Source: a virus. From it: a DNA stretch of 64,000 bases. The position numbers and the translations under genes are program-made. The stretch lies in IMG/VR virus record IMGVR_UViG_3300035138_000114. One strand, 5' to 3'. Of the stretch, positions 1 through 64,000 are shown piece after piece. The notes under the pieces were generated by a model that saw only the letters and a list, made by a program, of their open reading frames with translations, searched no databases and was not told where the DNA came from. The number at the start of each line of letters is the position of its first letter. Positions within the stretch are counted from its first letter, which is position 1.

Positions 1-7
1 AATATGT

Positions 8-898
8 TCATACTAACTCAAAAAACTCAAATACTTCGTCATTCGGGGGAATTTTGAATTTATCAAAAGGATATTGGTTAAACCATTCTTTCGCTTTGTC
101 CTGATATAAGGCAAAGTAATATTCTAATCGTGTTATTTTATAGTCTTTTTCTCCTTTACGGGTATATCGCCGTAAAGGAATGAAAAAAATTGCTTGTACT
201 TCTTCATATAGCATCGTTGGAACTATACCGACATGATGGTCGTAGAATACTTGTTGTCCTTCCCCTCCGAATTGTTTATTTTTGTCATCTCCCCACACAA
301 ACTTCCCTGTATATGTAGGGTTTTGCAAGATTCTATGGATTGCCTTATAGGATTTTGGGAACACTTGAGTCAAATCCTCAATCGTAAATCTTCCAGGAAT
401 ATCCTTATCTTGGAAGCCTTTTGAAAACGTCGCAAAGAGAGCTAACACTTTAACTGCGGCATTATAATCAGGAGTGATCTCTCCGCATTCACGGGTATAT
501 CCGTAAGCGACTCTTCCGGGAGTCTTCCCTTCTTTTACAGCATATAATTGACCATTATGAAGTGTCAATTTTTGGCTAATTGTTTTTATGCTTAAAGTTG
601 ATGAGTTGCTTGTTTTCGATTGATTTAAATTCGTTATATTCGATTGTGTTAAGTTCTCTATGAAAAACATCAAATCTGGTTCGGGCCTGAACCATTCACC
701 ACAAATATTAAAGTGTCCAAATTTCTGATGGAAATATGTCTCTATTTCCGCTGTCCCTTTTAATTGCTTTAATAACACCAAAGGCTCAGATGCCCCTGTT
801 TGTAATGATTTTAATCTTTTATTAGGAGATGCACTTATTCCGATTTTTATGTTTTTTGTGTATGTCCCTTGAATAAAATATACGTAATTTGTCTCCAT
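8..898 (-). CDS. T5orf172/GIY-YIG-like N-terminal domain fused to a serine-recombinase 'Recombinase' DNA-binding-like domain
   Basis: N-term YVYFIQ..KIGIS..P.KRLKSLQTG..E..FH..F..GEWF; C-term PGRVAYGY...IHRILQNPTYTG, typical of large serine recombinase C-terminal domains; no catalytic resolvase domain. Confidence 0.55.
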   Translation of the reverse strand: METNYVYFIQGTYTKNIKIGISASPNKRLKSLQTGASEPLVLLKQLKGTAEIETYFHQKFGHFNICGEWFRPEPDLMFFIENLTQSNITNLNQSKTSNSSTLSIKTISQKLTLHNGQLYAVKEGKTPGRVAYGYTRECGEITPDYNAAVKVLALFATFSKGFQDKDIPGRFTIEDLTQVFPKSYKAIHRILQNPTYTGKFVWGDDKNKQFGGEGQQVFYDHHVGIVPTMLYEEVQAIFFIPLRRYTRKGEKDYKITRLEYYFALYQDKAKEWFNQYPFDKFKIPPNDEVFEFFELV

Positions 899-1146
899 AG
901 AATCTATGGATAAATTTATTTACATATATTGTCAAGTATTGTCAAGAAATATTTTTATTATTTTTACAAGAGTCTGTAAGTAATGTATTAACAACAACTT
1001 ACAAGATATATGTTTAAAAATAAAAAAAATTCTTGACATTTAACCTATTAATATTTTAGAGTGTTCTTTGTCTTTTCGCAGTATTCTTCCTCCCGATAAC
1101 GATTTAAACACGGGAGATTTAACCACTCCAACAACAGGAGGAGCTT

Positions 1147-2115
1147 ATGTCAGAATATAAACGAATACCATTTGTCCTTAGCGAGGAGACCCGCAAGGTA
1201 CTTGATGCCTATAGTCGGGATTTTGAGCAAGGACTTCCGGCATTACAAGAATTACTCCAATCTGAGCAAGGCGTTATTGAGACCGTCAACTGGGTCAGAG
1301 AGATTGAAACGTTAATTGCCGGAAACAGATTGCAAGTAAAAGCACTACAACAGCTAAATACCCTTTATGAGGGGCGTACCGTAAAAGGAGTCAAACAATT
1401 GGGGATTTTTGACAGACTAAGGAAAGAGATTACGTATGCCCTGGATCATCACCATGACGGGCAAATTTCGATTGATGAAAAGAATTATTTGCTTGCCAAA
1501 TATCGCCCTGAATGGGTTGAAATCACCGATTCTGATGTTATTCCCGCCATTATGAAACAAATCACCGTCAAAATTACCATGCCGTATTTTGTCTATGAAG
1601 CCTTCAATAAATTATTAGAAGAGATCAAGCGGAAATTGGGGGATTCCCCGTATGTCCAGTCGTTTTTTCCAGAAGGTGAAGGTCTCAGAGTGACTTTAAA
1701 GAATTTCTTTAAAAAAACAAACGTGGATAAGCTTTTAACGGTCAAAGACGGTGAAGTTACGGTAATCAAAAATTTAGTCGGCGGTATCTTAAAAATCGGG
1801 GGAGAAATCGAAGGGGCGATATATCATGAAGATGAAGAAAGCAACCGCACTACCGAATATAAATACCCGAAATTTGAAGACTTAGAACACTTGCCAGCGC
1901 AGGCTCCCACAGGTTTCCTGAAATCAGGCGAAGCATATGACATTGTAATTCGCTCAACTGACGGGAATGAAAAGTTTACCATTGTTAAAAACACAGTGTT
2001 TGAACTTGATGAAGGCGAAAACGGTTCTTTTGCTCAGGCGAGTCCTGACGGACCTGTGTTTTATCCGCGCAATTCTGCCGTTGCATGGGAACTTCGCTGT
2101 CGCACGGACATATAA
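1147..2115 (+). CDS. hypothetical protein
   Basis: 322 aa ORF with AGGAGGAG RBS upstream. Confidence 0.6.
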   Translation: MSEYKRIPFVLSEETRKVLDAYSRDFEQGLPALQELLQSEQGVIETVNWVREIETLIAGNRLQVKALQQLNTLYEGRTVKGVKQLGIFDRLRKEITYALDHHHDGQISIDEKNYLLAKYRPEWVEITDSDVIPAIMKQITVKITMPYFVYEAFNKLLEEIKRKLGDSPYVQSFFPEGEGLRVTLKNFFKKTNVDKLLTVKDGEVTVIKNLVGGILKIGGEIEGAIYHEDEESNRTTEYKYPKFEDLEHLPAQAPTGFLKSGEAYDIVIRSTDGNEKFTIVKNTVFELDEGENGSFAQASPDGPVFYPRNSAVAWELRCRTDI

Positions 2116-2142
2116 GATTGAAAACATCTCAAATTATCCGTG

Positions 2143-2274
2143 TCGGCGTGAAGACGCGCCAATTCGATACAGGTACGGGCACTCCGCGAGGACGTTCCCA
2201 CTTGCGGACCCTGTCACCCCTGTACCGAGGTCAGGGAACCGTACTCCCCACAGGTTGGGGAGCCTTATAGGACT
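2143..2274 (+). ncRNA. structured repeat element R1, copy 1
   Basis: Near-identical to 3283-3407, 9094-9240 and 24714-24861(-); covarying stems. Confidence 0.55.
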
Positions 2275-2366
2275 CTGGAATATTCCGCTCACTATTAGTG
2301 AGCATAATTCTAATTAAGAAACAACGGGAACTCTCTCATTGTTTCTTCAAACTAAGGAGCGTTATT

Positions 2367-3269
2367 ATGTCTGGACCAATACCCGTAGCACGGGGTTGTG
2401 GTGAAAGATACGGAGGAATTTATTTAGGTTGCGGGCTTTCTCCGTTCGGATTGCCGTGGAATTATTTCATTGTAGATCCGCCGCTGCCGATCCCCGAAAA
2501 AGATTCACTTATGATATTCCCGCCCGATACTGAGCCAGTTAGCCTACAAAAACGAGGTCAACTCCTTTTTCAAGTCAATCCCGACAAAGAAGATGAACCA
2601 TACCATGTTCTGGACTGGATCGGAGAAGAGCATTACCAGAATGTGGCAGACTTCATAGAAGAAGGTAAACGTTTTGGCATCTCACGGCGGGCAAGTGATA
2701 ATCTTGACTTTTCCAAATTAACCAAAAATAGCCGACTTTTACTTGTCCATCGCCGGGCTTTTATCCTTGAACCAGACGGTGGGGAAGGTTGGTTGAGAGC
2801 AAACTATGAAACCTGGAAATGTCCGTTACCAGAGAAGAAAGACCCGCGAGGCATCTTACCCCCATTAGAAGAAGTATTGGCGATTAAAGAGCGCCACAAA
2901 CCAGAGAACTTTCAACAGCTTAGAGACGGGGAATCTGCCGATTTTTGCGCCGGGCTCTGGTGGGAAGATATTCTTGGCGGGACTCTTATCGCTCTTACCG
3001 AAGTTGACGAGGATAACGGAGATGAACAGGAATTGAAAGAAGTTAATCCTCGGTCAGTTATGCGATCCATGCCTTCGTTTACATACTGGGGAAGGGGACA
3101 ACCTGAGCTTGAGGAACCGCCTATTTATATTCCCGCTGTTTTTGCTTCGTTCCCGATTACGCAGGTAGATGTGGTCAAAGACAAGAATAAAGGGAATGAG
3201 GCGGACGAGAAACGAGTAAACGCTGCTAACCAACAAACCGACATCCCGGTTGTGGTCTGTGAAGAGTAA
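2367..3269 (+). CDS. hypothetical protein
   Basis: AAGGAG RBS then ATG at 2367; long ORF. Confidence 0.6.
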   Translation: MSGPIPVARGCGERYGGIYLGCGLSPFGLPWNYFIVDPPLPIPEKDSLMIFPPDTEPVSLQKRGQLLFQVNPDKEDEPYHVLDWIGEEHYQNVADFIEEGKRFGISRRASDNLDFSKLTKNSRLLLVHRRAFILEPDGGEGWLRANYETWKCPLPEKKDPRGILPPLEEVLAIKERHKPENFQQLRDGESADFCAGLWWEDILGGTLIALTEVDEDNGDEQELKEVNPRSVMRSMPSFTYWGRGQPELEEPPIYIPAVFASFPITQVDVVKDKNKGNEADEKRVNAANQQTDIPVVVCEE

Positions 3270-3282
3270 TCCGCTTATCGGG

Positions 3283-3407
3283 ATAAGGACGTGCCGTATG
3301 GATGCAGGTATTGACACCCTGCGAGGACGGTCCCACTTGCAGGCCCTGTCACCCTTGTATCCAGGTCAGGGAACCGTACTCCCCACAGGATGGGGAGCCT
3401 TACAGGG
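3283..3407 (+). ncRNA. structured repeat element R1, copy 2
   Basis: GCGAGGACGGTCCCACTTGC...GGTCAGGGAACCGTACTCCCCACAGGATGGGGAGCCTTACAGG core. Confidence 0.55.
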
Positions 3408-3484
3408 CTTATTGTGATACATCAACCGACAGATAACGAATATAAGGAATTTAACGGATTACATTGCCATCAGTTACAGGACCT

Positions 3485-3665
3485 GTCGAAAGAAAGCCCC
3501 TTCTATGGCTTTAGCCAAGGGATGAATTTCGACAAAAATTTCTTGATTTTTTAAAAGCGTTGGGGCGTCAACGCATTGGGTAAGGCGGTGTTAGACATCC
3601 ATTGAGTGAGGCAACCGCTGCTTGACCCCAGAATCCCAGGTGCTTCAGCCCTGGGAGTACGTCAA
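3485..3665 (+). mobile_element. non-autonomous IS200/IS605-family mini element (left-end and right-end hairpins, no ORF)
   Basis: Left end AAGCCCCTTCTATGGCTTTAGCCAAGGGATGAAT; right end GAATCCCAGGTGCTTCAGCCCTGGGAGTACGTCAA, typical IS605/tnpB right end finishing in TCAA. Confidence 0.65.
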
Positions 3666-3804
3666 GGATGCTAATATTAATGTGGAGTTAGCTTATAAAA
3701 TTTATACTGCAAGGAGCCGAGGTCGGAAGTGGGTGGCGGGTTAAGAACGTTGAAAAGATACCCAAAGAGGGTGAAAGTCCCGTTTTTAACAGTAGGCTCC
3801 GCAC

Positions 3805-4101
3805 TTGAGGAATAATGATATGGATTTAGTCAACAAAGAATTAACGGTTAAAACAATCGTAGAAGGGGAAATAACTGCCCATCAATTAGTGTCTATTGTT
3901 GCCGCTCAAGGAGTTGACTTCGCTTTACAGTTTATAAAAGAACTTGACTTCCAGTTGGATAATGAAACGTTTTCAATACGGGCATTCCTCTATTTTTTTA
4001 AAGAGATTGAAGGAGTCTCTCCGTTATTTGAACATGGCAACGTTGTCCCTGTTGAAGGGTTAGAAGAGACATGGGAAACATTAAAAAGCTTACTGTCGTG
4101 A
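3805..4101 (+). CDS. hypothetical protein
   Basis: 98 aa ORF ending just before an attC-like site. Confidence 0.45.
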   Translation: MRNNDMDLVNKELTVKTIVEGEITAHQLVSIVAAQGVDFALQFIKELDFQLDNETFSIRAFLYFFKEIEGVSPLFEHGNVVPVEGLEETWETLKSLLS

Positions 4102-4110
4102 ACTGCCTAA

Positions 4111-4235
4111 ACTTAACGTTTCAGGCTTCCTGCTTCATGGTCGGCCACCTGTCCGAAGACATGAACTTTACCAACTCCACAGGCGTTATCGGTTCGGGCT
4201 GTTCCGGTCCTACTGTGTAAAACAACATGTTACAC
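4111..4235 (+). repeat. attC-like site (4098-4232 duplicated at 58098-58232)
   Basis: R'' ACTTAAC ... R' GTTACAC; identity with the 58 kb copy ends at the GTTA box; internal L-box pairing is weak. Confidence 0.55.
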
Positions 4236-4254
4236 CGCTTGGGAAAAGTAGTCT

Positions 4255-5154
4255 ATGAGTTGGGCAAAAGGGCCGGTCAAATGGATAGAGAAACGGGTTG
4301 TGTATATCTCAATCCCGTTTACGTGGAATCTGCCAGACGTGCGTTTGTTCTTGCTGCAAAAGTCGTTCATGTGGGATCGTGCGATGGTTGGTGGCCCGGC
4401 TGTCTACTTAATGCCTGATTTTTTTGCAGACTTGCAACATGTTCGCATCGGGCGCAGTATGCCGGGAGTACTACAACGGGCAAACCCACAGGCCACACGT
4501 ACAACGGCAGGCTGCCCGAATAAATGCGGGTTCTGCGGCGTGAAGCGCATCAACGGCGATTTTGTAGAATTGGAAGATTGGCCGGATCTGCCTGTGCTGA
4601 TAGATGACAATGTATTTGCGGCAAGCCAGCGACACTTCGACAAAGTCATTGACAGGCTTTCCAAACACCTGACGCCAATCACGAAGAAAGGCCACACTGT
4701 AGACTTTAACCAGGGCGTTGACAGTCGGTTGCTTTCAGAATATCACGCGGAGCGCATCGCAGGACTCAAGAAACCCATGATCAGGCTTGCACTTGATAGC
4801 ATGGCCTATGCCGATCAATGGCTGAAAGCGGTTGACTTGCTGCGAAGTGCCGGAGTTGCAAAAGGCAATATTCGGAGCTATGCGCTTGTGGGGTTTAATT
4901 CCGATCCGGCGGAGGCATGGGAGCGTTGCGAATTTGTCGAGAAGCATGTTGACAAGGTTCTGCCGATGTGGTTTCATCCTTTAGACGCCTTGCAAAGCAA
5001 TCAAGTCACGCTTACGCAGAATTCTTTCGGCTGGTCGAAATTTGAACGCCGTAAACTGATGGAGTGGTATTATAAACATAAACGGTTGCAAGCCGGTGTA
5101 ACAATTGCGTGCAAACGACCAAACCCGCGCCGCGAGGTTTTGGTGTTATCATAA
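4255..5154 (+). CDS. radical SAM protein (gene cassette)
   Basis: CxxxCxxC motif GCPNKCGFC; DDN and DFNQG motifs. Confidence 0.75.
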   Translation: MSWAKGPVKWIEKRVVYISIPFTWNLPDVRLFLLQKSFMWDRAMVGGPAVYLMPDFFADLQHVRIGRSMPGVLQRANPQATRTTAGCPNKCGFCGVKRINGDFVELEDWPDLPVLIDDNVFAASQRHFDKVIDRLSKHLTPITKKGHTVDFNQGVDSRLLSEYHAERIAGLKKPMIRLALDSMAYADQWLKAVDLLRSAGVAKGNIRSYALVGFNSDPAEAWERCEFVEKHVDKVLPMWFHPLDALQSNQVTLTQNSFGWSKFERRKLMEWYYKHKRLQAGVTIACKRPNPRREVLVLS

Positions 5155-5199
5155 ACAGCGTACAGGCGCGTGTTTGGCGTCTGACGCATAGCGTTATGC
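5096..5199 (+). repeat. attC site
   Basis: R'' GTGTAAC, L'' TGCGTGCAAAC / L' GTCTGACGCA with extrahelical G, R' GTTATGC. Confidence 0.7.
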
Positions 5200-5226
5200 A
5201 GTGTAGTAAAAAGGGGAACGAATAAA

Positions 5227-5445
5227 ATGACATCTGCTTTTGAGGATATGTTGACAACTCTCATTGAAGAGGGATACGCTATAAAAATAGAACGTGGGGA
5301 ATATATCGGGGAAGACGACTTTGGCGAATCATTTGGGCATGAAATTAAAATTACGGCGTCAAATAATAATGGTTTTGCGGAGTCGGCTGAAGGTATTAAT
5401 TTAACAGATACAATGCAAGATGTTTACTCAATGGTTCCTGAGTAA
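5227..5445 (+). CDS. hypothetical protein
   Basis: ATG shortly after the attC R' box with AAGGGG RBS. Confidence 0.5.
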   Translation: MTSAFEDMLTTLIEEGYAIKIERGEYIGEDDFGESFGHEIKITASNNNGFAESAEGINLTDTMQDVYSMVPE

Positions 5446-5694
5446 TTGCATAATAATTCTAGTTATGCGGTTTTCAACGAAGGTGCAAAAGTGAAAGAAA
5501 AGCGGTGGAATAAGAACGATACGTTCCCCTGGGGCAAGCACAAAGGGGAAACGTTAATCAGTGTCATGCTTCACGATGTCAGATACATTACATGGTGTAT
5601 TGAAAATGTTGCCGGTTTTGTCCTCGACAATGAATCTTACGAAACTTATGAAGCTTTTGCGGATACACCGTATTTAAATTCACACTTGAGGTAA
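5446..5694 (+). CDS. small protein with PWGKHKG motif (DUF3820/exonuclease X C-terminal-like)
   Basis: FPWGKHKGETL....D.RYI.WC motif. Confidence 0.45.
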   Translation: MHNNSSYAVFNEGAKVKEKRWNKNDTFPWGKHKGETLISVMLHDVRYITWCIENVAGFVLDNESYETYEAFADTPYLNSHLR

Positions 5695-5898
5695 ATTTAA
5701 AATAAATTATTTTTTTCTTGACAAATACTCATAAAATACTCATATTGTGAGTATGGAAACTAAAAAACGTATTCAAGGTGATTTGACAGAAAAAGAAATT
5801 CAAACCTGGAAATCTCAAATGAGAAAGGACGGGTTTGAAAAATTTTGGACTTGGATTTGTTGGGTAGTTCGTCAACATATCAACAAGGGGGAATAATC

Positions 5899-6159
5899 AT
5901 GAGCATTAAAAAAGAAGTAACAATCAGTTTTGAATGGTGGACTGATGACCATGGGTGGACTGATGACCATGACAATGAAGAAATCAAACAGAATCACGCG
6001 GAAGCCCTCGAAGAAACTGCAATGGAAAAAATTATCTCTATGATGAAAGAAGGGTTTACGTCAGGAGAACTTGAAGATAATATCAATATGGATGACGACG
6101 ATCCTGAAGAAGGTGTTGGGTATAGCGGGTGGTGGTCATTGAAATGGAAAACCGCATAA
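5899..6159 (+). CDS. acidic hypothetical protein
   Basis: ATG at 5899 after AAGGGGG; stop codon overlaps attC R''. Confidence 0.55.
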   Translation: MSIKKEVTISFEWWTDDHGWTDDHDNEEIKQNHAEALEETAMEKIISMMKEGFTSGELEDNINMDDDDPEEGVGYSGWWSLKWKTA

Positions 6160-6257
6160 CAAAAATTTGCAGTTGACGCAAACCGCGATGTCGAGTTGCG
6201 GTGGTCGCGTCAGGGCTTTCCTGGCGCGGTTTCCGCAACTGAAATTCAGCGTTAGGC
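6154..6257 (+). repeat. attC site
   Basis: R'' GCATAAC, L'' TTTGCAGTTG / L' CAACTGAAA with extrahelical G, GC-rich inner stem, R' GTTAGGC. Confidence 0.85.
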
Positions 6258-6502
6258 AGTCTTTTCCTCCCAGATATTCTTTTGTTCACAGGCGAAATTT
6301 AGATTACTTGTTCTTGGAATTTTCACCACTGTTCCGTAATGTGCTGTCAGTCCCGTGTCAAAAACTGAATTTCAGAGAGATACTCCTTGACAATTTGTCA
6401 TAAAAGTGAACGAAAGGAGTATTGAGTGTACTGTATGAATATTCTTTTATAATAATTTGTATACGTTATAGGTAATATATCGTATTAGCCAATAGCTGGT
6501 GT

Positions 6503-7654
6503 ATGGGACGAAGAAAGATAGCATTTGGGTGGTATGGAGGGAAATACGTTCATCTTGAATGGCTTTTGCCATTATTGCCGCAAGCAAAACATTATTGTGA
6601 GCCTTTTGGTGGGTCTGCTGCGGTACTACTAAACAGGGAACCATCGCCTGTGGAAACATATAATGATATTGATGGTGAAGTTGTTAATTTTTTTCGCATG
6701 CTTCGTGAGCAGAAAGAACAGCTTCTTGAAGCTATCGGTCTCACCCCGTTTTCAAGAGAGGAATTGCGGATAGCTGTCAGTAATAATGGCGGAAAAATTT
6801 CAGATGTAGAGCGAGCACGTCGGTTTTATGTTCGCGCTCGTCAGGTACGGACGGGACTAGCTCAGACGGCAAGTGAAGGACGCTGGGCACATTGCAAACT
6901 GACAAGTCGTGCTGGAATGGCCGGTGCTGTCTCACGATGGCTTGGAAGTGTTGAAGGATTGTCGGAAATCGCCCAACGGTTATTACGCGTACAAATAGAA
7001 AACGCCACAGCGATAGAGGTTATTACACGGTATGATAGCCCAGATACGCTATTTTATTGCGATCCCCCGTATGTTCATGAATCGCGGGCTGATACGAAAG
7101 CCTATGCCTTTGAAATGAGTAATGACGAACATTGTCAATTAGCCAAAATTCTTCACAACGTTCAAGGCAAAGTTGCACTTTCCGGGTATCATTGTGAACT
7201 TATGGATGATCTGTATCATGATTGGAAACATGTCGAATCACCTACCAAAAAAGCTCATTCTACCAATACGCGACCCAATAATTTGAAACAGGAACGTACA
7301 GAGGTACTGTGGATCAATTATCCGCTTGCTGGCGATTCATCAGAACTTGTTAAGAAAGTATTCGAAGACGGACATTTTAAGAATTATTCTGAAATGGCTC
7401 GTCATTTTTATCGAGATCCATCACAATTCAACCGAATAAAAACCGGAGAGCAAACAATAGGCAATCGTCAAATTCGTGAAGAGTTGGAATGGCTTATTGA
7501 AAAAGCTCTACCTGATGGACTTGGGGATGGAAAGTGTTTAGAATGTGGAGAAAAAGTAGAAGCTAATGAATACGGATATTACGGCAATCGTGCAGCAAGA
7601 TTCTATTGCCGTAAGCATCTTCATGAATATTATGCCAAAGGGGGTAAGAATTAA
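6503..7654 (+). CDS. Dam-like (D12 class) N6-adenine DNA methyltransferase with C-terminal HTH/Cys extension
   Basis: WYGGK, EPFGGSAAV, YND, YCDPPY motifs. Confidence 0.9.
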   Translation: MGRRKIAFGWYGGKYVHLEWLLPLLPQAKHYCEPFGGSAAVLLNREPSPVETYNDIDGEVVNFFRMLREQKEQLLEAIGLTPFSREELRIAVSNNGGKISDVERARRFYVRARQVRTGLAQTASEGRWAHCKLTSRAGMAGAVSRWLGSVEGLSEIAQRLLRVQIENATAIEVITRYDSPDTLFYCDPPYVHESRADTKAYAFEMSNDEHCQLAKILHNVQGKVALSGYHCELMDDLYHDWKHVESPTKKAHSTNTRPNNLKQERTEVLWINYPLAGDSSELVKKVFEDGHFKNYSEMARHFYRDPSQFNRIKTGEQTIGNRQIREELEWLIEKALPDGLGDGKCLECGEKVEANEYGYYGNRAARFYCRKHLHEYYAKGGKN

Positions 7655-7663
7655 TTATCTCCA

Positions 7664-7719
7664 CGATAACAAGCAAATTAAGCTGAGTCGAGGGACGCGG
7701 CTTAATTTGAACATTGTAC
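7664..7719 (+). repeat. degenerate attC site
   Basis: CGATAAC-AAG-CAAATTAAGC...GCTTAATTTG-AAC-ATTGTAC; R' lacks the G of GTT. Confidence 0.45.
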
Positions 7720-7870
7720 ATGTCATCAAGTTTTGTGGCAGCATTAAGTTGGGAGCCTTCGTTGGGCGCGTGAGCGCGGGCGTTATATTGACAAGAGCGT
7801 GGTTGCCGCGTTCGTCCTTAAGCATAGCAAAAGATAGAAAGCTTGTCAAGTTTTTATATCAACTTGTTGA

Positions 7871-8686
7871 ATGGATATGAAAAAAGACTTTGCGTCACAA
7901 AGAAAAGGATTTGGAGTACAGGAATGGGCAGAGTATAGAATGAACTTCCAAACAGGCTGTAGACATGGTTGCGTCTATTGTTACGCCCGTGAACAGGCAA
8001 TCCGATTTAAATGGATTTCTACATGGGAAGAATGGGAGACCCCGAAAATCCGGGAAAATGCTCTCAAGAAAAAATTTGGGAAACGGCAAGGCGTTACCAT
8101 GATGCCGACAACCCACGATATTACGCCCGAGAACTGGAAGACCTTCAAGACAATCTTAATCCGACTCCTTACTCCGGGGAATAACGTTTTATTAGTTACG
8201 AAGCCACATCTTTCCTGTATGCGGGAACTGGCAAATTGTTTCGGGCCATATCGGGAGAACCTCTTGATCCGGATTACATTAGGCACTACTGATGATACCA
8301 TAAGAGAAGTATTGGAGCCAAATGCCCCAAGTGTAGGCGAACGGCTTGAGGCATTACGATGGCTTTTTGAAGAACGGTTCAGGACATCCGTGTCATGTGA
8401 ACCGTTATTAGGAGACTCTGCGACATTTAAAGCCATTGTGGAGGCTGTTAAAGCGTATGTAACGGACGATGTTTGGGTTGGATTTATGAATAACCCAACC
8501 AGACGTATTCGGAAAGACCTGTTAAAGGACGAAACGGTTAAACAGGTCTTATCACATATTACACCAGACAAAATTAAAGATACCATCGAAGGAATCCTAT
8601 TGTTGCGGGCGGAGTATGATGCTTTACATAATCCCTCGGTGACAATACGATTAAAAGAGAGTATCACACGTCAGTTGCCTTTATAA
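7871..8686 (+). CDS. radical SAM protein (SplB/DUF5131-like)
   Basis: GCRHGCVYCYA motif; LEP.AP....R..AL and SCEP motifs. Confidence 0.75.
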   Translation: MDMKKDFASQRKGFGVQEWAEYRMNFQTGCRHGCVYCYAREQAIRFKWISTWEEWETPKIRENALKKKFGKRQGVTMMPTTHDITPENWKTFKTILIRLLTPGNNVLLVTKPHLSCMRELANCFGPYRENLLIRITLGTTDDTIREVLEPNAPSVGERLEALRWLFEERFRTSVSCEPLLGDSATFKAIVEAVKAYVTDDVWVGFMNNPTRRIRKDLLKDETVKQVLSHITPDKIKDTIEGILLLRAEYDALHNPSVTIRLKESITRQLPL

Positions 8687-8698
8687 GGAGAGTATGCT

Positions 8699-9103
8699 AT
8701 GTACCAAGCTGTAAAGTTCATTGACTTCTGCTATGCCCACAGGCTGATGGGTTATAACGGAAAATGTTGCAAACTACATGGACACAACGGAAGGCTCGAA
8801 ATTATTGTTGAAACAAAAAATCTTGACTCCTTAAGCCTTTCCGTTGATTTCAGAGACATTAAAAGGACTATGGCAAGATGGGTTGAGACGAATTTTGATC
8901 ATAAAACCATCCTGCGTCAGGACGACCCACTTGCTCCGATATTACAAGAGCACGGACAAGCTGTTACTTGTGCCGAAGAAAACCCCACAGCAGAATATTT
9001 AGCCAAATTGGCTTTTAACTACGGGAAGGAAGCAGGGTTACCTATTATCGAAATCCGGTTTTGGGAAACTTCTTCAAGTTATGTCTGCTACCGGACTTCA
9101 TAG
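8699..9103 (+). CDS. queD: 6-carboxy-5,6,7,8-tetrahydropterin synthase
   Basis: AHRL..Y.GKC..LHGHN, DF, FDH, NPTAE, WET motifs. Confidence 0.92.
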   Translation: MYQAVKFIDFCYAHRLMGYNGKCCKLHGHNGRLEIIVETKNLDSLSLSVDFRDIKRTMARWVETNFDHKTILRQDDPLAPILQEHGQAVTCAEENPTAEYLAKLAFNYGKEAGLPIIEIRFWETSSSYVCYRTS

Positions 9104-9240
9104 CCGGTTATCGGCGTGAAGACGCGCCACACGGATGCAGGTACGGACACCCTGCGAGGACGTTCCCACTTGCAGGTACGGACACCCCTGTACCCAGGTC
9201 AGGGAACCGTACTCCCCACAAGATGGGGAGCCTTACAGGA
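9094..9240 (+). ncRNA. structured repeat element R1, copy 3
   Basis: Longest copy; begins GACTTCATAGCCGGTTATCGGCGTGAAGAC, overlapping the queD stop. Confidence 0.55.
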
Positions 9241-9533
9241 TTTTTATGACAGAAGGAAACTATCTATATAGACCAATCTTTTTTGCTACAGGACGGGCGG
9301 TGATTTTTGAAGAAATACCGGGGAAAAGTGCCCAAATTGTCAAGATTAAAGCTATAGAATTTCATGATAACGGGCAGGCCACATATATCCAGCTTACGGA
9401 AGATGAAACAAAGCTCCTTTATGCCCGGCTTAAGGAGATTATCGAAAATGAATAATACCAGCAGGTTTCAATATTGGCTTTTTTCACAGAGAAAAGTCTT
9501 TCATTTGGCAAAACCTAAGGAGGACAAGACTCT

Positions 9534-10130
9534 TTGCGGAAACCCTACTACAACGTAACGAAAATTTTTTATTCTATCCAAGGAGAAGGTATCTGGACAG
9601 GAACTCCTGCCGTCTTTGTCCGTTTTTCAGGTTGTAATCTTGCCTGTTCTTGGTGTGATACTGATTTTAAAACGGATTTAAAGATCACGGAGCACCAAAT
9701 TTTAAACTGGATATGTGAATTCCCGTCCAGAATACTTATCCTAACGGGCGGTGAACCGATGCTCCAATTATCAGGAGAAGAAGGGTTGACCTTCTTGAAA
9801 AAACTTAAAAATTGTGGCTGGTCTCCCCACATAGAGACAAATGGAACGATTGAAATTCCAGAATCTATCAAAAATTTTCTTGACTGGATAACTGTTTCGC
9901 CTAAAATACCGAATAGCAAAGACCTTCCGTGGCTACAGAAAACAGGAAATGAGTTAAAAGTGGTCTATGAAGGACAGCGGTTAGATCAATATCTAATCAA
10001 AACAGATTTTGAACATTATTGCCTTCAGCCGTGCTCTATGCAGAATACCCAGGAAACGGTCGAAGCGGTCATGAAAAGCCCATTATGGAGACTAAGCTTA
10101 CAAACTCACAAATACCTACACATTCCTTGA
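9534..10130 (+). CDS. queE: 7-carboxy-7-deazaguanine synthase (radical SAM)
   Basis: IFYSIQGEG..G.PAVFVRFSGCNL.C.WCDT, TGGEP, ETNGT, VSPK, LSLQTHK. Confidence 0.93.
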   Translation: MRKPYYNVTKIFYSIQGEGIWTGTPAVFVRFSGCNLACSWCDTDFKTDLKITEHQILNWICEFPSRILILTGGEPMLQLSGEEGLTFLKKLKNCGWSPHIETNGTIEIPESIKNFLDWITVSPKIPNSKDLPWLQKTGNELKVVYEGQRLDQYLIKTDFEHYCLQPCSMQNTQETVEAVMKSPLWRLSLQTHKYLHIP

Positions 10131-10699
10131 CTCCTCAGCTTGTAAGACAGAGCTTACGGGAATTTATCGCCTATATCGGAGACGATCCAGATCGGGAAGG
10201 ATTGATAGAAACTCCGGATCGAATTCTCAGAAGCTGGTCCGAGTTATTTTGGGGCTACCAAGAAGAGCCTGAACGATTCTTTAAACTCTTCACCCAAGAA
10301 GCAGAAAATGACGACCTAGTGGTAATCAGTGGGATTGAATATTTTTCGATGTGTGAACACCACGCAATCCCATTTTTCGGAGAAATGCACATAGGGTATG
10401 TCCCTGACGGGCATATCCTGGGGCTGTCTAAATTCGCCCGATTGGTTAATGTCTTTGCCAGACGGCTGCAAACAGAAGAGCATTTAGTTTCCCAAATTGC
10501 GGATACCTTGATGCAATATTTAACTCCTCAAGGTGTTATTGTGATAAGCTGTGCCAAACATTTATGTGCTTGTGGTCGTGGAGTCAAACAACGAAATATG
10601 AAAATAGGCAAGTCCGCACTACGGGGGAATTTCAAGCAGGATGATGCCCTGAAACAAGAATTTTTTGAACTAATTAAAATCCATCTAAACATGAGGTGA
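10127..10699 (+). CDS. folE: GTP cyclohydrolase I
   Basis: DPDREGL.ETP.R, SMCEHH..PF.G..HIGY.P, GLSK..R, HLC...RG; probable TTG start overlapping the queE stop. Confidence 0.93.
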   Translation: MTPQLVRQSLREFIAYIGDDPDREGLIETPDRILRSWSELFWGYQEEPERFFKLFTQEAENDDLVVISGIEYFSMCEHHAIPFFGEMHIGYVPDGHILGLSKFARLVNVFARRLQTEEHLVSQIADTLMQYLTPQGVIVISCAKHLCACGRGVKQRNMKIGKSALRGNFKQDDALKQEFFELIKIHLNMR

Positions 10700-10773
10700 G
10701 CCTTCTACTAGGTTAGCTCCTCGCGCCCGATTTAATAACAATGTCATGTATAGGTAAATTTATTTGTCCAGCG

Positions 10774-11667
10774 TTACGTTTTTTCATGTGAATCGTCCTC
10801 CTTTTGGGCCTTTTCGACATCTTCAAATTGAAGTTCCGAATGTGGCGAAGACAATTTCATCTGTAAAAGTTCTTCCAGGAACGCCCGTTGTTCATCAGTT
10901 TCATAGAAGATGGTCACATATAGGAGATCCGGAGAGCCTTCATCTTGTCTACCTAACGGTTCTGTCATAGAGCCCCAGTAACTATCATCCCCGTCAGTAA
11001 ACTTATTCCAATCAAAATCTAAAACCTGAAGGTATCGCTTCGCTTCATCCGGGGTAAATGGTAAAGTCTTCATTGCCTGTTCATACGTCAAAGATGAAAA
11101 GATTTCCTGTAAACTCCGGGCTAAACTATACGGATTATCCGGGAATCGGGTAAAATTAAGCTCCATAGACTTTAACGTAGCCTGATCTTTAGAAATTTGC
11201 CCGAAGTTGTAACATAAGGCGTGAGTCATTCCCGCTCCTTGAAAGGCGGGGAGTCTATGGTTGCCATTGACAATTTCGTATTTCCCTTCGACCGCAGAGC
11301 GGGCGACAATTTCTTCTGGTAAAAACTCACGGATTTGGATATTCTCTACTTGCCCGCCATTCTTCATATTTTCAAGAAGTTGTTGGGCTTTATAGTCATC
11401 ATCCTCCTTATAATTCCAATCTGCCAGTACCAACCGGTCTAATTCGACCATGATCAGGCGTTGTAACCAGCCGTGTTGAAAGGCAATGAAAAGTTGCCGG
11501 TATAACGTCTGTTCATTTTCGACGCCCGGCAGAAGGAAAAAGAGAGAAACAATGTCTTGTCGGGACACAAGATATTCCCAAAATTCTTCAATAGTTTCCC
11601 CGTTCTGAGGGAATTGTACTTGCAGATATGCTTTTACTTCTTTTTCTTCCATAGACCTATTTCTCAA
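10774..11667 (-). CDS. ParB/sulfiredoxin-like domain protein
   Basis: YEIVNGNHRL ParBc motif; located in the deazaguanine cluster. Confidence 0.7.
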   Translation of the reverse strand: MRNRSMEEKEVKAYLQVQFPQNGETIEEFWEYLVSRQDIVSLFFLLPGVENEQTLYRQLFIAFQHGWLQRLIMVELDRLVLADWNYKEDDDYKAQQLLENMKNGGQVENIQIREFLPEEIVARSAVEGKYEIVNGNHRLPAFQGAGMTHALCYNFGQISKDQATLKSMELNFTRFPDNPYSLARSLQEIFSSLTYEQAMKTLPFTPDEAKRYLQVLDFDWNKFTDGDDSYWGSMTEPLGRQDEGSPDLLYVTIFYETDEQRAFLEELLQMKLSSPHSELQFEDVEKAQKEDDSHEKT

Positions 11668-12502
11668 GTGAAAAGATTTGGTTCGTATGAAGGGCGGGCG
11701 GTCCTTCTAACTGAGGAGTCTGGTATATCCGATTATCGGACAACCGTGCCCGTACCCGTTGTAATGCCTGATACGGAGTAATTTGCCAGTTTGCCCGTTT
11801 CAAGACGTGTCCCAGGTAATATGAAAATGCTCCCCTGACCTGACGTTTGATCCGTTTCTCTTTCGCCTCTTGATGGGCAGCGCAAGCCGCAAAAAAGACA
11901 TGTCTTATCGAAGAGTGATTGACCGCGCCCGATTCATTAGTATTTTCCAGTGATACGCCTCTTGTCCGGTATTCTATGTCAAGTGGAGGTGGTAAATAAC
12001 GGGTTTTCTCGTAACCATCATCATCCAAAAATGGGCGAGGAGGCCCGCTAAACCCGCCTTCTCCTAATGACCGTGTTCCCGTCCCGGAATGGCAACAATC
12101 GAAAATGACCGTCAACAAGACGCCGGTAGGCAGCATATTGAAATATGTATGGAGGATATCATCTGATAACGGATCATCCCAGTCAAGGTCAGTCGGACAA
12201 AGAATTTCGTCAAGATGGTCTTTTAATTCATCTCCGTCCCGATCCCGAACTTGTGAGCCGTGTCCAGCAAAAAAGAAAACCAGACTATCCCCTTTTTGGG
12301 CGTCTTTGACCAGCCACATTAACCGGTCTTCAATGCCCCGCTTTGTTGCCCGTTCGTTTAATAATACGCGAAGACTTTCTCCAGAAAAACCAAAATGATC
12401 TTGTAGCATCCCCCGCATAACGGCAGCATCCATTGTGCAACCTTGCAGATTCCATGCCGGGTTTCGATATTTGTCAACACCAACAATCAGACCTTTTTTC
12501 AT
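11657..12502 (-). CDS. caspase-family (C14, metacaspase-like) cysteine peptidase
   Basis: LIVGVDKY..L.GC..DA, FFFAGHG, DEILCPTD, IFDCCHSGT, FAAC...Q.A.E, GAFS..L, QTPQLEG. Confidence 0.88.
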   Translation of the reverse strand: MKKGLIVGVDKYRNPAWNLQGCTMDAAVMRGMLQDHFGFSGESLRVLLNERATKRGIEDRLMWLVKDAQKGDSLVFFFAGHGSQVRDRDGDELKDHLDEILCPTDLDWDDPLSDDILHTYFNMLPTGVLLTVIFDCCHSGTGTRSLGEGGFSGPPRPFLDDDGYEKTRYLPPPLDIEYRTRGVSLENTNESGAVNHSSIRHVFFAACAAHQEAKEKRIKRQVRGAFSYYLGHVLKRANWQITPYQALQRVRARLSDNRIYQTPQLEGPPALHTNQIFSLEK

Positions 12503-12561
12503 TTCTTCACCTTCTGTGTAGCACACCTTTAACCGATAGATACTATTTAAATCATTCTAAT

Positions 12562-12876
12562 TCATTTTACGAGCCTTCCACAATAAAGTGACATCCCGTT
12601 CCAATTGAAGATAATTTTGGATAGATGCACTTTGGGAAAGTCTCTCATATTGGCTGTATTTCCCATCCTTTTTTTGTAGCTGGGCCACAGATCGGACAAG
12701 AGTGTCCATGCTGAAAATGCTCCACTATCCAACATGATAGCTACGTCTTTTTGCAAAAGGATTTCTGGAAAAGGCATTTTTTTTATGAGGTAAAAAAAAG
12801 AGACTAATAGACTCCGGCCTCCTGCTTTGTAGATGGTTTCTAAATGGCATGGCAATGACGCAAAGTAAATTTTCAT
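12562..12876 (-). pseudogene. truncated TGT/DpdA-like (deazaguanine transglycosylase-like) gene
   Basis: MKIYFA...LLVSF...IMLDSGAFSAW N-terminal barrel motif; ORF ends at about 104 aa. Confidence 0.55.
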
Positions 12877-12922
12877 AATCTTTAGCACATTGGGTTTAAA
12901 AATTTCAGCAAGTTTAGGCGTT

Positions 12923-13333
12923 TTAGACTTCAGTAGTTAGCGACAACTTTCCCAAAGAGCAAACAGTATGGAATCCACCCCTGACATTATAATCCGTACA
13001 AACAATAATGTCTCCATTTTTTAATTTCAAAATTTGCCGCAGAGTATTATAAATAATTTGGGTAGCTTTCTCTTGATATACACCGACATTTCGGAAACTT
13101 ATAACGAAATACTTGAGACTTTTTAACTCTATACATACGTTTCCGCGTGGATAATATCGTATTGTAAGTTTCCCATAATCAGGAAGTCCACTAAAAGGAC
13201 AAACTGCTGTAAACTCAAAGGTTTCAATTACGATAAGTTCCTCTGGACAATCAAAGCCAAATGTTTCTAAAATTTCACTTTTTATGTGCGATATATCGGC
13301 AAAGTCAAACGTCTTCCCTTCTGCTATAGGCAT
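12923..13333 (-). CDS. queF: NADPH-dependent preQ0 reductase (unimodular QueF)
   Basis: EFTAVCP.SGLPDYG, QueF motif ELKSLKYF, FRN.G..QE, RGG. Confidence 0.85.
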   Translation of the reverse strand: MPIAEGKTFDFADISHIKSEILETFGFDCPEELIVIETFEFTAVCPFSGLPDYGKLTIRYYPRGNVCIELKSLKYFVISFRNVGVYQEKATQIIYNTLRQILKLKNGDIIVCTDYNVRGGFHTVCSLGKLSLTTEV

Positions 13334-13346
13334 ATTATCTCACCTT

Positions 13347-14009
13347 TTATTGTTGGTATTCTGTAAGATCGAACCCTAATAACGCCTCTTTGCGTTCCAC
13401 ACAAGTCCCGCAAGTTCCACAATGGAATTCCTCCCCTTTATAACAACTCCATGTTTTGGAATAGTCAACTCTTAGTTCACGACCTCTTACTGCAATTTCA
13501 CGTTTAGTTAACGTAAGATATGGCGATATAAGTTGTATTCCACTATATGTCCCTTGTTCAATCGCTTGGGCCATAGGCAGAATAAACGTGTCCCGGCAAT
13601 CGGGATAAATAGCATGGTCACCAGCATGATTAGCCATAAATAGACATGTCAAGCCTTGACTTTCTGCCAGCCCTGCGGCAATAGACAACATAATCCCATT
13701 CCTGAACGGCACTACAGTTTTCTTCATGCTTTTGTCTTCATAGTGCCCATCGGGGATTAATCCTCCTGATTTCAGCAATGAACTTTTGAAAAGTTTATTT
13801 ATGAAAAGTAAGTCAATAGTTTCAAAAGGAATTTGAAGTAATTTAGCATGGTAAATAGCAAAAGGAATTTCTTTCTGATTATGTTTACTCCCATAATTGA
13901 AACATACAATCATTTTTATGGTTTCACGGAAATCATACAACATGGTAACACTATCCATACCACCTGAAATAATCGCCATCCCATATTCTTGATTATTTTT
14001 ATCCATCAT
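13347..14009 (-). CDS. queC: 7-cyano-7-deazaguanine synthase
   Basis: SGGMDS, YGSKH, VPFRNGIMLS, YPDCR, TWSCY.G...CG.C.TC.ER. Confidence 0.95.
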   Translation of the reverse strand: MMDKNNQEYGMAIISGGMDSVTMLYDFRETIKMIVCFNYGSKHNQKEIPFAIYHAKLLQIPFETIDLLFINKLFKSSLLKSGGLIPDGHYEDKSMKKTVVPFRNGIMLSIAAGLAESQGLTCLFMANHAGDHAIYPDCRDTFILPMAQAIEQGTYSGIQLISPYLTLTKREIAVRGRELRVDYSKTWSCYKGEEFHCGTCGTCVERKEALLGFDLTEYQQ

Positions 14010-14191
14010 TGTCTCCTTTTTTCCCGTTTAACGGCTTCCTCAAGGACTTCGGCTGCCCATTCATTCCGACTTTTCCCTTTACTTGTGGCGATTTTTTCCA
14101 TATCTGTCAAAAGGTCTGCCGAAATATAGAGGCTTGACATTGTTTTTGGGCTTGATCGGGATGATTTTTTGTAAAGCTTTCCTGCTTTCAT
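14006..14191 (-). CDS. ribbon-helix-helix (CopG-like) regulator
   Basis: SLYIS.DLL....KIA...G.SRNEW. Confidence 0.6.
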   Translation of the reverse strand: MKAGKLYKKSSRSSPKTMSSLYISADLLTDMEKIATSKGKSRNEWAAEVLEEAVKREKRRQ

Positions 14192-14304
14192 GTCTTTAGA
14201 ATATCCATAATACGGGAATTGTCAAGCTTTATTTATTTAATAAAAATTTCAATCCTTCAGATGCCTTAAAAAAGAGCAAATTTCAGGAAAATATTTCCAA
14301 AAAA

Positions 14305-14415
14305 ATTCGCCCGTAAGACGGCTCAGGAACATTTTTTTTGAAAAAAAATGTAAATTTTTTTGCTCTGGCTATTGACATTTTCATACTTTGATTATATGGT
14401 AGTAACGACGTTACA
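14305..14415 (+). promoter_or_regulatory. repeated sigma70-type promoter module 1
   Basis: TTGACA(14372)-17 nt-TATGGT followed by AGTA..GACGTTACA; upstream TTCGCCCG..GGCTCAGGAACATTTT A/T tracts. Confidence 0.7.
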
Positions 14416-14766
14416 AACATTGTTTTTTCACTGATAACAGGAGGTCACAAATGATTTTAAGCCAAATTTTAAATAAATTAATCGAAACATCTGAACAAGG
14501 GCTTTTTGAAGTTGCCGAAGTTCTTGACGAATTTCATCCCTGGGATTTACACACCAGAGAAGCATCAAACCTCTTTCATGACGGGGGAAAGAGATCCCTG
14601 ACTTCGTAACGGGCAAAGCTGACATTTTTATCGAAGTGTGGATCAATAAAAGAATCGTTCAGTTTAAGCAAGTCAAGCATAATCTCTATTATGTCAACGA
14701 AGTTATTGTCAATTATTAATCACTGGGAAAACCTGACTTTTCCCGCTAACAAAGTGAGGTCACACT

Positions 14767-15099
14767 ATGTCAAAATATAATGCCACTGTTTACGGGTATG
14801 ATGCTGACGGGCAACAAATCTCAACGTCCGTCTGCCATGCCATCGAAAGAAACGGGCGGTTACAGATGTTTGCCGCTAACGGACTCCAATGTACGGGCTA
14901 TGAAGGCAAAGTCTTTTCTAAAGATGAGCCTAATTTAGGCGTCAAGAAAGGCGATGCGGTCTATGATTGGTATTACCGACAACGTGAAATCGGGTCAGAT
15001 CGTCTTATCGTCCGAATTGAAATCGTCCTTGACGATTGTGAAGGCTACAAGAACCGAATTAAAGGGCTTGCCCTTCCCCCGGCGTATAAACGTATTTAG
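14767..15099 (+). CDS. hypothetical early protein
   Basis: AACAAAGTGAGGTCACACT-ATG leader. Confidence 0.6.
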   Translation: MSKYNATVYGYDADGQQISTSVCHAIERNGRLQMFAANGLQCTGYEGKVFSKDEPNLGVKKGDAVYDWYYRQREIGSDRLIVRIEIVLDDCEGYKNRIKGLALPPAYKRI

Positions 15100-15149
15100 T
15101 AAACTGGGGGAGGCGCTGCCCTCCCCCGTTAACAAAGTGAGGTCATATC

Positions 15150-15872
15150 ATGAAAAAACTTATTGAACCCGAAAGAACCCGAAAAGCAACCTACTGGAAG
15201 CTTAACAATTACTATTGGACAAAGTTCAATGATGCTTTGAAAATTGCCCATAACGTGGTCAATTTGAAAGTCTCTGAGGCATGTCACGTTTTGACCCGGT
15301 ATGAATATCATGTCAAAGCATACATTCCAAGAGCCCCGTATAAAGAGAACTTTGGGGATCCTGAAATCAGGATTGTCCCGAAAAAAGCTGAAACCGATCC
15401 AAAACGTCAGTCCACCATGCCGTATATTGTCGTCAACTTCTCTCCTGACGGGGATGTTACGAATATTGAGTTTTCCCCATTTCGTTACTTCAAAGACATT
15501 CAGAGTGACCAGACGGGAAGAGCGTTTTTGAAACTGACTGGCGACATCGTAAGCAAGGTTGTTTTTGATGAGTTTGAAAAGTATATGAAACAACAACTTG
15601 CCGTCCTCGATAGTTTCACAAAGAAACGCCTTGAACTCAAAGAAGCCTTTGAAAGCGGGCGAACTGAGAAAGAGTTATTGCAATTGACCGGGTTACGTTT
15701 CGCCCCGTGTCCCGAATGTCAAGGCGAGGCATTCTTTCAAGACTTCAATGAACAGATTGCCGTATATGATGAGACCGTCACTGACGGGCAAACAACGGTC
15801 GATCTTCATCCTGGTTTTATGATTGACTGCCCACATTGCAGATTTCAAGACGGGGAACGTCCCCAATATTGA
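15150..15872 (+). CDS. hypothetical early protein with C-terminal CxxC...CxxC
   Basis: AACAAAGTGAGGTCATATC-ATG leader; CPEC, CPHC. Confidence 0.6.
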   Translation: MKKLIEPERTRKATYWKLNNYYWTKFNDALKIAHNVVNLKVSEACHVLTRYEYHVKAYIPRAPYKENFGDPEIRIVPKKAETDPKRQSTMPYIVVNFSPDGDVTNIEFSPFRYFKDIQSDQTGRAFLKLTGDIVSKVVFDEFEKYMKQQLAVLDSFTKKRLELKEAFESGRTEKELLQLTGLRFAPCPECQGEAFFQDFNEQIAVYDETVTDGQTTVDLHPGFMIDCPHCRFQDGERPQY

Positions 15873-15962
15873 GGCAATACCGGGGACGTTTAGGACTACG
15901 TAAAAAATAGCTCCTGAGCGTTCCCGTTAAGCGGTCAAGAGAAATTTTCCGAAAAAAATCTC

Positions 15963-16006
15963 TTGACATTATCATATTTCGATTTTATGGTAGTACAGAC
16001 GTTACA
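15963..16006 (+). promoter_or_regulatory. repeated promoter module 2
   Basis: TTGACA-17 nt-TATGGT AGTACAGACGTTACA. Confidence 0.7.
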
Positions 16007-16041
16007 ATATTTCAGTTTAACCGTTAACAGGAGGTCACATC

Positions 16042-16308
16042 ATGAAAAAACATCATAACAACCATCAAGTTTCTAACCGAACCATTCTTTTACGTATCTT
16101 AAATGCTTTACAACAGTCGGACGATACTGAAATTTTTGAGTCGGCCCTTTTTTATGATCATAAGTCTCAAGTATCCTGTCAAAAAACAGGACGGGACATG
16201 AAATCATTTATGAGGTATTTATTGTTTGATCTTGCTGTGGACTTAGGCATTACGAAAGAATTTGGGGCCAAAGCTGTTAAGTCTGCGTTAGATCAAGAAA
16301 TTCTTTAG
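16042..16308 (+). CDS. hypothetical early protein
   Basis: GGAGGTCAC RBS. Confidence 0.55.
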   Translation: MKKHHNNHQVSNRTILLRILNALQQSDDTEIFESALFYDHKSQVSCQKTGRDMKSFMRYLLFDLAVDLGITKEFGAKAVKSALDQEIL

Positions 16309-16319
16309 GAGGTCACACT

Positions 16320-16889
16320 ATGAAGGCAGAAGCAATAAAGCAAGAACTTATTAAAGTCCGGCGCATCCACGCCGAATTTAGCCCAAAGAAGGCAGACGGA
16401 TTAACTCAAGTAGTTACCACAGTCCGAACCTACATCAAAAATTTTGACGTAGGTTTGCAGGATCGACGGAGTGCCTTTCTTGCCCGTCTCAAGGAGACAA
16501 TGGCACCGGGTTATGTGAAGCAACAAACACAGAGACGAAAAGAAAAAGCCCGTCAGATGCTTGACGAGGGCTGGCATGTCTCTGATCCGGATGCCCTGAA
16601 ACGATTACTCCGCTCTAAACAATTTAACACCCCCGATCTCCGGGCACTGGCAAAGTTATCTAACGTCCATTTGCACGGAATGACGGGCAAGGCAAACATT
16701 GTCGGAATTCTTATGTTACAACAGGAAAACAAAGAATTTTTATTCAACCTTGCCGTAAAACGGGTATGCCTCGCAGAAGAAATTGACTTTCTGAGTGAAC
16801 AGGACCGCGCAGGCTTCACCGTTTCACGGGAACGCAAAGACGAAATTACCCGGCGTTTACGTCAATTTGACAAGGCGCTGTCTTATTAA
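16320..16889 (+). CDS. hypothetical early protein
   Basis: GGAGGTCAC RBS. Confidence 0.6.
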   Translation: MKAEAIKQELIKVRRIHAEFSPKKADGLTQVVTTVRTYIKNFDVGLQDRRSAFLARLKETMAPGYVKQQTQRRKEKARQMLDEGWHVSDPDALKRLLRSKQFNTPDLRALAKLSNVHLHGMTGKANIVGILMLQQENKEFLFNLAVKRVCLAEEIDFLSEQDRAGFTVSRERKDEITRRLRQFDKALSY

Positions 16890-16987
16890 TCCCATGAGCA
16901 AGCCCAGGTAGCGGCTGAAGCCATTGTCTTACTCTTAGCTCAGGAAGTCGTTACCCTATTGTCGGGAGAAACAAAGGGAGTGTAATC

Positions 16988-17530
16988 ATGAATACCGGAA
17001 TTTTATTAAGTTTACGGGGAAGTACATTGTATTTAGTCCAGGCACTGGGAGAAATTTATATTGGAGTCGTTGAGGCTCCTACAAAGAAGGCTACCGTCAA
17101 AGACCTCCATAGCTGGACGCGAAAAACGACATCGGGACTTATCTGCCTTTCAGCGGGTTACACGCCGCAAACCGTCCCGAATCATCAGATTGAAAATATG
17201 ATTCCCGTTGATGCCTTAGAAGAACGGGCGAAAGATCAAGCGTTCCAGGTCATTTTCGGAACGGGGGCAGAAGACGCCGATCTTGAGCAGGTTCACCGTG
17301 AAACGGTCAGAAGCGGAGTCGCCCAACGCCTTGATTTTAGGCGTCTATTGACCCATATATGGGGAGATTCAAAGGTGATGCGGCAATATGAAATATTGGT
17401 TGAGGAATACTTTGTTACCCTCTATAAGGGCATGTTACTTGAGTTATACGGGAACGAAGAAGTTGAAATTGACCTCAATGAGGGCTTTTCACACGGAACA
17501 TGCGGGCAGTTTGCAGAAATGATGACATGA
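16988..17530 (+). CDS. hypothetical protein
   Basis: AAGGGAG RBS, 180 aa ORF. Confidence 0.55.
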   Translation: MNTGILLSLRGSTLYLVQALGEIYIGVVEAPTKKATVKDLHSWTRKTTSGLICLSAGYTPQTVPNHQIENMIPVDALEERAKDQAFQVIFGTGAEDADLEQVHRETVRSGVAQRLDFRRLLTHIWGDSKVMRQYEILVEEYFVTLYKGMLLELYGNEEVEIDLNEGFSHGTCGQFAEMMT

Positions 17531-17731
17531 ATCTCCCGACACACGGGACACTTCGAGACGGCGTGACCTCCTCTCGGAATCCTGATCCGGTCGGGACAAG
17601 ACGCCCTACAAACGGGGTGCTTTAGGGAAAGGTGACCTCCTCCTGGGCATTCTGAAGCGTAGGGCGTTTTCTGTTTCTGTCCCGATACTAAACACTCTTG
17701 AAACCAGCAAGGCAGAGACGAAAAAATCATA

Positions 17732-17827
17732 CTCTGGCGAACGTATGGGTAGCCAGAAGACGCTAAAACGATATAGCCCCTATGTTCATAGGGCCAGCAT
17801 TACCAAGTCCTTAGAAACGAAATTTAG
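17732..17827 (+). repeat. R2 dispersed repeat (CCCCTAT..ATAGGG palindrome)
   Basis: CTCTGGC...CCCCTATGTTCATAGGG...TCCTTAGAAACGAAATTT. Confidence 0.55.
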
Positions 17828-17862
17828 CACTCAAGAAAAAATGCGGAAAAATCAAAAAAATC

Positions 17863-17971
17863 TTCGCCCGCTATTCGGCTCAGGAACATTTTTCTTGAAA
17901 AAAATATAAATTTTTTTGCTCTAGCTATTGACATTCTCATCATTTGATTATATGGTAGTACAGACGTTACA
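17863..17971 (+). promoter_or_regulatory. repeated promoter module 3
   Basis: TTGACA(17928)-17 nt-TATGGT AGTACAGACGTTACA; about 110 bp similar to module 1. Confidence 0.75.
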
Positions 17972-18147
17972 GTCATTCACGTTCACAATTTTCAGGAGGT
18001 CACAACATGACAAGACAGGAAAGAATAGAAGAGTTAAAACAAGACGTTTTAGAGGCAGCCCAAGCGTTATTGATTGGTTAGGTTTCTAACACCGTTAACC
18101 GGGGGAAGGCAACCCCTTCCCCCACTAACAAAGTGAGGTCACACACT

Positions 18148-18678
18148 ATGAATACACCAAATGTTATTGTCAGAAAAGGGAATAAGCCCGGTGGTTGGTT
18201 AACTCCATTGAAAGTTGAACAAGTGCTTGAGTTTATCCCTGAAGTCCTGAAAATCCCCGATTACGAAGGGTTTACAATTTGTTTTCAACTTAAACAACGA
18301 AAAACACAAAAAACAAAACGCCTTCCTAATCAATACCGCGAAGTTACCCGAACTTACCTGCGTGAAACTGCCTCTCATAAACAAAAACTTATCACGATTT
18401 ACCCGGTCTCTCAAGATTTTAAAACCCATTATAGCCCGTTAGAGGTCGCTATGGTAGTCGTCCATGAATTCGGGCATATTGAAGACATCCACCTCGAAAA
18501 GACCGTTACACAGTCTTATCCAACTAAGGATCATGTGTATTATGCAAAAGAACAATATGCCGAAAACGCCGTAATCCGGGTAGCTAAAGTCATGTTAGAT
18601 GCGGGCTTTTTGACCGTTGCCGAATTCCTCGCAGTCAAAAAAGAAAGTCAAGCATATTTGAAAACAAAAGAAGTTTAA
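18148..18678 (+). CDS. hypothetical early protein with HExxH motif
   Basis: AACAAAGTGAGGTCAC leader; VVHEFGH putative zincin motif. Confidence 0.55.
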   Translation: MNTPNVIVRKGNKPGGWLTPLKVEQVLEFIPEVLKIPDYEGFTICFQLKQRKTQKTKRLPNQYREVTRTYLRETASHKQKLITIYPVSQDFKTHYSPLEVAMVVVHEFGHIEDIHLEKTVTQSYPTKDHVYYAKEQYAENAVIRVAKVMLDAGFLTVAEFLAVKKESQAYLKTKEV

Positions 18679-18697
18679 CCTATCAACCAGAGGTCAC

Positions 18698-19024
18698 ATG
18701 ATGAACAAAACAGTCCAAGAAGTTGAACACGAAGCAAAGTTGCGAAAACGACTCTTTATCGGGGTATTCCCGACCGGTCTTTCGTATGCTGACCAGGACG
18801 TTGACGTGCATGGAGACTATAAAAAATTAGCGTTCCTGCCCTTCAATGACCTGGAATTAGAGATTTACGAAGGCTGTCCAGAAGAGTTGAAACCGTTAAT
18901 CACTCAAGATGCCCAAAGCATCATTGACCGCAAAGGTGAAGAGTATTACATCTCCACAAGCGGGCAAACTGTTGTTTTGGGCTATGCTCTGTGGGAGGTC
19001 ACGACCTATGCAAACTACATTTAA
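18698..19024 (+). CDS. hypothetical protein
   Basis: GAGGTCAC RBS. Confidence 0.6.
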   Translation: MMNKTVQEVEHEAKLRKRLFIGVFPTGLSYADQDVDVHGDYKKLAFLPFNDLELEIYEGCPEELKPLITQDAQSIIDRKGEEYYISTSGQTVVLGYALWEVTTYANYI

Positions 19025-19574
19025 CCGCTATGACGTTGTTTACCCGCTTTCCGCCGTTGACATCTCTGCCCTGAAAAAAGCGGACAGGATTATCTTCCGA
19101 TCAGGCTCTCTTAACGGGGAAAGCTATAGTTACGTTGAGTGCCTGAAGAAAAAAACGCAAACTGAACGGTTTAATGACCCGTTTGGGGAGTACAAAGAGC
19201 ACATTATCAAAGCTAAATCAAACATTGATGAAGGCACCAGAATCCGCAATAAATACCCGTCTGTTAACGCCTGTTACTCGTTTTATAACTCTCTTGAGGA
19301 TGAGCTGATCTATACACTTACCCACTATGTCATCAGAAAAGGAGACACTCTGAAATTGAAATGGGGAGCTAACAATTCCTCTGACCTGGGCAAATCACGG
19401 GGCGTGACAGAGGATTCCGTCGAATTAGTCATTGAACGCCCTACGAACACGGGCAGCGGTGTTAAGTTCATGCACTTCTTGCTTGAAGTTCAAGTCGTGT
19501 TTCTCGATCCTGATGACTCTGGCTTCTCAAGACCCCATCGCATGGTGCATGGAGTTGACGCGGAACACTTTTAA
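19008..19574 (+). CDS. hypothetical protein
   Basis: GGAGGTCAC RBS, ATG at 19008. Confidence 0.6.
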   Translation: MQTTFNRYDVVYPLSAVDISALKKADRIIFRSGSLNGESYSYVECLKKKTQTERFNDPFGEYKEHIIKAKSNIDEGTRIRNKYPSVNACYSFYNSLEDELIYTLTHYVIRKGDTLKLKWGANNSSDLGKSRGVTEDSVELVIERPTNTGSGVKFMHFLLEVQVVFLDPDDSGFSRPHRMVHGVDAEHF

Positions 19575-19775
19575 CCGTATAATATCCGTACAGGGACTCC
19601 GTATTAATCGGGGTCTCTGCACACTTACAAAGGAGTTATCATGAAAAAACATCACTCATCTTACTCACAAGAGATCACGCTTGCGGTACATACATAAAGC
19701 AGTCTAACTTTAATGTCTAAACCGTTTAGAATGTCCATCACACGGGCATTCTAAACCTTAACAAGGAGCTTTACA

Positions 19776-20471
19776 ATGAAAGCAACATTCCCACACTTTG
19801 ACGAAACCGCTTATATGACGGTCGAAGACCCCATTAACCGGGCCATGATAGATCTCGCTGTGACCTGTTTCTCGTTTCTCTTCTGCCAGTCAGAGCAGAT
19901 TAACGGGTTCTTTGCCCTTGAACTGGCAACCCGAATTGAAGAGGTCTGCGATACTAAGGAACCCCGAATTTTCATGATCTTGGATGCCTTGCTTGACAAT
20001 TACGATCTCTTTATTCTGCCCTCAAGTCGGGTTTACGCCGTCCGATATGGTTTTCTATGCCACCTAACGTTGACGATCTTAGGGCCGAAATATCGCCGCG
20101 AACATCCCGGACAACATGGGAATTACAAATATCTCATTAAAAACGGGGCACTCGGACATACCGCGTTTGAGACTAAAGACGGGCTGATCCGCTTCTTGCA
20201 AATTACCGGTTTAGAAATCGGGGAACGGCAACGACACCTGTACCAGACTTTCTTAGTTGACGGGCAATATGTAACCAATGTGATGGCTGATCAGGCCCTG
20301 TTTGACCGGATGAAGGCGTCCGGTCAATTTAAGATTACTGTTTGGGAGAGTAACGGCGAATTGACAACCGCTCTGATTGACGACCGACTCCCAGGCTGTA
20401 ACGTGATTCATTACCTTAACCCGAATTGCCCCGACCGTGAAGGCCATCCTTCTAACTCCATCCCGAAATAA
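19776..20471 (+). CDS. hypothetical protein
   Basis: AAGGAG RBS, 231 aa ORF. Confidence 0.55.
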   Translation: MKATFPHFDETAYMTVEDPINRAMIDLAVTCFSFLFCQSEQINGFFALELATRIEEVCDTKEPRIFMILDALLDNYDLFILPSSRVYAVRYGFLCHLTLTILGPKYRREHPGQHGNYKYLIKNGALGHTAFETKDGLIRFLQITGLEIGERQRHLYQTFLVDGQYVTNVMADQALFDRMKASGQFKITVWESNGELTTALIDDRLPGCNVIHYLNPNCPDREGHPSNSIPK

Positions 20472-20745
20472 CGCTCTTTCGACCGCGCACTAACTCCCTG
20501 AAAATCATAACTATTTTTATGAAAAGCCCCTGAGATCGGGAAAGATGCTTCGCGCATCCCCAATCGACGGGGCTTTTTCTTTGACTTCTTGCTTCTTGAT
20601 CACCGCCCCGAGTTTTTCACGATCTTTGGCACAAGGAAGCCTCTTCGACGCCTTTAGGCAGAGGAGGAATTGTGCCCAAAAATTTCTTAATTTTTGATGT
20701 TTTTTCATTGACAAAAACATTCAATGATGTAATCCTGACATTATT

Positions 20746-21654
20746 ATGAAAACAACCTTGAAAATCAAACTGATGCCAACAGAAACACAGCGTCAAGCAC
20801 TCCTGAAAACGATGGAACAGTTCAATAATGCTTGCAATGAAATTTCGCAGTTTGCATTTAATCAAAAATGCTTCGGCAAATTCAACATTCAGAAACAGGT
20901 GTATCATGACATAAAGTCGAAATATGGTCTGTCTGCTCAAATGGTTATCAGAGCTATTTCTAAGGTTGCTGAAAGTTATAAGGCTGATAAAAAGACATTG
21001 CATCAATTCAAAGAACACGGAGCAATAGTCTATGATCAACGGATTCTCTCGTATAAAGGACTGTCCCATGTAAGCATCTGGACAATTGAAAAACGACAAA
21101 AGGTTGCTATGGTTCTCGGTGACTATCAAAAAGCCCGTGTTGACCGTATCAAAGGACAAGCCGATCTTATCCTTGTCAAGGGAGTCTTCTTTTTGTTGGC
21201 GACTCTTGACTTGCCTGAACCTCCCACGACCTCCCCTCAAAAGTTTCTTGGGGTTGACCTGGGAATTATTAATATAGCAACTACCTCCGAAGGAGAGCAG
21301 TTCTCCGGCAAACAAGTTGATCAAATCCGCGAAAAGTATAGTCAATTGAGAAAAACTCTTCAAAGTACCGGCACAAAGTCGGCAAAACGGAAACTCAAGA
21401 AAATTGCTAAGAAAGAACAACGATTTCGCCGTGATGTAAACCACTGCATAAGCAAAACACTCGTTGAGAAAGCCAAACACACCTCTCAGGGAATTGTTCT
21501 TGAACACTTGAAAGGTATCCGCGAGAGGATCAGGGTACGGAAATCTCAGAGAAGCCGTCATCATGGCTGGTCGTTTTATCAATTGCAACAGTTCATTTGT
21601 TATAAAGCTATATTGGCAGGGGTTATCGTTCAGTTAGTAGTGCCTCGGAAATAG
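20746..21654 (+). pseudogene. tnpB: IS200/IS605 TnpB, C-terminally truncated
   Basis: FLGVDLGI.NIA (RuvC-I), IVLEHL (RuvC-II), WSFYQL..FI.YK; stops before the Zn finger and RuvC-III; left-end hairpin AAGCCTCTT..CCTTTAGG..AGAGG at about 20636-20675. Confidence 0.85.
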
Positions 21655-21690
21655 TTACTTAAAATCTATAAAAATATTCTAAGTTCTTTG

Positions 21691-22740
21691 TCATGCGGCG
21701 ACTATAGGCTGCCGTACTCCCTTCTGAAGAATGTTTTTCGCCCCGTTCCAGTCAGCATCAAGTTCGACGCCGCAGGTTCGGCACTGAAACCGTTCTCCTT
21801 TCCGAGAGAGCTTGTCCCTGATTCCGCAGTCGGAACAAGTTTGAGACGTGTATGCGGGATCAATGAACGTCATTGAGATGCCCTCGCATTCACAGCGATT
21901 CGTCAGGCGTTCCAACACCAACGGGTACGTCCAGCGTTGGAGCTTGTTATTAAAGGATTTCCGAATTTTGCCTTTTGATTTGTGTTTGACAGACTTCAGA
22001 TTTTCAACTACCACCGTCTTTACATTCTCAAGTGGAAGCGCATTGACCGTCTGGTTGACAAACTGATTGCGCTCCGTCAAGGCACGAAGGAAGCCTTTGC
22101 TGCCTTGCTGCTTTCGGGCGATTTTCTCGGCATACTGTTCAAAGTCCTTGCCGAATTGTTGACCGTCAGAATTCACCAGCAGCTTTTTATACCCGATGTC
22201 GAAACCTTTCACTGTCCCGGTTTTCTTGGGAGCCGGAGCCTGTTTCTGGAAATACACATCTGCCCAAAAGCCCTTTGCGTTCACTCGGATACGGAGGCTC
22301 TTCTTGAGTGTCCAGCCCTGTTCAAGGAAGCGATTGAAGTGAGCATGTTTCTGGGTCGGAATCTGAAGTTTCAGCTTCTTGCCGATGGAGGACAGGGTAA
22401 TCCAGCAGTCAAATGAATTGACATCCTGCTCAAGCTCAACAAAGCGGCTGTCCAGTTCCATCACACGCTTATTGAAGACGGGTTTTGTCTTCTGCTCCTT
22501 CTTCCGTTGTGATTTGACAATAGCAAGGGCTTGTTTGGCGGCGCACTGCTTCATTCGAGCGGAGAGATAGGTATCAATCCAGGCGGTGTCTTTGACAAAG
22601 GAGCCGGAAAACTGTTCTTGCTCCCACAGGTCGTCAATGCAGAGATTGACCACACGGTTGTACTCCGTGCTGATGTCGAGCAAGGTCTGTTGTTTGCCGA
22701 TATTCGCGTTATTGAGATTGAGCGTTGTTTTTCGTATCAT
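21691..22740 (-). CDS. tnpB: IS607 TnpB RNA-guided nuclease
   Basis: GFDIG, VVVENL, TSQTCSDCG..CRTCG, DADWNGAKNIL; all three RuvC motifs and the Zn finger present. Confidence 0.92.
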   Translation of the reverse strand: MIRKTTLNLNNANIGKQQTLLDISTEYNRVVNLCIDDLWEQEQFSGSFVKDTAWIDTYLSARMKQCAAKQALAIVKSQRKKEQKTKPVFNKRVMELDSRFVELEQDVNSFDCWITLSSIGKKLKLQIPTQKHAHFNRFLEQGWTLKKSLRIRVNAKGFWADVYFQKQAPAPKKTGTVKGFDIGYKKLLVNSDGQQFGKDFEQYAEKIARKQQGSKGFLRALTERNQFVNQTVNALPLENVKTVVVENLKSVKHKSKGKIRKSFNNKLQRWTYPLVLERLTNRCECEGISMTFIDPAYTSQTCSDCGIRDKLSRKGERFQCRTCGVELDADWNGAKNILQKGVRQPIVAA

Positions 22741-23302
22741 CTTGAAGGTCTTTGATCAATTGTTCAGTTTTCCGTTTACAGCGGCGTTTTCCGTATATTC
22801 TGGCACAGAAGGATGTCACTAAGCTGATAAAATCTTGCATCAGATCTTCTTTGTCGTTTGCTGCCGGGTTGATCACTTCAAGCGTACATCCATGTCGTTC
22901 CAACAGAATCCGGATCGGATTGATACCGAATCGGGCGAAACGGTCAGTATGCTCAACAACAATTCGTGTCATCTTTGGATTCGACAACATCTTGCAGAAT
23001 TTAGGGCGTGTGTCATTCAGGCCAGAGGCGCATTCTTTAATGACTTCTTGCACAATATAGCCCTTCGCCAGACAGTAGGAGGTCAGCCGTTCAGCCTGTC
23101 GGTCAAGATTATCCCGGTTTTGAGAGGAAGACACTCGCGCATAGCAGACGACATACTCTGGTTTGGCTTGTTGCTGTGGTTCCGGGACAATAATTGTCCC
23201 GGATTCTAATTGATACGCTTCTGGAAGCTGCCCTTTTTTGAACAGGTTCCAGGCCGTCTGATAACTGACGCCTTGCCGTTTTGCCCACTGTGATAATTTC
23301 AT
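22709..23302 (-). CDS. tnpA: IS607 serine-recombinase transposase
   Basis: MKLSQWAKRQGVSYQTAW MerR-like HTH; YARVSS..Q...L.RQ; E.ASGLN..RPK; DRFARFG. Confidence 0.93.
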   Translation of the reverse strand: MKLSQWAKRQGVSYQTAWNLFKKGQLPEAYQLESGTIIVPEPQQQAKPEYVVCYARVSSSQNRDNLDRQAERLTSYCLAKGYIVQEVIKECASGLNDTRPKFCKMLSNPKMTRIVVEHTDRFARFGINPIRILLERHGCTLEVINPAANDKEDLMQDFISLVTSFCARIYGKRRCKRKTEQLIKDLQDDTKNNAQSQ

Positions 23303-23543
23303 GATGACACTATGGAATAGTGCTATCATATAGTCAAGTTATTTTTATATAAAATCCTATGTTTTTTTTTATATAGAACTAATATTCATATACGATACCT
23401 TCCTGCGCCCCGAACTACCCCACGAACCGCTTAGAAAATCAGCGGTTCTCATCAGTTCCGTTTCTGCGAACGGTTCTTGATCTTTCTCCGAACCGTTCCG
23501 ATTCTTAAACCAACCACGAACTGTTCAAAATTTCATTTTTTGA

Positions 23544-23626
23544 CGCTCTGAGAGAGCCATATGGCGACGATCTGGACACGTCCCCTATGAAGATAGGGGT
23601 TGACTGTCCAACGTCTTAAAATCGAA
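23544..23626 (+). repeat. R2 dispersed repeat
   Basis: CTCTGAGAGAG..CCCCTATGAAGATAGGGGTTG..TCTTAAAATCGAA. Confidence 0.6.
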
Positions 23627-24496
23627 GGGAGAGAGCGGATTTTCTGGATTGGACAGTAAGATTTCCCAGTATTCTTGAGACTCATGGGTTAACTTCGCTA
23701 CGGACGCATAGAACCGCCCTACTAACCCGGCTGTAAACGTTAACACGTCTTGCTCTTTATCCTTAATCAACGGTCGTAAATCAACCGCATTGATCACGGA
23801 TGTCAACGGAACTCCCGTTACCTGGGACACTATCGCCGCATTGACCCGCCGACGTAAAACAAGTCCTTCCAATAATCCCGCGTCCTGGGTTGCATAGACC
23901 TGAATTAAGGACATGCCTAACTCTTCATGCCCGCTTACATCAAAACATGCCCGTAAATCGGGAGGTATCCAGTCCATGCTACGCCACCCTTCACACCCGT
24001 AAACATATTTCGGGCGAATCGCTTCAGGTAACCGTCTTACGGCATCGACCACCGCCTGACAGACCTGAATGTGATGGGGATGCCCGTCTGCCGGGTCATG
24101 CGTGTAAACAGTCTCTGGACGGGCAAGCTCAAGATACCCCGCAATCTGGTCAACAACCATTTCTCCCTTAAAATACGGGGAATCCTCAGCTTTCAGTCCG
24201 ACAACCGACGCATAGTTCCCGTAATTAGCGGCATGACACTGTTCTTGCCACCTCAACCGGATAAAGTCACTCTTGCTAAACTCCGCATACCGGGGAAGAA
24301 TCGGACACCCGATCCCGTTCGTACAAACTATCCCCGTAAACCACCTGCTCTCATCCTCGAAACACGCCACAACCCCCGGAAACATTGATAACTCCAAATC
24401 GTCCGGGTGTGCGGCGATCCCTACATCTGTAGTCATTGATAATGCCGTCTGAAAACTTCTTTCATACGGACAAAAGATGTTTCCTGAATACTCCAT
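23585..24496 (-). CDS. PIG-L/LmbE family deacetylase
   Basis: AAHPDDLE, TNG.G, R..EQ..AA, YTH.P.DGH.HH. Confidence 0.8.
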   Translation of the reverse strand: MEYSGNIFCPYERSFQTALSMTTDVGIAAHPDDLELSMFPGVVACFEDESRWFTGIVCTNGIGCPILPRYAEFSKSDFIRLRWQEQCHAANYGNYASVVGLKAEDSPYFKGEMVVDQIAGYLELARPETVYTHDPADGHPHHIQVCQAVVDAVRRLPEAIRPKYVYGCEGWRSMDWIPPDLRACFDVSGHEELGMSLIQVYATQDAGLLEGLVLRRRVNAAIVSQVTGVPLTSVINAVDLRPLIKDKEQDVLTFTAGLVGRFYASVAKLTHESQEYWEILLSNPENPLSPFDFKTLDSQPLSS

Positions 24497-24713
24497 CTTG
24501 TCTCCTTTCTGGTTAAGTATTTAGTGGGCTACCTAATTAATTTCAATTATTTAATAAAGCACCGCTGACCGTTTGGCGGCTGGAAATGGGTGATCGAGAA
24601 GGGAGAACTGGGGGACACCCCCCCTCCCTTAGAATTTCGGGCGATCCCACCATTGACCGCCTTTCGGTATGTTCAGGGATTGAATGGGTTTTCTTGCGCC
24701 GCTATCTATAAAA

Positions 24714-24861
24714 GTCCTGTAAGGCTCCCCATCCTGTGGGGAGTACGGTTCCCTGACGTCGGTGTTGGGGTGACAGGGTCCGCAACTGGGAACGTCGTCG
24801 CGGAGTGCCCGTACCTGTATCGAATTGGCGCGTCTTCACGCCGATAACCGGCTATGAAGTC
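24714..24861 (-). ncRNA. structured repeat element R1, copy 4
   Basis: Reverse-complement copy; carries a compensatory G-C to C-G change relative to copy 1. Confidence 0.55.
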
Positions 24862-25250
24862 AGGTATGACAAAGAACTTAGAATATTTTTATAGATTTTA
24901 AGTAACTATGATAATGTCAGCAAGTTTACATAATAAAATGTTATCAGACCCAACCCCTGACTATCACCGTAGTACAGGCATTATGAAAACCTTCACATAC
25001 AAAAATTGAAACATTTCGTCTTTTCTTCACTTATACTGTGAAAAGCTATGTTATAGCTTTTCACTATGACGACCTATCGTAACATTCTTTTCCCGCTAGT
25101 TGTCATGTCGCTTTATATGACGATGATATAAAACTAAAGCCGTATATATACCTACAATCGAAAAAATACTGTCAGTGAATACCAGAGTATAGGTTCAACA
25201 TTTTAACGCCTTAGAACGCCTCTCAGGTATCAAATTTTCGATTAACGATT

Positions 25251-26045
25251 TTATGAAGCCATCAAAGCTTGAGCTTCGGGCAATTCCAGGAACTGCTTGA
25301 ACCATTTCCGTAAGGCGGGTGCACCAGCTTGACAGGCCGCTTTGTAAGAATCGAAGCCTGGATCTCCTCGCATTATAAACTGGGGTAACTGCCCGAAATC
25401 CTCTTGAGTAAGCTTATCAAATTGGTCATCTGGTAAGTCCCGTAATAAGGCAAAGGTCAAGACTTTACCAGAAGCCTTTCCGTTTCCATTCCCGCTTTCA
25501 GGGGTAACAACCGGGAAGGTTGTAACGGGAGCTTTCTTCTTTGCCCGCCTCTTCTTTCGCACTAGGGCATCATAGGTGTCCGCTGTCCGATCAAAGGGTT
25601 GTAAGGTATTCTCAAGCCCGTCTGCCATCCCTTCAGAAATAAGAAACGAGTATTCACAAAACTCCCGTGAATACTTAATAAATTCGGGCGTGAAGGTATA
25701 CCAAGTAACCCGCTTGTTCTGTTCAAATGACATTGCTTGTAACGGGATAACTGTAAGAATTTTCCTACAATCACCAGAATAAAACCGCCCTGAAAGCACC
25801 CTCAATGCTCGTCTTAACGTTAAAGATGAGAATGTTTTGAATTCAGGCTGACGGGTCAGTTGGCGCGGGCTTTGGAAAACCCAGGCTTTGTTATTCCAGA
25901 TGTTTCGTTCTTGTTGGAGGTTGATAACAAGCCACTTATCGAACCATGTCAAAACGGCGTTCTCTTCATACCGAAAGGCGGTCAACTTCAGGTTTGTAAA
26001 AGTTTTACAGAAGAATTTTGGAAATTCCATAAGAATTCCCGACAT
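25251..26045 (-). CDS. putative replication initiator protein
   Basis: Adjacent to the iteron array; aromatic/helical N-term and basic linker KKRRAKKK; family not recognised. Confidence 0.4.
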   Translation of the reverse strand: MSGILMEFPKFFCKTFTNLKLTAFRYEENAVLTWFDKWLVINLQQERNIWNNKAWVFQSPRQLTRQPEFKTFSSLTLRRALRVLSGRFYSGDCRKILTVIPLQAMSFEQNKRVTWYTFTPEFIKYSREFCEYSFLISEGMADGLENTLQPFDRTADTYDALVRKKRRAKKKAPVTTFPVVTPESGNGNGKASGKVLTFALLRDLPDDQFDKLTQEDFGQLPQFIMRGDPGFDSYKAACQAGAPALRKWFKQFLELPEAQALMAS

Positions 26046-26490
26046 AATCGTAAAACACGGAGAAAAAACTTGACAGAATTTTAGAAGTCGTTTACTCTGT
26101 ATCTCATAATCATGCCGTTTCTCTCTTGTAAGCGGTTATCTTGCACTTTGTCTTACCAGAAATGCCTATAGGAGGGGTCGTCACCCCCTCCTTCCTTCTA
26201 CCTTTTGATGTACTCTCACCCATCAGACGGTCTATATATCTTATCAAAAGCTTAACAATCTTGTCAAGTATTTTCTCGTTATCCCCAACGTCCGATCTTC
26301 TCTTCTGAGAAAATGCCCGCCGACTTTCTCAGAAAGGCGGGCAAATTTTCTCTTAATATAATATTTTTAAAATAATTTTAATTAATTATTTTTTCTTTTT
26401 TTAGAAAAAATACGCGCGTGCGCACGCGAGAGAACACATATCTTGCTTAGAGAGACGGGTATTCCCAGACACAAAAGGAAGGCCGCAACT

Positions 26491-26633
26491 AAGACACATG
26501 TGTTCTGGTAATAAGACACATGTGTTCTGGTAATAAGACACATGTGTTCTGGTAATCGAGACACATGTGTTCTGGTAATAAGACACATGTGTTCTGGTTT
26601 ATAGGCCGCAACTAAGACACATGTGTTCTGGTT
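26491..26633. repeat. iteron-like tandem repeats (22-bp unit AAGACACATGTGTTCTGGTAAT, six cores)
   Basis: Directly visible; 10-bp palindromic core ACACATGTGT. Confidence 0.85.
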
Positions 26634-26640
26634 TAGCCAA

Positions 26641-26970
26641 AATATGATAAAGTATGATAAAGTATGAGCCGCCAGAAGTCTTCATTGTATAATCACTTAC
26701 AAGAAACTTGCGTAAATTGCTAAACTTGCTAAAGTTCCCGAAAACAAGAATATGATAAAATATGATAAAATATGAGGATTTGTAAGCTCTTTCTTTATAA
26801 AAGCTTACAAGAAACTTGCGTAAATTGCTAAACTTGCTAAAGAAAATAACGAAATATCGGGTAAAAAACGAGTCTATAGGATATGAAGTTTTTTGAATTC
26901 GCCTCGAAAAAAAAGCTAGAAATCCCCTGATACGGGACATCTTATAAGATATGAAGTTTTTTGAATTCGC
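26641..26970. repeat. AT-rich direct repeats of the putative origin
   Basis: Duplicated AATATGATAAA.TATGATAAA.TATGAG, CTTACAAGAAACTTGCGTAAATTGCTAAACTTGCTAAAG and ATATGAAGTTTTTTGAATTCGC. Confidence 0.7.
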
Positions 26971-27302
26971 TCAACGGGAAGTGCTACAATGTAACATAGG
27001 ATTTCTTGCTATTGACACAATCATCTTTTGATTATAAGTGGAAAGTATACTAAAAAAGGATAAATTGACGAATTTCGTCTACTACAAAAAGACACAAAAG
27101 GGCTTTTTGTAAAACCAGAAATGGGATTTCTACAAATGAAATATATTCGTTGCAATTTGCAACACCTGTCAACCAGTTCGATTTCCTGAGAAACCTATCT
27201 ATGTGGGCAAAATGACTGAAATATCAGAAAGTTTATATAGTTGCACCTACAACTATTTTGTGACTATACGATGTAGGACATGAGAAGCGTAAAAAATAGT
27301 AT

Positions 27303-27400
27303 TCTGGCTTCATGAGAGAGTCATATGGCGACGATCTGGCTATAACCCCTATATTTATAGGGTTGACGTGCTGACAGTCTCTGGCGCAAGGTAAATCGAA
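27303..27400 (+). repeat. R2 dispersed repeat
   Basis: GAGAGAGTCATATGGCGACGATCTGG..CCCCTATATTTATAGGGTTGAC, close to the 23544 copy. Confidence 0.55.
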
Positions 27401-27409
27401 TTACCGAAA

Positions 27410-28003
27410 CTATCCCCAGGTCTCGGTAGTTCCTGTTTCGGCATACGCGGTTCGTAGCTCTTGAACCGTTTCTGTAGGGGGAGTCTCACAAGGCTCCGTC
27501 AGTCCTTCCCGTATCTCGGTTTGAGTGACTAATCCGATAATAACGTCCTCAAGAGTCTTCAGAACTGCTTTCCGAATTTGTTTTCCGAATTTTTGGGCAT
27601 AAAGCCGCTCCCATGCGAGTAATCCCTGTATAACTCGTTCCGCAAACTCTCCTTTTGTCAAGTCCTCAACCATATACGGGTCAATTGCAGGCTCATTCTC
27701 TTGATCTATTTCGACAAGGCGAACGGCAGCTTCCAGAACACGGGCGACCTCACCGGGGTTGTTAAAAATTGAAAGGCTCTCATCTTGCTGGTATCTTTGC
27801 CCGGCTCGCAGTAATTCCTGGAAAGTCAGGTTGTAAAGTGCCATGCCTGCTTTCGATGGTGGCATTTCCTCCCAAAACTTTTTCAAGTTATCGGGTAGAG
27901 TTGACTTTTTGGGGGTGGTAGTGTTATCATTCATATATATCCCGCTCCTTTCCCGTTTTTTGGGTACTAGGGACATTGTACCAGACGGCGGGGATTCCGT
28001 CAA
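27410..28003 (-). CDS. hypothetical protein
   Basis: 197 aa ORF; true start probably about 27934. Confidence 0.5.
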   Translation of the reverse strand: MTESPPSGTMSLVPKKRERSGIYMNDNTTTPKKSTLPDNLKKFWEEMPPSKAGMALYNLTFQELLRAGQRYQQDESLSIFNNPGEVARVLEAAVRLVEIDQENEPAIDPYMVEDLTKGEFAERVIQGLLAWERLYAQKFGKQIRKAVLKTLEDVIIGLVTQTEIREGLTEPCETPPTETVQELRTAYAETGTTETWG

Positions 28004-28326
28004 CCAAATTAGGGGCGCGGAATTCCCCGTTATTCGGGCAACCCCAAAACGCCCATCAGACGGGATGTTCTCAAAATGCCCGGATTGCGGGGGAAGGCAG
28101 GTTCGCCCGCCTGACGGGGGCGCGTGTTTATTAACAACAGCAACAACCTTCGATTGGGCGTTGTCTCCCCCCGTGCAGGGGGCGAAGACAAGCGGGATGG
28201 GTTATGTTAAAGAAAAGATATGGGATTTGGCAAAAAATGTCACCCATAAATTAGAGATAATATGAGTGGGATGCACTCAGGTTTATAACTTTCTGGTTAT
28301 AATGGGGAACGTGAGGTGATGGAGGG

Positions 28327-30420
28327 GTGTTAAAGCGCCGGGAGAAAGGGGATGAGAAGCGTCAGGTGTTGGTAAGGGGGGTATATGACCCGTTGCGTGG
28401 GGAGTGGAGTCGGTTACATTTAGCCTTGGGGTTTCACACGACACGGCGGATGGACACGGAGACGGGGCATTATCAGCGGATGATATTTAGTGATCGGGCG
28501 TTTTTATACGGGATGTATGCAGACGGGCATCCATTTCGGGTAGTTCGGAAGGCGGTTCAGGTGTATATGACCGAGGCCGCGTATTTACAGGTGGTAGATT
28601 GGTGTCGGGCGGGGTATCATGGGGGGTATATATTACCGACATTAGGGGAGGCGCAGAAATTTGTTCAGCAGCGGATCAAGACCTCGATATTGCGGAGTCC
28701 CTATTATCAGTATTTAATGCGGGGAGCGGCGGCGGCGACTCAGAGTGTAGACATACGGAACATCGGGTTAGGATCGGTGACATTTATTGGGGCGCGGGTG
28801 AAAAGTGCGTTGGCGGGGCATGATTGGGATTTTTATGTGTCGGATGAACATGATTTTAACGTCTTAGGGGGCGGGCAGGCGACGGTAGACATGGCAAGAG
28901 ACCGTGTAACGGCGAGTATGTTACAGGCCAGCATCATACAGGGCAACCCGCAAGCGTCCCAGGTGATGGTAGACGGGGAGTATCGGGCTGGTGATCAGCG
29001 GATATGGGTAGCGAAGTGCCCGCATTGTGGGCGGTGGCAGCCGTACAGTTTTTTTGCGGGGGTAGTTCGGCAGATAGAAGAGTGGAAATATATCTTGAGG
29101 GATGCGACCTGGGCGCGGGAAGATACGCGGGACATACACTATATGTGCCGCTATTGTACCCGTCCGATGCCGCGTTTTGGGTTACCTTCGGAGTGGGTGG
29201 CGATGTTTCCGGGTCGGGAGGTGCATAGTTACTGGGTGAATCAGATTATGGCCCCGAATTTAAGCTTGAGGCAGATGTCCTTTCGGTTTTTTAATGAGGC
29301 GGTACGCAGTATAGACGGAATGCAGCAATTTTGGGCGACCACGGAAGGGAAGGGGTATAGCCAAGCCCGTGGAGAGATTACAGAGGCGATGTTACAAGAT
29401 TGTGTCATTGCCTTGAGTGAGCGGCCCGCGAACTGGCAAAAGACGACCGTGATGGGGATAGATGTGGGGAAGCTCTGGTTATATGTGGTGATTGCCCGTG
29501 TATGGGGAGAATGGTTGATTTTGGAACACTGGGGCAAGTACAAAGATGTGGATGAGGTATACCGGCTAATCAACCGGTATAAGGTATTATCGTGTTTAAT
29601 GGATGCACAGCCGGAATACCGGACATTTTTGAATTTACGGGAGAAATCGGCGAAGACGCGGCGGGTAACATGGGGGTTATACTACTTAACCGGTCCCAAA
29701 CAGCGGGCGAAAGTGGATCAAAAGAACCATTTAATCCATGATGACCGGACGTTTATGATAGATCAAGTCTATGCCCATATCGTGGATAAGCTCTTAATCT
29801 TGCCTGGAAACGCGCTGATAGATAAGGAGCTTAAAGAACACTTGACAAGCTCTGTTCGGGTTGAGATAATGCCTAAGAACTCAGATGTTCCGATGAGAGG
29901 ATGGGAGAGGAAACGAGGCATGGAGGATCACTTTTTACATGCGTTAGCTGCCGCAATTCGGGCGAAACTGATTTTAGATGACGGGTTAATGGGGGAATTG
30001 GCTAATGCTTCCCATGTACCGGGCGACATGGTAGACCTGATTGCATTCGACCGTCCGTTAGGAGATGATAAGTCGGAGGAACGCTTTCGAGCCTTGCAAC
30101 GGGAGCGGTTTCAGATAGAACAGCGTTGGAAAACCCGGTTAGATGTTTCGTTATTGTCAGGAACGATAGTCCAGGCGGTTGACATCTGTGTTCCCGAGGA
30201 GTATTTAATCGTCCGGGCGTTATTGCAAGAACTGATTAACCGCTGTCAAGAAGAAGGCCGTCCCGTGTGGAAAGCAGCGGCGATTTTAGCCTTACAGCGG
30301 TTAGACGCGCACCATGAAGTTGACGATCACGCTGGCAACGGGGAGAGGCAGAGAGACGATCTTGGCAGTGGAAGCTCTGAAGAAGAGCTTGACGCGGATC
30401 TCCTCGAAGAACTTGCCTAA
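28327..30420 (+). CDS. terL: phage terminase large subunit (GpA-like)
   Basis: RKAVQVYMTE (KxxQxGxTE position), YVSDEHD Walker B, CPHCG...CRYC Zn motifs, GIDVG nuclease motif, DHFLHA. Confidence 0.75.
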   Translation: MLKRREKGDEKRQVLVRGVYDPLRGEWSRLHLALGFHTTRRMDTETGHYQRMIFSDRAFLYGMYADGHPFRVVRKAVQVYMTEAAYLQVVDWCRAGYHGGYILPTLGEAQKFVQQRIKTSILRSPYYQYLMRGAAAATQSVDIRNIGLGSVTFIGARVKSALAGHDWDFYVSDEHDFNVLGGGQATVDMARDRVTASMLQASIIQGNPQASQVMVDGEYRAGDQRIWVAKCPHCGRWQPYSFFAGVVRQIEEWKYILRDATWAREDTRDIHYMCRYCTRPMPRFGLPSEWVAMFPGREVHSYWVNQIMAPNLSLRQMSFRFFNEAVRSIDGMQQFWATTEGKGYSQARGEITEAMLQDCVIALSERPANWQKTTVMGIDVGKLWLYVVIARVWGEWLILEHWGKYKDVDEVYRLINRYKVLSCLMDAQPEYRTFLNLREKSAKTRRVTWGLYYLTGPKQRAKVDQKNHLIHDDRTFMIDQVYAHIVDKLLILPGNALIDKELKEHLTSSVRVEIMPKNSDVPMRGWERKRGMEDHFLHALAAAIRAKLILDDGLMGELANASHVPGDMVDLIAFDRPLGDDKSEERFRALQRERFQIEQRWKTRLDVSLLSGTIVQAVDICVPEEYLIVRALLQELINRCQEEGRPVWKAAAILALQRLDAHHEVDDHAGNGERQRDDLGSGSSEEELDADLLEELA

Positions 30421-30976
30421 AAATCCCGTTGTACGGCATGAACATGGAAGAAATGAATTTGTCTATGTAGAGGACTCCAATGAAACCGATTGTAGGGGAA
30501 TCATACACGATACAAGAATACCTTAACATGTTGCCGGATTTCCGTCAAGCGGTACTTCGCTTTCAACGTCAAATTTTAACCGGTTGTAAAACAGGAGATA
30601 AAATAAGCATGTATCTTGTAAAAGACTTGTCAATAGGGGAATTACAACGGTTTGAAGAGTCTGTTAAAGCAGGGAAAATATTTTAATGGAGGTCATTATG
30701 ATTGTTTACAAACAGTGGTTGAAGATCACCACAAAACGGAAGAAAGAAGATCAAGAGCCATCTAACACCCGATTACTTTGTGATGGTTGGTTTCTTTTCG
30801 GGGTTATTCCGTTATATATCCGCCGAAAAAATCTTGATCTTCCGTCTGTTTAACATGAATATACGCCAAAACACCGTTATTTGGGCAACTGGGATAGTCC
30901 AGTTTTGCCGGGGACTTCTAAAACGCATAAAACAACGAATTTTCCCGGAAAAGCCCGAAAAACAAGAGGAAGAGTC

Positions 30977-31798
30977 ATGAAAACGTCAAAAACGTTGTTT
31001 ATCCTTACCTGTGTCCTTGTAATGGGCATTTTGGTAGCCTGCGCGGAGCTATTAGATGACATCGGAGATTTTATTGACACATTACCTGATCCGGAAACGA
31101 CACCGACACCTGGACCAGAAGAAACGCCGACGCCGACAGAGACCCCGTTACCGACTGTAACGCCAGAGCCAACCGAAACTCCTGAGATTCCGACTCCCAC
31201 ACCGACCGCTACGCCGGTGCCACTCCCCGATAATGTGTTTTTTATCGGATTTGATCAGGCAGAAACACGGTATGGAAAAGTTAAAGACGGGGTTTATACT
31301 ACAGAATCCCGCTGGTGGTATGCACACTGGGAGATTCCGACAACGGCTTCCGGGTATATCGAATTTACGGCAAAAGGCTTTCAACAGGACGAACTATACG
31401 GGGGAACAGAGTTTAAGAGTGTTCTGGTGTCAATGTGGTCGGGCGAAGACGGCTATGATTACGCCAATGCTCCGTATATCTTTGAAATTCGGAAATATGG
31501 CTTTATCAAAGACCGTCCAGACGCTTCAAACGCCTTTAAAGCAAAGATCAAAAGCCGGGGAGAGTGGGAAGAAAGCGGTTACGTCACCAGAGATTGGGAT
31601 CCCGAAAAAGAATATCATTTCCGGATCGAGTGGGGGAATTCAACCGTTTTAGTGTTCAGAGACGGAGAGCATGTCTTGACAGGGCAGTATAATGGGCCGT
31701 TTGCTCCGACAAAACATCAAATCCAACTGGGAGCTAACCCACGGCGTTATGCCCCAAAAGGTCTGGTTATTTCAAACGTAATCATCGGGAAAAAGTAG
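30977..31798 (+). CDS. lipoprotein with Pro/Thr-rich linker and beta-sandwich (LamG/ConA-like) domain
   Basis: Signal peptide with LVAC lipobox; (PTE)n linker; YHFRIEW..V.V.RDG. Confidence 0.6.
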   Translation: MKTSKTLFILTCVLVMGILVACAELLDDIGDFIDTLPDPETTPTPGPEETPTPTETPLPTVTPEPTETPEIPTPTPTATPVPLPDNVFFIGFDQAETRYGKVKDGVYTTESRWWYAHWEIPTTASGYIEFTAKGFQQDELYGGTEFKSVLVSMWSGEDGYDYANAPYIFEIRKYGFIKDRPDASNAFKAKIKSRGEWEESGYVTRDWDPEKEYHFRIEWGNSTVLVFRDGEHVLTGQYNGPFAPTKHQIQLGANPRRYAPKGLVISNVIIGKK

Positions 31799-31799
31799 G

Positions 31800-31905
31800 C
31801 TTTCAATCTCTAAAAAGAGTTTGGAGGAAGAGTCACACTTCCCACGCTGGACGTGAAATACGCCACATAGCCGGTCAGCCTATAGGCTTTCCGGGTACTT
31901 GTAAT
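31800..31905 (-). ncRNA. stand-alone natural single-guide RNA scaffold (copy A)
   Basis: 32-nt core identical to the tracrRNA; ends in CTCT-TTTT-AGAG-ATTGAAAG. Confidence 0.7.
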
Positions 31906-31909
31906 TCCC

Positions 31910-31939
31910 ATATTACATACAAGTAATATCTGTTGTCAA
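31910..31939 (-). promoter_or_regulatory. sigma70-like promoter of copy A
   Basis: TTGACA-18 nt-TAATAT, same layout as the tracrRNA promoter at 40441-40470. Confidence 0.6.
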
Positions 31940-32126
31940 GAAATTTTTTATCTTGCACGAAAACTTCCATTTTTTCTTCACCTGATATTGCCCGTCAATA
32001 GGAGAATTTGGGGCGATCTTTCAAAAATACCTTTACAGAATTGCTAAAGTTTTCTTGACAAAAGTTTAGCAAAGATTTATCCTCTTCTGTCTATGCCCTT
32101 AAAATGGGCTAACTCAGGAGAAAATT

Positions 32127-32978
32127 ATGGAAAATGCACTCAAAAAGGCACTTGTCAAAATAGGACAAAATAGGATTTTAAAGAATGTTCCCCGAATAAC
32201 GGAACATTTTACTGTCCAGCGAACTGCCCAAACTGAGATAAAAGTCACGTATATGGGGGATATTGCTTTTCGGGTTGCTTTCGATACAACGGCATCGCCA
32301 TTTATGCCCCGTGTGCTGTTTTATCTGGAAGATCCGGATATTCAAGCCGTCTTTTCCCCGGCGAAGGGGTATGACAAGGCAACAAACATCGTTTTTGAAT
32401 TGTTGCAGGCGATTGTCCAAATATCTCCATATCTCCTTGTCTATCGGGCATTAGAACAAAATCCGGTACAACTTCGGCAACAAGGAACACCGCAAGAATT
32501 ACGGCAGAAGTCAGACCGTATAAAGGCTTATCAGGAACGGATTGAATATTTAGCCGGGTTCTGGTTAAAAGATGCTTTTCCACAGACGGAGCCTATTTTA
32601 TTAGGGGAATGGCTATGGGCTCAAGATTGGCTCTCTCAAGACGGGCTTGACGTTGAACCAGAAGAAGGTTACGTATATGTCTTGAAAGTGGTTAATTTGT
32701 GGCAACGTTATACTAATACCGAATGGCGGTGTTGGATCGGGAAAACTCGGACAAAGAGAGAAGAGATGGAATCCCGATTAGCAACAATTTTCCCGGAGGT
32801 TGAAATCTCATTTCCAATATTTCGGGCGTACCGGATGTACGGGTTAGTGGAAGAAGGGTTATATCGGTTCTTCCAGTCGAAACATTTACAAGAAGGTTGG
32901 TTTGGTTTCAGAAAAGAAGATTATCAAATCATCTCCATTTATGAACCTAAATATGCCTTAAACGGGGAGCCTGAATAA
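32127..32978 (+). CDS. protein with C-terminal T5orf172/GIY-YIG-like domain
   Basis: GYVYVLK...IGKT...E..LY..F....L.EGWF. Confidence 0.5.
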   Translation: MENALKKALVKIGQNRILKNVPRITEHFTVQRTAQTEIKVTYMGDIAFRVAFDTTASPFMPRVLFYLEDPDIQAVFSPAKGYDKATNIVFELLQAIVQISPYLLVYRALEQNPVQLRQQGTPQELRQKSDRIKAYQERIEYLAGFWLKDAFPQTEPILLGEWLWAQDWLSQDGLDVEPEEGYVYVLKVVNLWQRYTNTEWRCWIGKTRTKREEMESRLATIFPEVEISFPIFRAYRMYGLVEEGLYRFFQSKHLQEGWFGFRKEDYQIISIYEPKYALNGEPE

Positions 32979-33382
32979 TGAATGATATGTCAACGTTGAA
33001 AGAGCTAAGTTTCCCTGATTTGATACGGAGACAGCGGGAAGAAAAAGGTCTGACAAAGAAAGAATTGGGCCATAAAACGGGTGTCAGTGAGCCGTTCATT
33101 AGTCGGCTTGAATCAGGGAAAATCGGGACACCGAAGAAACGAAAAGAATTTTTTCTGGAAATGGTGGCTGTGGAGTTAGAAATTCCGATGCCGATTTTAT
33201 TAGAAGCGGCGTTCAAATGGGATTTGCGGTTTCGTGGTGAACTATTGGAAAAGCTTTGTGCCATTGATGATAAGTTGACGGCAGAATTATTTAAGCTTGT
33301 CCAGGAAGCTGCAAACTATCAGGTAAAGGAAATGCTGTGCCAAAGCTGCTCACTTTTACGACAATATTTACCACACATTTAA
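32978..33382 (+). CDS. XRE-family HTH regulator
   Basis: IRRQRE.KGLT..ELG.KTGVS..FISRLE.G. Confidence 0.85.
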   Translation: MNDMSTLKELSFPDLIRRQREEKGLTKKELGHKTGVSEPFISRLESGKIGTPKKRKEFFLEMVAVELEIPMPILLEAAFKWDLRFRGELLEKLCAIDDKLTAELFKLVQEAANYQVKEMLCQSCSLLRQYLPHI

Positions 33383-33438
33383 AAATCTATCCGATATTTA
33401 GTTGACAAATAACTAATATCGTTATAGAATAACGAATA

Positions 33439-33624
33439 ATGATGAAGCCATTAAATTTGTCTGTCCCTGAACAGCAAAAGTCCAGATTAGAAGAAATTTG
33501 TTCTATAACGGGTTTTACGAAGTCTGAACTTGTGAGACAAGCATTAGAAGATTTCCTCCGAAAATGGTGGCAAGAACATCCTGAATATCAAAAACTAGGC
33601 ACGGATGAGCGGGGAAGGCAGTGA
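33439..33624 (+). CDS. ribbon-helix-helix regulator
   Basis: LNLSVP.....LE......G..KSELVR.AL..FL. Confidence 0.75.
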   Translation: MMKPLNLSVPEQQKSRLEEICSITGFTKSELVRQALEDFLRKWWQEHPEYQKLGTDERGRQ

Positions 33625-33730
33625 GTGGACGTGCCTGGATAGACACGGCAAGAGAAAGGAATAGAGTGGCATGGTAACGACAATAAAACTTCGTTGCCTT
33701 GCCGCTACAACTTATAATAAAGGCTATAAC

Positions 33731-34996
33731 ATGAATAAAGAAATATTACTTTCAGAAATTATTTATGAAGAAGAGTTTTATCCACGGTCGGGATTTGATC
33801 CCAAAGTCGTTGAGCAGTATCAAGAAGCCCTTGATCAACTTCCTCCGATTGTTATTACTCATGAAAAATATCTTGTTGACGGGTATCATCGGCTTATTGC
33901 CCATAAAGTCGAAAAACGAGAGACGATTTTAGTTGAAATTATTACACTTCCGAAAGAGCAAATCTTGTGGGAATCAGTGACACGGAATGCCGGACATGGT
34001 TATCAATTAAGCCGATCCGATAAAAGACGACTTGGACAGCAGTTTTATCGGCAAGGCAGAACGATTACAGAGATTGGTACTGTGTTAAGTGTCAGTGAGC
34101 GAACAGTAAATGATTGGACGAAAGAAGACCGCAAACGGAAGAACGACGAACGGAACGAGAAAATCTGGACCTTGTGGATGCAATGTTACACGGCAGATAA
34201 AATTGCAGCAGAACTTACAGAAACTTGTAAGATTACGCAACAAGCCGTATCAAATGTTATTAATACAAAAAAGAGCAAAGCTGCTGAAACTTGTAAAGCC
34301 CCTGAATCGGTGCAAACGGACACGATTTGGATGTTTCAACAGAATGATTCCCGATATGGCATGAAGTATCCTGGCCGTATTCCCGGCCAGATTGTTGAAA
34401 ACGTGTTATGGGCTTATACCGAGCCGTTTGACATCGTGATTGACCCGATGGCCGGTGGCGGCACCACGTTGGATGTCTGTAAGGCCATGTTGCGGCGCTA
34501 TCAGTGTTATGACCTTGCTCCAGTTCGTGATGACATAAAACAACATGATATAACTCAAGGGATGCCAGAAAATGCCGTAAAAGCAAATTTAATCTTCTTA
34601 GATCCTCCGTATTGGAAGCAAAAACGGGGAGACTATTCAGATGCGTCCACAAATCTGGCAAATGTATCCGTTAACGAGTATACGGTACAAATGAAAGCGA
34701 TTTTCAAGACGTGTTTCAAACAGCTTTCGCCACATGGACATTTAGCTGTGATTATCGGGCCAACACAAGAAAATGGAATCATTTATGATCATGCAAAGGA
34801 GTTTATGTTTTTCTTGGATACAATAGCAACACAAATTGCCCGGATTATTGTTCCGTACACAACCCAACAATTACAGGGATTCCAAGTTGCCGACGCCAAG
34901 AAAAACCGATATTTTTTAAAACGTCACCGAGATTTATTGATTTATCAAAAGAAATATGGATATTTGATAACTCTTTACGTATTCATTTGGCATTAA
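33731..34996 (+). CDS. ParB N-domain / HTH / N4-N6 DNA methyltransferase fusion
   Basis: FYPR, LPPI, LVDGYHRL; YPGRIP, VIDPMAGGGTT, IFLDPPYW. Confidence 0.85.
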   Translation: MNKEILLSEIIYEEEFYPRSGFDPKVVEQYQEALDQLPPIVITHEKYLVDGYHRLIAHKVEKRETILVEIITLPKEQILWESVTRNAGHGYQLSRSDKRRLGQQFYRQGRTITEIGTVLSVSERTVNDWTKEDRKRKNDERNEKIWTLWMQCYTADKIAAELTETCKITQQAVSNVINTKKSKAAETCKAPESVQTDTIWMFQQNDSRYGMKYPGRIPGQIVENVLWAYTEPFDIVIDPMAGGGTTLDVCKAMLRRYQCYDLAPVRDDIKQHDITQGMPENAVKANLIFLDPPYWKQKRGDYSDASTNLANVSVNEYTVQMKAIFKTCFKQLSPHGHLAVIIGPTQENGIIYDHAKEFMFFLDTIATQIARIIVPYTTQQLQGFQVADAKKNRYFLKRHRDLLIYQKKYGYLITLYVFIWH

Positions 34997-35085
34997 ATAA
35001 TCCTGAAAAAGTTTATTTGGGGTAACAAGTAAACTCCTGAATCGTTGCTTGACGGGCGTCAAGTGAGACACAGAAGGAGGCTTTT

Positions 35086-36906
35086 GTGGCTTTTCAAAAC
35101 TTTACACATGAATCATGGTCGGATACTGGGGGAATCCAGCGGATTTTATTACCGGTCGGCATTGTTGCCGCTGTTTTTTTCGTGGCATTTCTGATTATTT
35201 GGCTCTTTTGGAGTACTCCGGATCTCCCGGAATCGTATGAAGAAAAGATCGCCATTGAACACGGGAAAGCAATTCTGAAAAAAGCAGAAACATGGACAAA
35301 AATAGCTCCATTTATCCCGTATTTACAAGCAATCGGAACAATTACGGTAGTAATAGCAGTGGTATTCCTTCTCTATAAAACGGTTGGAATTCGGTATTTG
35401 ACAAGTACTCAAGTCAACCTTGACGGAACACAAATGGTAAATAGAATTCCGATTATCCGAAATACGTTACCCTTTATCCGTCAACTGGGGACGGCGCTGG
35501 TGGAAAATGCGTCCTCTGACCGGATCTTGAGAGCAAACGAGGAAGCCCGTGCGTTGGTCGAAACAACGAGTCATCTTGTAAAAGCATTTCCTCATCCTCG
35601 CTATGGGGCACGGGGACACTATAACATCCCGGCAGAAGTGTTGCCGTACCGACAGGATATTGCTCTGCCCCCACATGACGGGAATGACGGTGGAGGAGGA
35701 CAAGAAATTCTCTGGCTTAGAGATATTTGGAACGATATTCCTCAAAATCAGATTTGGGTTGGTGAGCCGGTAGTGACAGAACGGGCATTTCATCAACCGA
35801 TCAAAATCTTTTTGAAATTTTTTGAGGCGGAATCTATCGCCGTTGCCGGGCGGACCAATCAAGGAAAATCCGTTTTCGCCGGGGATTGTATTGTCCAGCA
35901 ATTACGTAACCTTTGCCGGATCAGCATCATTGACGAACATTATCATCCAATCGGACGGAATCCCCACGCTATGACAACCCGAATTGAAGGAGTCCTTCCT
36001 CTGGTGCATAGCACGGCTTTTCATGATGAGGTTTACGAAGGCAAAGGACTTGCTATTTTTCGGGAATTTGAAGCGGAATATCATCGCCGGGTTGCTTTAC
36101 CCCCTAGATCATTGGCAGACGCCCCGATCTGGTATCTCTGGTTAGAGGAATACTCTACATTTGTGGATACTTACAAAGATGAAGGCATTAAAGAAATTAT
36201 CGCCAACTTGCTCCGTGTTGGAAGGAAATTTGGATTAGCGTTAGGGCTAATTGCCCACGAAATACACAAACGCCATTTACCGTTTCATCAGTTAATCCAG
36301 AACCGGATTGTGTTCTCTTCAGATAAGGACGCGGCTCATCATTTGTTACAAAATAAGAAAATAGCTCAGGACTGCCTTGACATGAAAGCTGGTGAAGCCC
36401 GAATATTAAACACAGAACGGTATCCGAATCGTCCGAAGTTTCAAGGATACTATTATGAACCTAAAGAATTGAGAGAGCTATTGCCGGTACCTCAAGAAGT
36501 ACGGGACGCATACGAAGAAGATCAATTAGCCAAACAAAAAGAAACAATTTCCCTACAAATATCGAAAACTCAGGACATAACCGAATACTGGCGGATGGCA
36601 GAAAGTTCCAAGGTTGTTAGGGCAAGATTAAACGTCCTGAGTCAAGCAATTAATTCGGTTGTTTCTTACCCGAAAATTGAGGCAATGGGGAAAACAATTT
36701 TTAAGGAAGATTCTGTCCTGACATTAAGCCAGATTAAAAAATTTATGTCTCTTGATCCGAAAGTCAAGCCGAAAGGCGGATTTTCTACGGAGTTTATTCA
36801 ACAACTTTATAAGGTGCTTTGGCAGACAGATTGGTCGGCCCAGGTCGTATTTCCAGGAGATCCGATAGATGGCAATACCGTCAAAAAAGACAACACAGAG
36901 GCGTAA
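35086..36906 (+). CDS. membrane-anchored FtsK/HerA-like P-loop ATPase
   Basis: Two N-terminal hydrophobic segments; AGRTNQGKS Walker A; WLEE Walker B; GRKFG.L. Confidence 0.7.
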   Translation: MAFQNFTHESWSDTGGIQRILLPVGIVAAVFFVAFLIIWLFWSTPDLPESYEEKIAIEHGKAILKKAETWTKIAPFIPYLQAIGTITVVIAVVFLLYKTVGIRYLTSTQVNLDGTQMVNRIPIIRNTLPFIRQLGTALVENASSDRILRANEEARALVETTSHLVKAFPHPRYGARGHYNIPAEVLPYRQDIALPPHDGNDGGGGQEILWLRDIWNDIPQNQIWVGEPVVTERAFHQPIKIFLKFFEAESIAVAGRTNQGKSVFAGDCIVQQLRNLCRISIIDEHYHPIGRNPHAMTTRIEGVLPLVHSTAFHDEVYEGKGLAIFREFEAEYHRRVALPPRSLADAPIWYLWLEEYSTFVDTYKDEGIKEIIANLLRVGRKFGLALGLIAHEIHKRHLPFHQLIQNRIVFSSDKDAAHHLLQNKKIAQDCLDMKAGEARILNTERYPNRPKFQGYYYEPKELRELLPVPQEVRDAYEEDQLAKQKETISLQISKTQDITEYWRMAESSKVVRARLNVLSQAINSVVSYPKIEAMGKTIFKEDSVLTLSQIKKFMSLDPKVKPKGGFSTEFIQQLYKVLWQTDWSAQVVFPGDPIDGNTVKKDNTEA

Positions 36907-37501
36907 TACGGGAAAAGCTACGTTTAAAAACGGACAGTTAATTACCCGAAAATGCCGTGTTGCGGGGATTATAGACGGAGATACAATAGATGTCATGTTT
37001 GCCGTCCCCATATATTGGGGTTTTGGAAAGCGGCTGATCCGCGAACGGATCAGAGTCTGGCCTATACAGGCTCCTGAGAAAGGGGAAACTGGGTTTAAAG
37101 AGGCAACGGATCTTCTCGGGTATCTCCTAAGCCTGGGAGACGAACTCCGGATCACGTATTATTCGGAAGGGAACAAACAATGGAGAGGTGCTTTCGGGCG
37201 GTTGCTCGGTATTATAACAGTCGAAACTGGTTGGTTTCGTCAAATTGACGTATCCGAGGCAATGCTTAAGGCGGGGTATGCCAAGCTTTATCACGCCCCC
37301 GATCTTATTGCGCCTGAAGCGTTACAACGGTATCGGCAAGTAGAGCAGGATGCCGCCCGTCAAAAGGTCGGATTATGGGGATTTTCGGATGTCAAAACCG
37401 CTTTTCCCCACACGTCTAATTTAGGGAAAGTCGTAAAGACCGTTTTTAAAGGGTTCTTGATCGGGCTGGCTATTGTAATTATCGTTTGGTTGTTTACATG
37501 A
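36869..37501 (+). CDS. thermonuclease (SNase-like) with C-terminal TM segment
   Basis: IDGDTI, IQAPE, GRLLG, L..GYA, A...K.GLW. Confidence 0.88.
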   Translation: MAIPSKKTTQRRNTGKATFKNGQLITRKCRVAGIIDGDTIDVMFAVPIYWGFGKRLIRERIRVWPIQAPEKGETGFKEATDLLGYLLSLGDELRITYYSEGNKQWRGAFGRLLGIITVETGWFRQIDVSEAMLKAGYAKLYHAPDLIAPEALQRYRQVEQDAARQKVGLWGFSDVKTAFPHTSNLGKVVKTVFKGFLIGLAIVIIVWLFT

Positions 37502-37725
37502 CATATCAGGAACGAAAACAAGCACGGAAAGAACACTATTTGAAACATGTTTACGGATGGAGACTCCGCCCGTGTTCCGCATGTAGCGGGTCAGGAGTAT
37601 ATGATAACACAGGGAGCCCGCCGTGTGGGGCTTGCGATGGTACAGGGAAAGAACGGTATCCTGGCCCGAAAGCTCTTGCATTACGGGAACAAGGGAATAA
37701 TGGAAGTAGAAGAAAAACGATTTAA
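37498..37725 (+). CDS. small DnaJ-type zinc-finger protein
   Basis: CSACSGSG ... CGACDGTG. Confidence 0.55.
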   Translation: MTYQERKQARKEHYLKHVYGWRLRPCSACSGSGVYDNTGSPPCGACDGTGKERYPGPKALALREQGNNGSRRKTI

Positions 37726-38218
37726 AGGGATTATTGTTCCGGTAACATTTTTAACCCGGTTTCTGGCGAAACCTGAGCAGGAAAAATTTTCAATTCCCGT
37801 TATACTGAACATTCCGAAAGATGCAACCGTGAAACAGGTATTTTGGGATTATAGTAGAGACGGGTTAGTTATTTTTTATGAACACCCGTCTTTTGAGGCA
37901 ATCGGCCCAACAAATCCGATTCCCATAGAGCCACTTGAGGTTACGATACTTGACCTTAAAGAGCTTGTAAAAACTGAGGCATCGGAGCTTTTCACAAGGA
38001 TGGAATCTTTACGGTCAGGTCTGACCGTTATTGGAGAAGAATTCGAGAATATGACCGTTTATCGGGTAGGTAATGATCCGGTGAGCAAAGAACAGTTTGA
38101 TCAATGTCAATCGCCAATTATCGGGGTAACAATCGGAAATACATTCTATCCTGCAAGCCAGATCGCCTTAGTAAAACGGGATGAAACAAACAGATTCTTG
38201 AAGGATTACAGATTATAG
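37700..38218 (+). CDS. hypothetical protein
   Basis: ATG at 37700 after AAGGGA. Confidence 0.5.
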   Translation: MEVEEKRFKGIIVPVTFLTRFLAKPEQEKFSIPVILNIPKDATVKQVFWDYSRDGLVIFYEHPSFEAIGPTNPIPIEPLEVTILDLKELVKTEASELFTRMESLRSGLTVIGEEFENMTVYRVGNDPVSKEQFDQCQSPIIGVTIGNTFYPASQIALVKRDETNRFLKDYRL

Positions 38219-38517
38219 CGAAGTATTTACCTGAAGGTGATAACGGGGAATTTAGTGCCACTCATGATTCTATAGCAGCGGGATCATCCTGTATCGGGGC
38301 TGGCCCGGAATTCACGAAAATTTCTACAGAAGACCATGCCCGACTGAAGGTGTTAGGCTGGTACTATAATGCTAAATACGAGGCATGGTGTCATCATTGT
38401 TGACTCAATAAGTCATCCAGTCGGGAATCTTCAGGGATTCCACAGTTAAACATCTGGTTAAAATCACGGGCAAACTTTTCTGTTAAGGCATGGTGTTGCC
38501 CGTCGTCAAGATAAAAA

Positions 38518-38889
38518 TCATTCTCCCTCCTGGTTTTCTTCTTGTAGCGGGCACCAATAGTTTCTCAAGAACTGGGCAAAAGTTGTCGAAATACAGAAGT
38601 TAATAACAGGCGAAGCCGGGATGGTTCTCATCTGTTTAACCTCTCCCCCAGTTTTATTAAAGGTTTCAATGTCAAATCGGGAATGTGCCCGCCGATTTGT
38701 TAAGGAAATGACTCCTAAATGTTTCCATGTAAATTTAGGAGATTCAAACAATAGTTCCACAAGTGCTTGTGAAAAAGCCCCGATTACCTTCTTGACCGTC
38801 CCTCGGGGAAGGCCAGTTTTTTCCATTATCCTGTCAACTACCGGTTTACTTGCTTCCCATTTTTTGGGATAAATTGGAATATCCTTCAT
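38518..38889 (-). CDS. HU/IHF-like DNA-binding protein
   Basis: V..I..KTGL....V..VI..F...L.E.L, LG.I....R, IPA...I.F pattern. Confidence 0.65.
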   Translation of the reverse strand: MKDIPIYPKKWEASKPVVDRIMEKTGLPRGTVKKVIGAFSQALVELLFESPKFTWKHLGVISLTNRRAHSRFDIETFNKTGGEVKQMRTIPASPVINFCISTTFAQFLRNYWCPLQEENQEGE

Positions 38890-39515
38890 AATGTTTTATT
38901 CCTTTCTTTCGCTTTACTTTCAGTCTCTTTCAGAGATTTCTTTCTTTTGCGTAAACGGTGTAACCCGCTGTCCTCGATACGTCTTACCCATTCACGGCAA
39001 ACTGAAAAAATCCGGCTTATTTGTTCTAACGTGTAGCCTTTATCCTCTCCAAATGAAGACAAAAGCCGATACCGGGCTAAAAGGCAATAAATCTCTCTGT
39101 TAACTCCGGGAGTTTTTTGCCAGTATTGACAAGTCCGGTAAGGACACTGTTCTTTCCGAAATTCGGCATGGATTTTCTCAATGGGTAATAATAAAATTTC
39201 ATCTCTCACCGCCCGTGAACACTTGTAAATAATAGAAACCCATGTCCGGTTTTCCCGTTTCATCAAAGGTTCTTTCTGTCCGAAGTTCAGAGCAAAAAGA
39301 TCAACATAAAGCACATTGAAAGAAGTATCTAAAGTAATAGGAAGTTTCCCTAGTCTAAACGGATTATATTGATCTTTGGATAATTCAATCGTGTCTTGTG
39401 TTGTATAGTCAATGATTATGTAATTTTGGAAGCTCAAATGTGTCCGTGTCGGGAGAGAACATATTTCTTGGTTTCTATTAAGAATCATTTTAAAGAAGTA
39501 TCCAAAGTCTTTCAA
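38886..39515 (-). CDS. sigma70 region-4-like HTH protein with Cys motif
   Basis: YTLEQIS.IFSVCREWVRRIE..GL.RLR; CPYRTC..W...C; start may be ATG at 39488. Confidence 0.7.
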   Translation of the reverse strand: MKDFGYFFKMILNRNQEICSLPTRTHLSFQNYIIIDYTTQDTIELSKDQYNPFRLGKLPITLDTSFNVLYVDLFALNFGQKEPLMKRENRTWVSIIYKCSRAVRDEILLLPIEKIHAEFRKEQCPYRTCQYWQKTPGVNREIYCLLARYRLLSSFGEDKGYTLEQISRIFSVCREWVRRIEDSGLHRLRKRKKSLKETESKAKERNKTL

Positions 39516-40128
39516 TCCCTTTCAGAGATTTATTAGCTTTTCTACATGGAAATAAACCGGGAACGCCTAACAGACCAATATCTTTCAATCCCTTTCAGAG
39601 ATTTATTAGCTTTTCTACGCACGTTAAGGAGAAAATTATGAACCAATTACTTCAACCTTTCAATCCCTTTCAGAGATTTATTAGCTTTTCTACCAAATCT
39701 ATAATCTGGAATCTGCTATCTATCAGCGGCTTTCAATCCCTTTCAGAGATTTATTAGCTTTTCTACTTGGGCGTCCTGGCGAGGGCGCCTTTTTTATGCC
39801 CCCTTTCAATCCCTTTCAGAGATTTATTAGCTTTTCTACGCGATTGTTGACGGGCAAACAGGGGATATTCTGGTACTTTCAATCCCTTTCAGAGATTTAT
39901 TAGCTTTTCTACTCAATGACGGGCTATTCCCGTCAACGGTATGGGACTTTCAATCCCTTTCAGAGATTTATTAGCTTTTCTACTCAACCGGGCTTCCTGG
40001 ACAGTTAACGAATCCCGGTCCTTTCAATCCCTTTCAGAGATTTATTAGCTTTTCTACAGCATTACAAGCAGAATTTGCCGGGTATGAGAAGCTTTCAATC
40101 CCTTTCAGAGATTTATTAGCTTTTCTAC
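39509..40128 (-). CRISPR. CRISPR array: 9 identical 37-bp repeats, 8 spacers of 34-38 bp
   Basis: Repeat on - strand GTAGAAAAGCTAATAAATCTCTGAAAGGGATTGAAAG; + strand starts 39509, 39582, 39657, 39730, 39803, 39876, 39947, 40021, 40092; orientation inferred from the ATTGAAAG 3' end. Confidence 0.98.
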
Positions 40129-40335
40129 TGCTTGTTTCTATCTGCCCGGTATCACGTAAGTCAATTTCCTGTTTCCGAGCACCTGGCACAAATCTCTAAA
40201 AATGCTGTCAAAGAACTATAAATTTTGTCTTTTTAAGGGTACAAATGCCTTATATATAGTCTCCGAGCAATCATTTTGTCTTAGCCATGTTTGTAGGCAG
40301 ATACAGAATGTTGCTTTGTCAGCATCCCCTGCTCG

Positions 40336-40436
40336 GCAATCTCTGAAAGCGTTCGGAGGAAGGGAAAACCCTCCCACACTGGACGTGAAATACGCCACAT
40401 AGCCGGTCAGTATCATACTTTCCGGGTACTTGTAAT
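40336..40436 (-). ncRNA. tracrRNA (copy B)
   Basis: Anti-repeat CTTTCAGAGATT (40338-40349) complementary to repeat AATCTCTGAAAG; promoter TTGACA(40465-40470)-18 nt-TAATAT(40441-40446). Confidence 0.8.
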
Positions 40437-40466
40437 TCCCATATTACTTGTATGAAATATCCGTTG

Positions 40467-42302
40467 TCAAGAAATTTCTGATAATTTTATTATTTTAGGT
40501 GAGCGTAAACAAGCAAGGAATTGGCTACGATCCCCTTGCCAATTTCCGCTTTTTACGGCGATATTAGCGGCTCCGTTACAATCGGCGTTAACATGAGTCC
40601 CGTTATTTGTCTGGTATAGTCCTCGTTTCCTGCGTTTTTTTAATGATTTGGAAAATGTATGGAGTTCGTTGCTTCCATCATACGTAGGAATCTCCATATA
40701 ATCCAAAAAAGAACATAAAGATGTGAAACTTTCTTCATGTTCAATATAAGCTATTCCTTCCGGCTCGCAGGCATATTTTAGATAATTCCGTAACTGTAAA
40801 AACGGGATTTGCACAAAATTTTGAGTATTCCGTTTCCCTATATTTACACCTTGTTTCCATCCGACGTTCACCCCAACAACAACCGTATTGATGTGATGCT
40901 TAACGCAGTAATCTACAATATATCTGGCAACCTGTTGCATGATATATTCAATTTTGGCATTCCGGCGACGGGTGATTCGGTAAAGCTGCCGTGACTGTGG
41001 AAATTTGTGAGATTGAGTCGAAAACGGGACAACCAATTGTTGCCATTGCTTCTGTTCATCTCCTGTTAAATGACATGCTAAAATGAGTTTTTGCGCTGTG
41101 GCAAAAGACTGTCCACAAAGTTGTTTATACCGTAATAATAGGTCATCAGGAAGAACGGTTTGTAAAAGTTGGATACTCTCTTCAGTTACACTATATTTTG
41201 AACGAGGATCTTGATCTGCCATACATTCCCGTAATCGGGCACATTCTTTATTCCAAAACCAATTGATTGATTTGACAGAAGATCCTTTGAATAAAAACGC
41301 GAATGGAGTCTCCATGTCCACACAGGCCGCAAGATTATTAACCCCAAGATCAATTCCCATTATCCTTATGCTGTCAGGCGTTGTAGTTGTCGGAACAGAT
41401 GCTTGGTATGTCAATGATACCGAAAACTCTTCACTCCGAAATTTCGGAGTAATTTGAAGTTTCCGAATATCATTAAATTGAAGCCACTCAGGGATCGGGA
41501 TACAAATTGGTGTAAAGCCTTTATCTTTAAGCGTTTTTGAAAGGCTTAGGCGTAATGTTCGGTCATCAACTTTAACGAACCCATTCCCTATTTCGGCGAT
41601 AATTCGTCCGAATGGTGGAGCTTGATCACTTCTATGGTTTTCGCCTAAATAATGCTGGTCTTTTTTATATCCTGGAATTCGTGGAGCATCACGATACTTC
41701 TTCTTTTTTTGCTCTGCCCGAAGCTGTAAGAAAGAAAGGTGGTGCTTCTGCAAATATTTCCAGATACTTTTATCATAATTCCGTATATCTTTAACAGCTT
41801 GATCTACCATATAATGGGCGGTTTTGCTAGATATTTCAAAGTGAACCCGTGTAGACTCCCGGTGTCGAAGCACTTTTGAATCTAACGTATAGGTTGTCAG
41901 AAACCTATCGTAATATTGGCAAGATTCAAAGATTTTCTCTCCATACACGGTCATTTCAGACCGTGATAAACACTCTTTGAGGTGTTCTTCAAACTCTGAA
42001 CGGAATACCTTGCGCTTGGTAATTGGACGCAATTTAGCCCGTATTTCTTCAGGAACCGCCAGTTGTGCGATCTTATTTTTTGACAATGAATATCGGAGTG
42101 TTTCAAACTGCTCTTTACATGGGCATACCAGGCAATCAGGGCAGTCAGGGATTATTGACGGGTTAATATAATGCTGCCGACAACACCATAATGCCGCATT
42201 ATAGATTCTTGCGGCATGGATACAGAGTAGTGTTAAATGTTCCCGGTCTTGTTTCGACAGATTTGTTAAGGCAATTTTAATGGTTCTTGCTGCTAATTCC
42301 AT
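40467..42302 (-). CDS. compact TnpB-derived type V CRISPR effector (Cas12-like, 611 aa)
   Basis: RuvC-I IMGIDLGVNNLA; RuvC-II position VVVGVNVGWKQ; NFVQIPF..L..L.Y; EESFTS; RuvC-III NADCNGAANI; adjacent tracr and array. Confidence 0.85.
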   Translation of the reverse strand: MELAARTIKIALTNLSKQDREHLTLLCIHAARIYNAALWCCRQHYINPSIIPDCPDCLVCPCKEQFETLRYSLSKNKIAQLAVPEEIRAKLRPITKRKVFRSEFEEHLKECLSRSEMTVYGEKIFESCQYYDRFLTTYTLDSKVLRHRESTRVHFEISSKTAHYMVDQAVKDIRNYDKSIWKYLQKHHLSFLQLRAEQKKKKYRDAPRIPGYKKDQHYLGENHRSDQAPPFGRIIAEIGNGFVKVDDRTLRLSLSKTLKDKGFTPICIPIPEWLQFNDIRKLQITPKFRSEEFSVSLTYQASVPTTTTPDSIRIMGIDLGVNNLAACVDMETPFAFLFKGSSVKSINWFWNKECARLRECMADQDPRSKYSVTEESIQLLQTVLPDDLLLRYKQLCGQSFATAQKLILACHLTGDEQKQWQQLVVPFSTQSHKFPQSRQLYRITRRRNAKIEYIMQQVARYIVDYCVKHHINTVVVGVNVGWKQGVNIGKRNTQNFVQIPFLQLRNYLKYACEPEGIAYIEHEESFTSLCSFLDYMEIPTYDGSNELHTFSKSLKKRRKRGLYQTNNGTHVNADCNGAANIAVKSGNWQGDRSQFLACLRSPKIIKLSEIS

Positions 42303-42315
42303 AAAGCTATCTCCT

Positions 42316-42600
42316 TTATAATTTGAAGTACCACTTTCTGATCCGTTTCCAACCCAATATTGGTATTTCTAAAGTTCCGTGACCAATTATCCAAAAAGAC
42401 CAATCCATGTGGCGGGGACAAGGGGTAAGGATACTGTAAAGACCCAGACCAAACCCTAAAATGTAAAGACCCATAAGGAAGACAAAAGACAGGACATAGC
42501 TTAAAGCCACGGGATGAGTTAAGATCAAACGATGTAAAAGATTAGCCACCTTTTTGTCTCCGTATTGTTTTCGGACGAAACGTTCCTGCCGCGATGCCAT
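42316..42600 (-). CDS. small membrane protein
   Basis: Long hydrophobic segment. Confidence 0.4.
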   Translation of the reverse strand: MASRQERFVRKQYGDKKVANLLHRLILTHPVALSYVLSFVFLMGLYILGFGLGLYSILTPCPRHMDWSFWIIGHGTLEIPILGWKRIRKWYFKL

Positions 42601-42736
42601 TTCTTACCCGTGCGGCGGCTTTCGCCTTTGATTCTGTTTTTGAGCGGCCTTCGATCCGCCCGGTTCTCTTATTAACTATAGCCCAGTTCCCTCTTTTCCG
42701 GGATTTAACAGGTCGGTATCTAACTACAACTGGCAT
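42542..42736 (-). CDS. small basic hypothetical protein
   Basis: AAGGA RBS, 64 aa. Confidence 0.45.
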   Translation of the reverse strand: MPVVVRYRPVKSRKRGNWAIVNKRTGRIEGRSKTESKAKAAARVRNGIAAGTFRPKTIRRQKGG

Positions 42737-42771
42737 GATAAAAATGTCCTTCGCAGATTAAAAATTTATAG

Positions 42772-42875
42772 CTCTGGCGCTCAGAATACCCTCCAAAATC
42801 GTTTGAAATTTCTTCCGAATATCTTCATAGGGGTTGGCGTTCCGAGTCCTTAGAATTGAAATCTGGTCGCCATTT
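42772..42875 (+). repeat. R2 dispersed repeat (degenerate)
   Basis: CTCTGGCGCTCAG...CATAGGGGTTGGC...TCCTTAGAATTGAAAT. Confidence 0.45.
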
Positions 42876-42919
42876 TTACGTCTGGACATTACTATACCCG
42901 AAACCTGGGCTTTCGTCTA

Positions 42920-43348
42920 CTAAATACCTAATGTGATTTTGTTAAATTGAGTTTTGACGGCAGCATACGCCTCATTCCAGAACTTATTTTCCCAGTTCAC
43001 GGGTTTTGTTCTTGCTTTCCCTTCTTCTTGATCCCATTGGTATTCCAAAACGCCCAAATTCGTAGGCGATCCTCGTTTTACATGAAAGATCACCACACAA
43101 GAGTCAAGCTCTGTACCTTGACCTTCTTTCGTATAGCAATCCAGTCCAAAGATTTCTTCTTCAAAATCAAAGCGGCTGACAAGCTCCGTTACCCGGCGAA
43201 ACATCTCATCCGGTTGGCACATAAACGATTGAACCTCAAGCGTTCCGTCCGATTTCTTCAGAATTCCCGGAAACGGGTAACAGCCATTCTCATCCATCAT
43301 TCTTTTAGCCAAACTGACAAACTGTTTTAATACACTAATTTCTCCCAT
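42920..43348 (-). CDS. hypothetical protein
   Basis: AAGGAG RBS, 142 aa. Confidence 0.55.
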   Translation of the reverse strand: MGEISVLKQFVSLAKRMMDENGCYPFPGILKKSDGTLEVQSFMCQPDEMFRRVTELVSRFDFEEEIFGLDCYTKEGQGTELDSCVVIFHVKRGSPTNLGVLEYQWDQEEGKARTKPVNWENKFWNEAYAAVKTQFNKITLGI

Positions 43349-43507
43349 TATTTGCTCCTTTCTTTCGCCGCCTTGAGGCGATTCCGTATGTTTCTTTGGT
43401 GACTTTTTTTCTGATTTCTCGTAATAGTTCCCGGTAAGACTGTTCCTCTCCGATAGATAGTGTTTCAGGCATCTTCTCTCCCATCATTTGGTTGATTTCG
43501 GCAAATC

Positions 43508-44041
43508 CTATGTCCCGATACCATACCGGTTGAGAATCCGCCGAAAAGCCCAACAATGGATTTGGGTCATGTTATGAGAAAGAGGGGCTTCCGCTGAGGC
43601 GGTTAAACAACACGCTAACGCCTCTGCCTCAGTTCCATATCGGGCGTTTTTCAGATCCAGATTATATTTCTCCTCGAAAATCAGGATCAACCTTTCCCGG
43701 TAAATAGCATCACAGAGCCACGGAATTGATTTTAACGAGTCTGCCCACATCCAGCTATGGGTAACTATCGGAGCCCCAAAATAATTCAATTGCTCCGTGG
43801 TTAACCCGGAAGCAGGCATAAATACGGCAAATAACATTGTTACATATTTAGGCGACATCCCCGCCCGTAACATGGCATCAATTCGTTTATACACGTTCAG
43901 GTCATCAGCGGTCCAATCCCCATTTGGTGGGAAAAGCTCAGAGTGTATCCTAAATTCAGGCGACTCAAAATCTTCTGGCATCGGGGAGTCCTGCAAGACC
44001 TGGGTAGTCAAATCATTAAACATTGTAAGTTGTTCCGCCAT
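43508..44041 (-). CDS. hypothetical protein
   Basis: AAGGAG RBS; starts MAEQLTMF. Confidence 0.55.
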   Translation of the reverse strand: MAEQLTMFNDLTTQVLQDSPMPEDFESPEFRIHSELFPPNGDWTADDLNVYKRIDAMLRAGMSPKYVTMLFAVFMPASGLTTEQLNYFGAPIVTHSWMWADSLKSIPWLCDAIYRERLILIFEEKYNLDLKNARYGTEAEALACCLTASAEAPLSHNMTQIHCWAFRRILNRYGIGT

Positions 44042-44580
44042 GTTTTCACTCCTTATACTCAATACGGTTAACAAAAATTCGGCTATGGGTAAGGGGTTCG
44101 ATAACAAGGCTTTCCATCAGGACTTTCCCTTCGTGTTTGCAAGTCATCCCGCCTTCAATTTCAAGTGTTCCGTCTTTCTTGAGCCTGAGATGAAAAAGAC
44201 ATTCCCCAGTGTCCGATAAAATTGAAAGTCTTTCCATTTCTTGTTTCGGGACATCTTTGCCCGTCCTAATTCCTTCTTGTATGAACATAATTACCTCCCG
44301 TTGTTTGGGATATTACTCCCATCCTTCATCTTGAAAAAAATCACTTTCCCAAAAGATTTCTTTCCAGGCTACAATAGTGCCCACTCCACGGGTTCCTGCT
44401 CTTCCATACGGAGTAATCCAGTGCATTCCATTCCAGCAAGCAATTACGGAAACCCCGTTTTTAAAGAGAGCCTGGACTTGACGGGAATCATCTGGCACAT
44501 GAATTTCGGCATTATATTCTTCTTCTCCCCGCAGTTTGGGTATTTTCCCCCGGGCTTCTTGGCTTACACGTCCCTCCCTG

Positions 44581-45441
44581 TTAACAGTCGGAAGCAATAT
44601 GTTGGTGTTTCCACGCCGCATAATCACCGACTGGAAAGTCTGTTAATCGTTTGAAGTGAACTGCCTCAAGGATATGTTCACTCAGAATCTTTTGACTTTG
44701 GGCTAAATTAGCAATAACCCGTCCGATTTGACAAACTTGTTTGACAACAGTCTCAGAAAGGTCAAAACGTTCTTTAGAAAGTTGTAAGAATTTTCCAGCA
44801 TCCAGATCTAAATCCCCGCCCCTGTAGGAAGCTGTTAACATCCCGTCAATACGTTTTAACATGTCTTGGTGATCTTTTAATCGGAATTCCCGCATAGCGG
44901 CGGTAAACCTGTTTTCTGCCGTGTTCTGAGGAGATAATCCGCCAACTTCGACCATAAGATGGAACGCTTCCTGATTTTTCCAGAAGTCTTTCCGGGCGAA
45001 TTTTTGAGAAATGACCACTGCCGGTAATTCGTATAAATGGGCATATTGCGCCAGAAGCCACGCATAAGTATGGAGTTCTGTAGGAACCAATAAAAGTGAA
45101 AGTTTTCCAGCAACGGCGACTTCGACTGCCCGTTTTCCGGCATAAGTCCCGACAATATTCAACCAAACCGCCGTCTTCAGGTCATCAAACTCTATAGGTT
45201 GAAACATTAACGGTTGAATTCCCAAAACATCGGCAGGATCAGCCATATGGTGGTCTTGCATATAGACCCTTGCCTTTGAATATGTCGGTTCTTCATAACA
45301 AAGAGATTGAGGGAAACTATCTTTATCATAGCAGTATCCCCGCCAGATATGAGAATTCGTGAACTCCGGATCAATTTCTTCCCGGAGCAAAAAGTGGGCA
45401 CTCATAAGCATACCTCCATTTAGCTTTTTAAGGGCTTCCAC
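44581..45441 (-). CDS. ComM/YifB (Mg-chelatase-related AAA+) derived protein, degenerate
   Basis: IVG...GKRAVEVA.AG...LLL; L.RID; LS.....I.RVIA.L..S..I...HI.EA..F; no intact Walker A. Confidence 0.6.
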   Translation of the reverse strand: MEALKKLNGGMLMSAHFLLREEIDPEFTNSHIWRGYCYDKDSFPQSLCYEEPTYSKARVYMQDHHMADPADVLGIQPLMFQPIEFDDLKTAVWLNIVGTYAGKRAVEVAVAGKLSLLLVPTELHTYAWLLAQYAHLYELPAVVISQKFARKDFWKNQEAFHLMVEVGGLSPQNTAENRFTAAMREFRLKDHQDMLKRIDGMLTASYRGGDLDLDAGKFLQLSKERFDLSETVVKQVCQIGRVIANLAQSQKILSEHILEAVHFKRLTDFPVGDYAAWKHQHIASDC

Positions 45442-46883
45442 TGTTTTGTTTCGACTAACAAAAGTTCCGCTTTAAATAAGTCCGGATCTTCTTCTCCGTC
45501 CCACAAAACAAGAGCCCACCATCTATCCTTGACGAAAAAATTCCCGAAATATTCTCCTTCTGCATCCGCTTTATCAGTATTTGGTTTCCCTTTGCAGCGG
45601 AGCGTTTCATCGGATTCAAAGTCAAAATCTATTGGTAACGGCATTGTTATCCTCCTGATGGTCTTTTTCGGAATTGGCTGCGTTCCAAAAGTCAACCATC
45701 TCCTGTTCATGTGGCGGGAAAACTCGGATCTCTACACAAAGCTTATCGCATAGGTGGTAAATTTTTCGGATGTCTATGTCATGCGGCTGTCCGATCGCGG
45801 GTTTTCTCCCACAATGTTTACAGGGTAATAGGTTATACTTCATGTTCCTCTAAATATCTGGATACTACGGGATTCATGGGGTTTTCATCCACATAAGGTG
45901 AACCAGGTAGTCCGTACCTCTCCCGTAACATCCGGTATTCATGTTCAAAGTCCTGTAATGATTGAATGGTTGTCGGAATAAAACGAATTTGCCCGCCCCC
46001 CACTCTTGAGAAAAGGATCATAATCGTATTCCCGGAACGCGGGCTAACATCTAACCCAATCCCGGATTGTCTCAAGACAAGTTCCTCAAGACGGGCGATC
46101 CTGGCTTCAAAATCGTTTTCAACTTCAATTCGACATCGCCTTCCGTTGTCAACTTCTACCTTCCAATGGGGTAACCACCAGACCTCTTTTAAGACTCTTC
46201 TGATATACCAGAAGACACACCGGAGCGTTATTCTTCCTCTCCAATTTGTTGTTTCCTGTTTCATGAAATTCGGCGCAAGGAGACCCGGTTTTTTAAAGCC
46301 GAGTAGTTTACGGTGTATTGATAAAGTAAACCCAATCTTGAGAGATGTTCCACGTCTTTTGTATTTTGAACAGTCTCAAGAAGTAAAGCCGACTTGACTT
46401 TTCACAAACGACATAAAAAGTCCCGTTATTCTCCCAAAAATAAAGGAGATTGTATTCAGCCTCAGAAGAAAACCACTCGTTTAAAACTGCCCAGGGCTCT
46501 TCAGGCATCCCGCCACGCGGGGCATCTTCGCAAAACATCCACATTAATAGCCACCTTCCCCTTCATCGTAAATATCGGTCTCCCATTCTCCCGCAACCAG
46601 GAACTCTATAAGCTCTTTTGCCCGGTCTCGGTCAGCCGCATGGACTGAAATCTTGAAATGAAATTCATCCGTCCCTTCTGTATAAGGGAAACCAGAAACT
46701 TCAAAAGTAAACTCATTCATGCCTAACAACGGGTGTCATCATCATGGAAAAGAATGATAATTTCGGTACCATCTTCTTCCTGAATCAATTCCCGCCCAAT
46801 ATTTTCGATTAGAAACGGGTTTAACGGTGAAATCGGGTAACACCCGACAGAAAATACACAAAGCACTGTTAAAAACCATTGTT

Positions 46884-47249
46884 TCATATAGCTCCTCCTC
46901 CTGAGCCAAACGCCCCGGCAGGAAGCTCCCAATGACGGGCAAGCGCCTCGACATAACCTTCTGTAACTTGCCAGTCAAAAAACGGTTTATGAAACTCTTC
47001 TTTCCCGTCTACTGCCTGATGCCATAACCATATTTTGTGAGCAGGGACGCCTAAATCCATAATATGGAGAGTCTGCCCGGTACTGTCTTTTCCCCCGCTT
47101 ATCATATCAATAACCATATCATACTCATCTAACGGGAGAAGCTCCGGGGTCGGATCAGGTTGTATAAAGAAAGAAAGTTGTTCCATTATCCGCTGAAAAT
47201 CTCCCTTAGAATCCCGGCAATTACGCAAACGGCAACTATCACTAAACAA
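46884..47249 (-). pseudogene. PAPS-reductase-family N-terminal fragment
   Basis: SGGKDS PP-loop, LWHQ.VDG, FFDW..TE.Y..A.A; ends early. Confidence 0.6.
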
Positions 47250-47568
47250 ATCATAATGCCTTTTGTTATCATTCTATTTACCCGGTATATGGTCTACAAA
47301 CGGTATATTCATACGTGTTCTCGTCTGTTTTGACAAATTTATAATAAGAATCTAACCCGAAGGGGAATTGGCTTGCCCCATTATAGCGTCCATTTGGGGC
47401 TTCGTGTTTTGCTGGATACAAAAATGTTACACAGAACCGCTTGACATCCTTTTCTGGAAGGTCACTAACAATTTTGTATCGGTAAATGGAGTCGGTATAT
47501 TTCCGTATTTGCCCGTAATGTAAGACTTCCCATTCTATTTTATGCTGTTTATTCATAACTCTCCTTTT

Positions 47569-47644
47569 TGGAGATTGGGGCGGGATTTGAACCCGCGATA
47601 AGGGATTTGCAGTCCCCTGCCTTAAGCCACTTGGCGACCCAATC
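47569..47644 (-). tRNA. tRNA-Cys(GCA)
   Basis: GATTGGG/CCCAATC acceptor stem, U discriminator, encoded CCA, anticodon loop CT-GCA-AA, GGTTCAAATCC T-arm. Confidence 0.93.
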
Positions 47645-48136
47645 TTAGTTTGCAAGAACACATTCCGTATCCGTGACCTGCCAGCGGGCATCATGCCAGC
47701 CGACATTTTCTGGTTTCATATCCAACGTAGGCAACCCTTCAGCCTCTATCTGGACAATAAGCTTTTCTAATTGAAGCAATCTAATTTCTCCTATCCGTTC
47801 CGCATACGGGAACACATCAAAAATAAAATCATTTCGGTAAAACGGCCCAAATAACGGCTGTAATACATGCTCAGATTCAGGAATTTCCCACCCGACATAA
47901 TCATATTCTCTGAACTTTAAGGTAGCAGGTGTCCCGTCATTTAATCGAATAGAGAACGTAATGGTTTGATGTCCCATGCCTTCATATTCTCCAAGCCGTC
48001 CCCCGAATTCCTCTAATACATCACCGATTATTCCGCCTAACGCCCAAAAACGGTCAGGATCACGACCTAACTGTCCTTGCCACGTCTCTTCATGGCAGTC
48101 TAATAAATCCATCTGTAGGTCATGTAACGTTCCCAT
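47645..48136 (-). CDS. minimal protein-kinase-like fold protein
   Basis: G.G...TF, ATLKF, DMKPEN catalytic-loop-like motif, W.VTD. Confidence 0.45.
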   Translation of the reverse strand: MGTLHDLQMDLLDCHEETWQGQLGRDPDRFWALGGIIGDVLEEFGGRLGEYEGMGHQTITFSIRLNDGTPATLKFREYDYVGWEIPESEHVLQPLFGPFYRNDFIFDVFPYAERIGEIRLLQLEKLIVQIEAEGLPTLDMKPENVGWHDARWQVTDTECVLAN

Positions 48137-48836
48137 GTTTCTTGAAAGCTCCTTCTTGCCCGAATAGACTATAGATATACATGATCGCCTTATATCGGGC
48201 ATCTCGTTCAGTAGTTTCAAAATCATACGCCGACAAATCAATAGAGTGGGGCTTGACGGCTTTATCGTTTCCGAAACAATCCCAACCTTCTCTCTTTTCA
48301 CGGGCGAATAACTCAAGATGAGGACCAGGGAATTGTTCTGCATAGGCGTAAATGTCGGGCGGTTTGCGGCTATGCACTTTTGTCCTTTTTGCTACCAAAA
48401 ACAAATCATAATCCCAAATTAGCCCCGCTGATTGGGAATGTGGGCACGGAGCATAACCACGGCGGGCAATGATGACAGGCTCTGTTGAACCACGAATCCA
48501 GTGCCCGTTTCCGTAAGCAAAGTCAAGATCAAGCTTCCCGAATAAATCTATTTTCGGGCGTCTTGTTGTCTTCACCCACGGGAATCCGGTTTTCGGATAA
48601 AAGCCCCATGCCCACATCGTCAGAAGGCAGTCAACTAACATTGCCCACATTCCCCAGGCGATAAGAACAGCCTGATCCTCTGCCAGATTAATCACCGGTA
48701 AGGCGCATATATCGGGAGTCGGCATTGTCCCGTAATGATTCTTAGCCGCTCCCCGTCCTCCTTGCTCGGGCTGCGGCTGCCACGGTGAATCACAGAGGAT
48801 CGTTTTATATCGTTTTAATGTGGTCATACTTGCCAC
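48120..48836 (-). CDS. MT-A70 family adenine methyltransferase
   Basis: ILCDSPW, Y.TM, WGF..KT..PWVK, G.WIRG.TE, HSRKP, LELFAR..R.GWD.FGN. Confidence 0.88.
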   Translation of the reverse strand: MASMTTLKRYKTILCDSPWQPQPEQGGRGAAKNHYGTMPTPDICALPVINLAEDQAVLIAWGMWAMLVDCLLTMWAWGFYPKTGFPWVKTTRRPKIDLFGKLDLDFAYGNGHWIRGSTEPVIIARRGYAPCPHSQSAGLIWDYDLFLVAKRTKVHSRKPPDIYAYAEQFPGPHLELFAREKREGWDCFGNDKAVKPHSIDLSAYDFETTERDARYKAIMYIYSLFGQEGAFKKHGNVT

Positions 48837-49384
48837 ATCGGTTGAAGTAAAAGCCCGCCAGGACTTGCACCTTTGGTCTTTTCTTCAACGTTGTTTGCCA
48901 TAAGTCTCATCATGTTTAAAGAAACGGTTGTTACTTCTGAAGTCCCAACAACTGGGTATTGGTGCTCTCCTTTAAGAGAGTCTTTTGGAACTGCGATAAC
49001 CCCAAAGACCATAAACAGGTCTTTGTCATCTCCTTCTAACCCGGCATTTTTAGCGGCCATGCCGGTTTCCCGGACAATAAGTTGTCCTGTTACTTGGTGT
49101 TTTTGGCTGTTTTTCATTTTCTCTCCTTTGTTTGCGTTCCTTTTTTAGGGAGCGGTTCGCCGTTCCCATGTCGGATGACGGGTTCCGGTCACCCGTTCAT
49201 GATAATTTCGATTTGGATAATGTATTGTTGCCCAAAACGGGGGAGACCCCCACCAGCTATACCGAATAAGGAAATGATGGTTATATAAGTGATACGGCTT
49301 GACAAATCGAAAAAAAGACATATACCCCCTCCTTTCTAAACAGTGTAAAAATGAAGTATGATAATGTCAAGTTATTTTTTTATA

Positions 49385-50254
49385 TTAAACCGGATAAAGT
49401 TGAACCATTTTGATAAGTTCCCCGTCATATCGTTCATCCAGGGCACAGGTGTCTATTTCTGCAAATTCAAAGAACGCTTTCCCTTTTGTATCGAACCGGA
49501 GATCAACAGTACTGCCCGCCGCATGGATAAGTGGAATGTCATATTTCATTTCTTTCCGAGTCAATCTCTTATCCACATGTCTATGACCGAATAGAAGGAT
49601 GTCTACTTTTCCTGCAATAAGGTCTTTAAACGCCCGATCATCCTTCAACTTCAAAAAGAAGTTGTAATAAAATGGATGATGGTGAAGGAAAAGTACCGTA
49701 TAAAGGTTCGGACGGTCAAACTCTTCTAAATATGCGGCGATTTCTGCCCGTTGTTGCTCTCCTATCTCTCCTTGAGCAAAAAGCACGTCAAATCCGCCTA
49801 ATTCACCCGCCATTGAGTCAACTGACATAAAGACTACGCCGTTATCCGGATCTCCTGGGTCTACTATTGTATAAACAACGGGGAAGTCAGGACAGGAAGT
49901 GCTATTCATAGCATAAAAACCAAATCGTTCTAAGGCGATTCGTATTGCCCAGTTACCTTTAAACCCGTAATCATGATTACCTGGGCAGACATACACAACA
50001 AAGCCCACATTTCGGAGATTACGGAGTAGTTCACGGAGTCTCTGGTATTGATTTTGAGTGCCGCTTTCCACAATATCCCCGGTAATGATGATAATTGGGA
50101 GCATCTTAAATTCCTGATCTTCAGGAATCTTCCCGTTTTCAAGACCATGATCAAGTCCTGCATACATCTTAATCAAGCCCTGTACCAGCCACTCACATTT
50201 TAGCAAGTTCCATCCTTGCCCGATATGTAAATCCGACAAATGAATTATTTTCAT
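49385..50254 (-). CDS. calcineurin-like metallophosphoesterase
   Basis: HLSDLH, TGD, PGNHD, HH, GHRH. Confidence 0.88.
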   Translation of the reverse strand: MKIIHLSDLHIGQGWNLLKCEWLVQGLIKMYAGLDHGLENGKIPEDQEFKMLPIIIITGDIVESGTQNQYQRLRELLRNLRNVGFVVYVCPGNHDYGFKGNWAIRIALERFGFYAMNSTSCPDFPVVYTIVDPGDPDNGVVFMSVDSMAGELGGFDVLFAQGEIGEQQRAEIAAYLEEFDRPNLYTVLFLHHHPFYYNFFLKLKDDRAFKDLIAGKVDILLFGHRHVDKRLTRKEMKYDIPLIHAAGSTVDLRFDTKGKAFFEFAEIDTCALDERYDGELIKMVQLYPV

Positions 50255-50802
50255 TGCTTTTGTTCCTCCTGATCTTCTTCTGAATCTCCAAACCCCACGA
50301 TCTTCAACCATTCTTCGGCAGCCGTATGAAGTGAAGATGAAGAACAGATAAAAGGATTTTCACGATTTAACTGTTGACAAGCTTTTTTTGCTAACTGAAC
50401 ATGGAACGGAAGAATTGTTCCGCCAGGACGTCCTTCAAAGTTCTCAATTGCCCCGTGAAGTAACGCCATAGACCGGGCAGTCGGTTTTGTAAATCCGACT
50501 CCAAGAAACCATTTATACCGCCAGAATGTCCCGGCATTCTCTTGTTTCCAGACTGGATCATCTCTATGTGGTTTGATAAAGAGAAAAAGCAATGCCGGTT
50601 GACAGAGCAAGTCATATACCCAAAATCCCTGATGGCGGCAGAAACCAGGACGATAACATCCCCGGAAAAGTTCTCTGAATAATTGCCGTCCTGTTTGTCG
50701 CCAACGATTTCGGTTTTTGACACTACATTCAAGGGCGTTTCCAGCAATTTCAAGAAACTGGTTACGATAAAATTCTAACGTGTCCCATGTGTTCTTTTTC
50801 AC
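50251..50802 (-). CDS. hypothetical protein
   Basis: GAGG RBS with GTG start. Confidence 0.5.
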   Translation of the reverse strand: MKKNTWDTLEFYRNQFLEIAGNALECSVKNRNRWRQTGRQLFRELFRGCYRPGFCRHQGFWVYDLLCQPALLFLFIKPHRDDPVWKQENAGTFWRYKWFLGVGFTKPTARSMALLHGAIENFEGRPGGTILPFHVQLAKKACQQLNRENPFICSSSSLHTAAEEWLKIVGFGDSEEDQEEQKQ

Positions 50803-50834
50803 GGCATTTCCTCATCTTGTGATAGGGGAAGCTT

Positions 50835-50970
50835 CTTTCAATCCCTTTCAAAGGTTCTTTATTTGGCAATCTCTGAAAGCATTCGGAGGAAGGGAAAACC
50901 CTCCCACACTGGACGTGAAATACGCCACATAGCCGGTCAGCTTATAGACTTTCCGGGTACTTCTTATCCC
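50835..50970 (-). ncRNA. stand-alone natural single-guide RNA (copy C: tracr fused to repeat 3' half)
   Basis: Nearly identical to the tracrRNA, then a 17-nt loop, then TGAAAGGGATTGAAAG (exact last 16 nt of the CRISPR repeat). Confidence 0.8.
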
Positions 50971-51475
50971 CATAGTTGACAGCCGTGCCCGTATCTAATT
51001 CTGATACCGGGCGTTCCTCTCTATCATAGTCCAGTATGTGGGGTCTCCATTCAAGTTCCTCACCATCAGAAATGTCCTCTTCTTGCATCCGATCCGTCCG
51101 TTTTAAGGTAAACCAACGGGTACACTCGTTTTCCTGTTCTGTCCGGATCGAAGCGTTTTTCATCAGGCGATGGAGCCCCATTGTTGCCTCAATTAATGTG
51201 TCATATTCAAATTTTTCCGATCCATAATCCACGCTGGTCATAATGACCGTATGCGGCTGTAAAAGCTCCTCTTCTGCCTGAAACCCGAATTGTACCGGGG
51301 TTTCTGCCTTTAAGATTTCTTCTGATGTGAAAACTTCCTTCTTTCCATGTAAGATTTGTTTATTGACGGGCGAAGCTCCCCAAAAAACTGTTATTTGTTC
51401 TCCTGTTTGATCCCATTTACGGTGAACTTCGTAAACTATCCCGTCATAAATGAATTTTGTCCCGATTAAATTCAT
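50942..51475 (-). CDS. hypothetical protein; 3' end overlaps sgRNA copy C
   Basis: AAGGAG RBS; stop lies inside the scaffold. Confidence 0.55.
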   Translation of the reverse strand: MNLIGTKFIYDGIVYEVHRKWDQTGEQITVFWGASPVNKQILHGKKEVFTSEEILKAETPVQFGFQAEEELLQPHTVIMTSVDYGSEKFEYDTLIEATMGLHRLMKNASIRTEQENECTRWFTLKRTDRMQEEDISDGEELEWRPHILDYDREERPVSELDTGTAVNYGDKKYPESL

Positions 51476-51511
51476 ACGTTATAATCTCCTTTTCTCTGTT
51501 AAAAAATACGT

Positions 51512-51610
51512 CTCTGGCTCTCTGAGAGACGCCAGAAGACACGTTTAAAGTACAACCCCTATGAGTTATAGGGGTTGGCTCTCCGAGTCTTTACAATCGA
51601 AGTTTGGCGA
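51512..51610 (+). repeat. R2 dispersed repeat
   Basis: CTCTGGCTCTCTGAGAGACGCCA..AACCCCTATGAGTTATAGGGGTT. Confidence 0.65.
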
Positions 51611-51864
51611 TTAATCGCCTTCTGGTTTCCATACTTTCTTAGAAACCAGGGCTGCCTTGACTTTCTGGTATTTCAAATATTTCTGCTCTTCAAAGTATAT
51701 CGGGAGAAAATGGCACATTTGTTGTAAGGCTTCTACCGTATTCCCCGATATTTGGGAGACTCTACTAAGCCCTTGCATAAGCTCTAATAAATATTTTGGA
51801 TCGTCCTTTTCTGCTTTCCTGCAAAGTCGGGCTATTTCGCCGGTTCCAATGTAGTCTATAAAAG

Positions 51865-52560
51865 TCATTTTGTGACCTCATTCTTGAGAATATCCGACCC
51901 TGAAATTGCCCACAGTCCCGTCCGATCTTTCTTCTTAACTGCCTGATGCCACCACATTCCAGGGCAATGTTCACATGGGCCGGTCACTTCGTTTTCAATT
52001 CCATCCGTCATAAAACGAATACCTGTCAGGTCTCTTGTGTTGGGCTTTGGCAGAGCTTTTATGATACTTTCTCCGACTCTGAGAAGAAGCTTCCGTCCTT
52101 CATCTGTGCCTAAAACTTCATGGAGTCGGGATTTAAGCACTTTGATCGCCTCAATTATTTGTTGTATCCCTCCCCAGGTTTCCTCTGAATACGGGAGATA
52201 GTAATGCCTTCGTGTCATGTCCGAAACAAACGGTAACGGGAAATCTCCCTCAAGAGTCCCGTCATCATTGAGGATATTCCTATCATAGAACCGCTTGGCA
52301 TGATATATCGGAGGTTTTCCGTAATAACGGGCGTCCTCTTTGCTATGATGAAAAATTCTCCAATCTGCCCGTACAAATAGCTTATCCGGGCGTTTGGCGA
52401 TATAATACCGTTCCGTAGAGAACCCGATAAAAGCGGTTCCTACTTGGTGTTCATCATGCCAGGATTGAGACTCTTCTACCTCGATAACGGGAATCCATTC
52501 AAACTCTGCCGTAAATTCTAATGATTCCGGATCAAGCTTTAATGATGCCTCCAACCCCAA
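51865..52560 (-). CDS. hypothetical protein
   Basis: 231 aa ORF. Confidence 0.5.
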   Translation of the reverse strand: MGLEASLKLDPESLEFTAEFEWIPVIEVEESQSWHDEHQVGTAFIGFSTERYYIAKRPDKLFVRADWRIFHHSKEDARYYGKPPIYHAKRFYDRNILNDDGTLEGDFPLPFVSDMTRRHYYLPYSEETWGGIQQIIEAIKVLKSRLHEVLGTDEGRKLLLRVGESIIKALPKPNTRDLTGIRFMTDGIENEVTGPCEHCPGMWWHQAVKKKDRTGLWAISGSDILKNEVTK

Positions 52561-52650
52561 ATCACTTTCTACAATTTTCCTTACTTCTTTTGGTTTGCGT
52601 TTTCGTGGCGTGGCATTGTATCACCTCCGGTAAGTCGCTATAGTCAAGCA

Positions 52651-53472
52651 TTACCTGCGATCCTTATAATAATCCGACTCAATTGTCTTTGGATAGAGAA
52701 AAGACGGGACATTCTCGGAAGAAAAAATTGACGTTTCTCCGTTCAGGAACTGTATAGGAACTTGAGCCTTCCCGTTTTGTAGCTTGGTCCGCTGTGCCGA
52801 CGTGACTCTACCCAAATTCATGTAAATTGCCCGGATACTCCCGTATTTCTGCAAAAGTGACCTTGCGGTCTTTTCTCCGATCCCATGTACGCCCGGAAAG
52901 CGGTTGTCTCCTGTAAGCGCCGCAAGTTGTTCCATTTGTTCAGGTGTCAGCTTGTATGCCTTTTGAAGGTTGGAGACGGTTACATATTCAAACCGAACGC
53001 TCTGAGAAGGACGGGAATAAAGCCCGCAAACTCGTTTTTCTCCGTCTTCTCTGAGAAATGGATATAATCTTGAACCGCCCGCCAATAAAATCATATCCCA
53101 CAACTTGAGTGATCGGGGAATCCATGCGGACAGATAATCTCCGTAAAGAAAACCGGGCTCACAGCGGGAAAAGGCAGCGTTTTTCTCTTCCAGAAATTTG
53201 ATAACGTCAGGAATGATAGTTTTATCCACATCTTTTTGATACCCTGAGTCGGTAAATCCTGGGTATCGCTGGATAATCGTTTCGGCATCTTCAAAGAGAA
53301 CTGCCGTGGAAACGACCGTTGCTATTGCTTCAAAACTCCGGGCAAAGTTTCCTTGCCCGAAATACTGTTGTTTAGCAAAAAATGTCCCGTCAAATAGGCA
53401 AAGGGTCTTTTCAAAGATTAATTTCGGAACTTCGCCTTCTTGCGGGAATAATGGGAGTCTAAATGTGTTCAT
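52651..53472 (-). CDS. 5'-3' exonuclease / flap endonuclease
   Basis: FDG, LTGD..PGV.GIGEKTA..LL.KYGSI..IY.NL (H3TH). Confidence 0.8.
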   Translation of the reverse strand: MNTFRLPLFPQEGEVPKLIFEKTLCLFDGTFFAKQQYFGQGNFARSFEAIATVVSTAVLFEDAETIIQRYPGFTDSGYQKDVDKTIIPDVIKFLEEKNAAFSRCEPGFLYGDYLSAWIPRSLKLWDMILLAGGSRLYPFLREDGEKRVCGLYSRPSQSVRFEYVTVSNLQKAYKLTPEQMEQLAALTGDNRFPGVHGIGEKTARSLLQKYGSIRAIYMNLGRVTSAQRTKLQNGKAQVPIQFLNGETSIFSSENVPSFLYPKTIESDYYKDRR

Positions 53473-53476
53473 ACGA

Positions 53477-53965
53477 TTAACTCCTTTTCTTTCTTTTTAT
53501 AAGTTGTATTCCTTCTAATCTCCGTGTAACGATTGGATCATCCGTATAAAGGCGGTTTCGTCTATACCGGGCATCTTCTTTCTTAATCTTCCATTTTTTC
53601 GCCCATTTCGTAATACAAGCAATGGATACTTTGAACGTTTCAGCCGCTACACGGTAAGGTTGCCGTTTTGTTACAAGAATTTCTGTTAACTCTTCCTGTG
53701 TAAATCCGGCACGCGGGGTATCTATTTGAGGAATTTCATCTTGAAAGTCTAGATCAACCCGTTCTTTGTATAATTTCCTCATCCATGTATAGCTTTTCCC
53801 GTATAGAACAGCCAGCGCACGGTACGGAATGTTTTTCTTTTCTCGTAATTTTACCAGATTCTTGAGAGTCAACATGCCCTCAGTTAGCCCATATTTTACC
53901 AATAGTTCGCTTTTTATCTCTTCTTTGGATTTAAATGGCACAGGTGGCATAATTTCTATGATCAT
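53477..53965 (-). CDS. tandem HTH DNA-binding protein
   Basis: Two helix-turn-helix-like segments. Confidence 0.45.
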   Translation of the reverse strand: MIIEIMPPVPFKSKEEIKSELLVKYGLTEGMLTLKNLVKLREKKNIPYRALAVLYGKSYTWMRKLYKERVDLDFQDEIPQIDTPRAGFTQEELTEILVTKRQPYRVAAETFKVSIACITKWAKKWKIKKEDARYRRNRLYTDDPIVTRRLEGIQLIKRKKRS

Positions 53966-53967
53966 AT

Positions 53968-55101
53968 TTACAGCATCTCTCCCAGGTCACGGGCAAATGC
54001 TTCGATTTTCTTCAACCGTGCCTGTAATTGGATGACGGTCTCTGTTTTTTCGTATTGAGTTTGAGTTAAAATCGCCTGAAGGCTTCGTATTTGCGGGCTT
54101 GCCTCTGCTTCAGGAATTGTTTCAAGTTGTCCGGGTTCAATATCTCCACCACCGTTTGACGGGGCAGCAAAAAGGTTCAAAGGCATTGACGAAAAGAATT
54201 TCTGATGTTGCCCCTTTTTAAGGGTGACAACATCGTGCATCCTGATCTTGCCCGGTTTCTGGTCAGCAGCGGCTATGATCTCTTTGCTATGCTCTTTCAT
54301 CCAGGCTTCATCCGTCTCAAGGCACTTTTGGACAGAATTTAAAAACGCTTCTTCCCCGGACACTCTTTCATTTAGCAGCGGACGAAGTTTTGCCACTTCA
54401 TCCGTCTCAAGGGCACCAGAGACGGTTAGCGCGGCTAACATCCCTTGGTTGACGGTAAATGTTGGTTGAGAAAGCTTTTGGTATAGTAATTTCTGGTTGT
54501 CATGAGAAAGTCGGGTTGCCGCTTCCTGTGCGGCGGAGACTTTAATTCTCCCGTCAATAAGAGCTTGTTGGAGTTCAGGAATCAATCCCTGTAGTTTCAA
54601 GAGGCTTTTGACTTCCGCGACTGAAATCCCTACAGCATGGGCAATGTCTTCTTCAGTTATCTGGCCTTTCTGTGCTAAGGCATCATTCCAAAGCCCTTTA
54701 ATGGCTAACCATGAAGCTATTTTGTTGGGTTTACGTTGGTGATTTTCGGTTAATGTCAAAAGATGCCGAATGTGGCATCTTGTTACCCAAGCAGGATAAA
54801 TTTTTGCTTTGATCTCCGTCTGTTTCCAATATCGGGCAGTCATCACCCGACGTTTTCCAGCATGGATAATATACGGATTATCCGGGGTAGGTTCACCTTC
54901 TAACGGCATTCCTAACCAGATTTCTTCTTGTTGGCCTAACCGTTTCCAACTTTCACGAAAGCCTTTGTCCGGCAGTTCCGCCCCGATAACTGGCTCAATA
55001 AACTCAAGGCTGATAACGCCGACTTCCGGCTCTGGTATCGGTTTATCCGGCAAAAGGTCAATCTGTAATTCTTCGGCTGTTTCGGCTGTTTGTTTTTCCA
55101 T
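53968..55101 (-). CDS. ParB/RepB/Spo0J family protein
   Basis: IHAGKRR, L.EN.QR, HTH T.EDIA.AVG.S...V..LL.L..L.PELQ. Confidence 0.75.
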   Translation of the reverse strand: MEKQTAETAEELQIDLLPDKPIPEPEVGVISLEFIEPVIGAELPDKGFRESWKRLGQQEEIWLGMPLEGEPTPDNPYIIHAGKRRVMTARYWKQTEIKAKIYPAWVTRCHIRHLLTLTENHQRKPNKIASWLAIKGLWNDALAQKGQITEEDIAHAVGISVAEVKSLLKLQGLIPELQQALIDGRIKVSAAQEAATRLSHDNQKLLYQKLSQPTFTVNQGMLAALTVSGALETDEVAKLRPLLNERVSGEEAFLNSVQKCLETDEAWMKEHSKEIIAAADQKPGKIRMHDVVTLKKGQHQKFFSSMPLNLFAAPSNGGGDIEPGQLETIPEAEASPQIRSLQAILTQTQYEKTETVIQLQARLKKIEAFARDLGEML

Positions 55102-57059
55102 CGCATTGTGAACTGCCGGGAGCTAAAACCTTCTATTTTGAAGATTAAAGTCCTCTAGCTTCTTAGTTCATCGTGAATTCCAACGAACTCACTCCCTAAG
55201 CGTTAGGTTTGGGCTGTCCCATCCCTACCATATTAGTTTTAGCGTCTTGTGGCGTCTCTCAGAGCGCCAGAGTTATGTTTTTAGTTATCATCAAAGAGCA
55301 AATATCCGAACCGATGTTTTAGCTCAGGAGTCATGATTTGACGTAGGATTACCCGATCGTTCACACGTTCTCGGATACGCCTACAGTCTCGGGACAATTC
55401 GGTTTGATAAATACTCTTCCATTTTCGACCTTTCCCGAAATGAGGAAGATGGCGGTTGATCCGATCGTGCATCCCTGTTCTAAACTGATTAACAACATCC
55501 TCCCCAGTACACGGCCACCAGCAGGTAAGCCCGGTCGAAAATCTTTCCGTCTTATGGGCTTTAGCAAGCTTAACCGCCTGAACATACTGACGGAGCCCTA
55601 TCTTTCGTTGTAAGGCGGGCAAAGAGATGTATTGTTTCCTCATAATTCCTTATTATTCCTCATACACGGACGCCTTTGCCCGTAACGGGTATGTTTCCTT
55701 GTCTTCATATTTCGGATTAAGATTCGGCCAGCCCTGTTGACGGGCTTCTTCAAATTCTTCTCTGGTAAGAAGACGGGTCGGGTCAACTATACACATTAAT
55801 CCGCTCTCTCCATCTTCACAGCATACACTATATCCTCTTACCAGCCGATAACCGGGATGTTGCGAAAGAACCCATGAATCATGCGGATCATCTGTTCCGA
55901 TAATTTCCCCGTAAATAGTCGGTTGATGGAACGGATTTGTATCAATATAGCCTACAGGACATTCAATAATATAGCAATCTCCCGGCTGAAGGGCTGCTTG
56001 CCATTCTTGCGGAGAATTCTCTTCTCCGGTAATTCTGTTTTTAAAGACTAATTTGGTCTCATTCATCCGTTTTCTCCTGTTTTCGGGTTAGCGGGTATCC
56101 GGTGAGCGGTTCAAATCCTAACTCTTCGTAAATCCGTATTGCTACGTTTCCACTAACTGGGCCATCATGGTGAGCAAGGCAGTCCCATAATTGAAAATCA
56201 GAAATCCATCCTCCTTGATAGGCTGCCGTAATGTGGTCAATTGCGGCTTGATCGGGTTTCGGAATTTTAGCCCACCAGTCCCGATTTTCGATAGATTTCC
56301 GTATATAGTCACGGTCTCTATGTTGCCGGATTTCCCGTACCATAGAGATTAGCCACCTCGGATCAATCGAAATAGATAGAGGTTTGGTTTTATCCAGATC
56401 AAAACCCAACATACGGTGAAGACAAAGACCTTTTATCCCGCCTCTTTCAACTTCGTCCAATTCCTCATGAGTTAACGGGATGGTTTCAATAGAGGTCTTG
56501 TCTATATCGCTAACAATTCCCGATAATGTAAGAACCTCAAGGTTTTCATCTGATAATAGGTCAGCTATTTTCTGGCTTTCGTTCATTGTCTTTTACCTTT
56601 CTCAGGTCTTTAAGATGATAAGTAATTGCCCAGGCGATGTCATCTGTCTTCCGTCTACAGGCTGCCGTGTACTTCCAAAAACTGCCTTCCGGGTTCTGGT
56701 TCTTTGGATCGGCCCGAAGTGCATCCATTTTCGCCTGTAATTCCTCAATGGTATATCTGACATATAGGTCATAGGCACGGCTCACTTATTATCTTCCGGA
56801 TTTGGTTTCGGAAATTCCGCCTCATGACGGGCGAAATATTCTAATACTTCAAATACGTTTGCCAAAAGTTGGGCAAACGAGAACCCGTGTTCCTCACGGG
56901 CGTTTTCCAACTCTGCTAATAAATCATCCTGAAACGTGTTGCCGAATGTACTCATAACCTCCCCCTTTTGACTGCCTAACAGTGGGTTTGAAAAAATTCT
57001 TGACATTTCTATACTAAAATAAAAATAAGTGTTAAAAATGTCAAGCTATTTTTTTTAAA

Positions 57060-57440
57060 TTATTCTTCCGGGATGATAATAATACTGAATTTGACCGGAT
57101 CAGTAGGACTTCGAGTTCCTTCAATCGGAGCAGAGGCGTCTTTAATTTGTCCCGTGAACAGGGATGCCTGTTTAACAGCGTCCTCAACGGTTTCGCACAT
57201 TGCCAGAAAATCAATTCCCGTCTTTTCTTTTAACATGTCAAGCCCTTTTATATTCTTTTCCCGGTCATCGTAGCTCAGGAGAGCCCATATTTCTAAGGCT
57301 TCCGAAAACGTGAACTCCACTTCGCCTATCATAATGGGCTTATTCGGGATGTTCACAATCTCCTGGATTTGTGAAGAGCTACAGGCTCCCAGTAATAGGC
57401 AAAGTATCATGAAAAAGCAGATTTTCTTTAACGTTTCCAT
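57060..57440 (-). CDS. putative lipoprotein
   Basis: Signal peptide with LLGAC lipobox. Confidence 0.55.
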   Translation of the reverse strand: METLKKICFFMILCLLLGACSSSQIQEIVNIPNKPIMIGEVEFTFSEALEIWALLSYDDREKNIKGLDMLKEKTGIDFLAMCETVEDAVKQASLFTGQIKDASAPIEGTRSPTDPVKFSIIIIPEE

Positions 57441-58097
57441 TTTATGACTCCTTATCTGTTATAACGGGGAAACAGGAATAATAGGCTCTCAACTTCTCCC
57501 GTCAGAAAAGAAAACAAGGGGAGAAGGGTAGGAATGGCGAAATTCCTTGCTCTGTAAGCAATGAACTCCGAGAAACGTCAAAAAAGTTCTTTGCCCTTCT
57601 CTCTTGCTTTTTCATCATTTTGATACTATAGGCAATACCAATAGTCAGGCGGAAGAAAAAACGTCTTAAAACGCAAATTTGAGCGCCTTAGAGCTATATT
57701 TTTTTCACGGTTTTCATGACCGCTGATTCCGCCCGTTATTAAAGCATTACGATTTTTTATGGAACCGACTTTGCCCGCAATTTCGACCAGGATACCGTTT
57801 CTTTTTCTGGCGTAACCTTCGTAAATGGGCTTTCCTGTTACTGAGAGATAAATTGACCTCTTCTTTTGGCATGATTATTCATTGACTAAACTCCCTGACA
57901 TCGGGATAACTTCATAGTCTCTGTCATCCAGATCAGGATGTTTGCCTACTATAAATACTTGACATTATTTTCACAGTCTTATAAAATTACTACAGTTCAT
58001 TGACAAGATAGATGGTTGAAATTTACAACCCTGAATTTCGTAAAATCTTGTAGGTCGTATGACAAGGACGAACGCGATAACCAAGCTCTTGTCAATA

Positions 58098-58232
58098 TAA
58101 CATGTTGTTTTACACAGTAGGACCGGAACAGCCCGAACCGATAACGCCTGTGGAGTTGGTAAAGTTCATGTCTTCGGACAGGTGGCCGACCATGAAGCAA
58201 GAAGCCTGAAACGTTAAGTTTAGGCAGTTCAC
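58098..58232 (-). repeat. second copy of the attC-like 135-bp segment (4098-4232)
   Basis: One mismatch seen over 135 bp; directly follows the ASCH gene. Confidence 0.8.
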
Positions 58233-58241
58233 AGACTACTA

Positions 58242-58847
58242 TCATGGTTCCATAACCTCTCTCAATAAGTAATAAATCGGATCTTCACGCCGAAAATAGG
58301 CGTAATAACGACCTTTAAGGCGTCGGACCAACATTTTATCTTCCGTTTCTATGGTTCGTATATCCCCGGTATAAGGAGTTATGAGTGTCCCTCTTGTCAA
58401 TTGAATTAAAGTTTCTTCGTTTTCTCCCAATTCTAAATAAAGGCCCCAAATGACCAGCATAAGGATATGACGGAACTCAACCCGATTTACGGCTGTAGAC
58501 GGGTTACAATGTTTTGTCCGGTGCATGGCACAAAACATTTGAATAAATTGAGTCGGATTCATCCCTGGGAAGCCCTCTTTCTGGCATTCTTCTTGAGTCA
58601 TTGCTTTTAAACGTTTTTTCTGGCTAGACAGGACTACAATTTGTCCGTATTTGGTCATCTTTTCGCCTTTTTTAAATCCCATACAACGGTTTGCTACGTT
58701 CAAAAGGTCACCCGATTGCAGAAACCACCAGCCTAACCGCCGTGTAACGGTCTTTATGACAATATGAGGAGGTAGTTTTGTTGCCAGATATTCCTGCCAC
58801 ATGGTCATCTGTGGAAGCGTTGCCATAAAAGACATGTTTCGTGCCAT
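58242..58847 (-). CDS. ASCH/PUA-like domain protein
   Basis: MSF..T..Q, KTVTRRLGW, MG.K.GE, EC..EGFP...FI..FC, V.R.EF. Confidence 0.7.
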   Translation of the reverse strand: MARNMSFMATLPQMTMWQEYLATKLPPHIVIKTVTRRLGWWFLQSGDLLNVANRCMGFKKGEKMTKYGQIVVLSSQKKRLKAMTQEECQKEGFPGMNPTQFIQMFCAMHRTKHCNPSTAVNRVEFRHILMLVIWGLYLELGENEETLIQLTRGTLITPYTGDIRTIETEDKMLVRRLKGRYYAYFRREDPIYYLLREVMEP

Positions 58848-59534
58848 ACGTTAATCCTCGGTTATTCTGCGATCCGGGTAATGACAAAAGTAACAAATCC
58901 GATGATACCTACAGCCCCTATTCCGGGGTTTATAAAGTACCCAACGACTCCGATAATGGTCAGAATTATTCCGACAATTTGTACTTTTTTGACTGTCTTC
59001 ATTGCCGCTCTCCTTTCCCGTTAATGGCGTATATTTCGGGCGGTGACACTGAAATATCTACCACCATAAACGGCTTTTCTTTTTGTCGGGCGAAGTATGC
59101 AACCGCCCGACCTTTCGAGTCTTGTTGGAAAATGGTCGCTTTTTCATCTGATATTTCCTGATATTTTTTGATAGATGCCCGTATCCGGTTTTTATGCGGG
59201 CACCCGCCTTCTTTCGGCTCTATAAAGATGACAGTTAATGTTCCTTCTTCCATATCAAAATAACCGTTGTTGCCCTAATCTTTGTTCAAGGTATTTTTGC
59301 ATAATCACAAAAGCCTCACTACGGAAGTTTTGATCAAGCTCTTTCTCGTTTTCGCCGTCTTCATTAGGATGCCAGGTCTCAGGATATGCCTTCTCTAAAA
59401 TCATATCCCAGTCTTTGGGAGATACCTCTGCCAGTGAGGTATAGTCTTCTCCTACAAGTTTCCCGAAAAGAAAGCAACATTCTTCCTCTGAAGATGCCTG
59501 TACCTCTCTGCCTAACGCCCGTAATCGGGCTTGC

Positions 59535-60158
59535 TTACGCTTTGACAGGGGCTTCATCTGTGGAATGTTTCTTTTCTTGTGAAGAAAAGATGGCAATAAA
59601 TGTTTCTACTGAGATACCAAGTCGGTTACAAACATCTTCCCGGTATTGATTCATAGCTTTCTGCCCGTCTTCTTGAGTTATAATGTGGATCTCCTTATTC
59701 CCGATTCTGACCTTTTGCGTAGGAATCCGCTTTTTTTCACTTTCAACCGTAGTACACCGGGCGCGGAATGTCCGAAATTTCATGCTTAGTCCAGCTTTCT
59801 CAAAAGCATCATGAAGGGTGCTGATGGTGTAATGTTGGTTAAAGAATCCTTCAATTAATTCTATATTCGCCGCGATAGATGGGCGTTCCGAGAAGTCAAA
59901 CGTTTCCGGATCAATATGATCTTTTAATAGAGTCAGATATTTTTCCGCATCCTTCCGATTTAACACAGCAATTTTATCTTTTCCGATTTGTAGAACCCCA
60001 GTGGTCGGGAATATTGGTGGACGGTATGAAGTTACGCGGCTTCGTATCGTAGCAAGTGGAATATCCGTTTCACGTGTCACTTGTCTGATCCATTCTGTGA
60101 CCGTAATAAATGTTTTCAATTTATTGGTAACATATTCTGGTATTATAAGTTCTGTCAT
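59535..60158 (-). CDS. hypothetical protein with an internal two-fold sequence repeat
   Basis: Two similar ..T.R.R.T....PT....IG.K.I units. Confidence 0.45.
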   Translation of the reverse strand: MTELIIPEYVTNKLKTFITVTEWIRQVTRETDIPLATIRSRVTSYRPPIFPTTGVLQIGKDKIAVLNRKDAEKYLTLLKDHIDPETFDFSERPSIAANIELIEGFFNQHYTISTLHDAFEKAGLSMKFRTFRARCTTVESEKKRIPTQKVRIGNKEIHIITQEDGQKAMNQYREDVCNRLGISVETFIAIFSSQEKKHSTDEAPVKA

Positions 60159-60768
60159 ATTTCCCTCCTAAGGGCCATCAAGACAATAGTTTCGGGTTGT
60201 TATGTCTAATATAAAAATATATAATGAAAATGTCAAGCTATTTTTTTATTAAAATTGTCCGCCTTGCGGGGAAGGGGTTTTGAGACGTGATCCTTAGAAA
60301 TTTTTTACCATCTAAAACGTCCAAATTTCGATTCTAAGACGTTTTTATTTCCGCCTGACTATTGGTATTCCCATACATACCAAAATCCCGAAATCTTCCA
60401 TGAACCGGGCAATTTATTTTTTCACGTTTTATCTCCGAACAGGGCTATAAAAGCGTTATATTTCGCCGCCCCTACCTTTCTTCCCTTGTTTTCTTTTCTG
60501 ACGGGAGAACCTGGGAGCCTGTCATGATTAGATACCCGTAGAATACCCGATAAATACTCTCAAGTGGCAGTTGACAAAGCTTTACCCCGTCAAGATAGAG
60601 GAATGAGACTGTTTTTCCTTGCGTGAACCTGCCTCCGACCCGTTTTTCACGGCATTCGAGGTCTCCGGATCGAAAGTTCTGGCATAATATCCCCGGAGCG
60701 GTTATTTCGATTTCTCCCCGTTGTATACACTCGTTTAAAAACGTCCTTACTGTTCTCATAATTTAACA

Positions 60769-60855
60769 CTCTGGCGCTCTGAGAGACGCCACACGCTGTT
60801 TTATAGACCCGTCCCCTATGAGTATAGGGGTTGGCATCCCCAAATGCTTAAAACG
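60769..60855 (+). repeat. R2 dispersed repeat
   Basis: CTCTGGCGCTCTGAGAGACGCCACACGCT..CCCCTATGAGTATAGGGGTTGGC. Confidence 0.65.
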
Positions 60856-61133
60856 TTTATCTGTAAATGTCGGTTATCGTTTCTGCTTTCTCTTTGACCG
60901 TAAAACGGACAACACAGTGTTGGAAATGTTTCCCGTATGTCGATCTGTAACGCCTTAAAAATCGTTGAAAGTGCTGGTAATCCCGAAAATAAACTTCACT
61001 GGCGGTATCACTGATTTCAACGGGCCAATACTCGGAGTCAGGCTCTACCGTTACCCGTTGCTTCTTCTTTTTTTGCTTTTTTGAGGCTGTTGTCGGCTGA
61101 AAATTTAATGGTAATTGACACATAAAATTCCCT

Positions 61134-61232
61134 CTCTGGCTCTCTGAGAGACGCCACACGCTATTTTATAGGCCCATCCCCTATGAAGATACAGGCACGG
61201 CGTTCAAATCCTTAGAAACGAAATTTGAACGC
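61134..61232 (+). repeat. R2 dispersed repeat
   Basis: CTCTGGCTCTCTGAGAGACGCCACACGCT..CCCCTATGAAGAT..TCCTTAGAAACGAAATTT. Confidence 0.65.
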
Positions 61233-62120
61233 CGACCTGAACTATGGAGGCTCAGGATACCCACAGATTGGCGATAACTGCGTTAACTGCTAAAAGTTGT
61301 TCCACTGAATTTATCGTAATTTCCCGGACTGCTTGGTAATTGAAATAAGTGTCAATGATAATGCCCGTATCTTCTTCAATTTCAGAGAAATCATAGTCAT
61401 TTCGGGCACAGTGGGCTTTTACCCAGTCTCTCATAAGCTGGTCACTTGCTTCGGCAAGAAAGTCTGCTTGTAATTCAATATTCCGTTGTAACATCCACGC
61501 GGCCTGAGTATCTGTTGGGTCAATTGCGGCATAAAAAACACCTGACACAAAATTCCCTTGCCATGTCTCTGTCCCGTAGATCGGTCTCGGAGCATTACAA
61601 ATAAACCAGCCTTTTGCAGCATACCGGAAGAATGCCTCAGAGAGGCGCTCTGTGATAACTCTTCTAATTCTTATTTTCATGTTATTCTCCTTAACATTAA
61701 CACATGAATCCTGATACCGTATATCCGCATTTTTGACAAACGAGGCAAAAACTCCCGTGTTCGGCGGCTGTTTCAGGATCGGTTTCATCTATGAAGTCAT
61801 GTTGACAACGCCAAATTTTAAACTCTTCCCATAAATAAGTGCAAATGAATTGTAAAGCTGAAGTATCAGGAAGCTCCACAATATCCCCCGTTATAGGTTC
61901 AACGTCTACATTCTAGTCATTACGATGTTTTGTAGCTTCAATGAACTCTTTTGCCCAAATGACGGGCTTAGGTGTTCTGAAAAAATGAGTTTTTCCCCAA
62001 ACTGTCGTCATGATGTTTTGGTACGGGCTTTTTCTGCTTCCTGTGAATCTGATTTTTAAGTTTTTCATAATGTGACCTCCAAAAAAGTTAATGTCACTTG
62101 TAGTTAAGTTAAATACGGGC

Positions 62121-62693
62121 TTAGAAGGACATCATTGCTTCTTCTGCCCAGGTTGCAAAGTCGTTTAAAGTATACGTTCGGTTTCCTCTGCCTTGAAACT
62201 TGTTAAAAGCTGTTTTGGCTAATAATTGCGGGTCTTTATCGGTTGTTGCTTGCATAAATTCAATGGCTAGATTTTTAATACTTTTCCCACGTGTTTTGAT
62301 ATGAATATTTTTTTGTTCATCTAAAGAAAGTCCTTCGACCCGCTGTTGGGCTTTTTCGCCGTGTAACAATATATCGAATTTGCTATATTTGCGGGCTTCT
62401 TTGAATCCCCATTCCAGGATGAGATAATACATATTTTCGGGGCGTGGGACTGTGAAAATAACTTTATAAGTAATTCCGGCTTCCTGGGCTGCCCGTAAAA
62501 AGGCGCAACCTTTACCGCTTTCATGATCAGTGAAACGCTCTTTGACCGTCTTTTGGGTGTATCCGCCGTAATATTCCTTGCCTTTGAATTTTCTGCTTAA
62601 CTTTGCTAAATAAAAACAGTCTTTATCATTCCCGAAGCCGTTGACGATCCGGGTTACTTTGCGTTTTTTGTTTGCTTTCTCTTTCTTTGTCAT
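62121..62693 (-). CDS. GIY-YIG nuclease-like early protein
   Basis: FYL.K.....YYGGYT....ERF..H.SG.G; GGAGGTCAC RBS; ATG at 62693. Confidence 0.6.
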   Translation of the reverse strand: MTKKEKANKKRKVTRIVNGFGNDKDCFYLAKLSRKFKGKEYYGGYTQKTVKERFTDHESGKGCAFLRAAQEAGITYKVIFTVPRPENMYYLILEWGFKEARKYSKFDILLHGEKAQQRVEGLSLDEQKNIHIKTRGKSIKNLAIEFMQATTDKDPQLLAKTAFNKFQGRGNRTYTLNDFATWAEEAMMSF

Positions 62694-62727
62694 GCTGTGA
62701 CCTCCTATTTGTAGTGGAAACAATGTT

Positions 62728-62838
62728 TGTAACGTCCTTACTACCATATAATCAAAAGATGAGAATGTCAATAGCCAAGTGCAAAAAAATTACGGAAAAA
62801 TCAGGCGAAAACCTTGTTTTTACCGTGTATCGGGCGAA
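62728..62838 (-). promoter_or_regulatory. repeated promoter module 4
   Basis: TTGACA(62771)-17 nt-TATGGT AGTAAGGACGTTACA on the - strand. Confidence 0.7.
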
Positions 62839-62965
62839 GATTTTTTAAAAAAATTTTTGATTAATTTCGATAAAGAGCGGTATAGTTGACATCCACAAAA
62901 AGTTTTGCTATACTCAGAAGGAATTGAAATTTCAATCCAACTAATCTCAAAAGGAGAACATACGT

Positions 62966-63664
62966 ATGGATCCAGTTGATGCTAAATTCGGGATGACCGG
63001 CCCTTTTTCCGCCATAGCCAAAACTTACGGCTTTACCGGATTAAAAGTTCAGGCTGGTTGCGACCGCCCGGAATACTTTCATCGGAAGACTGATACCGTC
63101 CGGTGTGATTCAGAGTATTACAATTCTTGGGGAATTGAACGTCAAGCTGGCCCGTTCGGACGGGATAGTATCGCAGGGGTGAATTATAATGAAGGAGAAG
63201 AAGTCGGCTTTATGCATGAAGTTTGCCGAAATCCAGAAACAGTCCCGGCATTCGGGGAATTGCTTCTCAAAACGGATTATTTGATTCTTCCTTTCCTTAA
63301 CATTACGTGTTCAGTTAACGGGAAAGGAGAGTTGCCATCTGGATATGATGAAGATACCAGAGGACAAGTGGTTAGCCCGTTTTCAATAGCTTCTTGTCGA
63401 GGCAGTTTTACACTAAATATTCCTGAAACGATCCAAAGAGACTGTTCTGAGGAATATCCGTTGACCGATTTCTGGACATGGACGGTCAATTTCGGAGTGG
63501 ATGAAAAGTCTACAGACCCTGACGGGACGGATCATTTGATTACCCTCTCAACAGAAGCACAGGCGTTTATGGCGACGTTTTGCTCCTTGTCACGGGCAAT
63601 TGTCATGAGTGAAAATGCTCCGCCCCGGCTGACAGAGACCATTACCAACTATCCAGATACCTAA
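62966..63664 (+). CDS. hypothetical protein (possibly structural)
   Basis: AAAGGAG RBS; beta-rich composition. Confidence 0.45.
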   Translation: MDPVDAKFGMTGPFSAIAKTYGFTGLKVQAGCDRPEYFHRKTDTVRCDSEYYNSWGIERQAGPFGRDSIAGVNYNEGEEVGFMHEVCRNPETVPAFGELLLKTDYLILPFLNITCSVNGKGELPSGYDEDTRGQVVSPFSIASCRGSFTLNIPETIQRDCSEEYPLTDFWTWTVNFGVDEKSTDPDGTDHLITLSTEAQAFMATFCSLSRAIVMSENAPPRLTETITNYPDT

Positions 63665-63666
63665 AA

Positions 63667-63990
63667 ATGGCTGAAGTAACAGACGTTCCAATCATTACGA
63701 TTAAGATTTTAGCGTCCGAGCCTCGGGATGTCCGTAGAGATACCCTTGACGGATATGAAGTCGGACAGAGGCTCGGTGTGGTCACCCGAAAGCTGGTCTA
63801 TGCCGATCTGGTTACGGAAGATGAAGTTGAAAACCTCATAGCAACCGAATTTCCTGGACCAGAAGGCGGGCAAGGAGCGTTCTATTTTGAATCCCGCTCC
63901 GGTCAAGACATCGTAGGACACTGTTATGACCGGAGCAACGTCTTATTGACGGGAAGCCGAAAAACCCCGTCAACTACGCCTGGGCTATAA
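63667..63990 (+). CDS. hypothetical protein
   Basis: Directly follows the previous ORF. Confidence 0.45.
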   Translation: MAEVTDVPIITIKILASEPRDVRRDTLDGYEVGQRLGVVTRKLVYADLVTEDEVENLIATEFPGPEGGQGAFYFESRSGQDIVGHCYDRSNVLLTGSRKTPSTTPGL

Positions 63991-64000
63991 TTTATTCCTC

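Follow-up and report, generated by a model that had tools for sequence, protein, structure and literature searches.

[quoted passage not shown] 2016, PMC4889954). They have been reported in virulent phages with methyltransferase genes as cargo (Qi et al. 2023, Front Microbiol, PMC9892861). The integron integrase (IntI) also mediates insertion at GWT secondary sites, and attC sites can subsequently be lost by replication slippage (bioRxiv 10.1101/2022.09.11.507474). The hotspot motif CRGM has been defined in that work for IntI1 at attG hotspots of E. coli only. In this study, we analyzed a stretch of 64,000 nucleotides of phage DNA (the window) and found two attC sites 955 nt apart, with no integrase in the 132-kb genome to which the window belongs. 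This cassette cluster is a further example of the kind reported in phages in 2023 (Qi et al., PMC9892861).

The source record is a 132-kb genome of an uncultivated wetland phage with a CheckV completeness of 95%. A close relative of this phage was not found in INPHARED or IMG/VR. The initial annotation described an integron cassette array of four attC sites, two of them weak, with no integrase in the window and in a phage-like genome. That the block lies within a real phage genome is borne out by a large terminase gene (28327-30420), by the position of the cassette block in mid-genome, and by one unitig that starts at 4203 within the left arm of the repeat E169, spans the whole block and continues beyond 8000 in the phage backbone to its right. 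The depth of the unitig is 55x across the block versus 45-49x in the flanks, and the GC content of the block resembles that of the rest of the phage. The left junction crosses a 131-nt repeat arm, where the assembly linkage is that of the original assembler alone. The absence of an integrase extends to the entire record: no match to TIGR02249 (IntI) or PF00589 was found in the 132-kb phage genome, while controls were positive. Thus the locus is not a complete integron with intI, an adjacent attI and an array, since a tyrosine recombinase is absent throughout the 132-kb record. The features of the locus are as follows; a slash marks the cut between G and TT.

4098-4228, + strand: left part of E169, the insertion target, matching the uninterrupted copy
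4229-4235, + strand: left junction G/TTACAC, with G contributed by E169 and TTACAC beginning cassette A
4230-5193, + strand: cassette A, a radical-SAM-like ORF with its own attC
4255-5154, + strand: radical-SAM-like ORF of 299 aa with a CxxxCxxC motif, running into its own attC
5096-5199, + strand: attC site wA of 104 nt, R'' GTGTAAC and R' GTTATGC, supported by models and hairpin fold
5194-5462, + strand: segment B0, beginning with TTATGC and followed by TTATGC, with a 72-aa ORF
5227-5445, + strand: 72-aa ORF in B0, no homologue
5448-5468, + strand: mini-palindrome GCATAA-N9-TTATGC at the B0/B1 boundary
5463-6251, + strand: cassette B1, start and R'' flank complementary at 14/14 positions
5491-5694, + strand: ORF in B1 with an ExoX-like_C domain (Pfam PF20600)
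5718-5746, + strand: promoter-like site in B1, from a promoter scan
5747-5896, + strand: small ORF in B1
5899-6159, + strand: ORF in B1, stop codon inside R'' of wB
6154-6257, + strand: attC site wB of 104 nt, R'' GCATAAC and R' GTTAGGC, supported by models and hairpin fold
6252-7663, + strand: 250-nt non-coding spacer followed by the methyltransferase gene
6503-7654, + strand: Dam-like D12 N6-adenine DNA methyltransferase, 383 aa, with a C-terminal extension
7664-7788, + strand: decayed or composite attC-like region with R''-like CGATAAC, a local 12-bp hairpin and an L'-R'-like 3' end GGGCGCGTGAGCGCGGGCG/TTATAT
7782-7819, + strand: right part of E169, 35/38 identical to the uninterrupted copy
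58064-58232, - strand: second, uninterrupted copy of E169, the internal empty site, reading ..GTGTAAAACAACATG/TTATATTGAC..

E169 is a 169-nt phage repeat with two copies in the genome, the second of which was traced via the contig joint 4228>7782. When 4098-4228 and 7782-7819 are joined, the product is identical to 58064-58232 (- strand) at 165 of 169 positions, with sharp ends and four shared letters (GTTA) at the joint, and the homology stops within this GTTA at the left junction. The uninterrupted copy reads ..CATG/TTATAT.., and the block sits between that G and TT. Because the uninterrupted copy serves as an empty site, the whole block at 4230-7782 (3,553 nt) is a single insertion at G/TT. 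Its left junction is a cassette start and its right junction is the G/TT of an attC-type 3' end. As in attG-type events, the insertion splits a 5'-GWT-3' precisely after its G, in double-stranded DNA that is not an att site. The CRGM motif is absent from positions 6-9 right of the cut, where E169 has TTGA. Neither detectable relatives of E169 nor an Rfam match were found, and the uninterrupted copy has no significant structure (fold z -1.1). The region 4111-4235, put forward earlier as a weak attC, is instead part of the left arm of E169; it has no attC-model match at E<=10 with filters off, its fold is no stronger than that of shuffled sequences (z -0.7 and -1.0), and we rejected it as an attC. 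Instead of a four-site array, the locus is a single insertion in which no more than two attC sites are intact and further ones are decayed.

Two sequences, 5096-5199 and 6154-6257, are indeed attC sites of the integron type. Both had been noticed as folds, and the boundary motifs named with them are present: GTTACAC at 4229-4235, GTGTAAC at 5096-5102, GTTATGC at 5193-5199 and GCATAAC at 6154-6160; the last R' motif, GTTAGGC, is at 6251-6257. Covariance model R3 was trained solely on 25 attC sites that were taken, in two bacterial MAGs, from arrays lying beside intI genes over the TIGR02249 cut-off and diverging from them. R3 gave 67.4 bits (E 4e-14) for wA and 61.3 bits (E 1e-12) for wB, with the caveat on its independence that the models were reached via a DNA pattern based on wA and wB themselves; most R3 training sites are other members of the same arrays, which lessens this caveat but does not remove it. 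The next-best R3 matches in the window scored about 13 bits. Model R2 gave 84.1 bits for wA and 76.2 bits for wB, and these two are the only significant attC-model matches in the window and in the 132-kb genome.

The two sites align with each other without gaps. Each has R'' (RYYYAAC) at the 5' end and R' (G/TTRRRY) at the 3' end with invariant AAC and GTT triplets; some of the degenerate R/Y core positions deviate in the phage sites, and likewise in the aligned bacterial sites. Their bottom strands fold into long hairpins with imperfect pairing (z -2.8 and -4.05). The consensus structure is that of an attC hairpin, composed of an R stem, unpaired spacers, an L stem and a variable loop, and the 5' arm of the L stem has two single-base bulges 6 bp apart. 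Among 49 distinct sites, 90.6% of cells were paired versus 31-44% in a slid-partner control, and compensatory changes were found in 21 of 27 pairs. The first bulged base in the consensus structure is G on the top strand; in attCaadA7 it is C. Identity among wA, wB and the ~100-110-nt sites of metagenome contigs L055 and L057 is 55-64%. No T-tract terminators were found at the attC sites on the + strand.

The start of a cassette is complementary to the R'' flank of its own attC, a rule that also holds in contigs L057, L055, L135 and L243. The rule had been claimed to hold twice here. For cassette A the complementarity is stronger than claimed, 9 nt ungapped plus 4 more past a 1-nt bulge. The second pair, GTTATGC at 5193 with GCATAAC at 6154, is weak: this 7-mer match has a chance of ~0.23 given 67 GTT sites in the region. 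The 6154 site has its real counterpart at 5462, G/TTATGCGGTTTTC, complementary at 14 of 14 positions (5462-5475 versus 6147-6160; chance ~2e-5), and the small-ORF cassette between wA and wB is a composite of B0 and B1. The mini-palindrome at their boundary is one of only three 6+9+6 G/TT palindromes in the whole genome, both strands counted. Its attC-model score of 4.6 bits is not significant; the element may be what remains of an attC after deletion of the hairpin, or else a secondary target site used in the past. In L243 the 5899-6159 ORF has a homologue (68% identity) that forms a single-ORF cassette flanked by two attC sites.

A radical SAM gene, small ORFs and a Dam-like methyltransferase had been recognized as cargo, and this was confirmed. 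The radical-SAM-like (rSAM) ORF matches Pfam Radical_SAM weakly and phrog_9298 at 6e-20. Phages carry the overwhelming majority of its family (at least 479 IMG/VR loci), and its usual phage setting is directly after a DNA methyltransferase gene, normally without attC; an attC-model match was absent in the one such locus scanned, a Desulfovibrio prophage (L244/L245). Cassette A shares 90% DNA identity with L055:725-1630, where the flanks are unrelated and the homology begins at G/TTACAC (4228/4229). Since the same cassette occurs in an unrelated context at this identity, phages and integrons exchange genes, at least in one direction. The methyltransferase matches PF02086 (1e-23) and phrog_56 (5e-65), falls under the cut-off of TIGR00571, and is called a type II/orphan MTase by PADLOC; its gene falls within the 3,553-nt insertion. 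It probably shields phage DNA from restriction, and the rSAM protein is probably tied to it functionally. The block genes are co-oriented with the phage genes on either side, and read-through from phage promoters probably accounts for their transcription.

The right end of the block is less well preserved. A weak attC had been placed at 7664-7719; attC-model scores there (7664-7719 or 7665-7719) are 10.8-13.1 bits with E values of 0.12 to 2, that is, at noise level, and the site is not supported as described. The wider region 7664-7788 does have an attC-type 3' end. It is the typical ..GGGCG/TTATAT, whose G at 7782 is the right junction in the comparison with E169, and it resembles the L'-R' halves of L057 sites. 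Positions 7730-7764 share 83% identity over 35 nt with the interior of an L055 attC. No L''/L' pairing was seen in the fold across 7664-7788. The complementarity rule does not hold for the segment 6252-7670, where only 4 nt pair (CGATAAC versus the start TTAGGC).

These results suggest, with a probability of roughly 0.8, that the block at 4230-7782 is a CALIN whose insertion into the phage was catalyzed in trans by the integron integrase of a bacterial host. Because the phage encodes no tyrosine recombinase, we infer that IntI came from the host, and the action of IntI itself is suggested by the form of the junctions. During infection of an integron-bearing host, IntI would have joined the folded terminal attC of a circular cassette or multi-cassette to the double-stranded, attG-like site in E169. 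Entry in one step through the terminal region 7664-7788 would require later decay of that region. Alternatively, the cassettes may have been added singly and successively at the same left junction. Later decay of some attC hairpins would have fused cassettes and fixed the genes in the phage. The decayed attC sites point to a past event followed by domestication, not to ongoing capture. The initial proposal that the phage captures host cassettes as a gene source reaches further than the evidence. No donor integron or host was identified for the block, and since its cargo genes have the look of phage genes, a host-integron origin of the cassettes is unproven. The segment 5194-6251 between the intact attC sites is predicted to be still excisable and should be cut out by a host IntI.

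A more elaborate possibility is that E169 serves as an acceptor. The broader form of this idea, which we consider doubtful, is that phage anti-restriction genes (the rSAM and methyltransferase pair and small ORFs) move between phages as cassettes via host integrases, E169, whose inverted arm resembles R'' and lies 9 nt to the left of G/TT, being a two-copy phage acceptor, a functional attI analogue without an integrase. A version in which E169 is a dedicated attI-like landing pad, one copy filled and one empty, on an integrase-less platform that repeatedly recruits host IntI while phage-type anti-restriction cassettes circulate among phages, is rather unlikely. The insertion does lie within a two-copy repeat, and to the left of its native target is an inverted arm that resembles an R box (GTGTAA-N9-G/TTATAT), but the agreement of the arms may be chance at roughly 1/16 to 1/256, and E169 itself lacks detectable relatives and significant structure. 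After the insertion, the E169 arm and TTACAC of cassette A form a perfect 6-bp palindrome, and the same 6+9+6 geometry recurs at the B0/B1 boundary, the two together being 2 of only 3 in the genome; however, the L055 left junction of the same cassette lacks the palindrome and such mini-palindromes are not enriched in bacterial arrays. The rSAM and methyltransferase cargo is phage-typical, and the IMG/VR contig L135 carries a four-attC array with a methyltransferase cassette. On the other hand, a single insertion event is documented, and the attC decay speaks against continued turnover.

In another route, homologous or illegitimate recombination, and not an integron integrase, would have copied the block out of a host integron or CALIN in the course of an infection; Qi et al. 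(PMC9892861) raised this for phage CALINs. Phage genomes are mosaic, and the four nucleotides common at the joint (GTTA) could be used by microhomology-mediated joining. Both junctions, however, lie exactly at the canonical crossover, the left one defined independently by L055 and the right one being the attC-type G/TT; because two such coincidences would be needed, illegitimate joining is unlikely, and we regard this route as distinctly improbable. It is very improbable that the integron link is spurious, with the hairpins being phage-intrinsic terminators or MITE/REP-like elements, or the block a chimera with host DNA. Although attC sites can be weak terminators, no T-tract terminators lie there on the + strand, and a model from bacterial integron arrays finds exactly wA and wB and nothing more in 132 kb. 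The genome is a metagenome assembly, and the sole run containing the record is its probable source; against a chimera, one unitig covers 4203 to beyond 8000 at 55x with 45-49x flanks, and the GC content is like that of the remaining phage. Insertion by a host IntI is thus the reading that we prefer.

On this reading, the locus is a base-precise natural case of integron cassettes entering a phage genome at a secondary G/TT site, in which post-capture attC decay (domestication) is documented in a phage block. It also shows that phage-type genes, of an rSAM family that is generally paired with DNA methyltransferases, are part of a cassette pool in wetland and sediment communities. Our understanding of integron function is unchanged; a well-resolved case and testable sites are added to it.

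Among bacteria, the attC architecture of the phage sites is common with that of sedentary chromosomal integrons in a Desulfobacteraceae MAG (G003) and a Ca. Vecturithrix MAG (G002) from anaerobic sediment, including the motifs ..TAAC-AA..TGCA-N3-GAC.. and ..GCGTTA.., and the phage sites are recognized by a model made from the attC sites of these MAGs. Those arrays adjoin intI and their attC sites are mostly 86 or 137-140 nt, whereas the phage sites are 104 nt. Non-cassette phage pairs of rSAM and DNA methyltransferase genes, for example in the Desulfovibrio MAG prophage L244 and the contig of P0005, belong to the same rSAM family (53-63% identity). In such pairs the two genes overlap by 4 nt, whereas here they lie in separate cassettes with others between them. 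As in the attG insertions described in the preprint of Loot et al. (bioRxiv 10.1101/2022.09.11.507474) and in Nat Microbiol 2024 as cited in PMC12901181, attC cassettes are found at G/WT outside attI and attC, and later attC loss by slippage (domestication) was proposed in the preprint. Unlike those cases in bacterial chromosomes, the target here is a phage repeat, the insert is a multi-cassette block instead of a single cassette, and the right-hand CRGM of the hotspots is replaced by TTGA at positions 6-9. The closest likeness in setting is to the published phage CALINs (PMC9892861), which likewise hold two or more attC sites of the same orientation in a phage genome without intI, DNA methyltransferase cargo, several ORFs between some attC sites and GTT-type boundary motifs. 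Unlike them, the array described here is partly decayed and belongs to an uncultivated phage, and its genome keeps the empty target, a paralogous site without counterpart in the published phage CALINs, by which both junctions are defined to the base.

Comparison of the two copies of a 169-nt phage repeat (E169) shows that the whole block of 3,553 nt at positions 4230-7782 is a single insertion, placed within a GTT between its G and its TT. The second copy at 58064-58232 (-) is uninterrupted (..GTGTAAAACAACATG|TTATATTGAC...) and matches the flanks of the block ([4098-4228]+[7782-7819]; 165/169 identical, both ends sharp). The contents of the block in order, followed by a repeat family of the surrounding region, are:

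4230-5193: cassette A, with a radical SAM (rSAM) ORF
5096-5199: attC site wA
5194-5462: B0, a 269-nt segment with an orphan 72-aa ORF (homologue search empty)
5463-6251: cassette B1, with three small ORFs
6154-6257: attC site wB
following wB: a 250-nt spacer
6503-7654: Dam-like methyltransferase gene
from 7664: a 125-nt attC-like region, apparently decayed
2136-2271, 3271-3406, 9104-9239 (+) and about 24714 (-): repeats of roughly 136-140 nt with highly conserved cores

These last repeats are present on both sides of the cassette region and are unrelated to attC and E169.

The window corresponds to positions 2942-66941, read on the minus strand, of a 132,054-bp IMG/VR virus record with a CheckV completeness of 95%, and carries a large terminase gene at 28327-30420. 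The block lies mid-genome and has the same GC content as the remaining phage. Relatives with an empty or differing insertion site were sought in INPHARED and IMG/VR. Megablast of positions 1-12000 gave zero matches in INPHARED, and no relatives were found in IMG/VR with ORF 2298-3269, ORF 3805-4101 and the large terminase as queries. The block region was present in one sequencing run only, the probable source of the record. A contig of this run joins 4228 straight to 7782. A co-occurring array-free strain was rejected as its source, because the contig represents the other E169 copy in this genome.

The left junction, which crosses the 131-nt repeat arm and has to be read with that caveat, is a cassette start set independently by L055, a 2.7-kb JGI metagenome contig. 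The right junction coincides with the G|TT in an attC-type 3' end (..GGGCG|TTATAT). Such junctions are the signature left when an integron integrase recombines an attC with a secondary double-stranded site, a reaction demonstrated experimentally for bacterial genomes (bioRxiv 10.1101/2022.09.11.507474). E169 is intergenic, and its two inverted copies are ~54 kb apart; each begins close to the stop codon, a few bases away, of a gene upstream that is unrelated between the copies, with an overlap in the interrupted copy. It had no match in INPHARED or Rfam, no relatives and no significant fold, and the only role that we ascribe to it is that of the cassette insertion target. Its right half was also considered as the start of a further cassette, and no ATATAAC was found downstream on the + strand. 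Only short suggestive similarities were seen between the insertion target and one natural attI junction, that of the Desulfobacteraceae MAG G003. The junction 19-mer and a loose-end 30-mer were absent from IMG/VR. The 19-mer matched 49 contigs in JGI metagenomes, which were rejected as an unrelated repeat family of metagenome Ga0256839 or chance matches. The Ga0256839 element (L194-L241), highly repeated, at least 150 nt long and found on dozens of contigs, is unrelated to the phage and contains the 19-mer GTGTAAAACAACATGTTAT by chance.

The sites wA and wB are each 104 nt long and align with each other without gaps. Their bottom strands form long imperfect hairpins that beat shuffled sequences (z -2.8 and -4.05). 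In a crude motif-plus-energy scan both were within the top four of their strand; the other two top candidates were short hairpins nested inside them, and ~40 further low-scoring candidates were found per strand. Rfam gave no family matching the attC sites or E169; it has no attC family, so we built our own covariance models, whose E-values are rough. Model R1 was built from wA, wB and three sites beside homologous cassettes on metagenome contigs. With a DNA pattern of the conserved 5' arm as query, 43 loci were obtained from species-representative genomes, and R1 found site arrays in many of them, in taxa including Desulfobacteraceae, Ca. Vecturithrix, Sedimentisphaerales, KSB1 and Latescibacterota. 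Integrases over the curated cut-off of TIGR02249 (integron integrase) are encoded by 4/5 R1-array genomes, and in two genomes R1 matches directly adjoin intI on the divergent strand, the canonical integron layout.

The bacteria-only model R3 was made to remove circularity. It was trained on 25 sites and no others, all on the array strand, from 80 kb of intI-adjacent arrays, although these arrays were reached via the pattern derived from the phage sites. R3 scored wA at 67.4 bits (E 4e-14) and wB at 61.3 bits (E 1e-12), whereas the next-best matches in the window, among them 7665-7719 and the unrelated 52992-53067, scored ~13 bits with E above 0.5. By the model, wA and wB are the only attC sites across the 132-kb genome. 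R and L stems, unpaired spacers and a variable loop make up the structure, and the 5' arm of the L stem carries two single-base bulges. Among 49 distinct sites 90.6% of cells were paired, falling to 31-44% in a slid-partner control, and compensatory changes were found in 21/27 pairs. Thus the attC folds at 5096-5199 and 6154-6257, which the initial annotation had proposed for a covariance-model scan, are borne out by hairpin fold and R3 scores, and its heptamers were all found at their positions.

That annotation also had the cassette-boundary rule holding twice. For cassette A this is right and extends further: its start, G|TTACACCG.., complements its own R'' flank over 9 nt, plus 4 nt past a 1-nt bulge. 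For wB the partner suggested at 5193 is a 7-mer only, with a chance of about 0.23 given 67 GTT sites in the region, whereas G|TTATGCGGTTTTC at 5462 is a 14/14 complement (chance about 2e-5). The rule is valid also on the comparison contigs L057, L055, L135 and L243. L055 carries a copy of cassette A with 90% DNA identity; the homology begins exactly at G|TTACAC, fades within attC and is absent from the flanks. On L243 a homologue of the final ORF of B1, 68% identical, forms a cassette by itself, flanked by two attC sites. L057 has successive cassettes for an rSAM homologue and a D12 methyltransferase, with three attC sites. L135 (IMGVR_UViG_3300035670_008917) is a second viral contig with a four-attC array, at 19-1549 (-); its cargo is small ORFs and an N4/N6 DNA methyltransferase cassette, and two of its junctions follow the rule for 10 nt.

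Two weaker sites of the initial annotation did not hold up as described. The sequence at 4111-4235 has no attC-type fold and is the left arm of E169; that at 7664-7719 likewise has no such fold, scores at noise level, and is the 5' portion of the 125-nt region. This region starts with an R''-like CGATAAC, contains a local hairpin, is 83% identical over 35 nt to the inner part of an L055 attC and has a terminus resembling the L'-R' half of the L057 sites. End-to-end pairing is lost and the attC-model score is at noise level. Our reading is a terminal attC that is decayed or composite. Pairing of its CGATAAC at 7664 with GTTATCG at 4185 covers 7 nt only and is compatible with chance. GCCTAAAC at 4105 was rejected as a meaningful partner of GTTAGGC at 6251, because GCCTAAC/GTTAGGC is the family consensus R box.

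Perfect 6+9+6 palindromes with G|TT at the right arm are found at the left junction (4215-4235, GTGTAA-N9-TTACAC) and at the B0/B1 boundary (5448-5468, GCATAA-N9-TTATGC), two of only three such palindromes on both strands of the 132-kb genome. They are placed exactly at two cassette starts, and the left arm of each is identical to bases 1-6 of the R'' that belongs to the following cassette. In 291 kb of arrays from bacteria and metagenomes they showed no enrichment, and were therefore rejected as a general feature of integron arrays. Candidate origins of both are chance, a hairpin-deleted attC and target preference. Perfection at the left junction may be chance, its left arm being native E169, and the B0/B1 palindrome may be what is left of an attC after hairpin deletion, or else a former secondary target.

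The rSAM family has 917 detected homologues, with at least 479 IMG/VR loci; a PDB profile search found nothing. Where phages and prophages carry the rSAM gene in non-cassette form, its start overlaps a DNA methyltransferase gene at that gene's end, which suggests, from gene order, a conserved functional pair. In a prophage-like Desulfovibrio sp. MAG locus (L244) and the P0005 contig, the rSAM homologue begins 4 nt before the methyltransferase stop. The preceding methyltransferases are C5 or Dam enzymes in phage replication modules. At the one such locus scanned the attC model found no match, and among 80 IMG/VR loci with the rSAM gene only one had attC matches, not adjoining the gene. Considering the family size, these contexts and the scarcity of attC, the cassette-form rSAM probably derives from a phage gene. 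Another rSAM gene, at 7871-8686 directly right of the insertion, is unrelated to that of cassette A and has weak matches, each below cut-off, to the 'radical SAM mobile pair protein B' and PA0069 families. The methyltransferase of the block is a type II/orphan-like N6-adenine enzyme, and it is plausible that it is anti-restriction cargo. Its IMG/VR relatives are at most 67% identical and non-syntenic, with no attC match except one at the end of contig L014 (31 bits, E 4e-4). The cargo looks unlike what host cassettes typically carry. Therefore the earlier proposal that the phage captures host integron cassettes stands only in part.

The absence of an integrase, noted initially for the window, extends to the 132-kb genome once the rest is searched. 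Because no tyrosine recombinase is found across the phage genome, the integrase must have acted in trans. An ORF at 21691-22740 (-) matches the PHROG transposase families phrog_506 and phrog_12300 and is presumably an IS200/IS605-type (TnpB-like) gene.

A CALIN is a cluster of attC sites without an integron integrase (PMC4889954), and the block falls under this definition. A 2023 study described virulent phages carrying CALINs whose attC sites recombine with IntI1 (PMC9892861), so a phage CALIN as such is already known. Methyltransferases were noted in those CALINs, and the block of the present phage carries one too. What is added here is an internal empty site, base-precise junctions, a cassette common to an unrelated contig, and visible decay of attC.

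What the first reader, a model, noticed from the sequence alone, without database searches (positions are those of the whole stretch)
31780..31939. Second orphan guide RNA with its own promoter and a minimal omegaRNA-like 3' end
Seen in sequence: copy A keeps the TTGACA-18-TAATAT promoter, including the AAATTTCTTGA sequence that encodes the effector's last codons at copy B. It also keeps the invariant 32-nt core CTGGACGTGAAATACGCCACATAGCCGGTCAG. The repeat:anti-repeat duplex is collapsed to a 4-bp hairpin (CTCT-TTTT-AGAG) followed by ATTGAAAG. The following guide, CCTACTTTTTCCCGATGATT, is antisense to the stop-codon region of the convergent lipoprotein gene. Inference: an independently expressed, highly compact natural sgRNA.
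Basis: partly seen in the sequence, partly recalled or inferred. Interest (0 to 1): 0.85.

Follow-up and report, generated by a model that had tools for sequence, protein, structure and literature searches.

The report
Orphan guide-RNA gene in a phage
A wetland phage that carries its own miniature CRISPR nuclease also carries extra stand-alone copies of that nuclease's helper RNA, each fused to a built-in guide. The copy examined here has its own promoter, but nothing shows yet that it is made or what it targets.

Summary
There is a TTGACA-18-TAATAT promoter, a scaffold sharing the invariant 32-nt core with the tracrRNA next to the 611-aa TnpB-derived effector, a CTCT-TTTT-AGAG hairpin, the repeat's last 8 nt (ATTGAAAG), and then sequence antisense to the stop of a convergent lipoprotein gene.

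- **Family:** copy A is one of four scaffold copies in this 132-kb virus record (A, tracr B, C, and D outside the window). A fifth (E) sits in near-identical relatives.
- **Selection on structure:** changes fall in hairpin tips and are partly compensatory.
- **Guide origin:** C, D and E are present or absent between sibling phages. Homology always resumes exactly at the scaffold|guide junction, and D is a clean 125-nt insertion. The guides are therefore flanking DNA, as in transposon omegaRNAs, not acquired spacers.
- **Weak points for A:** it has no empty allele and no second target. Hairpin 2 is irregular. A 97% relative has deleted A's 3' end together with the lipoprotein gene. A's 3' part also pairs with the CRISPR repeat almost as well as the real tracrRNA does.

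Verdict: A is probably an expressed single-guide or omegaRNA-like gene. An auxiliary tracrRNA or a decaying copy remain live rivals. No RNA data exist. The same first-reader pass noted copies B and C on this window; I found no matching report from other DNA.

The parts
31934..31939 (-). -35 hexamer TTGACA of promoter P_A. It sits inside the AAATTTCTTGACA motif shared with tracr B, L006 B' and the A locus of relatives L009 and L019.
31910..31915 (-). -10 hexamer TAATAT, 18 nt after the -35. It is the right arm of the inverted repeat ATATTAC-N6-GTAATAT (31929-31910), a possible operator. The 6-nt loop is exactly inverted relative to copies B and B'.
31820..31909 (-). Scaffold body: a 5' leader GGGAAUUAC, stem P1 (CCGG/CCGG) with a variable apical hairpin, the invariant core with P2 (GGCG-UAUUUCA-CGUC), hairpin 2 (irregular in A: GGAAG/CUUCC after a 1-nt register shift), and the linker CUCCAAA.
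31800..31822 (-). Collapsed repeat:anti-repeat element. It has a lower stem CAA/UUG and an upper stem CUCU-UUUU-AGAG, and it ends in ATTGAAAG, which equals the last 8 nt of the CRISPR repeat.
31780..31799 (-). Putative guide, i.e. the flanking DNA. It is antisense to the last codons and TAG stop of the lipoprotein (LamG-like) gene. No other match with 5 or fewer mismatches in 20 was found in the 132-kb genome.
30977..31798 (+). Convergent lipoprotein gene (273 aa from the ATG at 30977, lipobox LVAC). It is absent from near relatives and its best homologues are 44-56% identical bacterial proteins. A 12-nt direct repeat TGACTCTTCCTC (31835-31824 and 30977-30966, minus strand) brackets the gene plus A's 3' end. 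Relative L019 is deleted exactly between the TCTTCCTC copies.
40338..40470 (-). Copy B, the tracrRNA gene. It has the same promoter (-35 overlapping the effector stop) and an anti-repeat CTTTCAGAGATT (40349-40338) that pairs 12 of 12 with the repeat.
39509..40128 (-). CRISPR array of 9 identical 37-nt repeats ending GGGATTGAAAG and 8 spacers of 34-38 nt. Relatives L006 and L019 carry the same repeat but share no spacer.
40467..42302 (-). The 611-aa TnpB-derived effector. The RuvC D..E..D residues are conserved in the rearranged-glutamate arrangement, and there is no zinc finger.
50835..50975 (-). Copy C: scaffold, a cis hairpin with about 28 nt of the repeat, then ATTGAAAG. The guide starts at 50834 in the 5' UTR of ORF 50251-50802. 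The site is empty in relative L008, with homology resuming exactly at the guide.
42885..42917 (-). Empty site in this phage. Relatives (L006 and the X2/X3 contigs) carry orphan scaffold E here. Homology resumes exactly after ATTGAAAG.

Best explanation
Copy A is a stand-alone gene for an unsplit guide RNA of the phage's own TnpB-derived, CRISPR-associated (TranC-like type V) nuclease.

**Shown**
- A keeps a near-consensus promoter of a class this phage uses repeatedly.
- It keeps the whole conserved scaffold of the tracrRNA.
- It keeps a shortened version of the terminal hairpin, which in the CRISPR system is split into anti-repeat and repeat.
- It keeps the repeat's last 8 nt, directly abutting unique DNA.

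**Inferred**
- Host RNA polymerase starts near 31905 and makes an RNA of about 106 nt of scaffold plus guide.
- The 611-aa effector binds this RNA as it binds tracrRNA:crRNA.
- The roughly 20 nt after ATTGAAAG act as the guide.

As in transposon omegaRNAs, and as shown for sister copies C, D and E, the guide is simply the DNA next to the module. The phage's own copy is protected because the repeat end sits where the target-adjacent motif would be. A sibling genome carrying the same sequence without the module would be cut. That would exclude the competitor or copy the module into it by recombination repair.
For: - **Repeat family:** three exact cores lie in the window, none in any of 100 shuffles. 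A fourth copy is in the genome and a fifth in relatives.
- **Structure:** 93.9% of cells pair and 4 pairs show double changes. Only 5 of 500 shuffles do as well, and slid controls pair at 41-61%. Variation is confined to hairpin tips and the core is invariant.
- **Stem series:** the native anti-repeat pairs 12 of 12 with the repeat. C, D, E and A carry the same stem in cis at 12, 8, 7 and 4 bp, with the same lower stem and 8-10 nt to the guide.
- **Filled versus empty alleles:** D is a clean 125-nt insertion with no loss and no duplication. For C and E homology resumes exactly at the guide start.
- **Promoter logic:** only the antisense orphan has a promoter. The -35 motif is kept at the A locus in relatives whose neighbouring protein is 85% identical. 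TTCTTGACA occurs 14 times against 1.4 expected.
- **Effector:** the RuvC residues are intact. Arrays turn over between 97%-identical effectors, so the system is in use.
- **Ancestry:** the covariance model gives weak hits exactly at the 3' ends of related cyanobacterial TnpB genes. Their omegaRNAs have the same hairpin-plus-9-nt-then-flank design.
Against: - No RNA data exist for this phage.
- No target for A's guide was found in the genome, relatives, IMG/VR or JGI metagenomes. No protospacer was found for any of the six spacers scanned in IMG/VR, for either array in GenBank phages, or for the 21 spacers in the phage genome and fetched loci. The target-adjacent motif is therefore unknown.
- A's cis hairpin is weak (-5.2 kcal/mol), and hairpin 2 needs a register shift.
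- The 97% relative L019 and the X2 contig lack A's 3' hairpin, repeat end and guide. A is therefore dispensable and may be decaying.
- No empty allele exists for A itself.
- Identity of A and B from the -10 to GGAAAG could reflect recent gene conversion rather than selection.
- The covariation rests on only 6 related sequences.
Confidence: 0.5

Rival explanations
1. A is a second tracrRNA gene rather than a guide RNA. Its anti-repeat remnant pairs in trans with CRISPR repeats and supplies extra scaffold for crRNA maturation and loading. On this view the ATTGAAAG-plus-flank tail is irrelevant.
For: - The A 3' region pairs with the repeat at -22.1 kcal/mol, against -25.9 for tracr B. A's own hairpin is only -5.2, so trans pairing should win whenever pre-crRNA is present.
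- A has the same promoter as B.
- No target for the guide was found.
Against: - A shares the 12-nt AGAGATTGAAAG with orphan E. In E that segment is the repeat-derived arm, not the anti-repeat.
- Similarity to all other copies stops exactly at the repeat end.
- Relatives get by with tracr B alone.
Confidence: 0.2
2. A is a decaying duplicate of the tracr or orphan module with no present function. It would be kept only by recent gene conversion from B.
For: - The 3' hairpin is the shortest of the series, and hairpin 2 has two mismatches in the common register.
- The 3' end is deleted in L019 and X2 together with a non-conserved moron-like gene.
- The 5' part is identical to B, apart from three events in the promoter spacer.
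Against: - The core is 100% identical across relatives whose flanking intergenic DNA is about 80-85% identical.
- A register shift restores a perfect 5-bp hairpin 2.
- The lower stem, repeat end and promoter hexamers are all intact.
- The locus is occupied in three separate samples.
Confidence: 0.2
3. A acts mainly as an antisense or convergent-transcription regulator, or as a structural terminator, of the lipoprotein gene, independently of the nuclease.
For: - The transcript would run antisense across the stop codon into the gene, and no terminator lies within 400 nt.
- The module abuts the stop codon with 1 nt between.
Against: - This does not explain conservation of the scaffold core or the exact repeat end.
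- The sister copies lie in sense orientation between genes.
- No T-tract terminator is present on the + strand.
Confidence: 0.05

Closest known systems
TnpB omegaRNA (reRNA) of IS200/IS605-type elements, including stand-alone omegaRNA copies used in trans
   Same: - The scaffold is followed directly by a guide that is simply the flanking DNA.
- The terminal hairpin lies 8-10 nt before the guide.
- The canonical copy starts at the 3' end of the nuclease gene.
- Presence/absence alleles have exact junctions, and one is a clean insertion without target duplication.
- The 5' third resembles omegaRNAs of related cyanobacterial TnpBs.
   Different: - No TnpA and no recognisable left end were found.
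- The same nuclease also has a split tracrRNA and a turning-over CRISPR array.
- A has its own sigma-70-type promoter.
- C and E replace a few nucleotides rather than being simple insertions.
TranC (transposon-CRISPR intermediate) and compact type V systems such as Cas12f and Cas12n (Jin et al., Cell 2025, as cited in PMC13565253, PMC13639567 and bioRxiv 10.64898/2026.03.27.714800)
   Same: - A TnpB-sized-plus effector with an array and a tracrRNA but no adaptation genes nearby.
- Phage-borne examples exist.
- The repeat:anti-repeat duplex corresponds to the terminal omegaRNA hairpin, which fits the 'functional RNA splitting' idea.
   Different: - Here unsplit and split guide forms coexist in one natural genome, at several dispersed loci.
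- Clade membership was not tested. There are only sub-threshold Cas12f hits, and no relative above 40% identity apart from near-identical phages.
Natural single-guide RNAs: Cas9 tracr-L (bioRxiv 10.1101/2020.05.21.102756), phage vsgRNAs (bioRxiv 10.64898/2026.06.01.729453) and dCas12f/TldR gRNAs (PMC13472631)
   Same: - A compact scaffold-plus-guide encoded as one gene outside an array.
- Some are phage-borne.
- dCas12f gRNAs may also derive from repeat-spacer units, and some are encoded elsewhere in the genome.
   Different: - Those guides match a regulatory target (the cas9 promoter, susCD upstream regions). A's guide matches only its own locus.
- The effector here keeps its catalytic residues.
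- vsgRNAs hijack a host Cas9, whereas this phage encodes its own nuclease.
Delocalised or atypical crRNAs of type V-K CRISPR-associated transposons (recalled from memory: Saito et al., Cell 2021)
   Same: - A truncated-repeat guide encoded outside the array.
- The repeat ends in (G)TTGAAAG-like sequence.
- The effector lineage is related to cyanobacterial TnpBs.
   Different: - No Tn7-like genes are present.
- A carries the whole tracr scaffold in cis.
- The V-K homing guide has a tRNA target, whereas none was found here.

Membership tests
Natural single-guide RNA of the adjacent type V effector | Shares the scaffold of the effector's tracrRNA | tested here: met
   The 32-nt core is exact. The 81-column alignment has mean column identity 89% across 6 copies.
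Natural single-guide RNA of the adjacent type V effector | Repeat 3' end abuts a unique guide, with the repeat:anti-repeat duplex closed in cis | tested here: inconclusive
   ATTGAAAG is present and similarity stops there. The cis stem is only 4+3 bp (-5.2 kcal/mol) and is out-competed by trans pairing with the repeat.
Natural single-guide RNA of the adjacent type V effector | Expressed as a discrete RNA and bound by the effector | not testable with these tools
   No RNA run holds this phage. Promoter evidence only.
Natural single-guide RNA of the adjacent type V effector | Guide matches a target flanked by a consistent PAM/TAM | tested here: not met
   No match beyond the locus itself in the genome, fetched relatives, IMG/VR or JGI metagenomes. 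PAM unknown.
TnpB omegaRNA / OMEGA element | Guide equals the DNA flanking the element's right end (filled versus empty alleles) | tested here: inconclusive
   Met for sister copies C, D and E. No empty allele was found for A; relatives are either occupied or deleted.
TnpB omegaRNA / OMEGA element | Encoded at or overlapping the 3' end of its tnpB gene within an IS that has a left end and, for autonomous elements, tnpA | tested here: not met
   A lies 8.5 kb from the effector. No Y1 transposase is in the 132-kb genome. No left end was identified.
TnpB omegaRNA / OMEGA element | Scaffold homologous to omegaRNAs of related TnpBs | tested here: inconclusive
   Covariance-model hits are weak (E 0.4-2.6) but lie exactly at the 3' ends of three cyanobacterial TnpB genes, and only the first ~35 nt are clearly alike. 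Rfam gives no hit.
Type V CRISPR-Cas / TranC system (for the system A belongs to) | RuvC/TnpB-fold effector next to a CRISPR array, with a tracrRNA carrying an anti-repeat | tested here: met
   guided_TnpB 1.5e-29 and OrfB_IS605 3.2e-10. Nine perfect repeats. Anti-repeat pairs 12 of 12. Three arrays share no spacer.
Type V CRISPR-Cas / TranC system (for the system A belongs to) | Placement in a named Cas12 subtype or TranC clade | not tested
   No reference set was available. Only sub-threshold Cas12f/Cas12f2 matches. One distant relative (38% identity, same insertion) also has an array.
dCas12f-sigmaE RNA-guided transcription | Nuclease-dead effector | tested here: not met
   D (IDLG), E (EESFTS) and D (NADCN) are conserved as in active-type TnpB relatives.
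dCas12f-sigmaE RNA-guided transcription | Operonic ECF sigma factor, with guides matching sites upstream of target genes | tested here: inconclusive
   A protein with only sigma-70 region 4 follows the array. A's guide has no upstream-of-gene target. The array's terminal flank has an 18-19 of 20 match inside that sigma-like gene.

The most novel reading that the evidence does not exclude
One phage nuclease is served at the same time by two guide systems. The first is a split tracrRNA:crRNA system with a fast-turning CRISPR array. The second is several unsplit, omegaRNA-like single-guide modules that come and go between sibling phages, and whose guides are the DNA next to each insertion.

The orphans, A included, would then be hard-wired weapons or homing elements. 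They would cut sibling genomes that lack the insertion, and the carrier would be protected because the repeat end replaces the target-adjacent motif. This would be a living example of the transposon-to-CRISPR transition, with both guide modes functional in one genome.
Probability: 0.3. Interest if true: 0.88.

Novelty: new variant of a known kind. Interest (0 to 1): 0.68.

Why it matters
- **Evolution:** the locus places unsplit (omegaRNA-like) and split (tracrRNA plus crRNA) guide architectures for a single TnpB-derived nuclease in the same natural genome. Population-level insertion polymorphism shows that the unsplit guides are flanking DNA. This makes the proposed 'RNA splitting' route from transposon to type V CRISPR directly testable with natural parts.
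- **Phage biology:** it suggests phages may use hard-wired guides against close relatives.
- **Engineering:** the natural stem series (12, 8, 7 and 4 bp) is a ready-made truncation series for a compact 611-aa nuclease and its roughly 105-nt guide scaffold.

Tried and rejected
- **More scaffold copies:** exact-pattern scans for the scaffold core in IMG/VR and JGI metagenomes found nothing, and near relatives appear to be masked there. A repeat scan of GTDB genomes found nothing.
- **Protospacers and PAM:**
  - Six spacers gave no hit in IMG/VR.
  - The two arrays gave only a chance-level Lactococcus hit in GenBank phages.
  - All 21 spacers were compared with the phage genome and every fetched locus, and none matched.
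  - A YRTY motif 5' of four candidate target sites rests on n=4 and I do not rely on it.
- **Guide A targets:** none in IMG/VR or the metagenomes.
- **Rfam:** no family matches the scaffold.
- **RNA evidence:** no RNA run holds the phage.
- **Cas12k/CAST reading**, prompted by the TTGAAAG repeat end: rejected. No Tn7-like genes are present, and the neighbouring AAA+-like ORF gives only a weak Mg-chelatase hit.
- **dCas12f-sigma reading:** rejected for the effector because the catalytic residues are intact.
- **Scaffolds serving the other TnpBs:** rejected. The phage's five other TnpB genes show no BLASTP similarity to the effector, and none lies beside a scaffold copy.
- **Lipoprotein homologues:** their contigs are bacterial-looking and carry no scaffold.

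Full report
**Where and what.** The window is the reverse strand of G000:C1:2942-66941, a 132,054-bp IMG/VR virus record that CheckV rates 95% complete. It comes from a wetland metagenome.

On the minus strand the finding reads as follows:
- AAATTTC, then TTGACA (31939-31934), an 18-nt spacer and TAATAT (31915-31910).
- A scaffold of about 106 nt, down to 31800.
- The sequence antisense to the last codons and TAG stop (31796-31798) of a convergent lipoprotein gene.

The 32-nt core occurs three times in the window, with no match in any of 100 shuffles.

**The system it belongs to.**
- Copy B lies directly after a 611-aa ORF (40467-42302, minus strand). That ORF scores as a TnpB family protein: guided_TnpB 1.5e-29, plus OrfB_IS605 and a Cas12f-like TNB domain.
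- B carries a 12-nt anti-repeat that pairs perfectly with a 37-nt repeat. The repeat is present nine times in an array at 40128-39509.
- The effector has no relative above about 40% identity apart from near-identical phage copies. The rest of its homologues are ordinary 400-450-aa TnpBs, many of them cyanobacterial.
- It keeps D, E and D of RuvC in the rearranged-glutamate arrangement of its TnpB relatives, so it is probably an active nuclease.
- One distant relative (38% identity, sharing the same insertion) is also followed by CRISPR repeats.
- Three sibling arrays (own, L006, L019) have the identical repeat and no spacer in common, although the effectors are 97% identical. The array is therefore turning over.
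- This matches what recent literature calls TnpB-derived type V or TranC systems. I could not test clade membership.

**A family of orphan scaffolds.** Besides A and B the genome has two more copies, and relatives carry a fifth.
- Copy C lies at 50975-50835.
- Copy D lies outside the window, at L004:1442-1566 on the minus strand.
- Copy E sits just upstream of the effector gene in relatives: JGI contig L006, and the marsh-metagenome contigs X2 and X3 from two other studies. This phage has only 32 unrelated nucleotides at that site.
- All orphans end in ATTGAAAG, the last 8 nt of the repeat, and similarity between copies stops there.
- The terminal stem forms a series:
  - 12 bp in trans (B with crRNA).
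  - About 12 bp in cis, including about 28 nt of the repeat (C).
  - 8 bp with a GAUU loop (D).
  - 7 bp (E).
  - 4 bp (A).
- Every version has the same lower stem (C-R-A-A against U-U-G) and 8-10 nt before the guide.
- A shares AGAGATTGAAAG with E and looks like an E-type hairpin with its top deleted.

**Structure.** I counted pairs on six copies against a hand-drawn three-helix structure.
- 93.9% of cells pair.
- Four pairs show changes on both sides.
- Only 5 of 500 shuffles reach either the pairing or the covariation score.
- Slid controls pair at 41-61%.

RNAalifold finds the same helices. Variation is confined to hairpin tips and the core is invariant. With six related sequences this is suggestive, not proof.

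In A, hairpin 2 has two mismatches in the common register. A 1-nt shift gives a perfect GGAAG/CUUCC stem.

**The guides are flanking DNA.**
- Site D is empty in two relatives, L017 and L018. This phage has a clean 125-nt insertion between ...GGTGTT and ATGCGATAC..., with nothing lost and nothing duplicated.
- At site C, relative L008 lacks the module and homology resumes exactly at the guide's first base. L007 has a larger deletion.
- At site E the same exact junction is seen with the roles reversed.

This is the omegaRNA pattern, in which the guide is whatever lies beside the right end. It is not the CRISPR pattern of an acquired spacer.

The covariance model built from the scaffold gives weak hits (E 0.4-2.6). 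Those hits lie exactly at the 3' ends of three cyanobacterial TnpB genes. Their omegaRNAs share the first ~35 nt and the same design of terminal hairpin, 9 nt, then flank.

No Y1 transposase is encoded in the phage. The mechanism of spread is therefore open: a TnpA acting in trans, nuclease-triggered recombination, or spacer/protospacer recombination.

**What is specific to A.**
- A is the only orphan antisense to its neighbours and the only one with a promoter. C, D and E sit in sense orientation between genes and lack one.
- The promoter is a near copy of B's. A 7-bp inverted repeat overlaps the -10, and its 6-nt loop is exactly inverted between A and B.
- TTCTTGACA occurs 14 times in the genome against 1.4 expected, usually behind an A/T-rich stretch. 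This is a promoter type the phage uses.
- The A locus is occupied in three other samples. There the -35 motif and the core are kept, while the surrounding intergenic DNA is about 80-85% identical.
- The 97% relative L019, and the X2 contig, have a deletion between two TCTTCCTC copies. It removes A's 3' hairpin, repeat end and guide together with the whole lipoprotein gene.
- That gene has no close relative, and its best hits are 44-56% identical bacterial proteins. A's 3' half and its guide are therefore dispensable and sit at the edge of a variable cargo region.
- No empty allele and no second target for the guide were found.
- A's 3' region pairs with the CRISPR repeat at -22.1 kcal/mol, against -25.9 for tracr B, while its own hairpin is worth only -5.2. 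It could therefore act as a spare tracrRNA.

**Verdict.**

| Reading | My odds |
|---|---|
| Transcribed single-guide / omegaRNA-like gene for the phage's own nuclease | about 0.5 |
| Auxiliary tracrRNA | 0.2 |
| Decaying copy with no function | 0.2 |
| Antisense regulator of the lipoprotein gene | 0.05 |

For the sister copies, the function that fits best is cutting of sibling genomes that lack the insertion, giving exclusion or homing. For A this is inference only. Expression, effector binding and the target-adjacent motif are all untested, because no RNA runs hold this phage and no protospacer was found.

Natural single guides are already known for Cas9 (tracr-L and phage vsgRNAs) and for dCas12f and TldR. 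Stand-alone omegaRNAs are known from OMEGA systems (from memory). I therefore rate this a new variant of a known kind. What is new is the coexistence of split and unsplit guides for one nuclease, together with insertion polymorphism among sibling phages.

Noticed in passing
G000:C1:104510-104634 (-), = L004:1442-1566 (-), outside the window: Fourth scaffold copy D. It is a clean 125-nt insertion relative to L017 and L018. Its guide begins with the ATG of an 81-aa ORF, and the repeat-like arm supplies an AAGGA ribosome-binding site.
   Followed up: yes
window 39508-39489 and 39335-39316 (-): The 20 nt after the array's last repeat overlap the start of the sigma-70-region-4 ORF. They match 18 of 20 a site 173 nt downstream in the same gene, and 19 of 20 in relative L019, with the 5' flank CCTATT. 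This could be a self-directed terminal guide or a relic of an old junction.
   Followed up: partly
window ~38918-38943 (-): A degenerate repeat-like 26-mer (23 of 26 to the CRISPR repeat) lies inside the 3' end of the sigma-like ORF, just before the ATG of the HU-like gene (38518-38889). The sigma-like gene may therefore sit between two repeats.
   Followed up: partly
G000:C1 71511-72692 (+), 92953-94119 (+), 123709-124827 (-), 1-820 (-), 45288-46214 (-) (= window ~20728-21654, +): Five further TnpB genes in the phage, three of them with CxxC zinc-finger motifs. None shows BLASTP similarity to the CRISPR-associated effector, and no Y1 TnpA is found in the genome.
   Followed up: partly
L006:5290-5480: In the 97% relative, an insert of about 190 nt flanked by AAAATTA(T)TCAG repeats separates the effector stop from the tracrRNA promoter, and the effector ends with 7 different residues.
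   Followed up: no
window 42827-42866 and 51568-51607, plus a third copy elsewhere in the genome (X1 record 5): A 40-nt repeated element (83% identity) lies just downstream of the E site and upstream of the gene before copy C. Its function is unknown.
   Followed up: no
whole genome, e.g. window 32052, 5715, 1030, 948: TTCTTGACA occurs 14 times against 1.4 expected, mostly behind A/T-rich tracts. This looks like a phage promoter class, and several copies are followed by TAATAT or TTAGAGT about 17 nt downstream.
   Followed up: partly
L011:1383-1520: A GC-rich distant relative of the effector (38% identity, sharing the 75-aa insertion) is followed by 37-nt CRISPR repeats ending GATTGCAAC. The effector family is therefore CRISPR-associated in at least two lineages.
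   Followed up: partly
window 47572-47644 (-): A tRNA gene (Rfam 62.8 bits) lies within the gene cluster between the effector and copy C. The marsh-metagenome contigs lose alignment at its two edges (loose ends at 47579-47583 and 47624).
   Followed up: no

Follow-up and report, generated by a model that had tools for sequence, protein, structure and literature searches.

How does a single phage genome come to hold both a tracrRNA with its CRISPR array and single-molecule versions of the same RNA scaffold? The 64,000-nucleotide window analyzed here is part of the 132,054-bp genome of a wetland phage, which carries a compact type V CRISPR system lacking adaptation genes. The initial annotation described three copies of one scaffold (A, B and C) on the minus strand of the window and took them for a possible snapshot of the transition from omegaRNA to tracrRNA and crRNA. 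All of the hairpin sequences that it quoted are present on that strand, and the three copies are real. The count is nevertheless four: nhmmer finds exactly four copies of the ~82-nt scaffold in the 132-kb genome, with copy D lying outside the window. The anatomy of the copies confirms that split and fused forms of one scaffold coexist in this genome. A sibling phage contig (L004, 97% identical to the source phage) adds an orthologous tracrRNA and a further fused copy, E, giving six copies in all.

The split form adjoins the effector gene (40467-42302, minus strand), which encodes a 611-residue, TnpB-derived, Cas12f-like protein with Pfam matches to OrfB_IS605 and Cas12f1-like_TNB. AsCas12f is the best match of the effector both among PDB profiles (E = 1.5e-13) and by fold (Foldseek, E = 2.5e-10). 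The protein lacks the zinc finger and belongs to a clade whose RuvC-II motif is rearranged; throughout this clade, the effector included, Gly occupies the canonical RuvC-II position. Residues D318, E523/E524 and D574 are kept in alignments with 9 and with 57 homologs, with no variation at D318 or D574 and almost none at E524 in the 58-sequence alignment. The TnpBs of this clade keep D318, E524 and D574 too, and the nearest of them are about 50% identical to the effector over the RuvC part. With its catalytic residues intact, the effector appears to be nuclease-competent. A Cas12k or V-K CAST identity, prompted by the GAAAG end of the repeat and a nearby tRNA, was rejected. Rfam matches only a tRNA in the window. 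Cas12k gives no sequence or profile match at E ≤ 1 and is absent from the top 50 fold matches, and no Tn7-like genes (tnsB, tnsC, tniQ) are found among the ORFs annotated around the locus.

The tracrRNA, scaffold B, is ~105 nt long (40335-40440, minus strand) and is preceded by a promoter-like site, TTGACA-18-TAATAT (40441-40470, minus strand), whose -35 box overlaps the cas stop codon. Its 12-nt anti-repeat, CTTTCAGAGATT (40349-40338), is predicted to pair with the repeat in trans as a 12-bp duplex of -19.2 kcal/mol. The array (39509-40128, minus strand) consists of nine identical 37-nt repeats and eight spacers plus trailing sequence. The repeat has ATTGAAAG as its 3' end, an element that tracrRNA B itself does not carry. 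In a wetland metatranscriptome, one RNA contig spans 40085-40373, taking in the 3' half of tracrRNA B, the leader and the first repeat. The locus thus resembles type V systems with a tracrRNA, having a TnpB/Cas12-fold effector with RuvC residues, an adjacent array and an anti-repeat RNA that pairs with it. The array of the sibling phage has identical repeats and entirely different spacers; contig L004 ends inside its array. Searches with both arrays detect no protospacer in INPHARED beyond chance, and three spacers have none in IMG/VR; the databases may simply lack the targets.

A sigma-70 region-4 ORF (38886-39488, minus strand) begins 20 nt past the final repeat; it is given as context only, with no link to the scaffolds shown. 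In a test for dCas12f-sigmaE linkage, this ORF was found after the array, and the guides had no second match in the genome. The dCas12f-sigma reading is unsupported, since the catalytic residues of the effector are intact.

The fused copies are spread over ~90 kb of the phage genome, and each is built differently. Scaffold A (31800-31909, minus strand) is the minimal form, in which a shared GATT links an anti-repeat variant, CTCTTTTTAGAGATT, to GAAAG, the 3'-terminal 5 nt of the repeat. Upstream of it lie a promoter-like TTGACA-18-TAATAT site duplicated from the B locus (31910-31939, minus strand) and the final bases of the cas gene with its stop codon. Scaffold C (50835-50970, minus strand) is the long form; it follows the tracrRNA through the anti-repeat and continues into ~29 nt of diverged repeat, forming a 9-bp stem with a long loop and still holding unpaired repeat bases. 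It is carried by a 266-nt block (50815-51080, minus strand) that has an imperfect direct repeat, CAAGA(A/T)GAGGA, on either side and is missing from relatives. Scaffold D (genome positions 104634-104510, strand opposite to A-C) represents a third kind of fusion, CTTTCAGA-GATT-TCTGAAGG-AAATTGAAAG, with GATT as the loop. Copy E is a ~133-nt fused scaffold upstream of the cas operon of L004. All four fused copies end in ATTGAAAG and retain all or almost all of the tracrRNA anti-repeat, even bases that are unpaired in cis. The four junctions differ, with repeat-derived 3' pieces of 29, 18, ~16-20 and 5 nt, and the repeat:anti-repeat stems measure 12 bp (in trans), 9, 8, 7 and 4 bp across the copies. 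Copies A, C and D do not lie beside any tnpB. We rejected the possibility that they are parts of the five other TnpB genes of the phage, since those are canonical TnpBs at other places and their omegaRNA end differs from that of the scaffold copies.

Are these copies functional RNAs? Hairpin 1, set inside a CCGG/CCGG stem, is AGCC-TATA-GGCT in A, AGTA-TGA-TACT in B and AGT-CTATAA-GCT in C, while hairpin 2 is GGAAG-TGTGACT-CTTCC in A and GGGAGGG-TTTT-CCCTTCC in B and C. From these differences the initial annotation had argued for pairing-preserving changes and selection on structure, an argument that the six-copy alignment strengthens. Three helices are kept across the six copies, with 93.9% of cells paired as opposed to 41-61% when the partners are slid, and RNAalifold independently gives the identical three helices. 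The paired cells number 107/114 in sense versus 94/114 in antisense, and the G-U pairs are compatible with the minus strand of the window only. Four base pairs show two-sided changes in this alignment (A2), and the covariation score of 0.182, resting on six related sequences of one lineage, compares with a shuffled mean of 0.122 (4/500 shuffles reach the observed value) and with 0.02-0.09 for slid partners. Variable columns make up 19/22 of the hairpin tops and 9/60 of the core (Fisher 3e-9), and differences between paralogs avoid the core (binomial 7e-6 for A-B, 8e-5 for D-B). This concentration of variation in the hairpin tops, with the core avoided, indicates that the dispersed copies are constrained rather than decaying. 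The alignments support the view that the scaffolds are structured RNAs under selection.

The same evidence bears on the possibility that the copies are functionless duplicates, debris left by recombination at the tracrRNA locus. In favor of this, neither C nor D has a promoter of its own, the guides resemble ordinary flanking sequence, and copies are easily lost between siblings. Against this, the differences strongly avoid the core and the stem changes are compensatory; moreover, the flanks show no similarity, yet copies differ from one another at no more than 1-7 of the 60 core columns. We therefore consider debris very improbable.

The TTTCA core is invariant, as claimed, and so is TGAAA, in all copies. 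A pseudoknot between these two 5-mers is plausible by analogy with Cas12 tracrRNA pseudoknots (bioRxiv 10.1101/2025.01.20.633832). Since both 5-mers are invariant, covariation speaks neither for nor against it, and the same bases could instead form a 3-bp closing helix, C(A/G)A with UUG. No homologous scaffold matching the core pattern was found in IMG/VR or the JGI metagenomes. A loosened pattern gave nine matches, all of them to an unrelated GC-rich coding motif, and these were discarded. The 3' 21 nt of the repeat likewise have no match in species-representative genomes or IMG/VR.

The direction in which the forms arose can be addressed from their anatomy and from the sibling phages. According to the transition proposed initially, the fused copies would be surviving ancestral omegaRNA-like forms from which the split tracrRNA and array evolved. 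Their layout indeed matches the 3' ends of omegaRNAs from the closest TnpB relatives (stem, UUUA loop, stem, then a tail ending in AAAG), A, D and E diverge more from B (14-19/82 positions) than C does and so could be old, and sequence similarity alone leaves the direction unfixed. Four lines of evidence nevertheless argue against this direction. Every copy retains the anti-repeat, even where it is unpaired in cis, with GATT as the loop in D and the anti-repeat of A still able to pair with the repeat in trans, and the four different junctions are better explained by separate deletion or recombination events than by a single ancestral form. Copy A carries the tracrRNA promoter and the cas stop codon, which indicates that it was copied from a cas-linked locus. 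Copy C, in which unpaired repeat bases are still in place, appears as young as the split between the phages: B and C differ at 6/82 positions, about as many as separate B from its L004 ortholog (5/81), and the sibling already has an array with identical repeats. Gene conversion between B and C could mimic such a recent origin.

Comparison of the siblings adds that copies come and go between phages with the same array. Copy C is absent from contig L005 and from sequencing runs X2 and X3, with the joint at 50814/51081 in both runs. Copy E is present in L004, X2 and X3 and is replaced in the source phage, where 34 nt (42885-42918) occupy the place of the ~133-nt scaffold of L004; the whole empty site spans 42849-42918 on the minus strand. 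All three comparable copy loci are polymorphic between siblings. On this evidence, descent of the split system from the fused forms is distinctly unlikely. Most likely the fused copies arose by repeated re-fusion of the split system and are not relics of its origin, a direction that we infer by parsimony. Re-fusion of a tracrRNA with a half-repeat has already been described for the sigma-factor-linked dCas12f/TnpB lineage (PMC10691335, PMC13472631).

Starting from the observed copy number, structure conservation, junction anatomy, sibling presence and absence and intact catalytic residues, we propose that a copy of the tracrRNA gene was joined to the 3' part of the repeat by deletion or illegitimate recombination, with a new junction each time. 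Such joining would recreate an omegaRNA-like molecule composed of scaffold, terminal stem, ATTGAAAG and a fixed guide taken from the adjoining DNA. Copy A would be transcribed from its own promoter and C, D and E by read-through from upstream genes; no RNA runs are listed for copy A. Selection on RNA structure would retain the fused RNAs, which most likely load in trans into the same Cas12 as hard-wired guides. Taken as a whole, this account (natural sgRNAs made by re-fusion, with structure under selection and loading in trans by the same Cas12) is the one we favor, and we hold it to be somewhat probable.

The candidate guide of A (31780-31799, minus strand) is antisense to the 3' end of a plus-strand ORFan (30881-31798) for which no homologs were found; elsewhere in the phage genome, and in the species-representative genome collection, this guide matches nothing. 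The candidate guide of C (50815-50834, minus strand) overlaps the ribosome-binding region of the next ORF (50802-50251), and that of D covers a start codon. The candidate guides of A, C and D thus overlap phage coding or ribosome-binding sequence, and may be plain flanking DNA. When fixed guides and spacers were compared with the phage and sibling contigs, the sole match was that of the E guide to the empty site: positions 42884-42849 are identical to it over 36 nt and are preceded by ...AATGTC.

Another possibility is that the copies are guide-only homing or exclusion elements, non-autonomous omegaRNA satellites for which Cas12 would cut sibling genomes without the insertion at the site. The guide being the adjacent DNA, repair would copy the element in, or the rival phage would be excluded, as in TnpB homing and with phage homing endonucleases. 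All three comparable loci vary between siblings, the E guide perfectly matches the E-less allele, and the GTC flanking it on the 5' side agrees with the GTN PAM of Cas12k and Cas12p, two effectors with similarly ending repeats (bioRxiv 10.1101/2025.01.20.633832). The same phage also harbors five canonical TnpB elements without TnpA; no Y1 transposase (TnpA) is found anywhere in its genome. A GTN flank is, on the other hand, expected by chance in 1 of 16 cases, the C-less allele in L005 does not include the first 15 nt of the C guide, and the E site is a replacement rather than a clean insertion; empty alleles are at hand for C and E and not for A or D. We regard homing or exclusion as unlikely. 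Equally tentative is the broader suggestion that the fused scaffolds form a new class of RNA-only selfish or competitive phage elements ("guide satellites") using Cas12 in trans, which would explain the polymorphic sites of the comparable copies together with the E guide match beside GTC.

The positions of the copies bring in another alternative, in which they serve mainly as extra tracrRNAs that pair with array transcripts, or as cis-regulatory or titrating elements that place Cas12 on mRNAs and so control downstream ORFs or the amount of free effector. For the anti-repeat of A, a 14-bp duplex with the repeat in trans is still possible (-16.3 kcal/mol, compared with -19.2 for B). Copies C, D and E are intergenic, in sense orientation and directly upstream of ORFs, with the "guides" of C and D over a ribosome-binding site and a start codon and with E ahead of the cas operon in L004. 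An extra tracrRNA would have no use for the exact ATTGAAAG guide-adjacent tail that all fused copies carry, and RNA-level regulation by Cas12f-like proteins at such sites is unsupported. Roles of this kind seem to us quite doubtful, and we retain natural sgRNAs formed by re-fusion as the preferred reading.

The closest known parallel is the sigma-E-associated dCas12f or "Sigma-TnpB" lineage (PMC10691335; PMC13472631), in which the tracrRNA is likewise fused to the 3' part of the repeat with the repeat 3' end kept, guides are duplicated to several sites, and a vestigial or full array coexists at some loci. The phage system differs in that its effector keeps the catalytic residues and comes from another clade (rearranged RuvC-II, no zinc finger), its array is many-spacered, its copies are dispersed with four junctions and no genomic targets found, and it resides in the genome of a lytic-type phage. 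The omegaRNAs of the nearest RuvC-II-rearranged TnpBs resemble the fused copies in having a scaffold, a terminal stem-loop, a tail of ~9 nt that ends in AAAG and a guide from flanking DNA. The RNA architecture is that of an OMEGA transposon, whereas the copies are attached neither to a tnpB gene nor to transposon ends, are not accompanied by TnpA, and have terminal stems composed of anti-repeat and repeat sequence.

Among Cas12f (V-F) systems, AsCas12f shares the miniature effector, tracrRNA and repeat:anti-repeat duplex, whereas the phage effector, 611 residues long with three insertions, has its RuvC-II glutamate relocated and lacks a zinc finger, and the system is phage-borne and accompanied by natural fused guides. 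Cas9 tracr-L is similarly a natural sgRNA-like molecule beside a dual-RNA system. It is described as an alternative transcript of the tracr locus that represses the cas promoter (Workman et al. 2021, as cited in PMC13472631), while each fused RNA of the phage is encoded by a gene of its own away from the tracr locus, and the region near the cas promoter showed no partial target. Finally, the miniature type V systems of phages (Cas12j, Cas-lambda and the Cas12p "hacker") are also phage-borne, with a compact Cas12, an array and no adaptation genes, and Cas12p too uses a tracrRNA and a repeat of 37 nt, with a pseudoknot that reaches the repeat 3' end. The effector has no significant sequence match to any of the three, Cas12p ranks only 50th by fold, and dispersed fused guides were not found described for them in the literature examined.

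For one miniature Cas12, this genome provides a natural set of sgRNA designs, each copy apparently under selection, and the series of stem lengths gives direct guidance for minimizing the guide RNAs of compact editors. It also suggests that the collapse of tracrRNA and crRNA into a single guide, earlier inferred for nuclease-dead, sigma-linked Cas12f, can recur and has done so recently, here in a system that seems to be nuclease-competent and to have kept a working array. Should the fixed guides act on sibling phages or host genes, they would represent a new phage use of CRISPR-derived machinery.

Reverse-complemented, the window corresponds to bases 2942-66941 of a single 132,054-bp virus record, 95% complete by CheckV estimate, that codes for a gpA-type terminase, ParB, a 5'-3' exonuclease, DNA methylases, an SbcC-like protein, a sigma factor and an HU-like protein. 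The public runs that hold this phage are wetland, marsh and salt-marsh metagenomes. The phage also encodes a tRNA-Cys (GCA) at window 47569-47644 (minus strand), and loose ends in the read layout show that other organisms in these samples have related tRNA sequences. According to nhmmer, the genome contains exactly four copies of the ~82-nt guide-RNA scaffold. Three lie on the minus strand of the window, exactly as the initial annotation described them, quoted hairpins included: the split form B, a tracrRNA beside a CRISPR array, and the fused copies A (31909-31800) and C (50970-50835), each directly followed 3' by a candidate fixed guide. The fourth, fused copy D (genome 104634-104510), is located outside the window on the opposite strand to A-C, flanked by ORFs of 248 aa and 81 aa and upstream of the SbcC-like gene. 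Cluster look-ups yielded two contigs of a sibling phage, L004 and L005. L004 encodes an effector with 97% identity to this one and the orthologue of the tracrRNA, and upstream of its cas operon it has one more fused copy, E; L005 spans the C region.

The effector ORF (611 aa, window 42302..40467, minus strand) features OrfB_IS605 and Cas12f1-like TNB domains. Its closest relatives are TnpB proteins of 400-440 aa, ~50% identical across the RuvC part, relative to which it contains three insertions. Throughout this clade a Gly occupies the canonical RuvC-II position, the conserved glutamate (in EESYTS) lies further downstream and the zinc finger is missing, in agreement with the 'RuvC-II rearranged' TnpB branches of PMC10691335. 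Residues D318, E523/E524 and D574 are kept. Profile and fold searches identify AsCas12f as nearest and give no match to Cas12k; Cas12p ranks only 50th by fold. The kept residues and the placement nearest AsCas12f indicate an unclassified Cas12f-like type V effector that is probably active. Its N-terminal/REC insertion (residues ~45-185), poorly modeled with pLDDT below 50, is cysteine-rich (..PDCPDCLVCPC..) and may be likened to the thioredoxin-binding insertion of phage Cas12p. Five further TnpB genes (genome 71511-72692, 92953-94119, 123709-124827 and 1-820; window 20746-21654, plus strand) are canonical, with a normal RuvC-II Glu, a CxxC zinc finger and their own omegaRNA ends, ..CCCAGGTGCTTCAGCCCTGGGAGGATGTCAAT. 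The window copy is truncated and another spans the contig ends. No TnpA is present alongside them, and the genome contains no Y1 transposase.

A consensus-like promoter, TTGACA-18-TAATAT, lies 3' of the effector ORF on the minus strand, its -35 box overlapping the effector stop codon. Scaffold B (window 40440-40335, minus strand) is an RNA gene of ~105 nt with a 12-nt anti-repeat, CTTTCAGAGATT, that is a perfect complement of the repeat. Past a ~200-nt leader, the array (window 40128-39509, minus strand) comprises nine identical 37-nt repeats with the 3' end ATTGAAAG. A 289-nt metatranscriptome contig, 100% identical, runs from the 3' half of tracr B across the leader and the first repeat, which suggests that this region is transcribed; contigs do not reveal strand or ends, and DNA may have been carried over. 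Within the 19.6 kb compared, RNA contigs otherwise comprise just two of 151 nt, from the wetland metatranscriptome, at window 46101-46393, where 143-aa ORFs overlap on both strands. No RNA runs are listed for A. The L004 array (5795-6486) has identical repeats, and its nine spacers all differ from those of the window, with none in common. Together with the lack of a Cas1 family match in the phage genome, this would imply fast spacer turnover, either with adaptation proteins supplied by the host or with the array replaced. None of the array spacers is matched in the collections searched. A sigma-70 region-4 ORF (window 38886-39488, minus strand) starts 20 nt past the last repeat and is followed by an HU-like ORF (38518-38889, minus strand); the last repeat and trailing sequence form a promoter-like TTGAAA-17-TAAAAT. 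This adjacency recalls sigma-linked dCas12f systems; the effector here, by contrast, does not appear nuclease-dead.

The RNA structure was evaluated on the 82 nt common to six copies (alignment A2). In the tested fold, CCGG/CCGG encloses hairpin 1, a small GGCG/CGUC hairpin presents UUUCA in its loop, and hairpin 2 completes the unit. The initial annotation had proposed stems with pairing-preserving changes, and these are borne out: 93.9% of cells are paired, versus 41-61% with the 3' partners slid, four pairs show two-sided changes (G-C/A-U, C-G/U-A, A-U/C-G and G-C/C-G), and the observed covariation score is reached in just 4 of 500 shuffles. RNAalifold arrives at these helices as well. Owing to G-U pairs, the fold is better on the sense strand (107/114 cells paired) than on the antisense strand (94/114). 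Variable columns are crowded into the hairpin tops (19/22, versus 9/60 for the rest; Fisher 3e-9), and the changes that separate each dispersed copy from the tracrRNA spare the core far more than a uniform distribution would. On this sequence evidence the dispersed copies are constrained RNAs, not decaying debris. TTTCA/TGAAA is invariant in all copies and outside the reach of covariation. A pseudoknot between these elements is plausible by analogy with other Cas12 tracrRNAs (bioRxiv 10.1101/2025.01.20.633832); a rival 3-bp helix, C(A/G)A with UUG of the tail, would use the same bases.

In all fused copies the tracr anti-repeat is intact or almost intact and is followed by a 3' piece taken from the repeat, which varies in length. 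In C this piece is ~29 nt, with some repeat bases lacking a partner and a terminal stem of 9 bp. The piece is 18 nt in D, where the last four anti-repeat bases (GATT) form the loop of an 8-bp stem, and ~16-20 nt in E, with a 7-bp stem. A has only 5 nt (GAAAG), joined via the GATT common to the anti-repeat and repeat ends, and a 4-bp hairpin within the anti-repeat, which can still pair in trans with the repeat (-16.3 kcal/mol, versus -19.2 for B). Also present in A are the tracr promoter and the end of the cas gene (final bases with stop codon); C and E have only the -10-like part of the promoter, and D none of it. In the nearest TnpB relatives, the omegaRNA ends run stem, UUUA, stem, (A/G)AUGUCAAAG, guide; sharing this layout, the fused copies are omegaRNA-like.

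The coexisting forms had been read as a possible omegaRNA to tracr/crRNA transition, an arrow that our comparison would reverse. The anti-repeat is kept even where it is unpaired in cis, the four junctions are all different, and sequence from the cas-linked locus is found in A. Between B and C there are 6 differences in 82 positions, about the distance between B and its sibling orthologue (5/81), and the sibling already has the array. Relatives lack C: the 266 nt missing from them form a block with an imperfect direct repeat at its borders. L004 and the public runs X2 and X3 contain E, in place of which this phage has 34 nt. From these points we infer, rather than demonstrate, that the fused copies derive from the split system, since gene conversion could blur the dating of fusions and C is younger than the other three, A, D and E. 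Such a route has been proposed for sigma-linked dCas12f/TnpB, where a tracrRNA plus half repeat would have given a re-emerged omegaRNA that was then duplicated (PMC10691335 section 12; PMC13472631 discussion).

The candidate guides fall on ordinary phage sequence: guide A runs antisense to the end of an ORFan, guide C takes in a ribosome-binding region and guide D a start codon. In the phage itself none of the fixed guides is matched a second time, nor does guide A match anything in the species-representative genome collection. Past the scaffold, on its downstream side, the A orthologue in run X2 is diverged. Guide E gives the sole informative match: 36 nt without a mismatch to the E-less allele of the window (42884-42849), with GTC just before. 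This match to an empty allele, along with polymorphism between siblings at all three comparable loci, fits fused copies that would act as guide-only satellites in homing or exclusion. The C-less allele, however, is without the first 15 nt of the C guide, and we consider such a role unlikely. One copy of a ~90-nt repeat element overlaps the distal part of the E guide region. This element (CCAAATTTCGATTCTAAG..TCGGAA..CAACCCCTAT, short loop, ATAGGGG, GGCGTCTCTCAGAG) has eight copies, mostly intergenic (window 42827-42866, 51568-51607 and about 17788-17827; five more elsewhere in the genome), and may serve as a terminator or phage regulatory site or represent a structured RNA.

Overall, the original observation holds, and more strongly than was first stated. 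In the proposed scheme, a tracr/crRNA system would collapse repeatedly to omegaRNA-like single guides while its array persists, which is of interest for guide-RNA minimisation and for phage use of CRISPR-derived tools.

Follow-up and report, generated by a model that had tools for sequence, protein, structure and literature searches.

The CRISPR array in the window, the stretch of 64,000 nt of virus DNA that was analysed, appears to be the guide source of a phage-borne type V system whose effector is derived from TnpB. The best explanation in our opinion, to which we give about an even chance, is a TranC-like system that targets DNA and is stocked in trans by an I-D-type adaptation module of the host, with a mild, PAM-driven antisense lean of the guides and a favourable small sample. 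The initial annotation had described the spacers as polarised, with crRNAs antisense to target transcripts, and had connected the array with a host type III/Cas6 system or with an effector that needs transcripts or RNA. The observation as a whole was partly confirmed; its interpretation is partly supported, and the type III part of it weakly supported.

Anatomy of the locus and its effector

The window belongs to a 132-kb IMG/VR virus record (95% complete) in which terminase, portal, capsid and tape-measure genes are present. On the minus strand, the gene for a 611-aa protein comes first; a promoter-like site, a scaffold of about 100 nt that ends in an anti-repeat, a leader of 209 nt and the array follow it, and then a gene whose product has a sigma-70 region 4 domain:

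40467..42302, minus strand: TnpB-derived effector, 611 aa, by homology and alignment
40441..40470, minus strand: sigma-70-like promoter (TTGACA, 18 nt, TAATAT), 10 of 12 matches, as a consensus match only
40335..40440, minus strand: tracrRNA-like scaffold with a 12-nt anti-repeat (40349-40338) and an invariant TTTCA core
40129..40337, minus strand: leader, 209 nt, identical to that of the sister phage at 180 of 209 positions
39509..40128, minus strand: CRISPR array, nine identical 37-nt repeats with a 7-bp hairpin and the end ATTGAAAG, and eight spacers of 34-38 nt
38886-39488: gene with a sigma-70 region 4 domain, 3' of the array

The identical 37-nt repeat was found in four arrays, that of the window and those of the sister phages L067, L069 and L072, which hold 24 distinct spacers and thus show spacer turnover. 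Logan contig L070 (positions 1-510) has the tracr sequence, the leader and one repeat, after which the terminal guide comes immediately; it may be a spacer-free strain or an assembly collapse and, as it holds no spacer, was left out of the spacer counts. A degenerate repeat-like sequence of 26 nt (23/26) lies in array orientation at the end of the sigma-70 region 4 gene (window 38917-38942). Rfam gave no match at the gathering threshold and a weak CRISPR-DR25 likeness only. A tRNA-Cys gene is located at window 47569-47644 on the minus strand.

No cas1, cas6 (PF10040) or RAMP (PF03787) gene was found in the phage genome (95% complete). So the array spacers must come from Cas1-Cas2 of the host.

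The effector scored above the cut-off of NF040570 and matched PF01385 and PF07282, which makes it by homology a TnpB/Cas12f-like RuvC nuclease. Asp318 (RuvC-I), Glu521/523 (displaced RuvC-II) and Asp574 (RuvC-III) were invariant in alignment A1. It is related to TnpBs of the IS605 type, which are about 400-450 aa long, and compared with TnpB (~435 aa) it carries about 180 extra residues, as insertions. Neither of the two nearest TnpB relatives with contigs read has an array. The PDB sequence search matched AsCas12f entries only, and the Cas12f2 model gave 32.9 bits against a cut-off of 450. The AlphaFold model of the effector, with pLDDT 44, was too poor for a fold search.

A partial protein on a 1.5-kb ENA contig (P0146) showed 37% identity to the effector over 350 aa, and is the only relative seen to share its insertion, about 65 aa long, that separates RuvC-I from the bridge helix. 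Five more TnpB-like genes were recognised in the phage genome from N-terminal sequences (C1 1-769, 44202-45251, 71523-72692, 92971-94119 and 123709-124824), one of which adjoins an IS607-like TnpA. In L067, a copy of a dispersed element of about 125 nt stands between the effector gene and the tracr promoter (L067:5283-5411) and the C-terminus of the effector is altered; the element resembles window positions 2151, 3280, 9119 and 24715.

TranC, including the phage-borne CauTranC9, and the V-U/V-F Cas12 systems that recently arose from TnpB share with this locus a TnpB-like RuvC effector, a tracrRNA, a short downstream array without cas1/cas2, the location in a phage and the splitting of the omegaRNA 3' stem into anti-repeat and repeat (PMC10691335; 10.64898/2026.03.27.714800). 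In this phage we found the TnpB-homologous RuvC effector with D-E-D, the array directly downstream and, at the sequence level, the tracrRNA anti-repeat. It differs from those systems in its effector of 611 aa, whose TnpB clade of origin has the RuvC-II glutamate displaced, and in the coexistence of several mobile fused single-guide copies. No report of a spacer strand lean was found in the passages compared (PMC10691335; 10.64898/2026.03.27.714800).

Guide orientation, fused copies and a candidate target motif

The proposal that crRNA is made from the minus strand is well supported by four independent grounds in the sequence: the promoter-like site, the tracr anti-repeat, the fused scaffold copies and the trailer spacer shared between sister arrays. 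The promoter hexamers are kept at copy C and in the sister while the intervening bases vary. The anti-repeat and the 3' half of the repeat form a duplex (-21 kcal/mol), and the scaffold is conserved with compensatory changes in six copies. Three more scaffold copies are present in this genome and one in the sister phage, all of them fused, so that scaffold, terminal stem and ATTGAAAG are followed by flanking DNA as the guide; TnpB omegaRNA has the same layout, with the guide 3'. The arrays of L069 and L072 have just the spacer farthest from the effector in common, so the far end is old and new spacers enter at the leader side. The consensus fold favours the cas strand (-23.0 vs -18.9), and the repeat folds a Cas6-type hairpin on the crRNA strand only. 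Single-sequence folding was equivocal as strand proof, and a search with a 16-mer of the scaffold returned 43 matches, at chance level.

Repeats with the end ATTGAAAG had been considered typical of type III systems. In each fused copy, TTG of this end pairs with the scaffold, and its TGAAA is complementary to the invariant TTTCA of the scaffold core, where a pseudoknot may form from pairs that are invariant and thus without covariation support. The repeat end pairs with the nuclease's own tracrRNA and terminates the fused single-guide copies. It is part of the guide scaffold of a type V nuclease and therefore not diagnostic of type III.

Minus-strand transcription of the array would start at the promoter where the effector gene ends and pass through the tracrRNA and the leader. 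The anti-repeat, which pairs with the 3' half of the repeat, would rebuild the one-piece omegaRNA fold, and the nuclease would bind, and probably cut, double-stranded DNA on the 3' side of a short motif, for which two sites tentatively give (T)GTC. The fused copies and the sequence after the last repeat are as follows:

50835..50977, minus strand: stand-alone copy B, in which the scaffold runs on into the 3' half of the repeat (a natural single guide), 143 nt, 5' flank TGTC
31800..31939, minus strand: stand-alone copy C, which has a promoter-like site of its own and ends in ATTGAAAG
genome C1 about 104510-104630 (L017:19510-19630), minus strand: copy D, the fourth scaffold copy, outside the window, with a perfect terminal hairpin
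42870..42891, minus strand: empty site for the sister's copy E, with TGTC (42888-42885) immediately 5' of E's guide sequence
39492..39508, minus strand: guide-like sequence of 17 nt that follows the last repeat and has its match 170 nt further downstream, on the same (sense) strand
39319..39335, minus strand: self-match of this terminal guide inside the sigma-70 region 4 gene, 5' flank CCTATT, not TGTC

Copy E lies at L067:2717-2850, where this phage (window 42870-42920) has an unrelated segment of about 30 nt that ends in TGTC. The guide of copy E in L067 would match this phage, and the insertion was imprecise at its left junction. In IS605 elements, the insertion motif is the target motif of the nuclease (PMC13565253), so the TGTC at copies B and E is a TAM candidate, and from these two sites we tentatively propose TGTC as the target motif. 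GT-type motifs are found on the antisense strand of this phage's genes at a fraction of 0.56-0.60, and such a skew would produce 56-60% antisense guides without involvement of RNA.

The whole region of copy B is missing from L071. The guide of copy D starts exactly at the ATG of an 81-aa gene. The counterpart of copy C in L069 (L069:8535-8612) is cut off before the anti-repeat and its promoter is changed, which means that orphan copies decay. The terminal 17-nt self-match is exact in L069, L070 and L072 and has one mismatch here, with a different reading frame; it is possibly a self-regulatory guide or an old duplication.

Four of the five fused or terminal guides (B, D, E and the terminal 17 nt) read in the sense direction of local transcription. 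They are unable to pair with mRNA and so would act on DNA only, which goes against the earlier idea that the effector needs transcripts or RNA, as does spacer 4 (see below). It is highly improbable that the effector targets RNA or is activated by it, in the manner of Cas12g or Cas12a2, and that only antisense spacers work. Cas12g uses a tracrRNA, a trait that would be common to both, and the antisense lean and the ~180 residues beyond TnpB would also suit such an effector. The matches in NCBIfam and PDB sequence searches were to TnpB and Cas12f and none was to Cas12g or Cas12a2, which is a weak test for convergent function; in addition, a DNA-style 5' motif stands at two guide sites, and at least four spacers are sense.

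Strand of the spacers in the window and in sister phages

Open frames were found in 93% of shuffled spacers and in 94% of true antisense 36-mers, and seven of the eight spacers are open on both strands, so open reading frames were rejected as strand evidence. The peptides that the initial annotation had read from the spacers were translated correctly, but their evidential value is nil. Because open frames are uninformative, we trained periodic Markov and codon models on phage genes, with cross-validation (78-82% accurate on 36-mers). Accuracy was about 80% on held-out 36-mers and on the genes of a distant relative; the models were trained on the phage and not on spacer targets, and the antisense direction was picked after seeing the window data. 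The spacers with their log-likelihood ratios are as follows:

39546..39581, minus strand: spacer 1 (trailer end, oldest), antisense, +1.7 to +2.9
39619..39656, minus strand: spacer 2, gene junction on the plus strand (stop, RBS, ATG), guide antisense
39694..39729, minus strand: spacer 3, antisense, +2.1 to +3.3
39767..39802, minus strand: spacer 4, intrinsic terminator on the plus strand, guide antisense with its 5' end beyond the U-run
39840..39875, minus strand: spacer 5, antisense, +2.2 to +3.5
39913..39946, minus strand: spacer 6, hairpin-rich, strand ambiguous, -0.1 to +1.5, folding in the top 3%
39984..40020, minus strand: spacer 7, hairpin-rich, sense, -1.1 to -1.8
40058..40091, minus strand: spacer 8 (leader end, newest), antisense, +3.8 to +4.8

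The models took the plus strand as sense for spacers 1, 2, 3, 5 and 8, weakly for spacer 6, and the opposite for spacer 7. Six to seven of the eight guides in the window were called antisense to mRNA (P for random strand 0.004-0.03; 0.066 with spacers 2 and 4 left out). The signal comes from codon order, and base composition was ruled out as its source.

The two control elements described earlier on the plus strand were both present. Spacer 2 contains the RBS and start (AAGGAG, 6 nt, ATG) and, in addition, a stop codon, a motif of about 0.5% of genome 38-mers per strand; its RBS style is that of this phage's own gene starts, one of which it matches at 27/38. Spacer 4 holds a terminator-like hairpin and T-run on the plus strand only (about 0.15% of genome 36-mers are alike), and its guide begins past the U-run of the terminator and would therefore be a poor RNA target. 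An excess of hairpins in the window spacers (P 0.05) was absent from 15 sister spacers (P 0.36).

The sister phages L067, L069 and L072, with the identical repeat and an effector of 97% identity, provided 16 new distinct spacers for an out-of-sample test. Eight to nine of the nine new spacers of L067 were antisense with the Markov models (P 0.035-0.055 as a prior test). L069 and L072 together had seven, of which three were antisense and three were sense (-1.6 to -4.6) under every model; the trailer spacer shared by these two arrays scored weakly sense. An antisense fraction near 1.0, as read from L067 alone, fell once L069 and L072 were added. Over the 16 out-of-sample spacers, 11-12 were antisense with the Markov models and 9/16 with the codon model (score-sum P 0.11-0.24), with a best-fit antisense fraction of 0.72-0.76 (90% interval about 0.4-0.94). 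All 24 spacers gave 16-18 antisense and a best fit of 0.82-0.86 (90% interval about 0.55-0.97; P 0.007-0.05). A fraction of 1.0 was 0.9-1.7 log units below the best fit with 24 spacers and 1.6-2.3 out of sample. Fractions of 0.55-0.65 were 0.6-2.4 log-likelihood units under the best fit near 0.83 (24 spacers), and the probability of at least 17/24 is about 0.11 at 0.6; that of at least 11/16 is 0.16, 0.23 and 0.31 at true fractions of 0.55, 0.60 and 0.65. By these models the guides probably have an antisense lean of uncertain size, which is a lean and not a rule: the claimed polarity stands in the window and is incomplete in the sister arrays.

It is very unlikely that there is no strand bias and that the window reflects chance in eight spacers together with classifier noise. 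The out-of-sample P values, the 3/7 of L069 and L072, the codon-model count and the training on the phage would agree with this, but the P over 24 spacers, the signal in codon order, the result of L067 and the strong calls, which run at about 11 antisense to 4, are against it.

Under the preferred explanation of a DNA-targeting system, the lean would have two parts. The template strand of these genes holds more GT-type motifs, which would give the 56-60% antisense guides, and the eight spacers of the window would be a favourable draw that drew attention. Against it stand the 8-9/9 of L067 alone with the Markov models, the higher best fit over all 24 spacers and the absence of any protospacer from our searches.

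Interference with DNA could also depend on orientation, by a roadblock or by polymerase stripping, so that selection keeps the guides that pair with the coding strand and RNA is no target; we regard this as quite unlikely. The TnpB-derived TldR repressors stop elongation only if they target the antisense strand and the TAM end points to the promoter, and the geometry is the same here (10.1101/2023.11.30.569447). Two of the eight spacers lie on control elements (RBS with start codon, and terminator). A role in binding only is hinted at by the self-matching terminal guide of 17 nt, although its own geometry is the opposite, sense one. This effector has the RuvC triad, which TldR and Cas12m lack, and the lean out of sample was not significant by score-sum.

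Proposed host supply of spacers and the comparison with class 1 systems

A search for protospacers of the array spacers found none. IMG/VR scans were empty for spacer 5 (wobble pattern) and for spacers 1+7, 3+8 and 2+6 (union patterns), and a blastn comparison of two arrays with phages and plasmids gave chance matches only. Apart from one RBS-style likeness, no full-length spacer match of at least 70% turned up in the phage's own genome or in about 100 kb of sister contigs, and peptide matching of the spacers was uninformative.

Looking for the same repeat in host genomes, as had been suggested, we found the exact repeat in none of 185,579 species genomes nor in the viral collections, and ten metagenome matches were single and partial. 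In a relaxed search of the 185,579 genomes, the hairpin family of the repeat was found as arrays in cyanobacteria only, at 23-25/37 identity, and five genomes with the nearest cyanobacterial repeat family have I-D and/or III Cas10. The repeat agrees with Microcystis I-D DR1 at 21/37 positions, 16 of them within the last 22 nt; with III-B repeats it agrees at 11-14 only. In Microcystis this repeat family occurs exclusively with type I-D (PMC4428289), and the Cas4 of type I-D picks out GTN PAMs together with spacer lengths of about 35-36 nt (PMC5896167). The mode of spacer length in our arrays is 36 nt, in a range that III-B spacer lengths overlap.

The phage array shares with type I-D of Microcystis (DR1, PMC4428289) and Synechocystis (PMC5896167) the 37-nt repeat, the hairpin with a 3-nt loop before the ATTGAAA end and the spacer range of 34-40 nt with a mode of 35-36, and the GTN PAM fits the tentative TGTC. 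It differs in that the phage has no I-D genes, the 5' part of the repeat is different (21-25/37) and the host is probably not cyanobacterial. No HIP1 site was found in the phage genome, so the host is probably not a cyanobacterium and the link from repeat to subtype is borrowed from another phylum. Look-ups with IS and QueC gave no informative host.

In the preferred explanation, a class 1 Cas1-Cas2(-Cas4) module of the host would insert spacers at the leader, and type I-D is the suggested supplier from the likeness of the repeat and the fit of GTC to the GTN PAM. Counting against it are the two sites on which TGTC is based, with the imprecise left junction of E, the borrowed I-D link, and the cleavage of I-D repeats by Anabaena III-D Cas6 as well (10.1101/2020.04.14.041012).

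This last point leads to the main idea of the initial annotation, which is dual use of the array. Host Cas6 would cut the hairpin and leave the 8-nt ATTGAAAG handle, the same crRNAs would go into a type III complex of the host or into an I-D Cascade that binds RNA, and antisense spacers that add protection would be retained, lifting their fraction to 70-85%. We judge this unlikely. The claimed host link holds in so far as the repeat is of the class 1, Cas6-hairpin kind and the array would be filled by the host, but not for type III, since the repeat is nearer to I-D than to III-B.

Antisense spacers in natural arrays average 65% for type III, 60% for I-A and 55% for I-B (PMC8482600), and nearly all mapped spacers in natural III-A arrays of S. 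thermophilus are antisense (PMC8860593). In type III, selection during interference produces the strand bias, and acquisition does not (PMC7515739, PMC8860593). The type III average fits our data, and 55-60% fits too. Type III has no PAM requirement, and the tentative TGTC at two fused-guide sites would speak for a PAM here. The phage array shares with type III arrays the antisense lean and some spacers from hairpins, a terminator and a gene start (PMC8482600; PMC8860593; PMC7515739), but its locus has no Cas6 or RAMP and holds a type V effector and a tracrRNA instead. Dual use is favoured by the Cas6-type hairpin on the crRNA strand only, by the best fit over 24 spacers and by the antisense lean of type I arrays where type III co-occurs (PMC8482600). 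A cyanophage repeat gets cut by host Cas6 enzymes, III-A adaptation prefers hairpins, terminators and gene starts (PMC8860593), comparable with spacers 2, 4, 6 and 7, and I-D Cascade binds ssRNA (PMC9123187). However, the hairpin excess was not seen in the 15 sister spacers and sense-scoring spacers persist, including the shared trailer spacer. The stem also has a U.G wobble at a tracrRNA-paired position, and the tracrRNA would compete with the hairpin.

Other virus-borne arrays (cyanophage N-1, mini-arrays and IV-A3 in trans; PMC11656645, 10.1101/2020.04.14.041012) likewise have a host-like repeat without adaptation genes and a likely use against rival elements, while this phage differs in having its own effector and tracrRNA.

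Taken by itself, the strand lean is modest, and there are ordinary explanations for it. [quoted passage not shown] It is somewhat unlikely that one array serves two effectors, the phage nuclease and an RNA-sensing complex of the host, or a nuclease with transcript dependence, with 75-85% of the guides kept antisense; in the literature compared, we found no description of a type V array with such a fraction. The locus also suggests how usable spacers might reach type V systems that lack cas1: if the target motif of a TnpB (here tentatively TGTC) agrees from the outset with the GTN PAM of a host I-D system, the TnpB could adopt the I-D repeat and be supplied at once.

The targets would be elements that share the word usage of the phage, probably rival phages or plasmids of the same host. 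The spacers carry the 5-mer signature of the phage, with a mean z of 1.41 against 1.32 for its own 36-mers. CCGGG and ACGGG are enriched in the genome and GGCC, GCGC and CTAG are scarce, a signature that the spacers share. TGACGGG occurs 79 times in the whole genome, against about 10 expected from base composition, and this signature is also seen in spacers 5 and 6.
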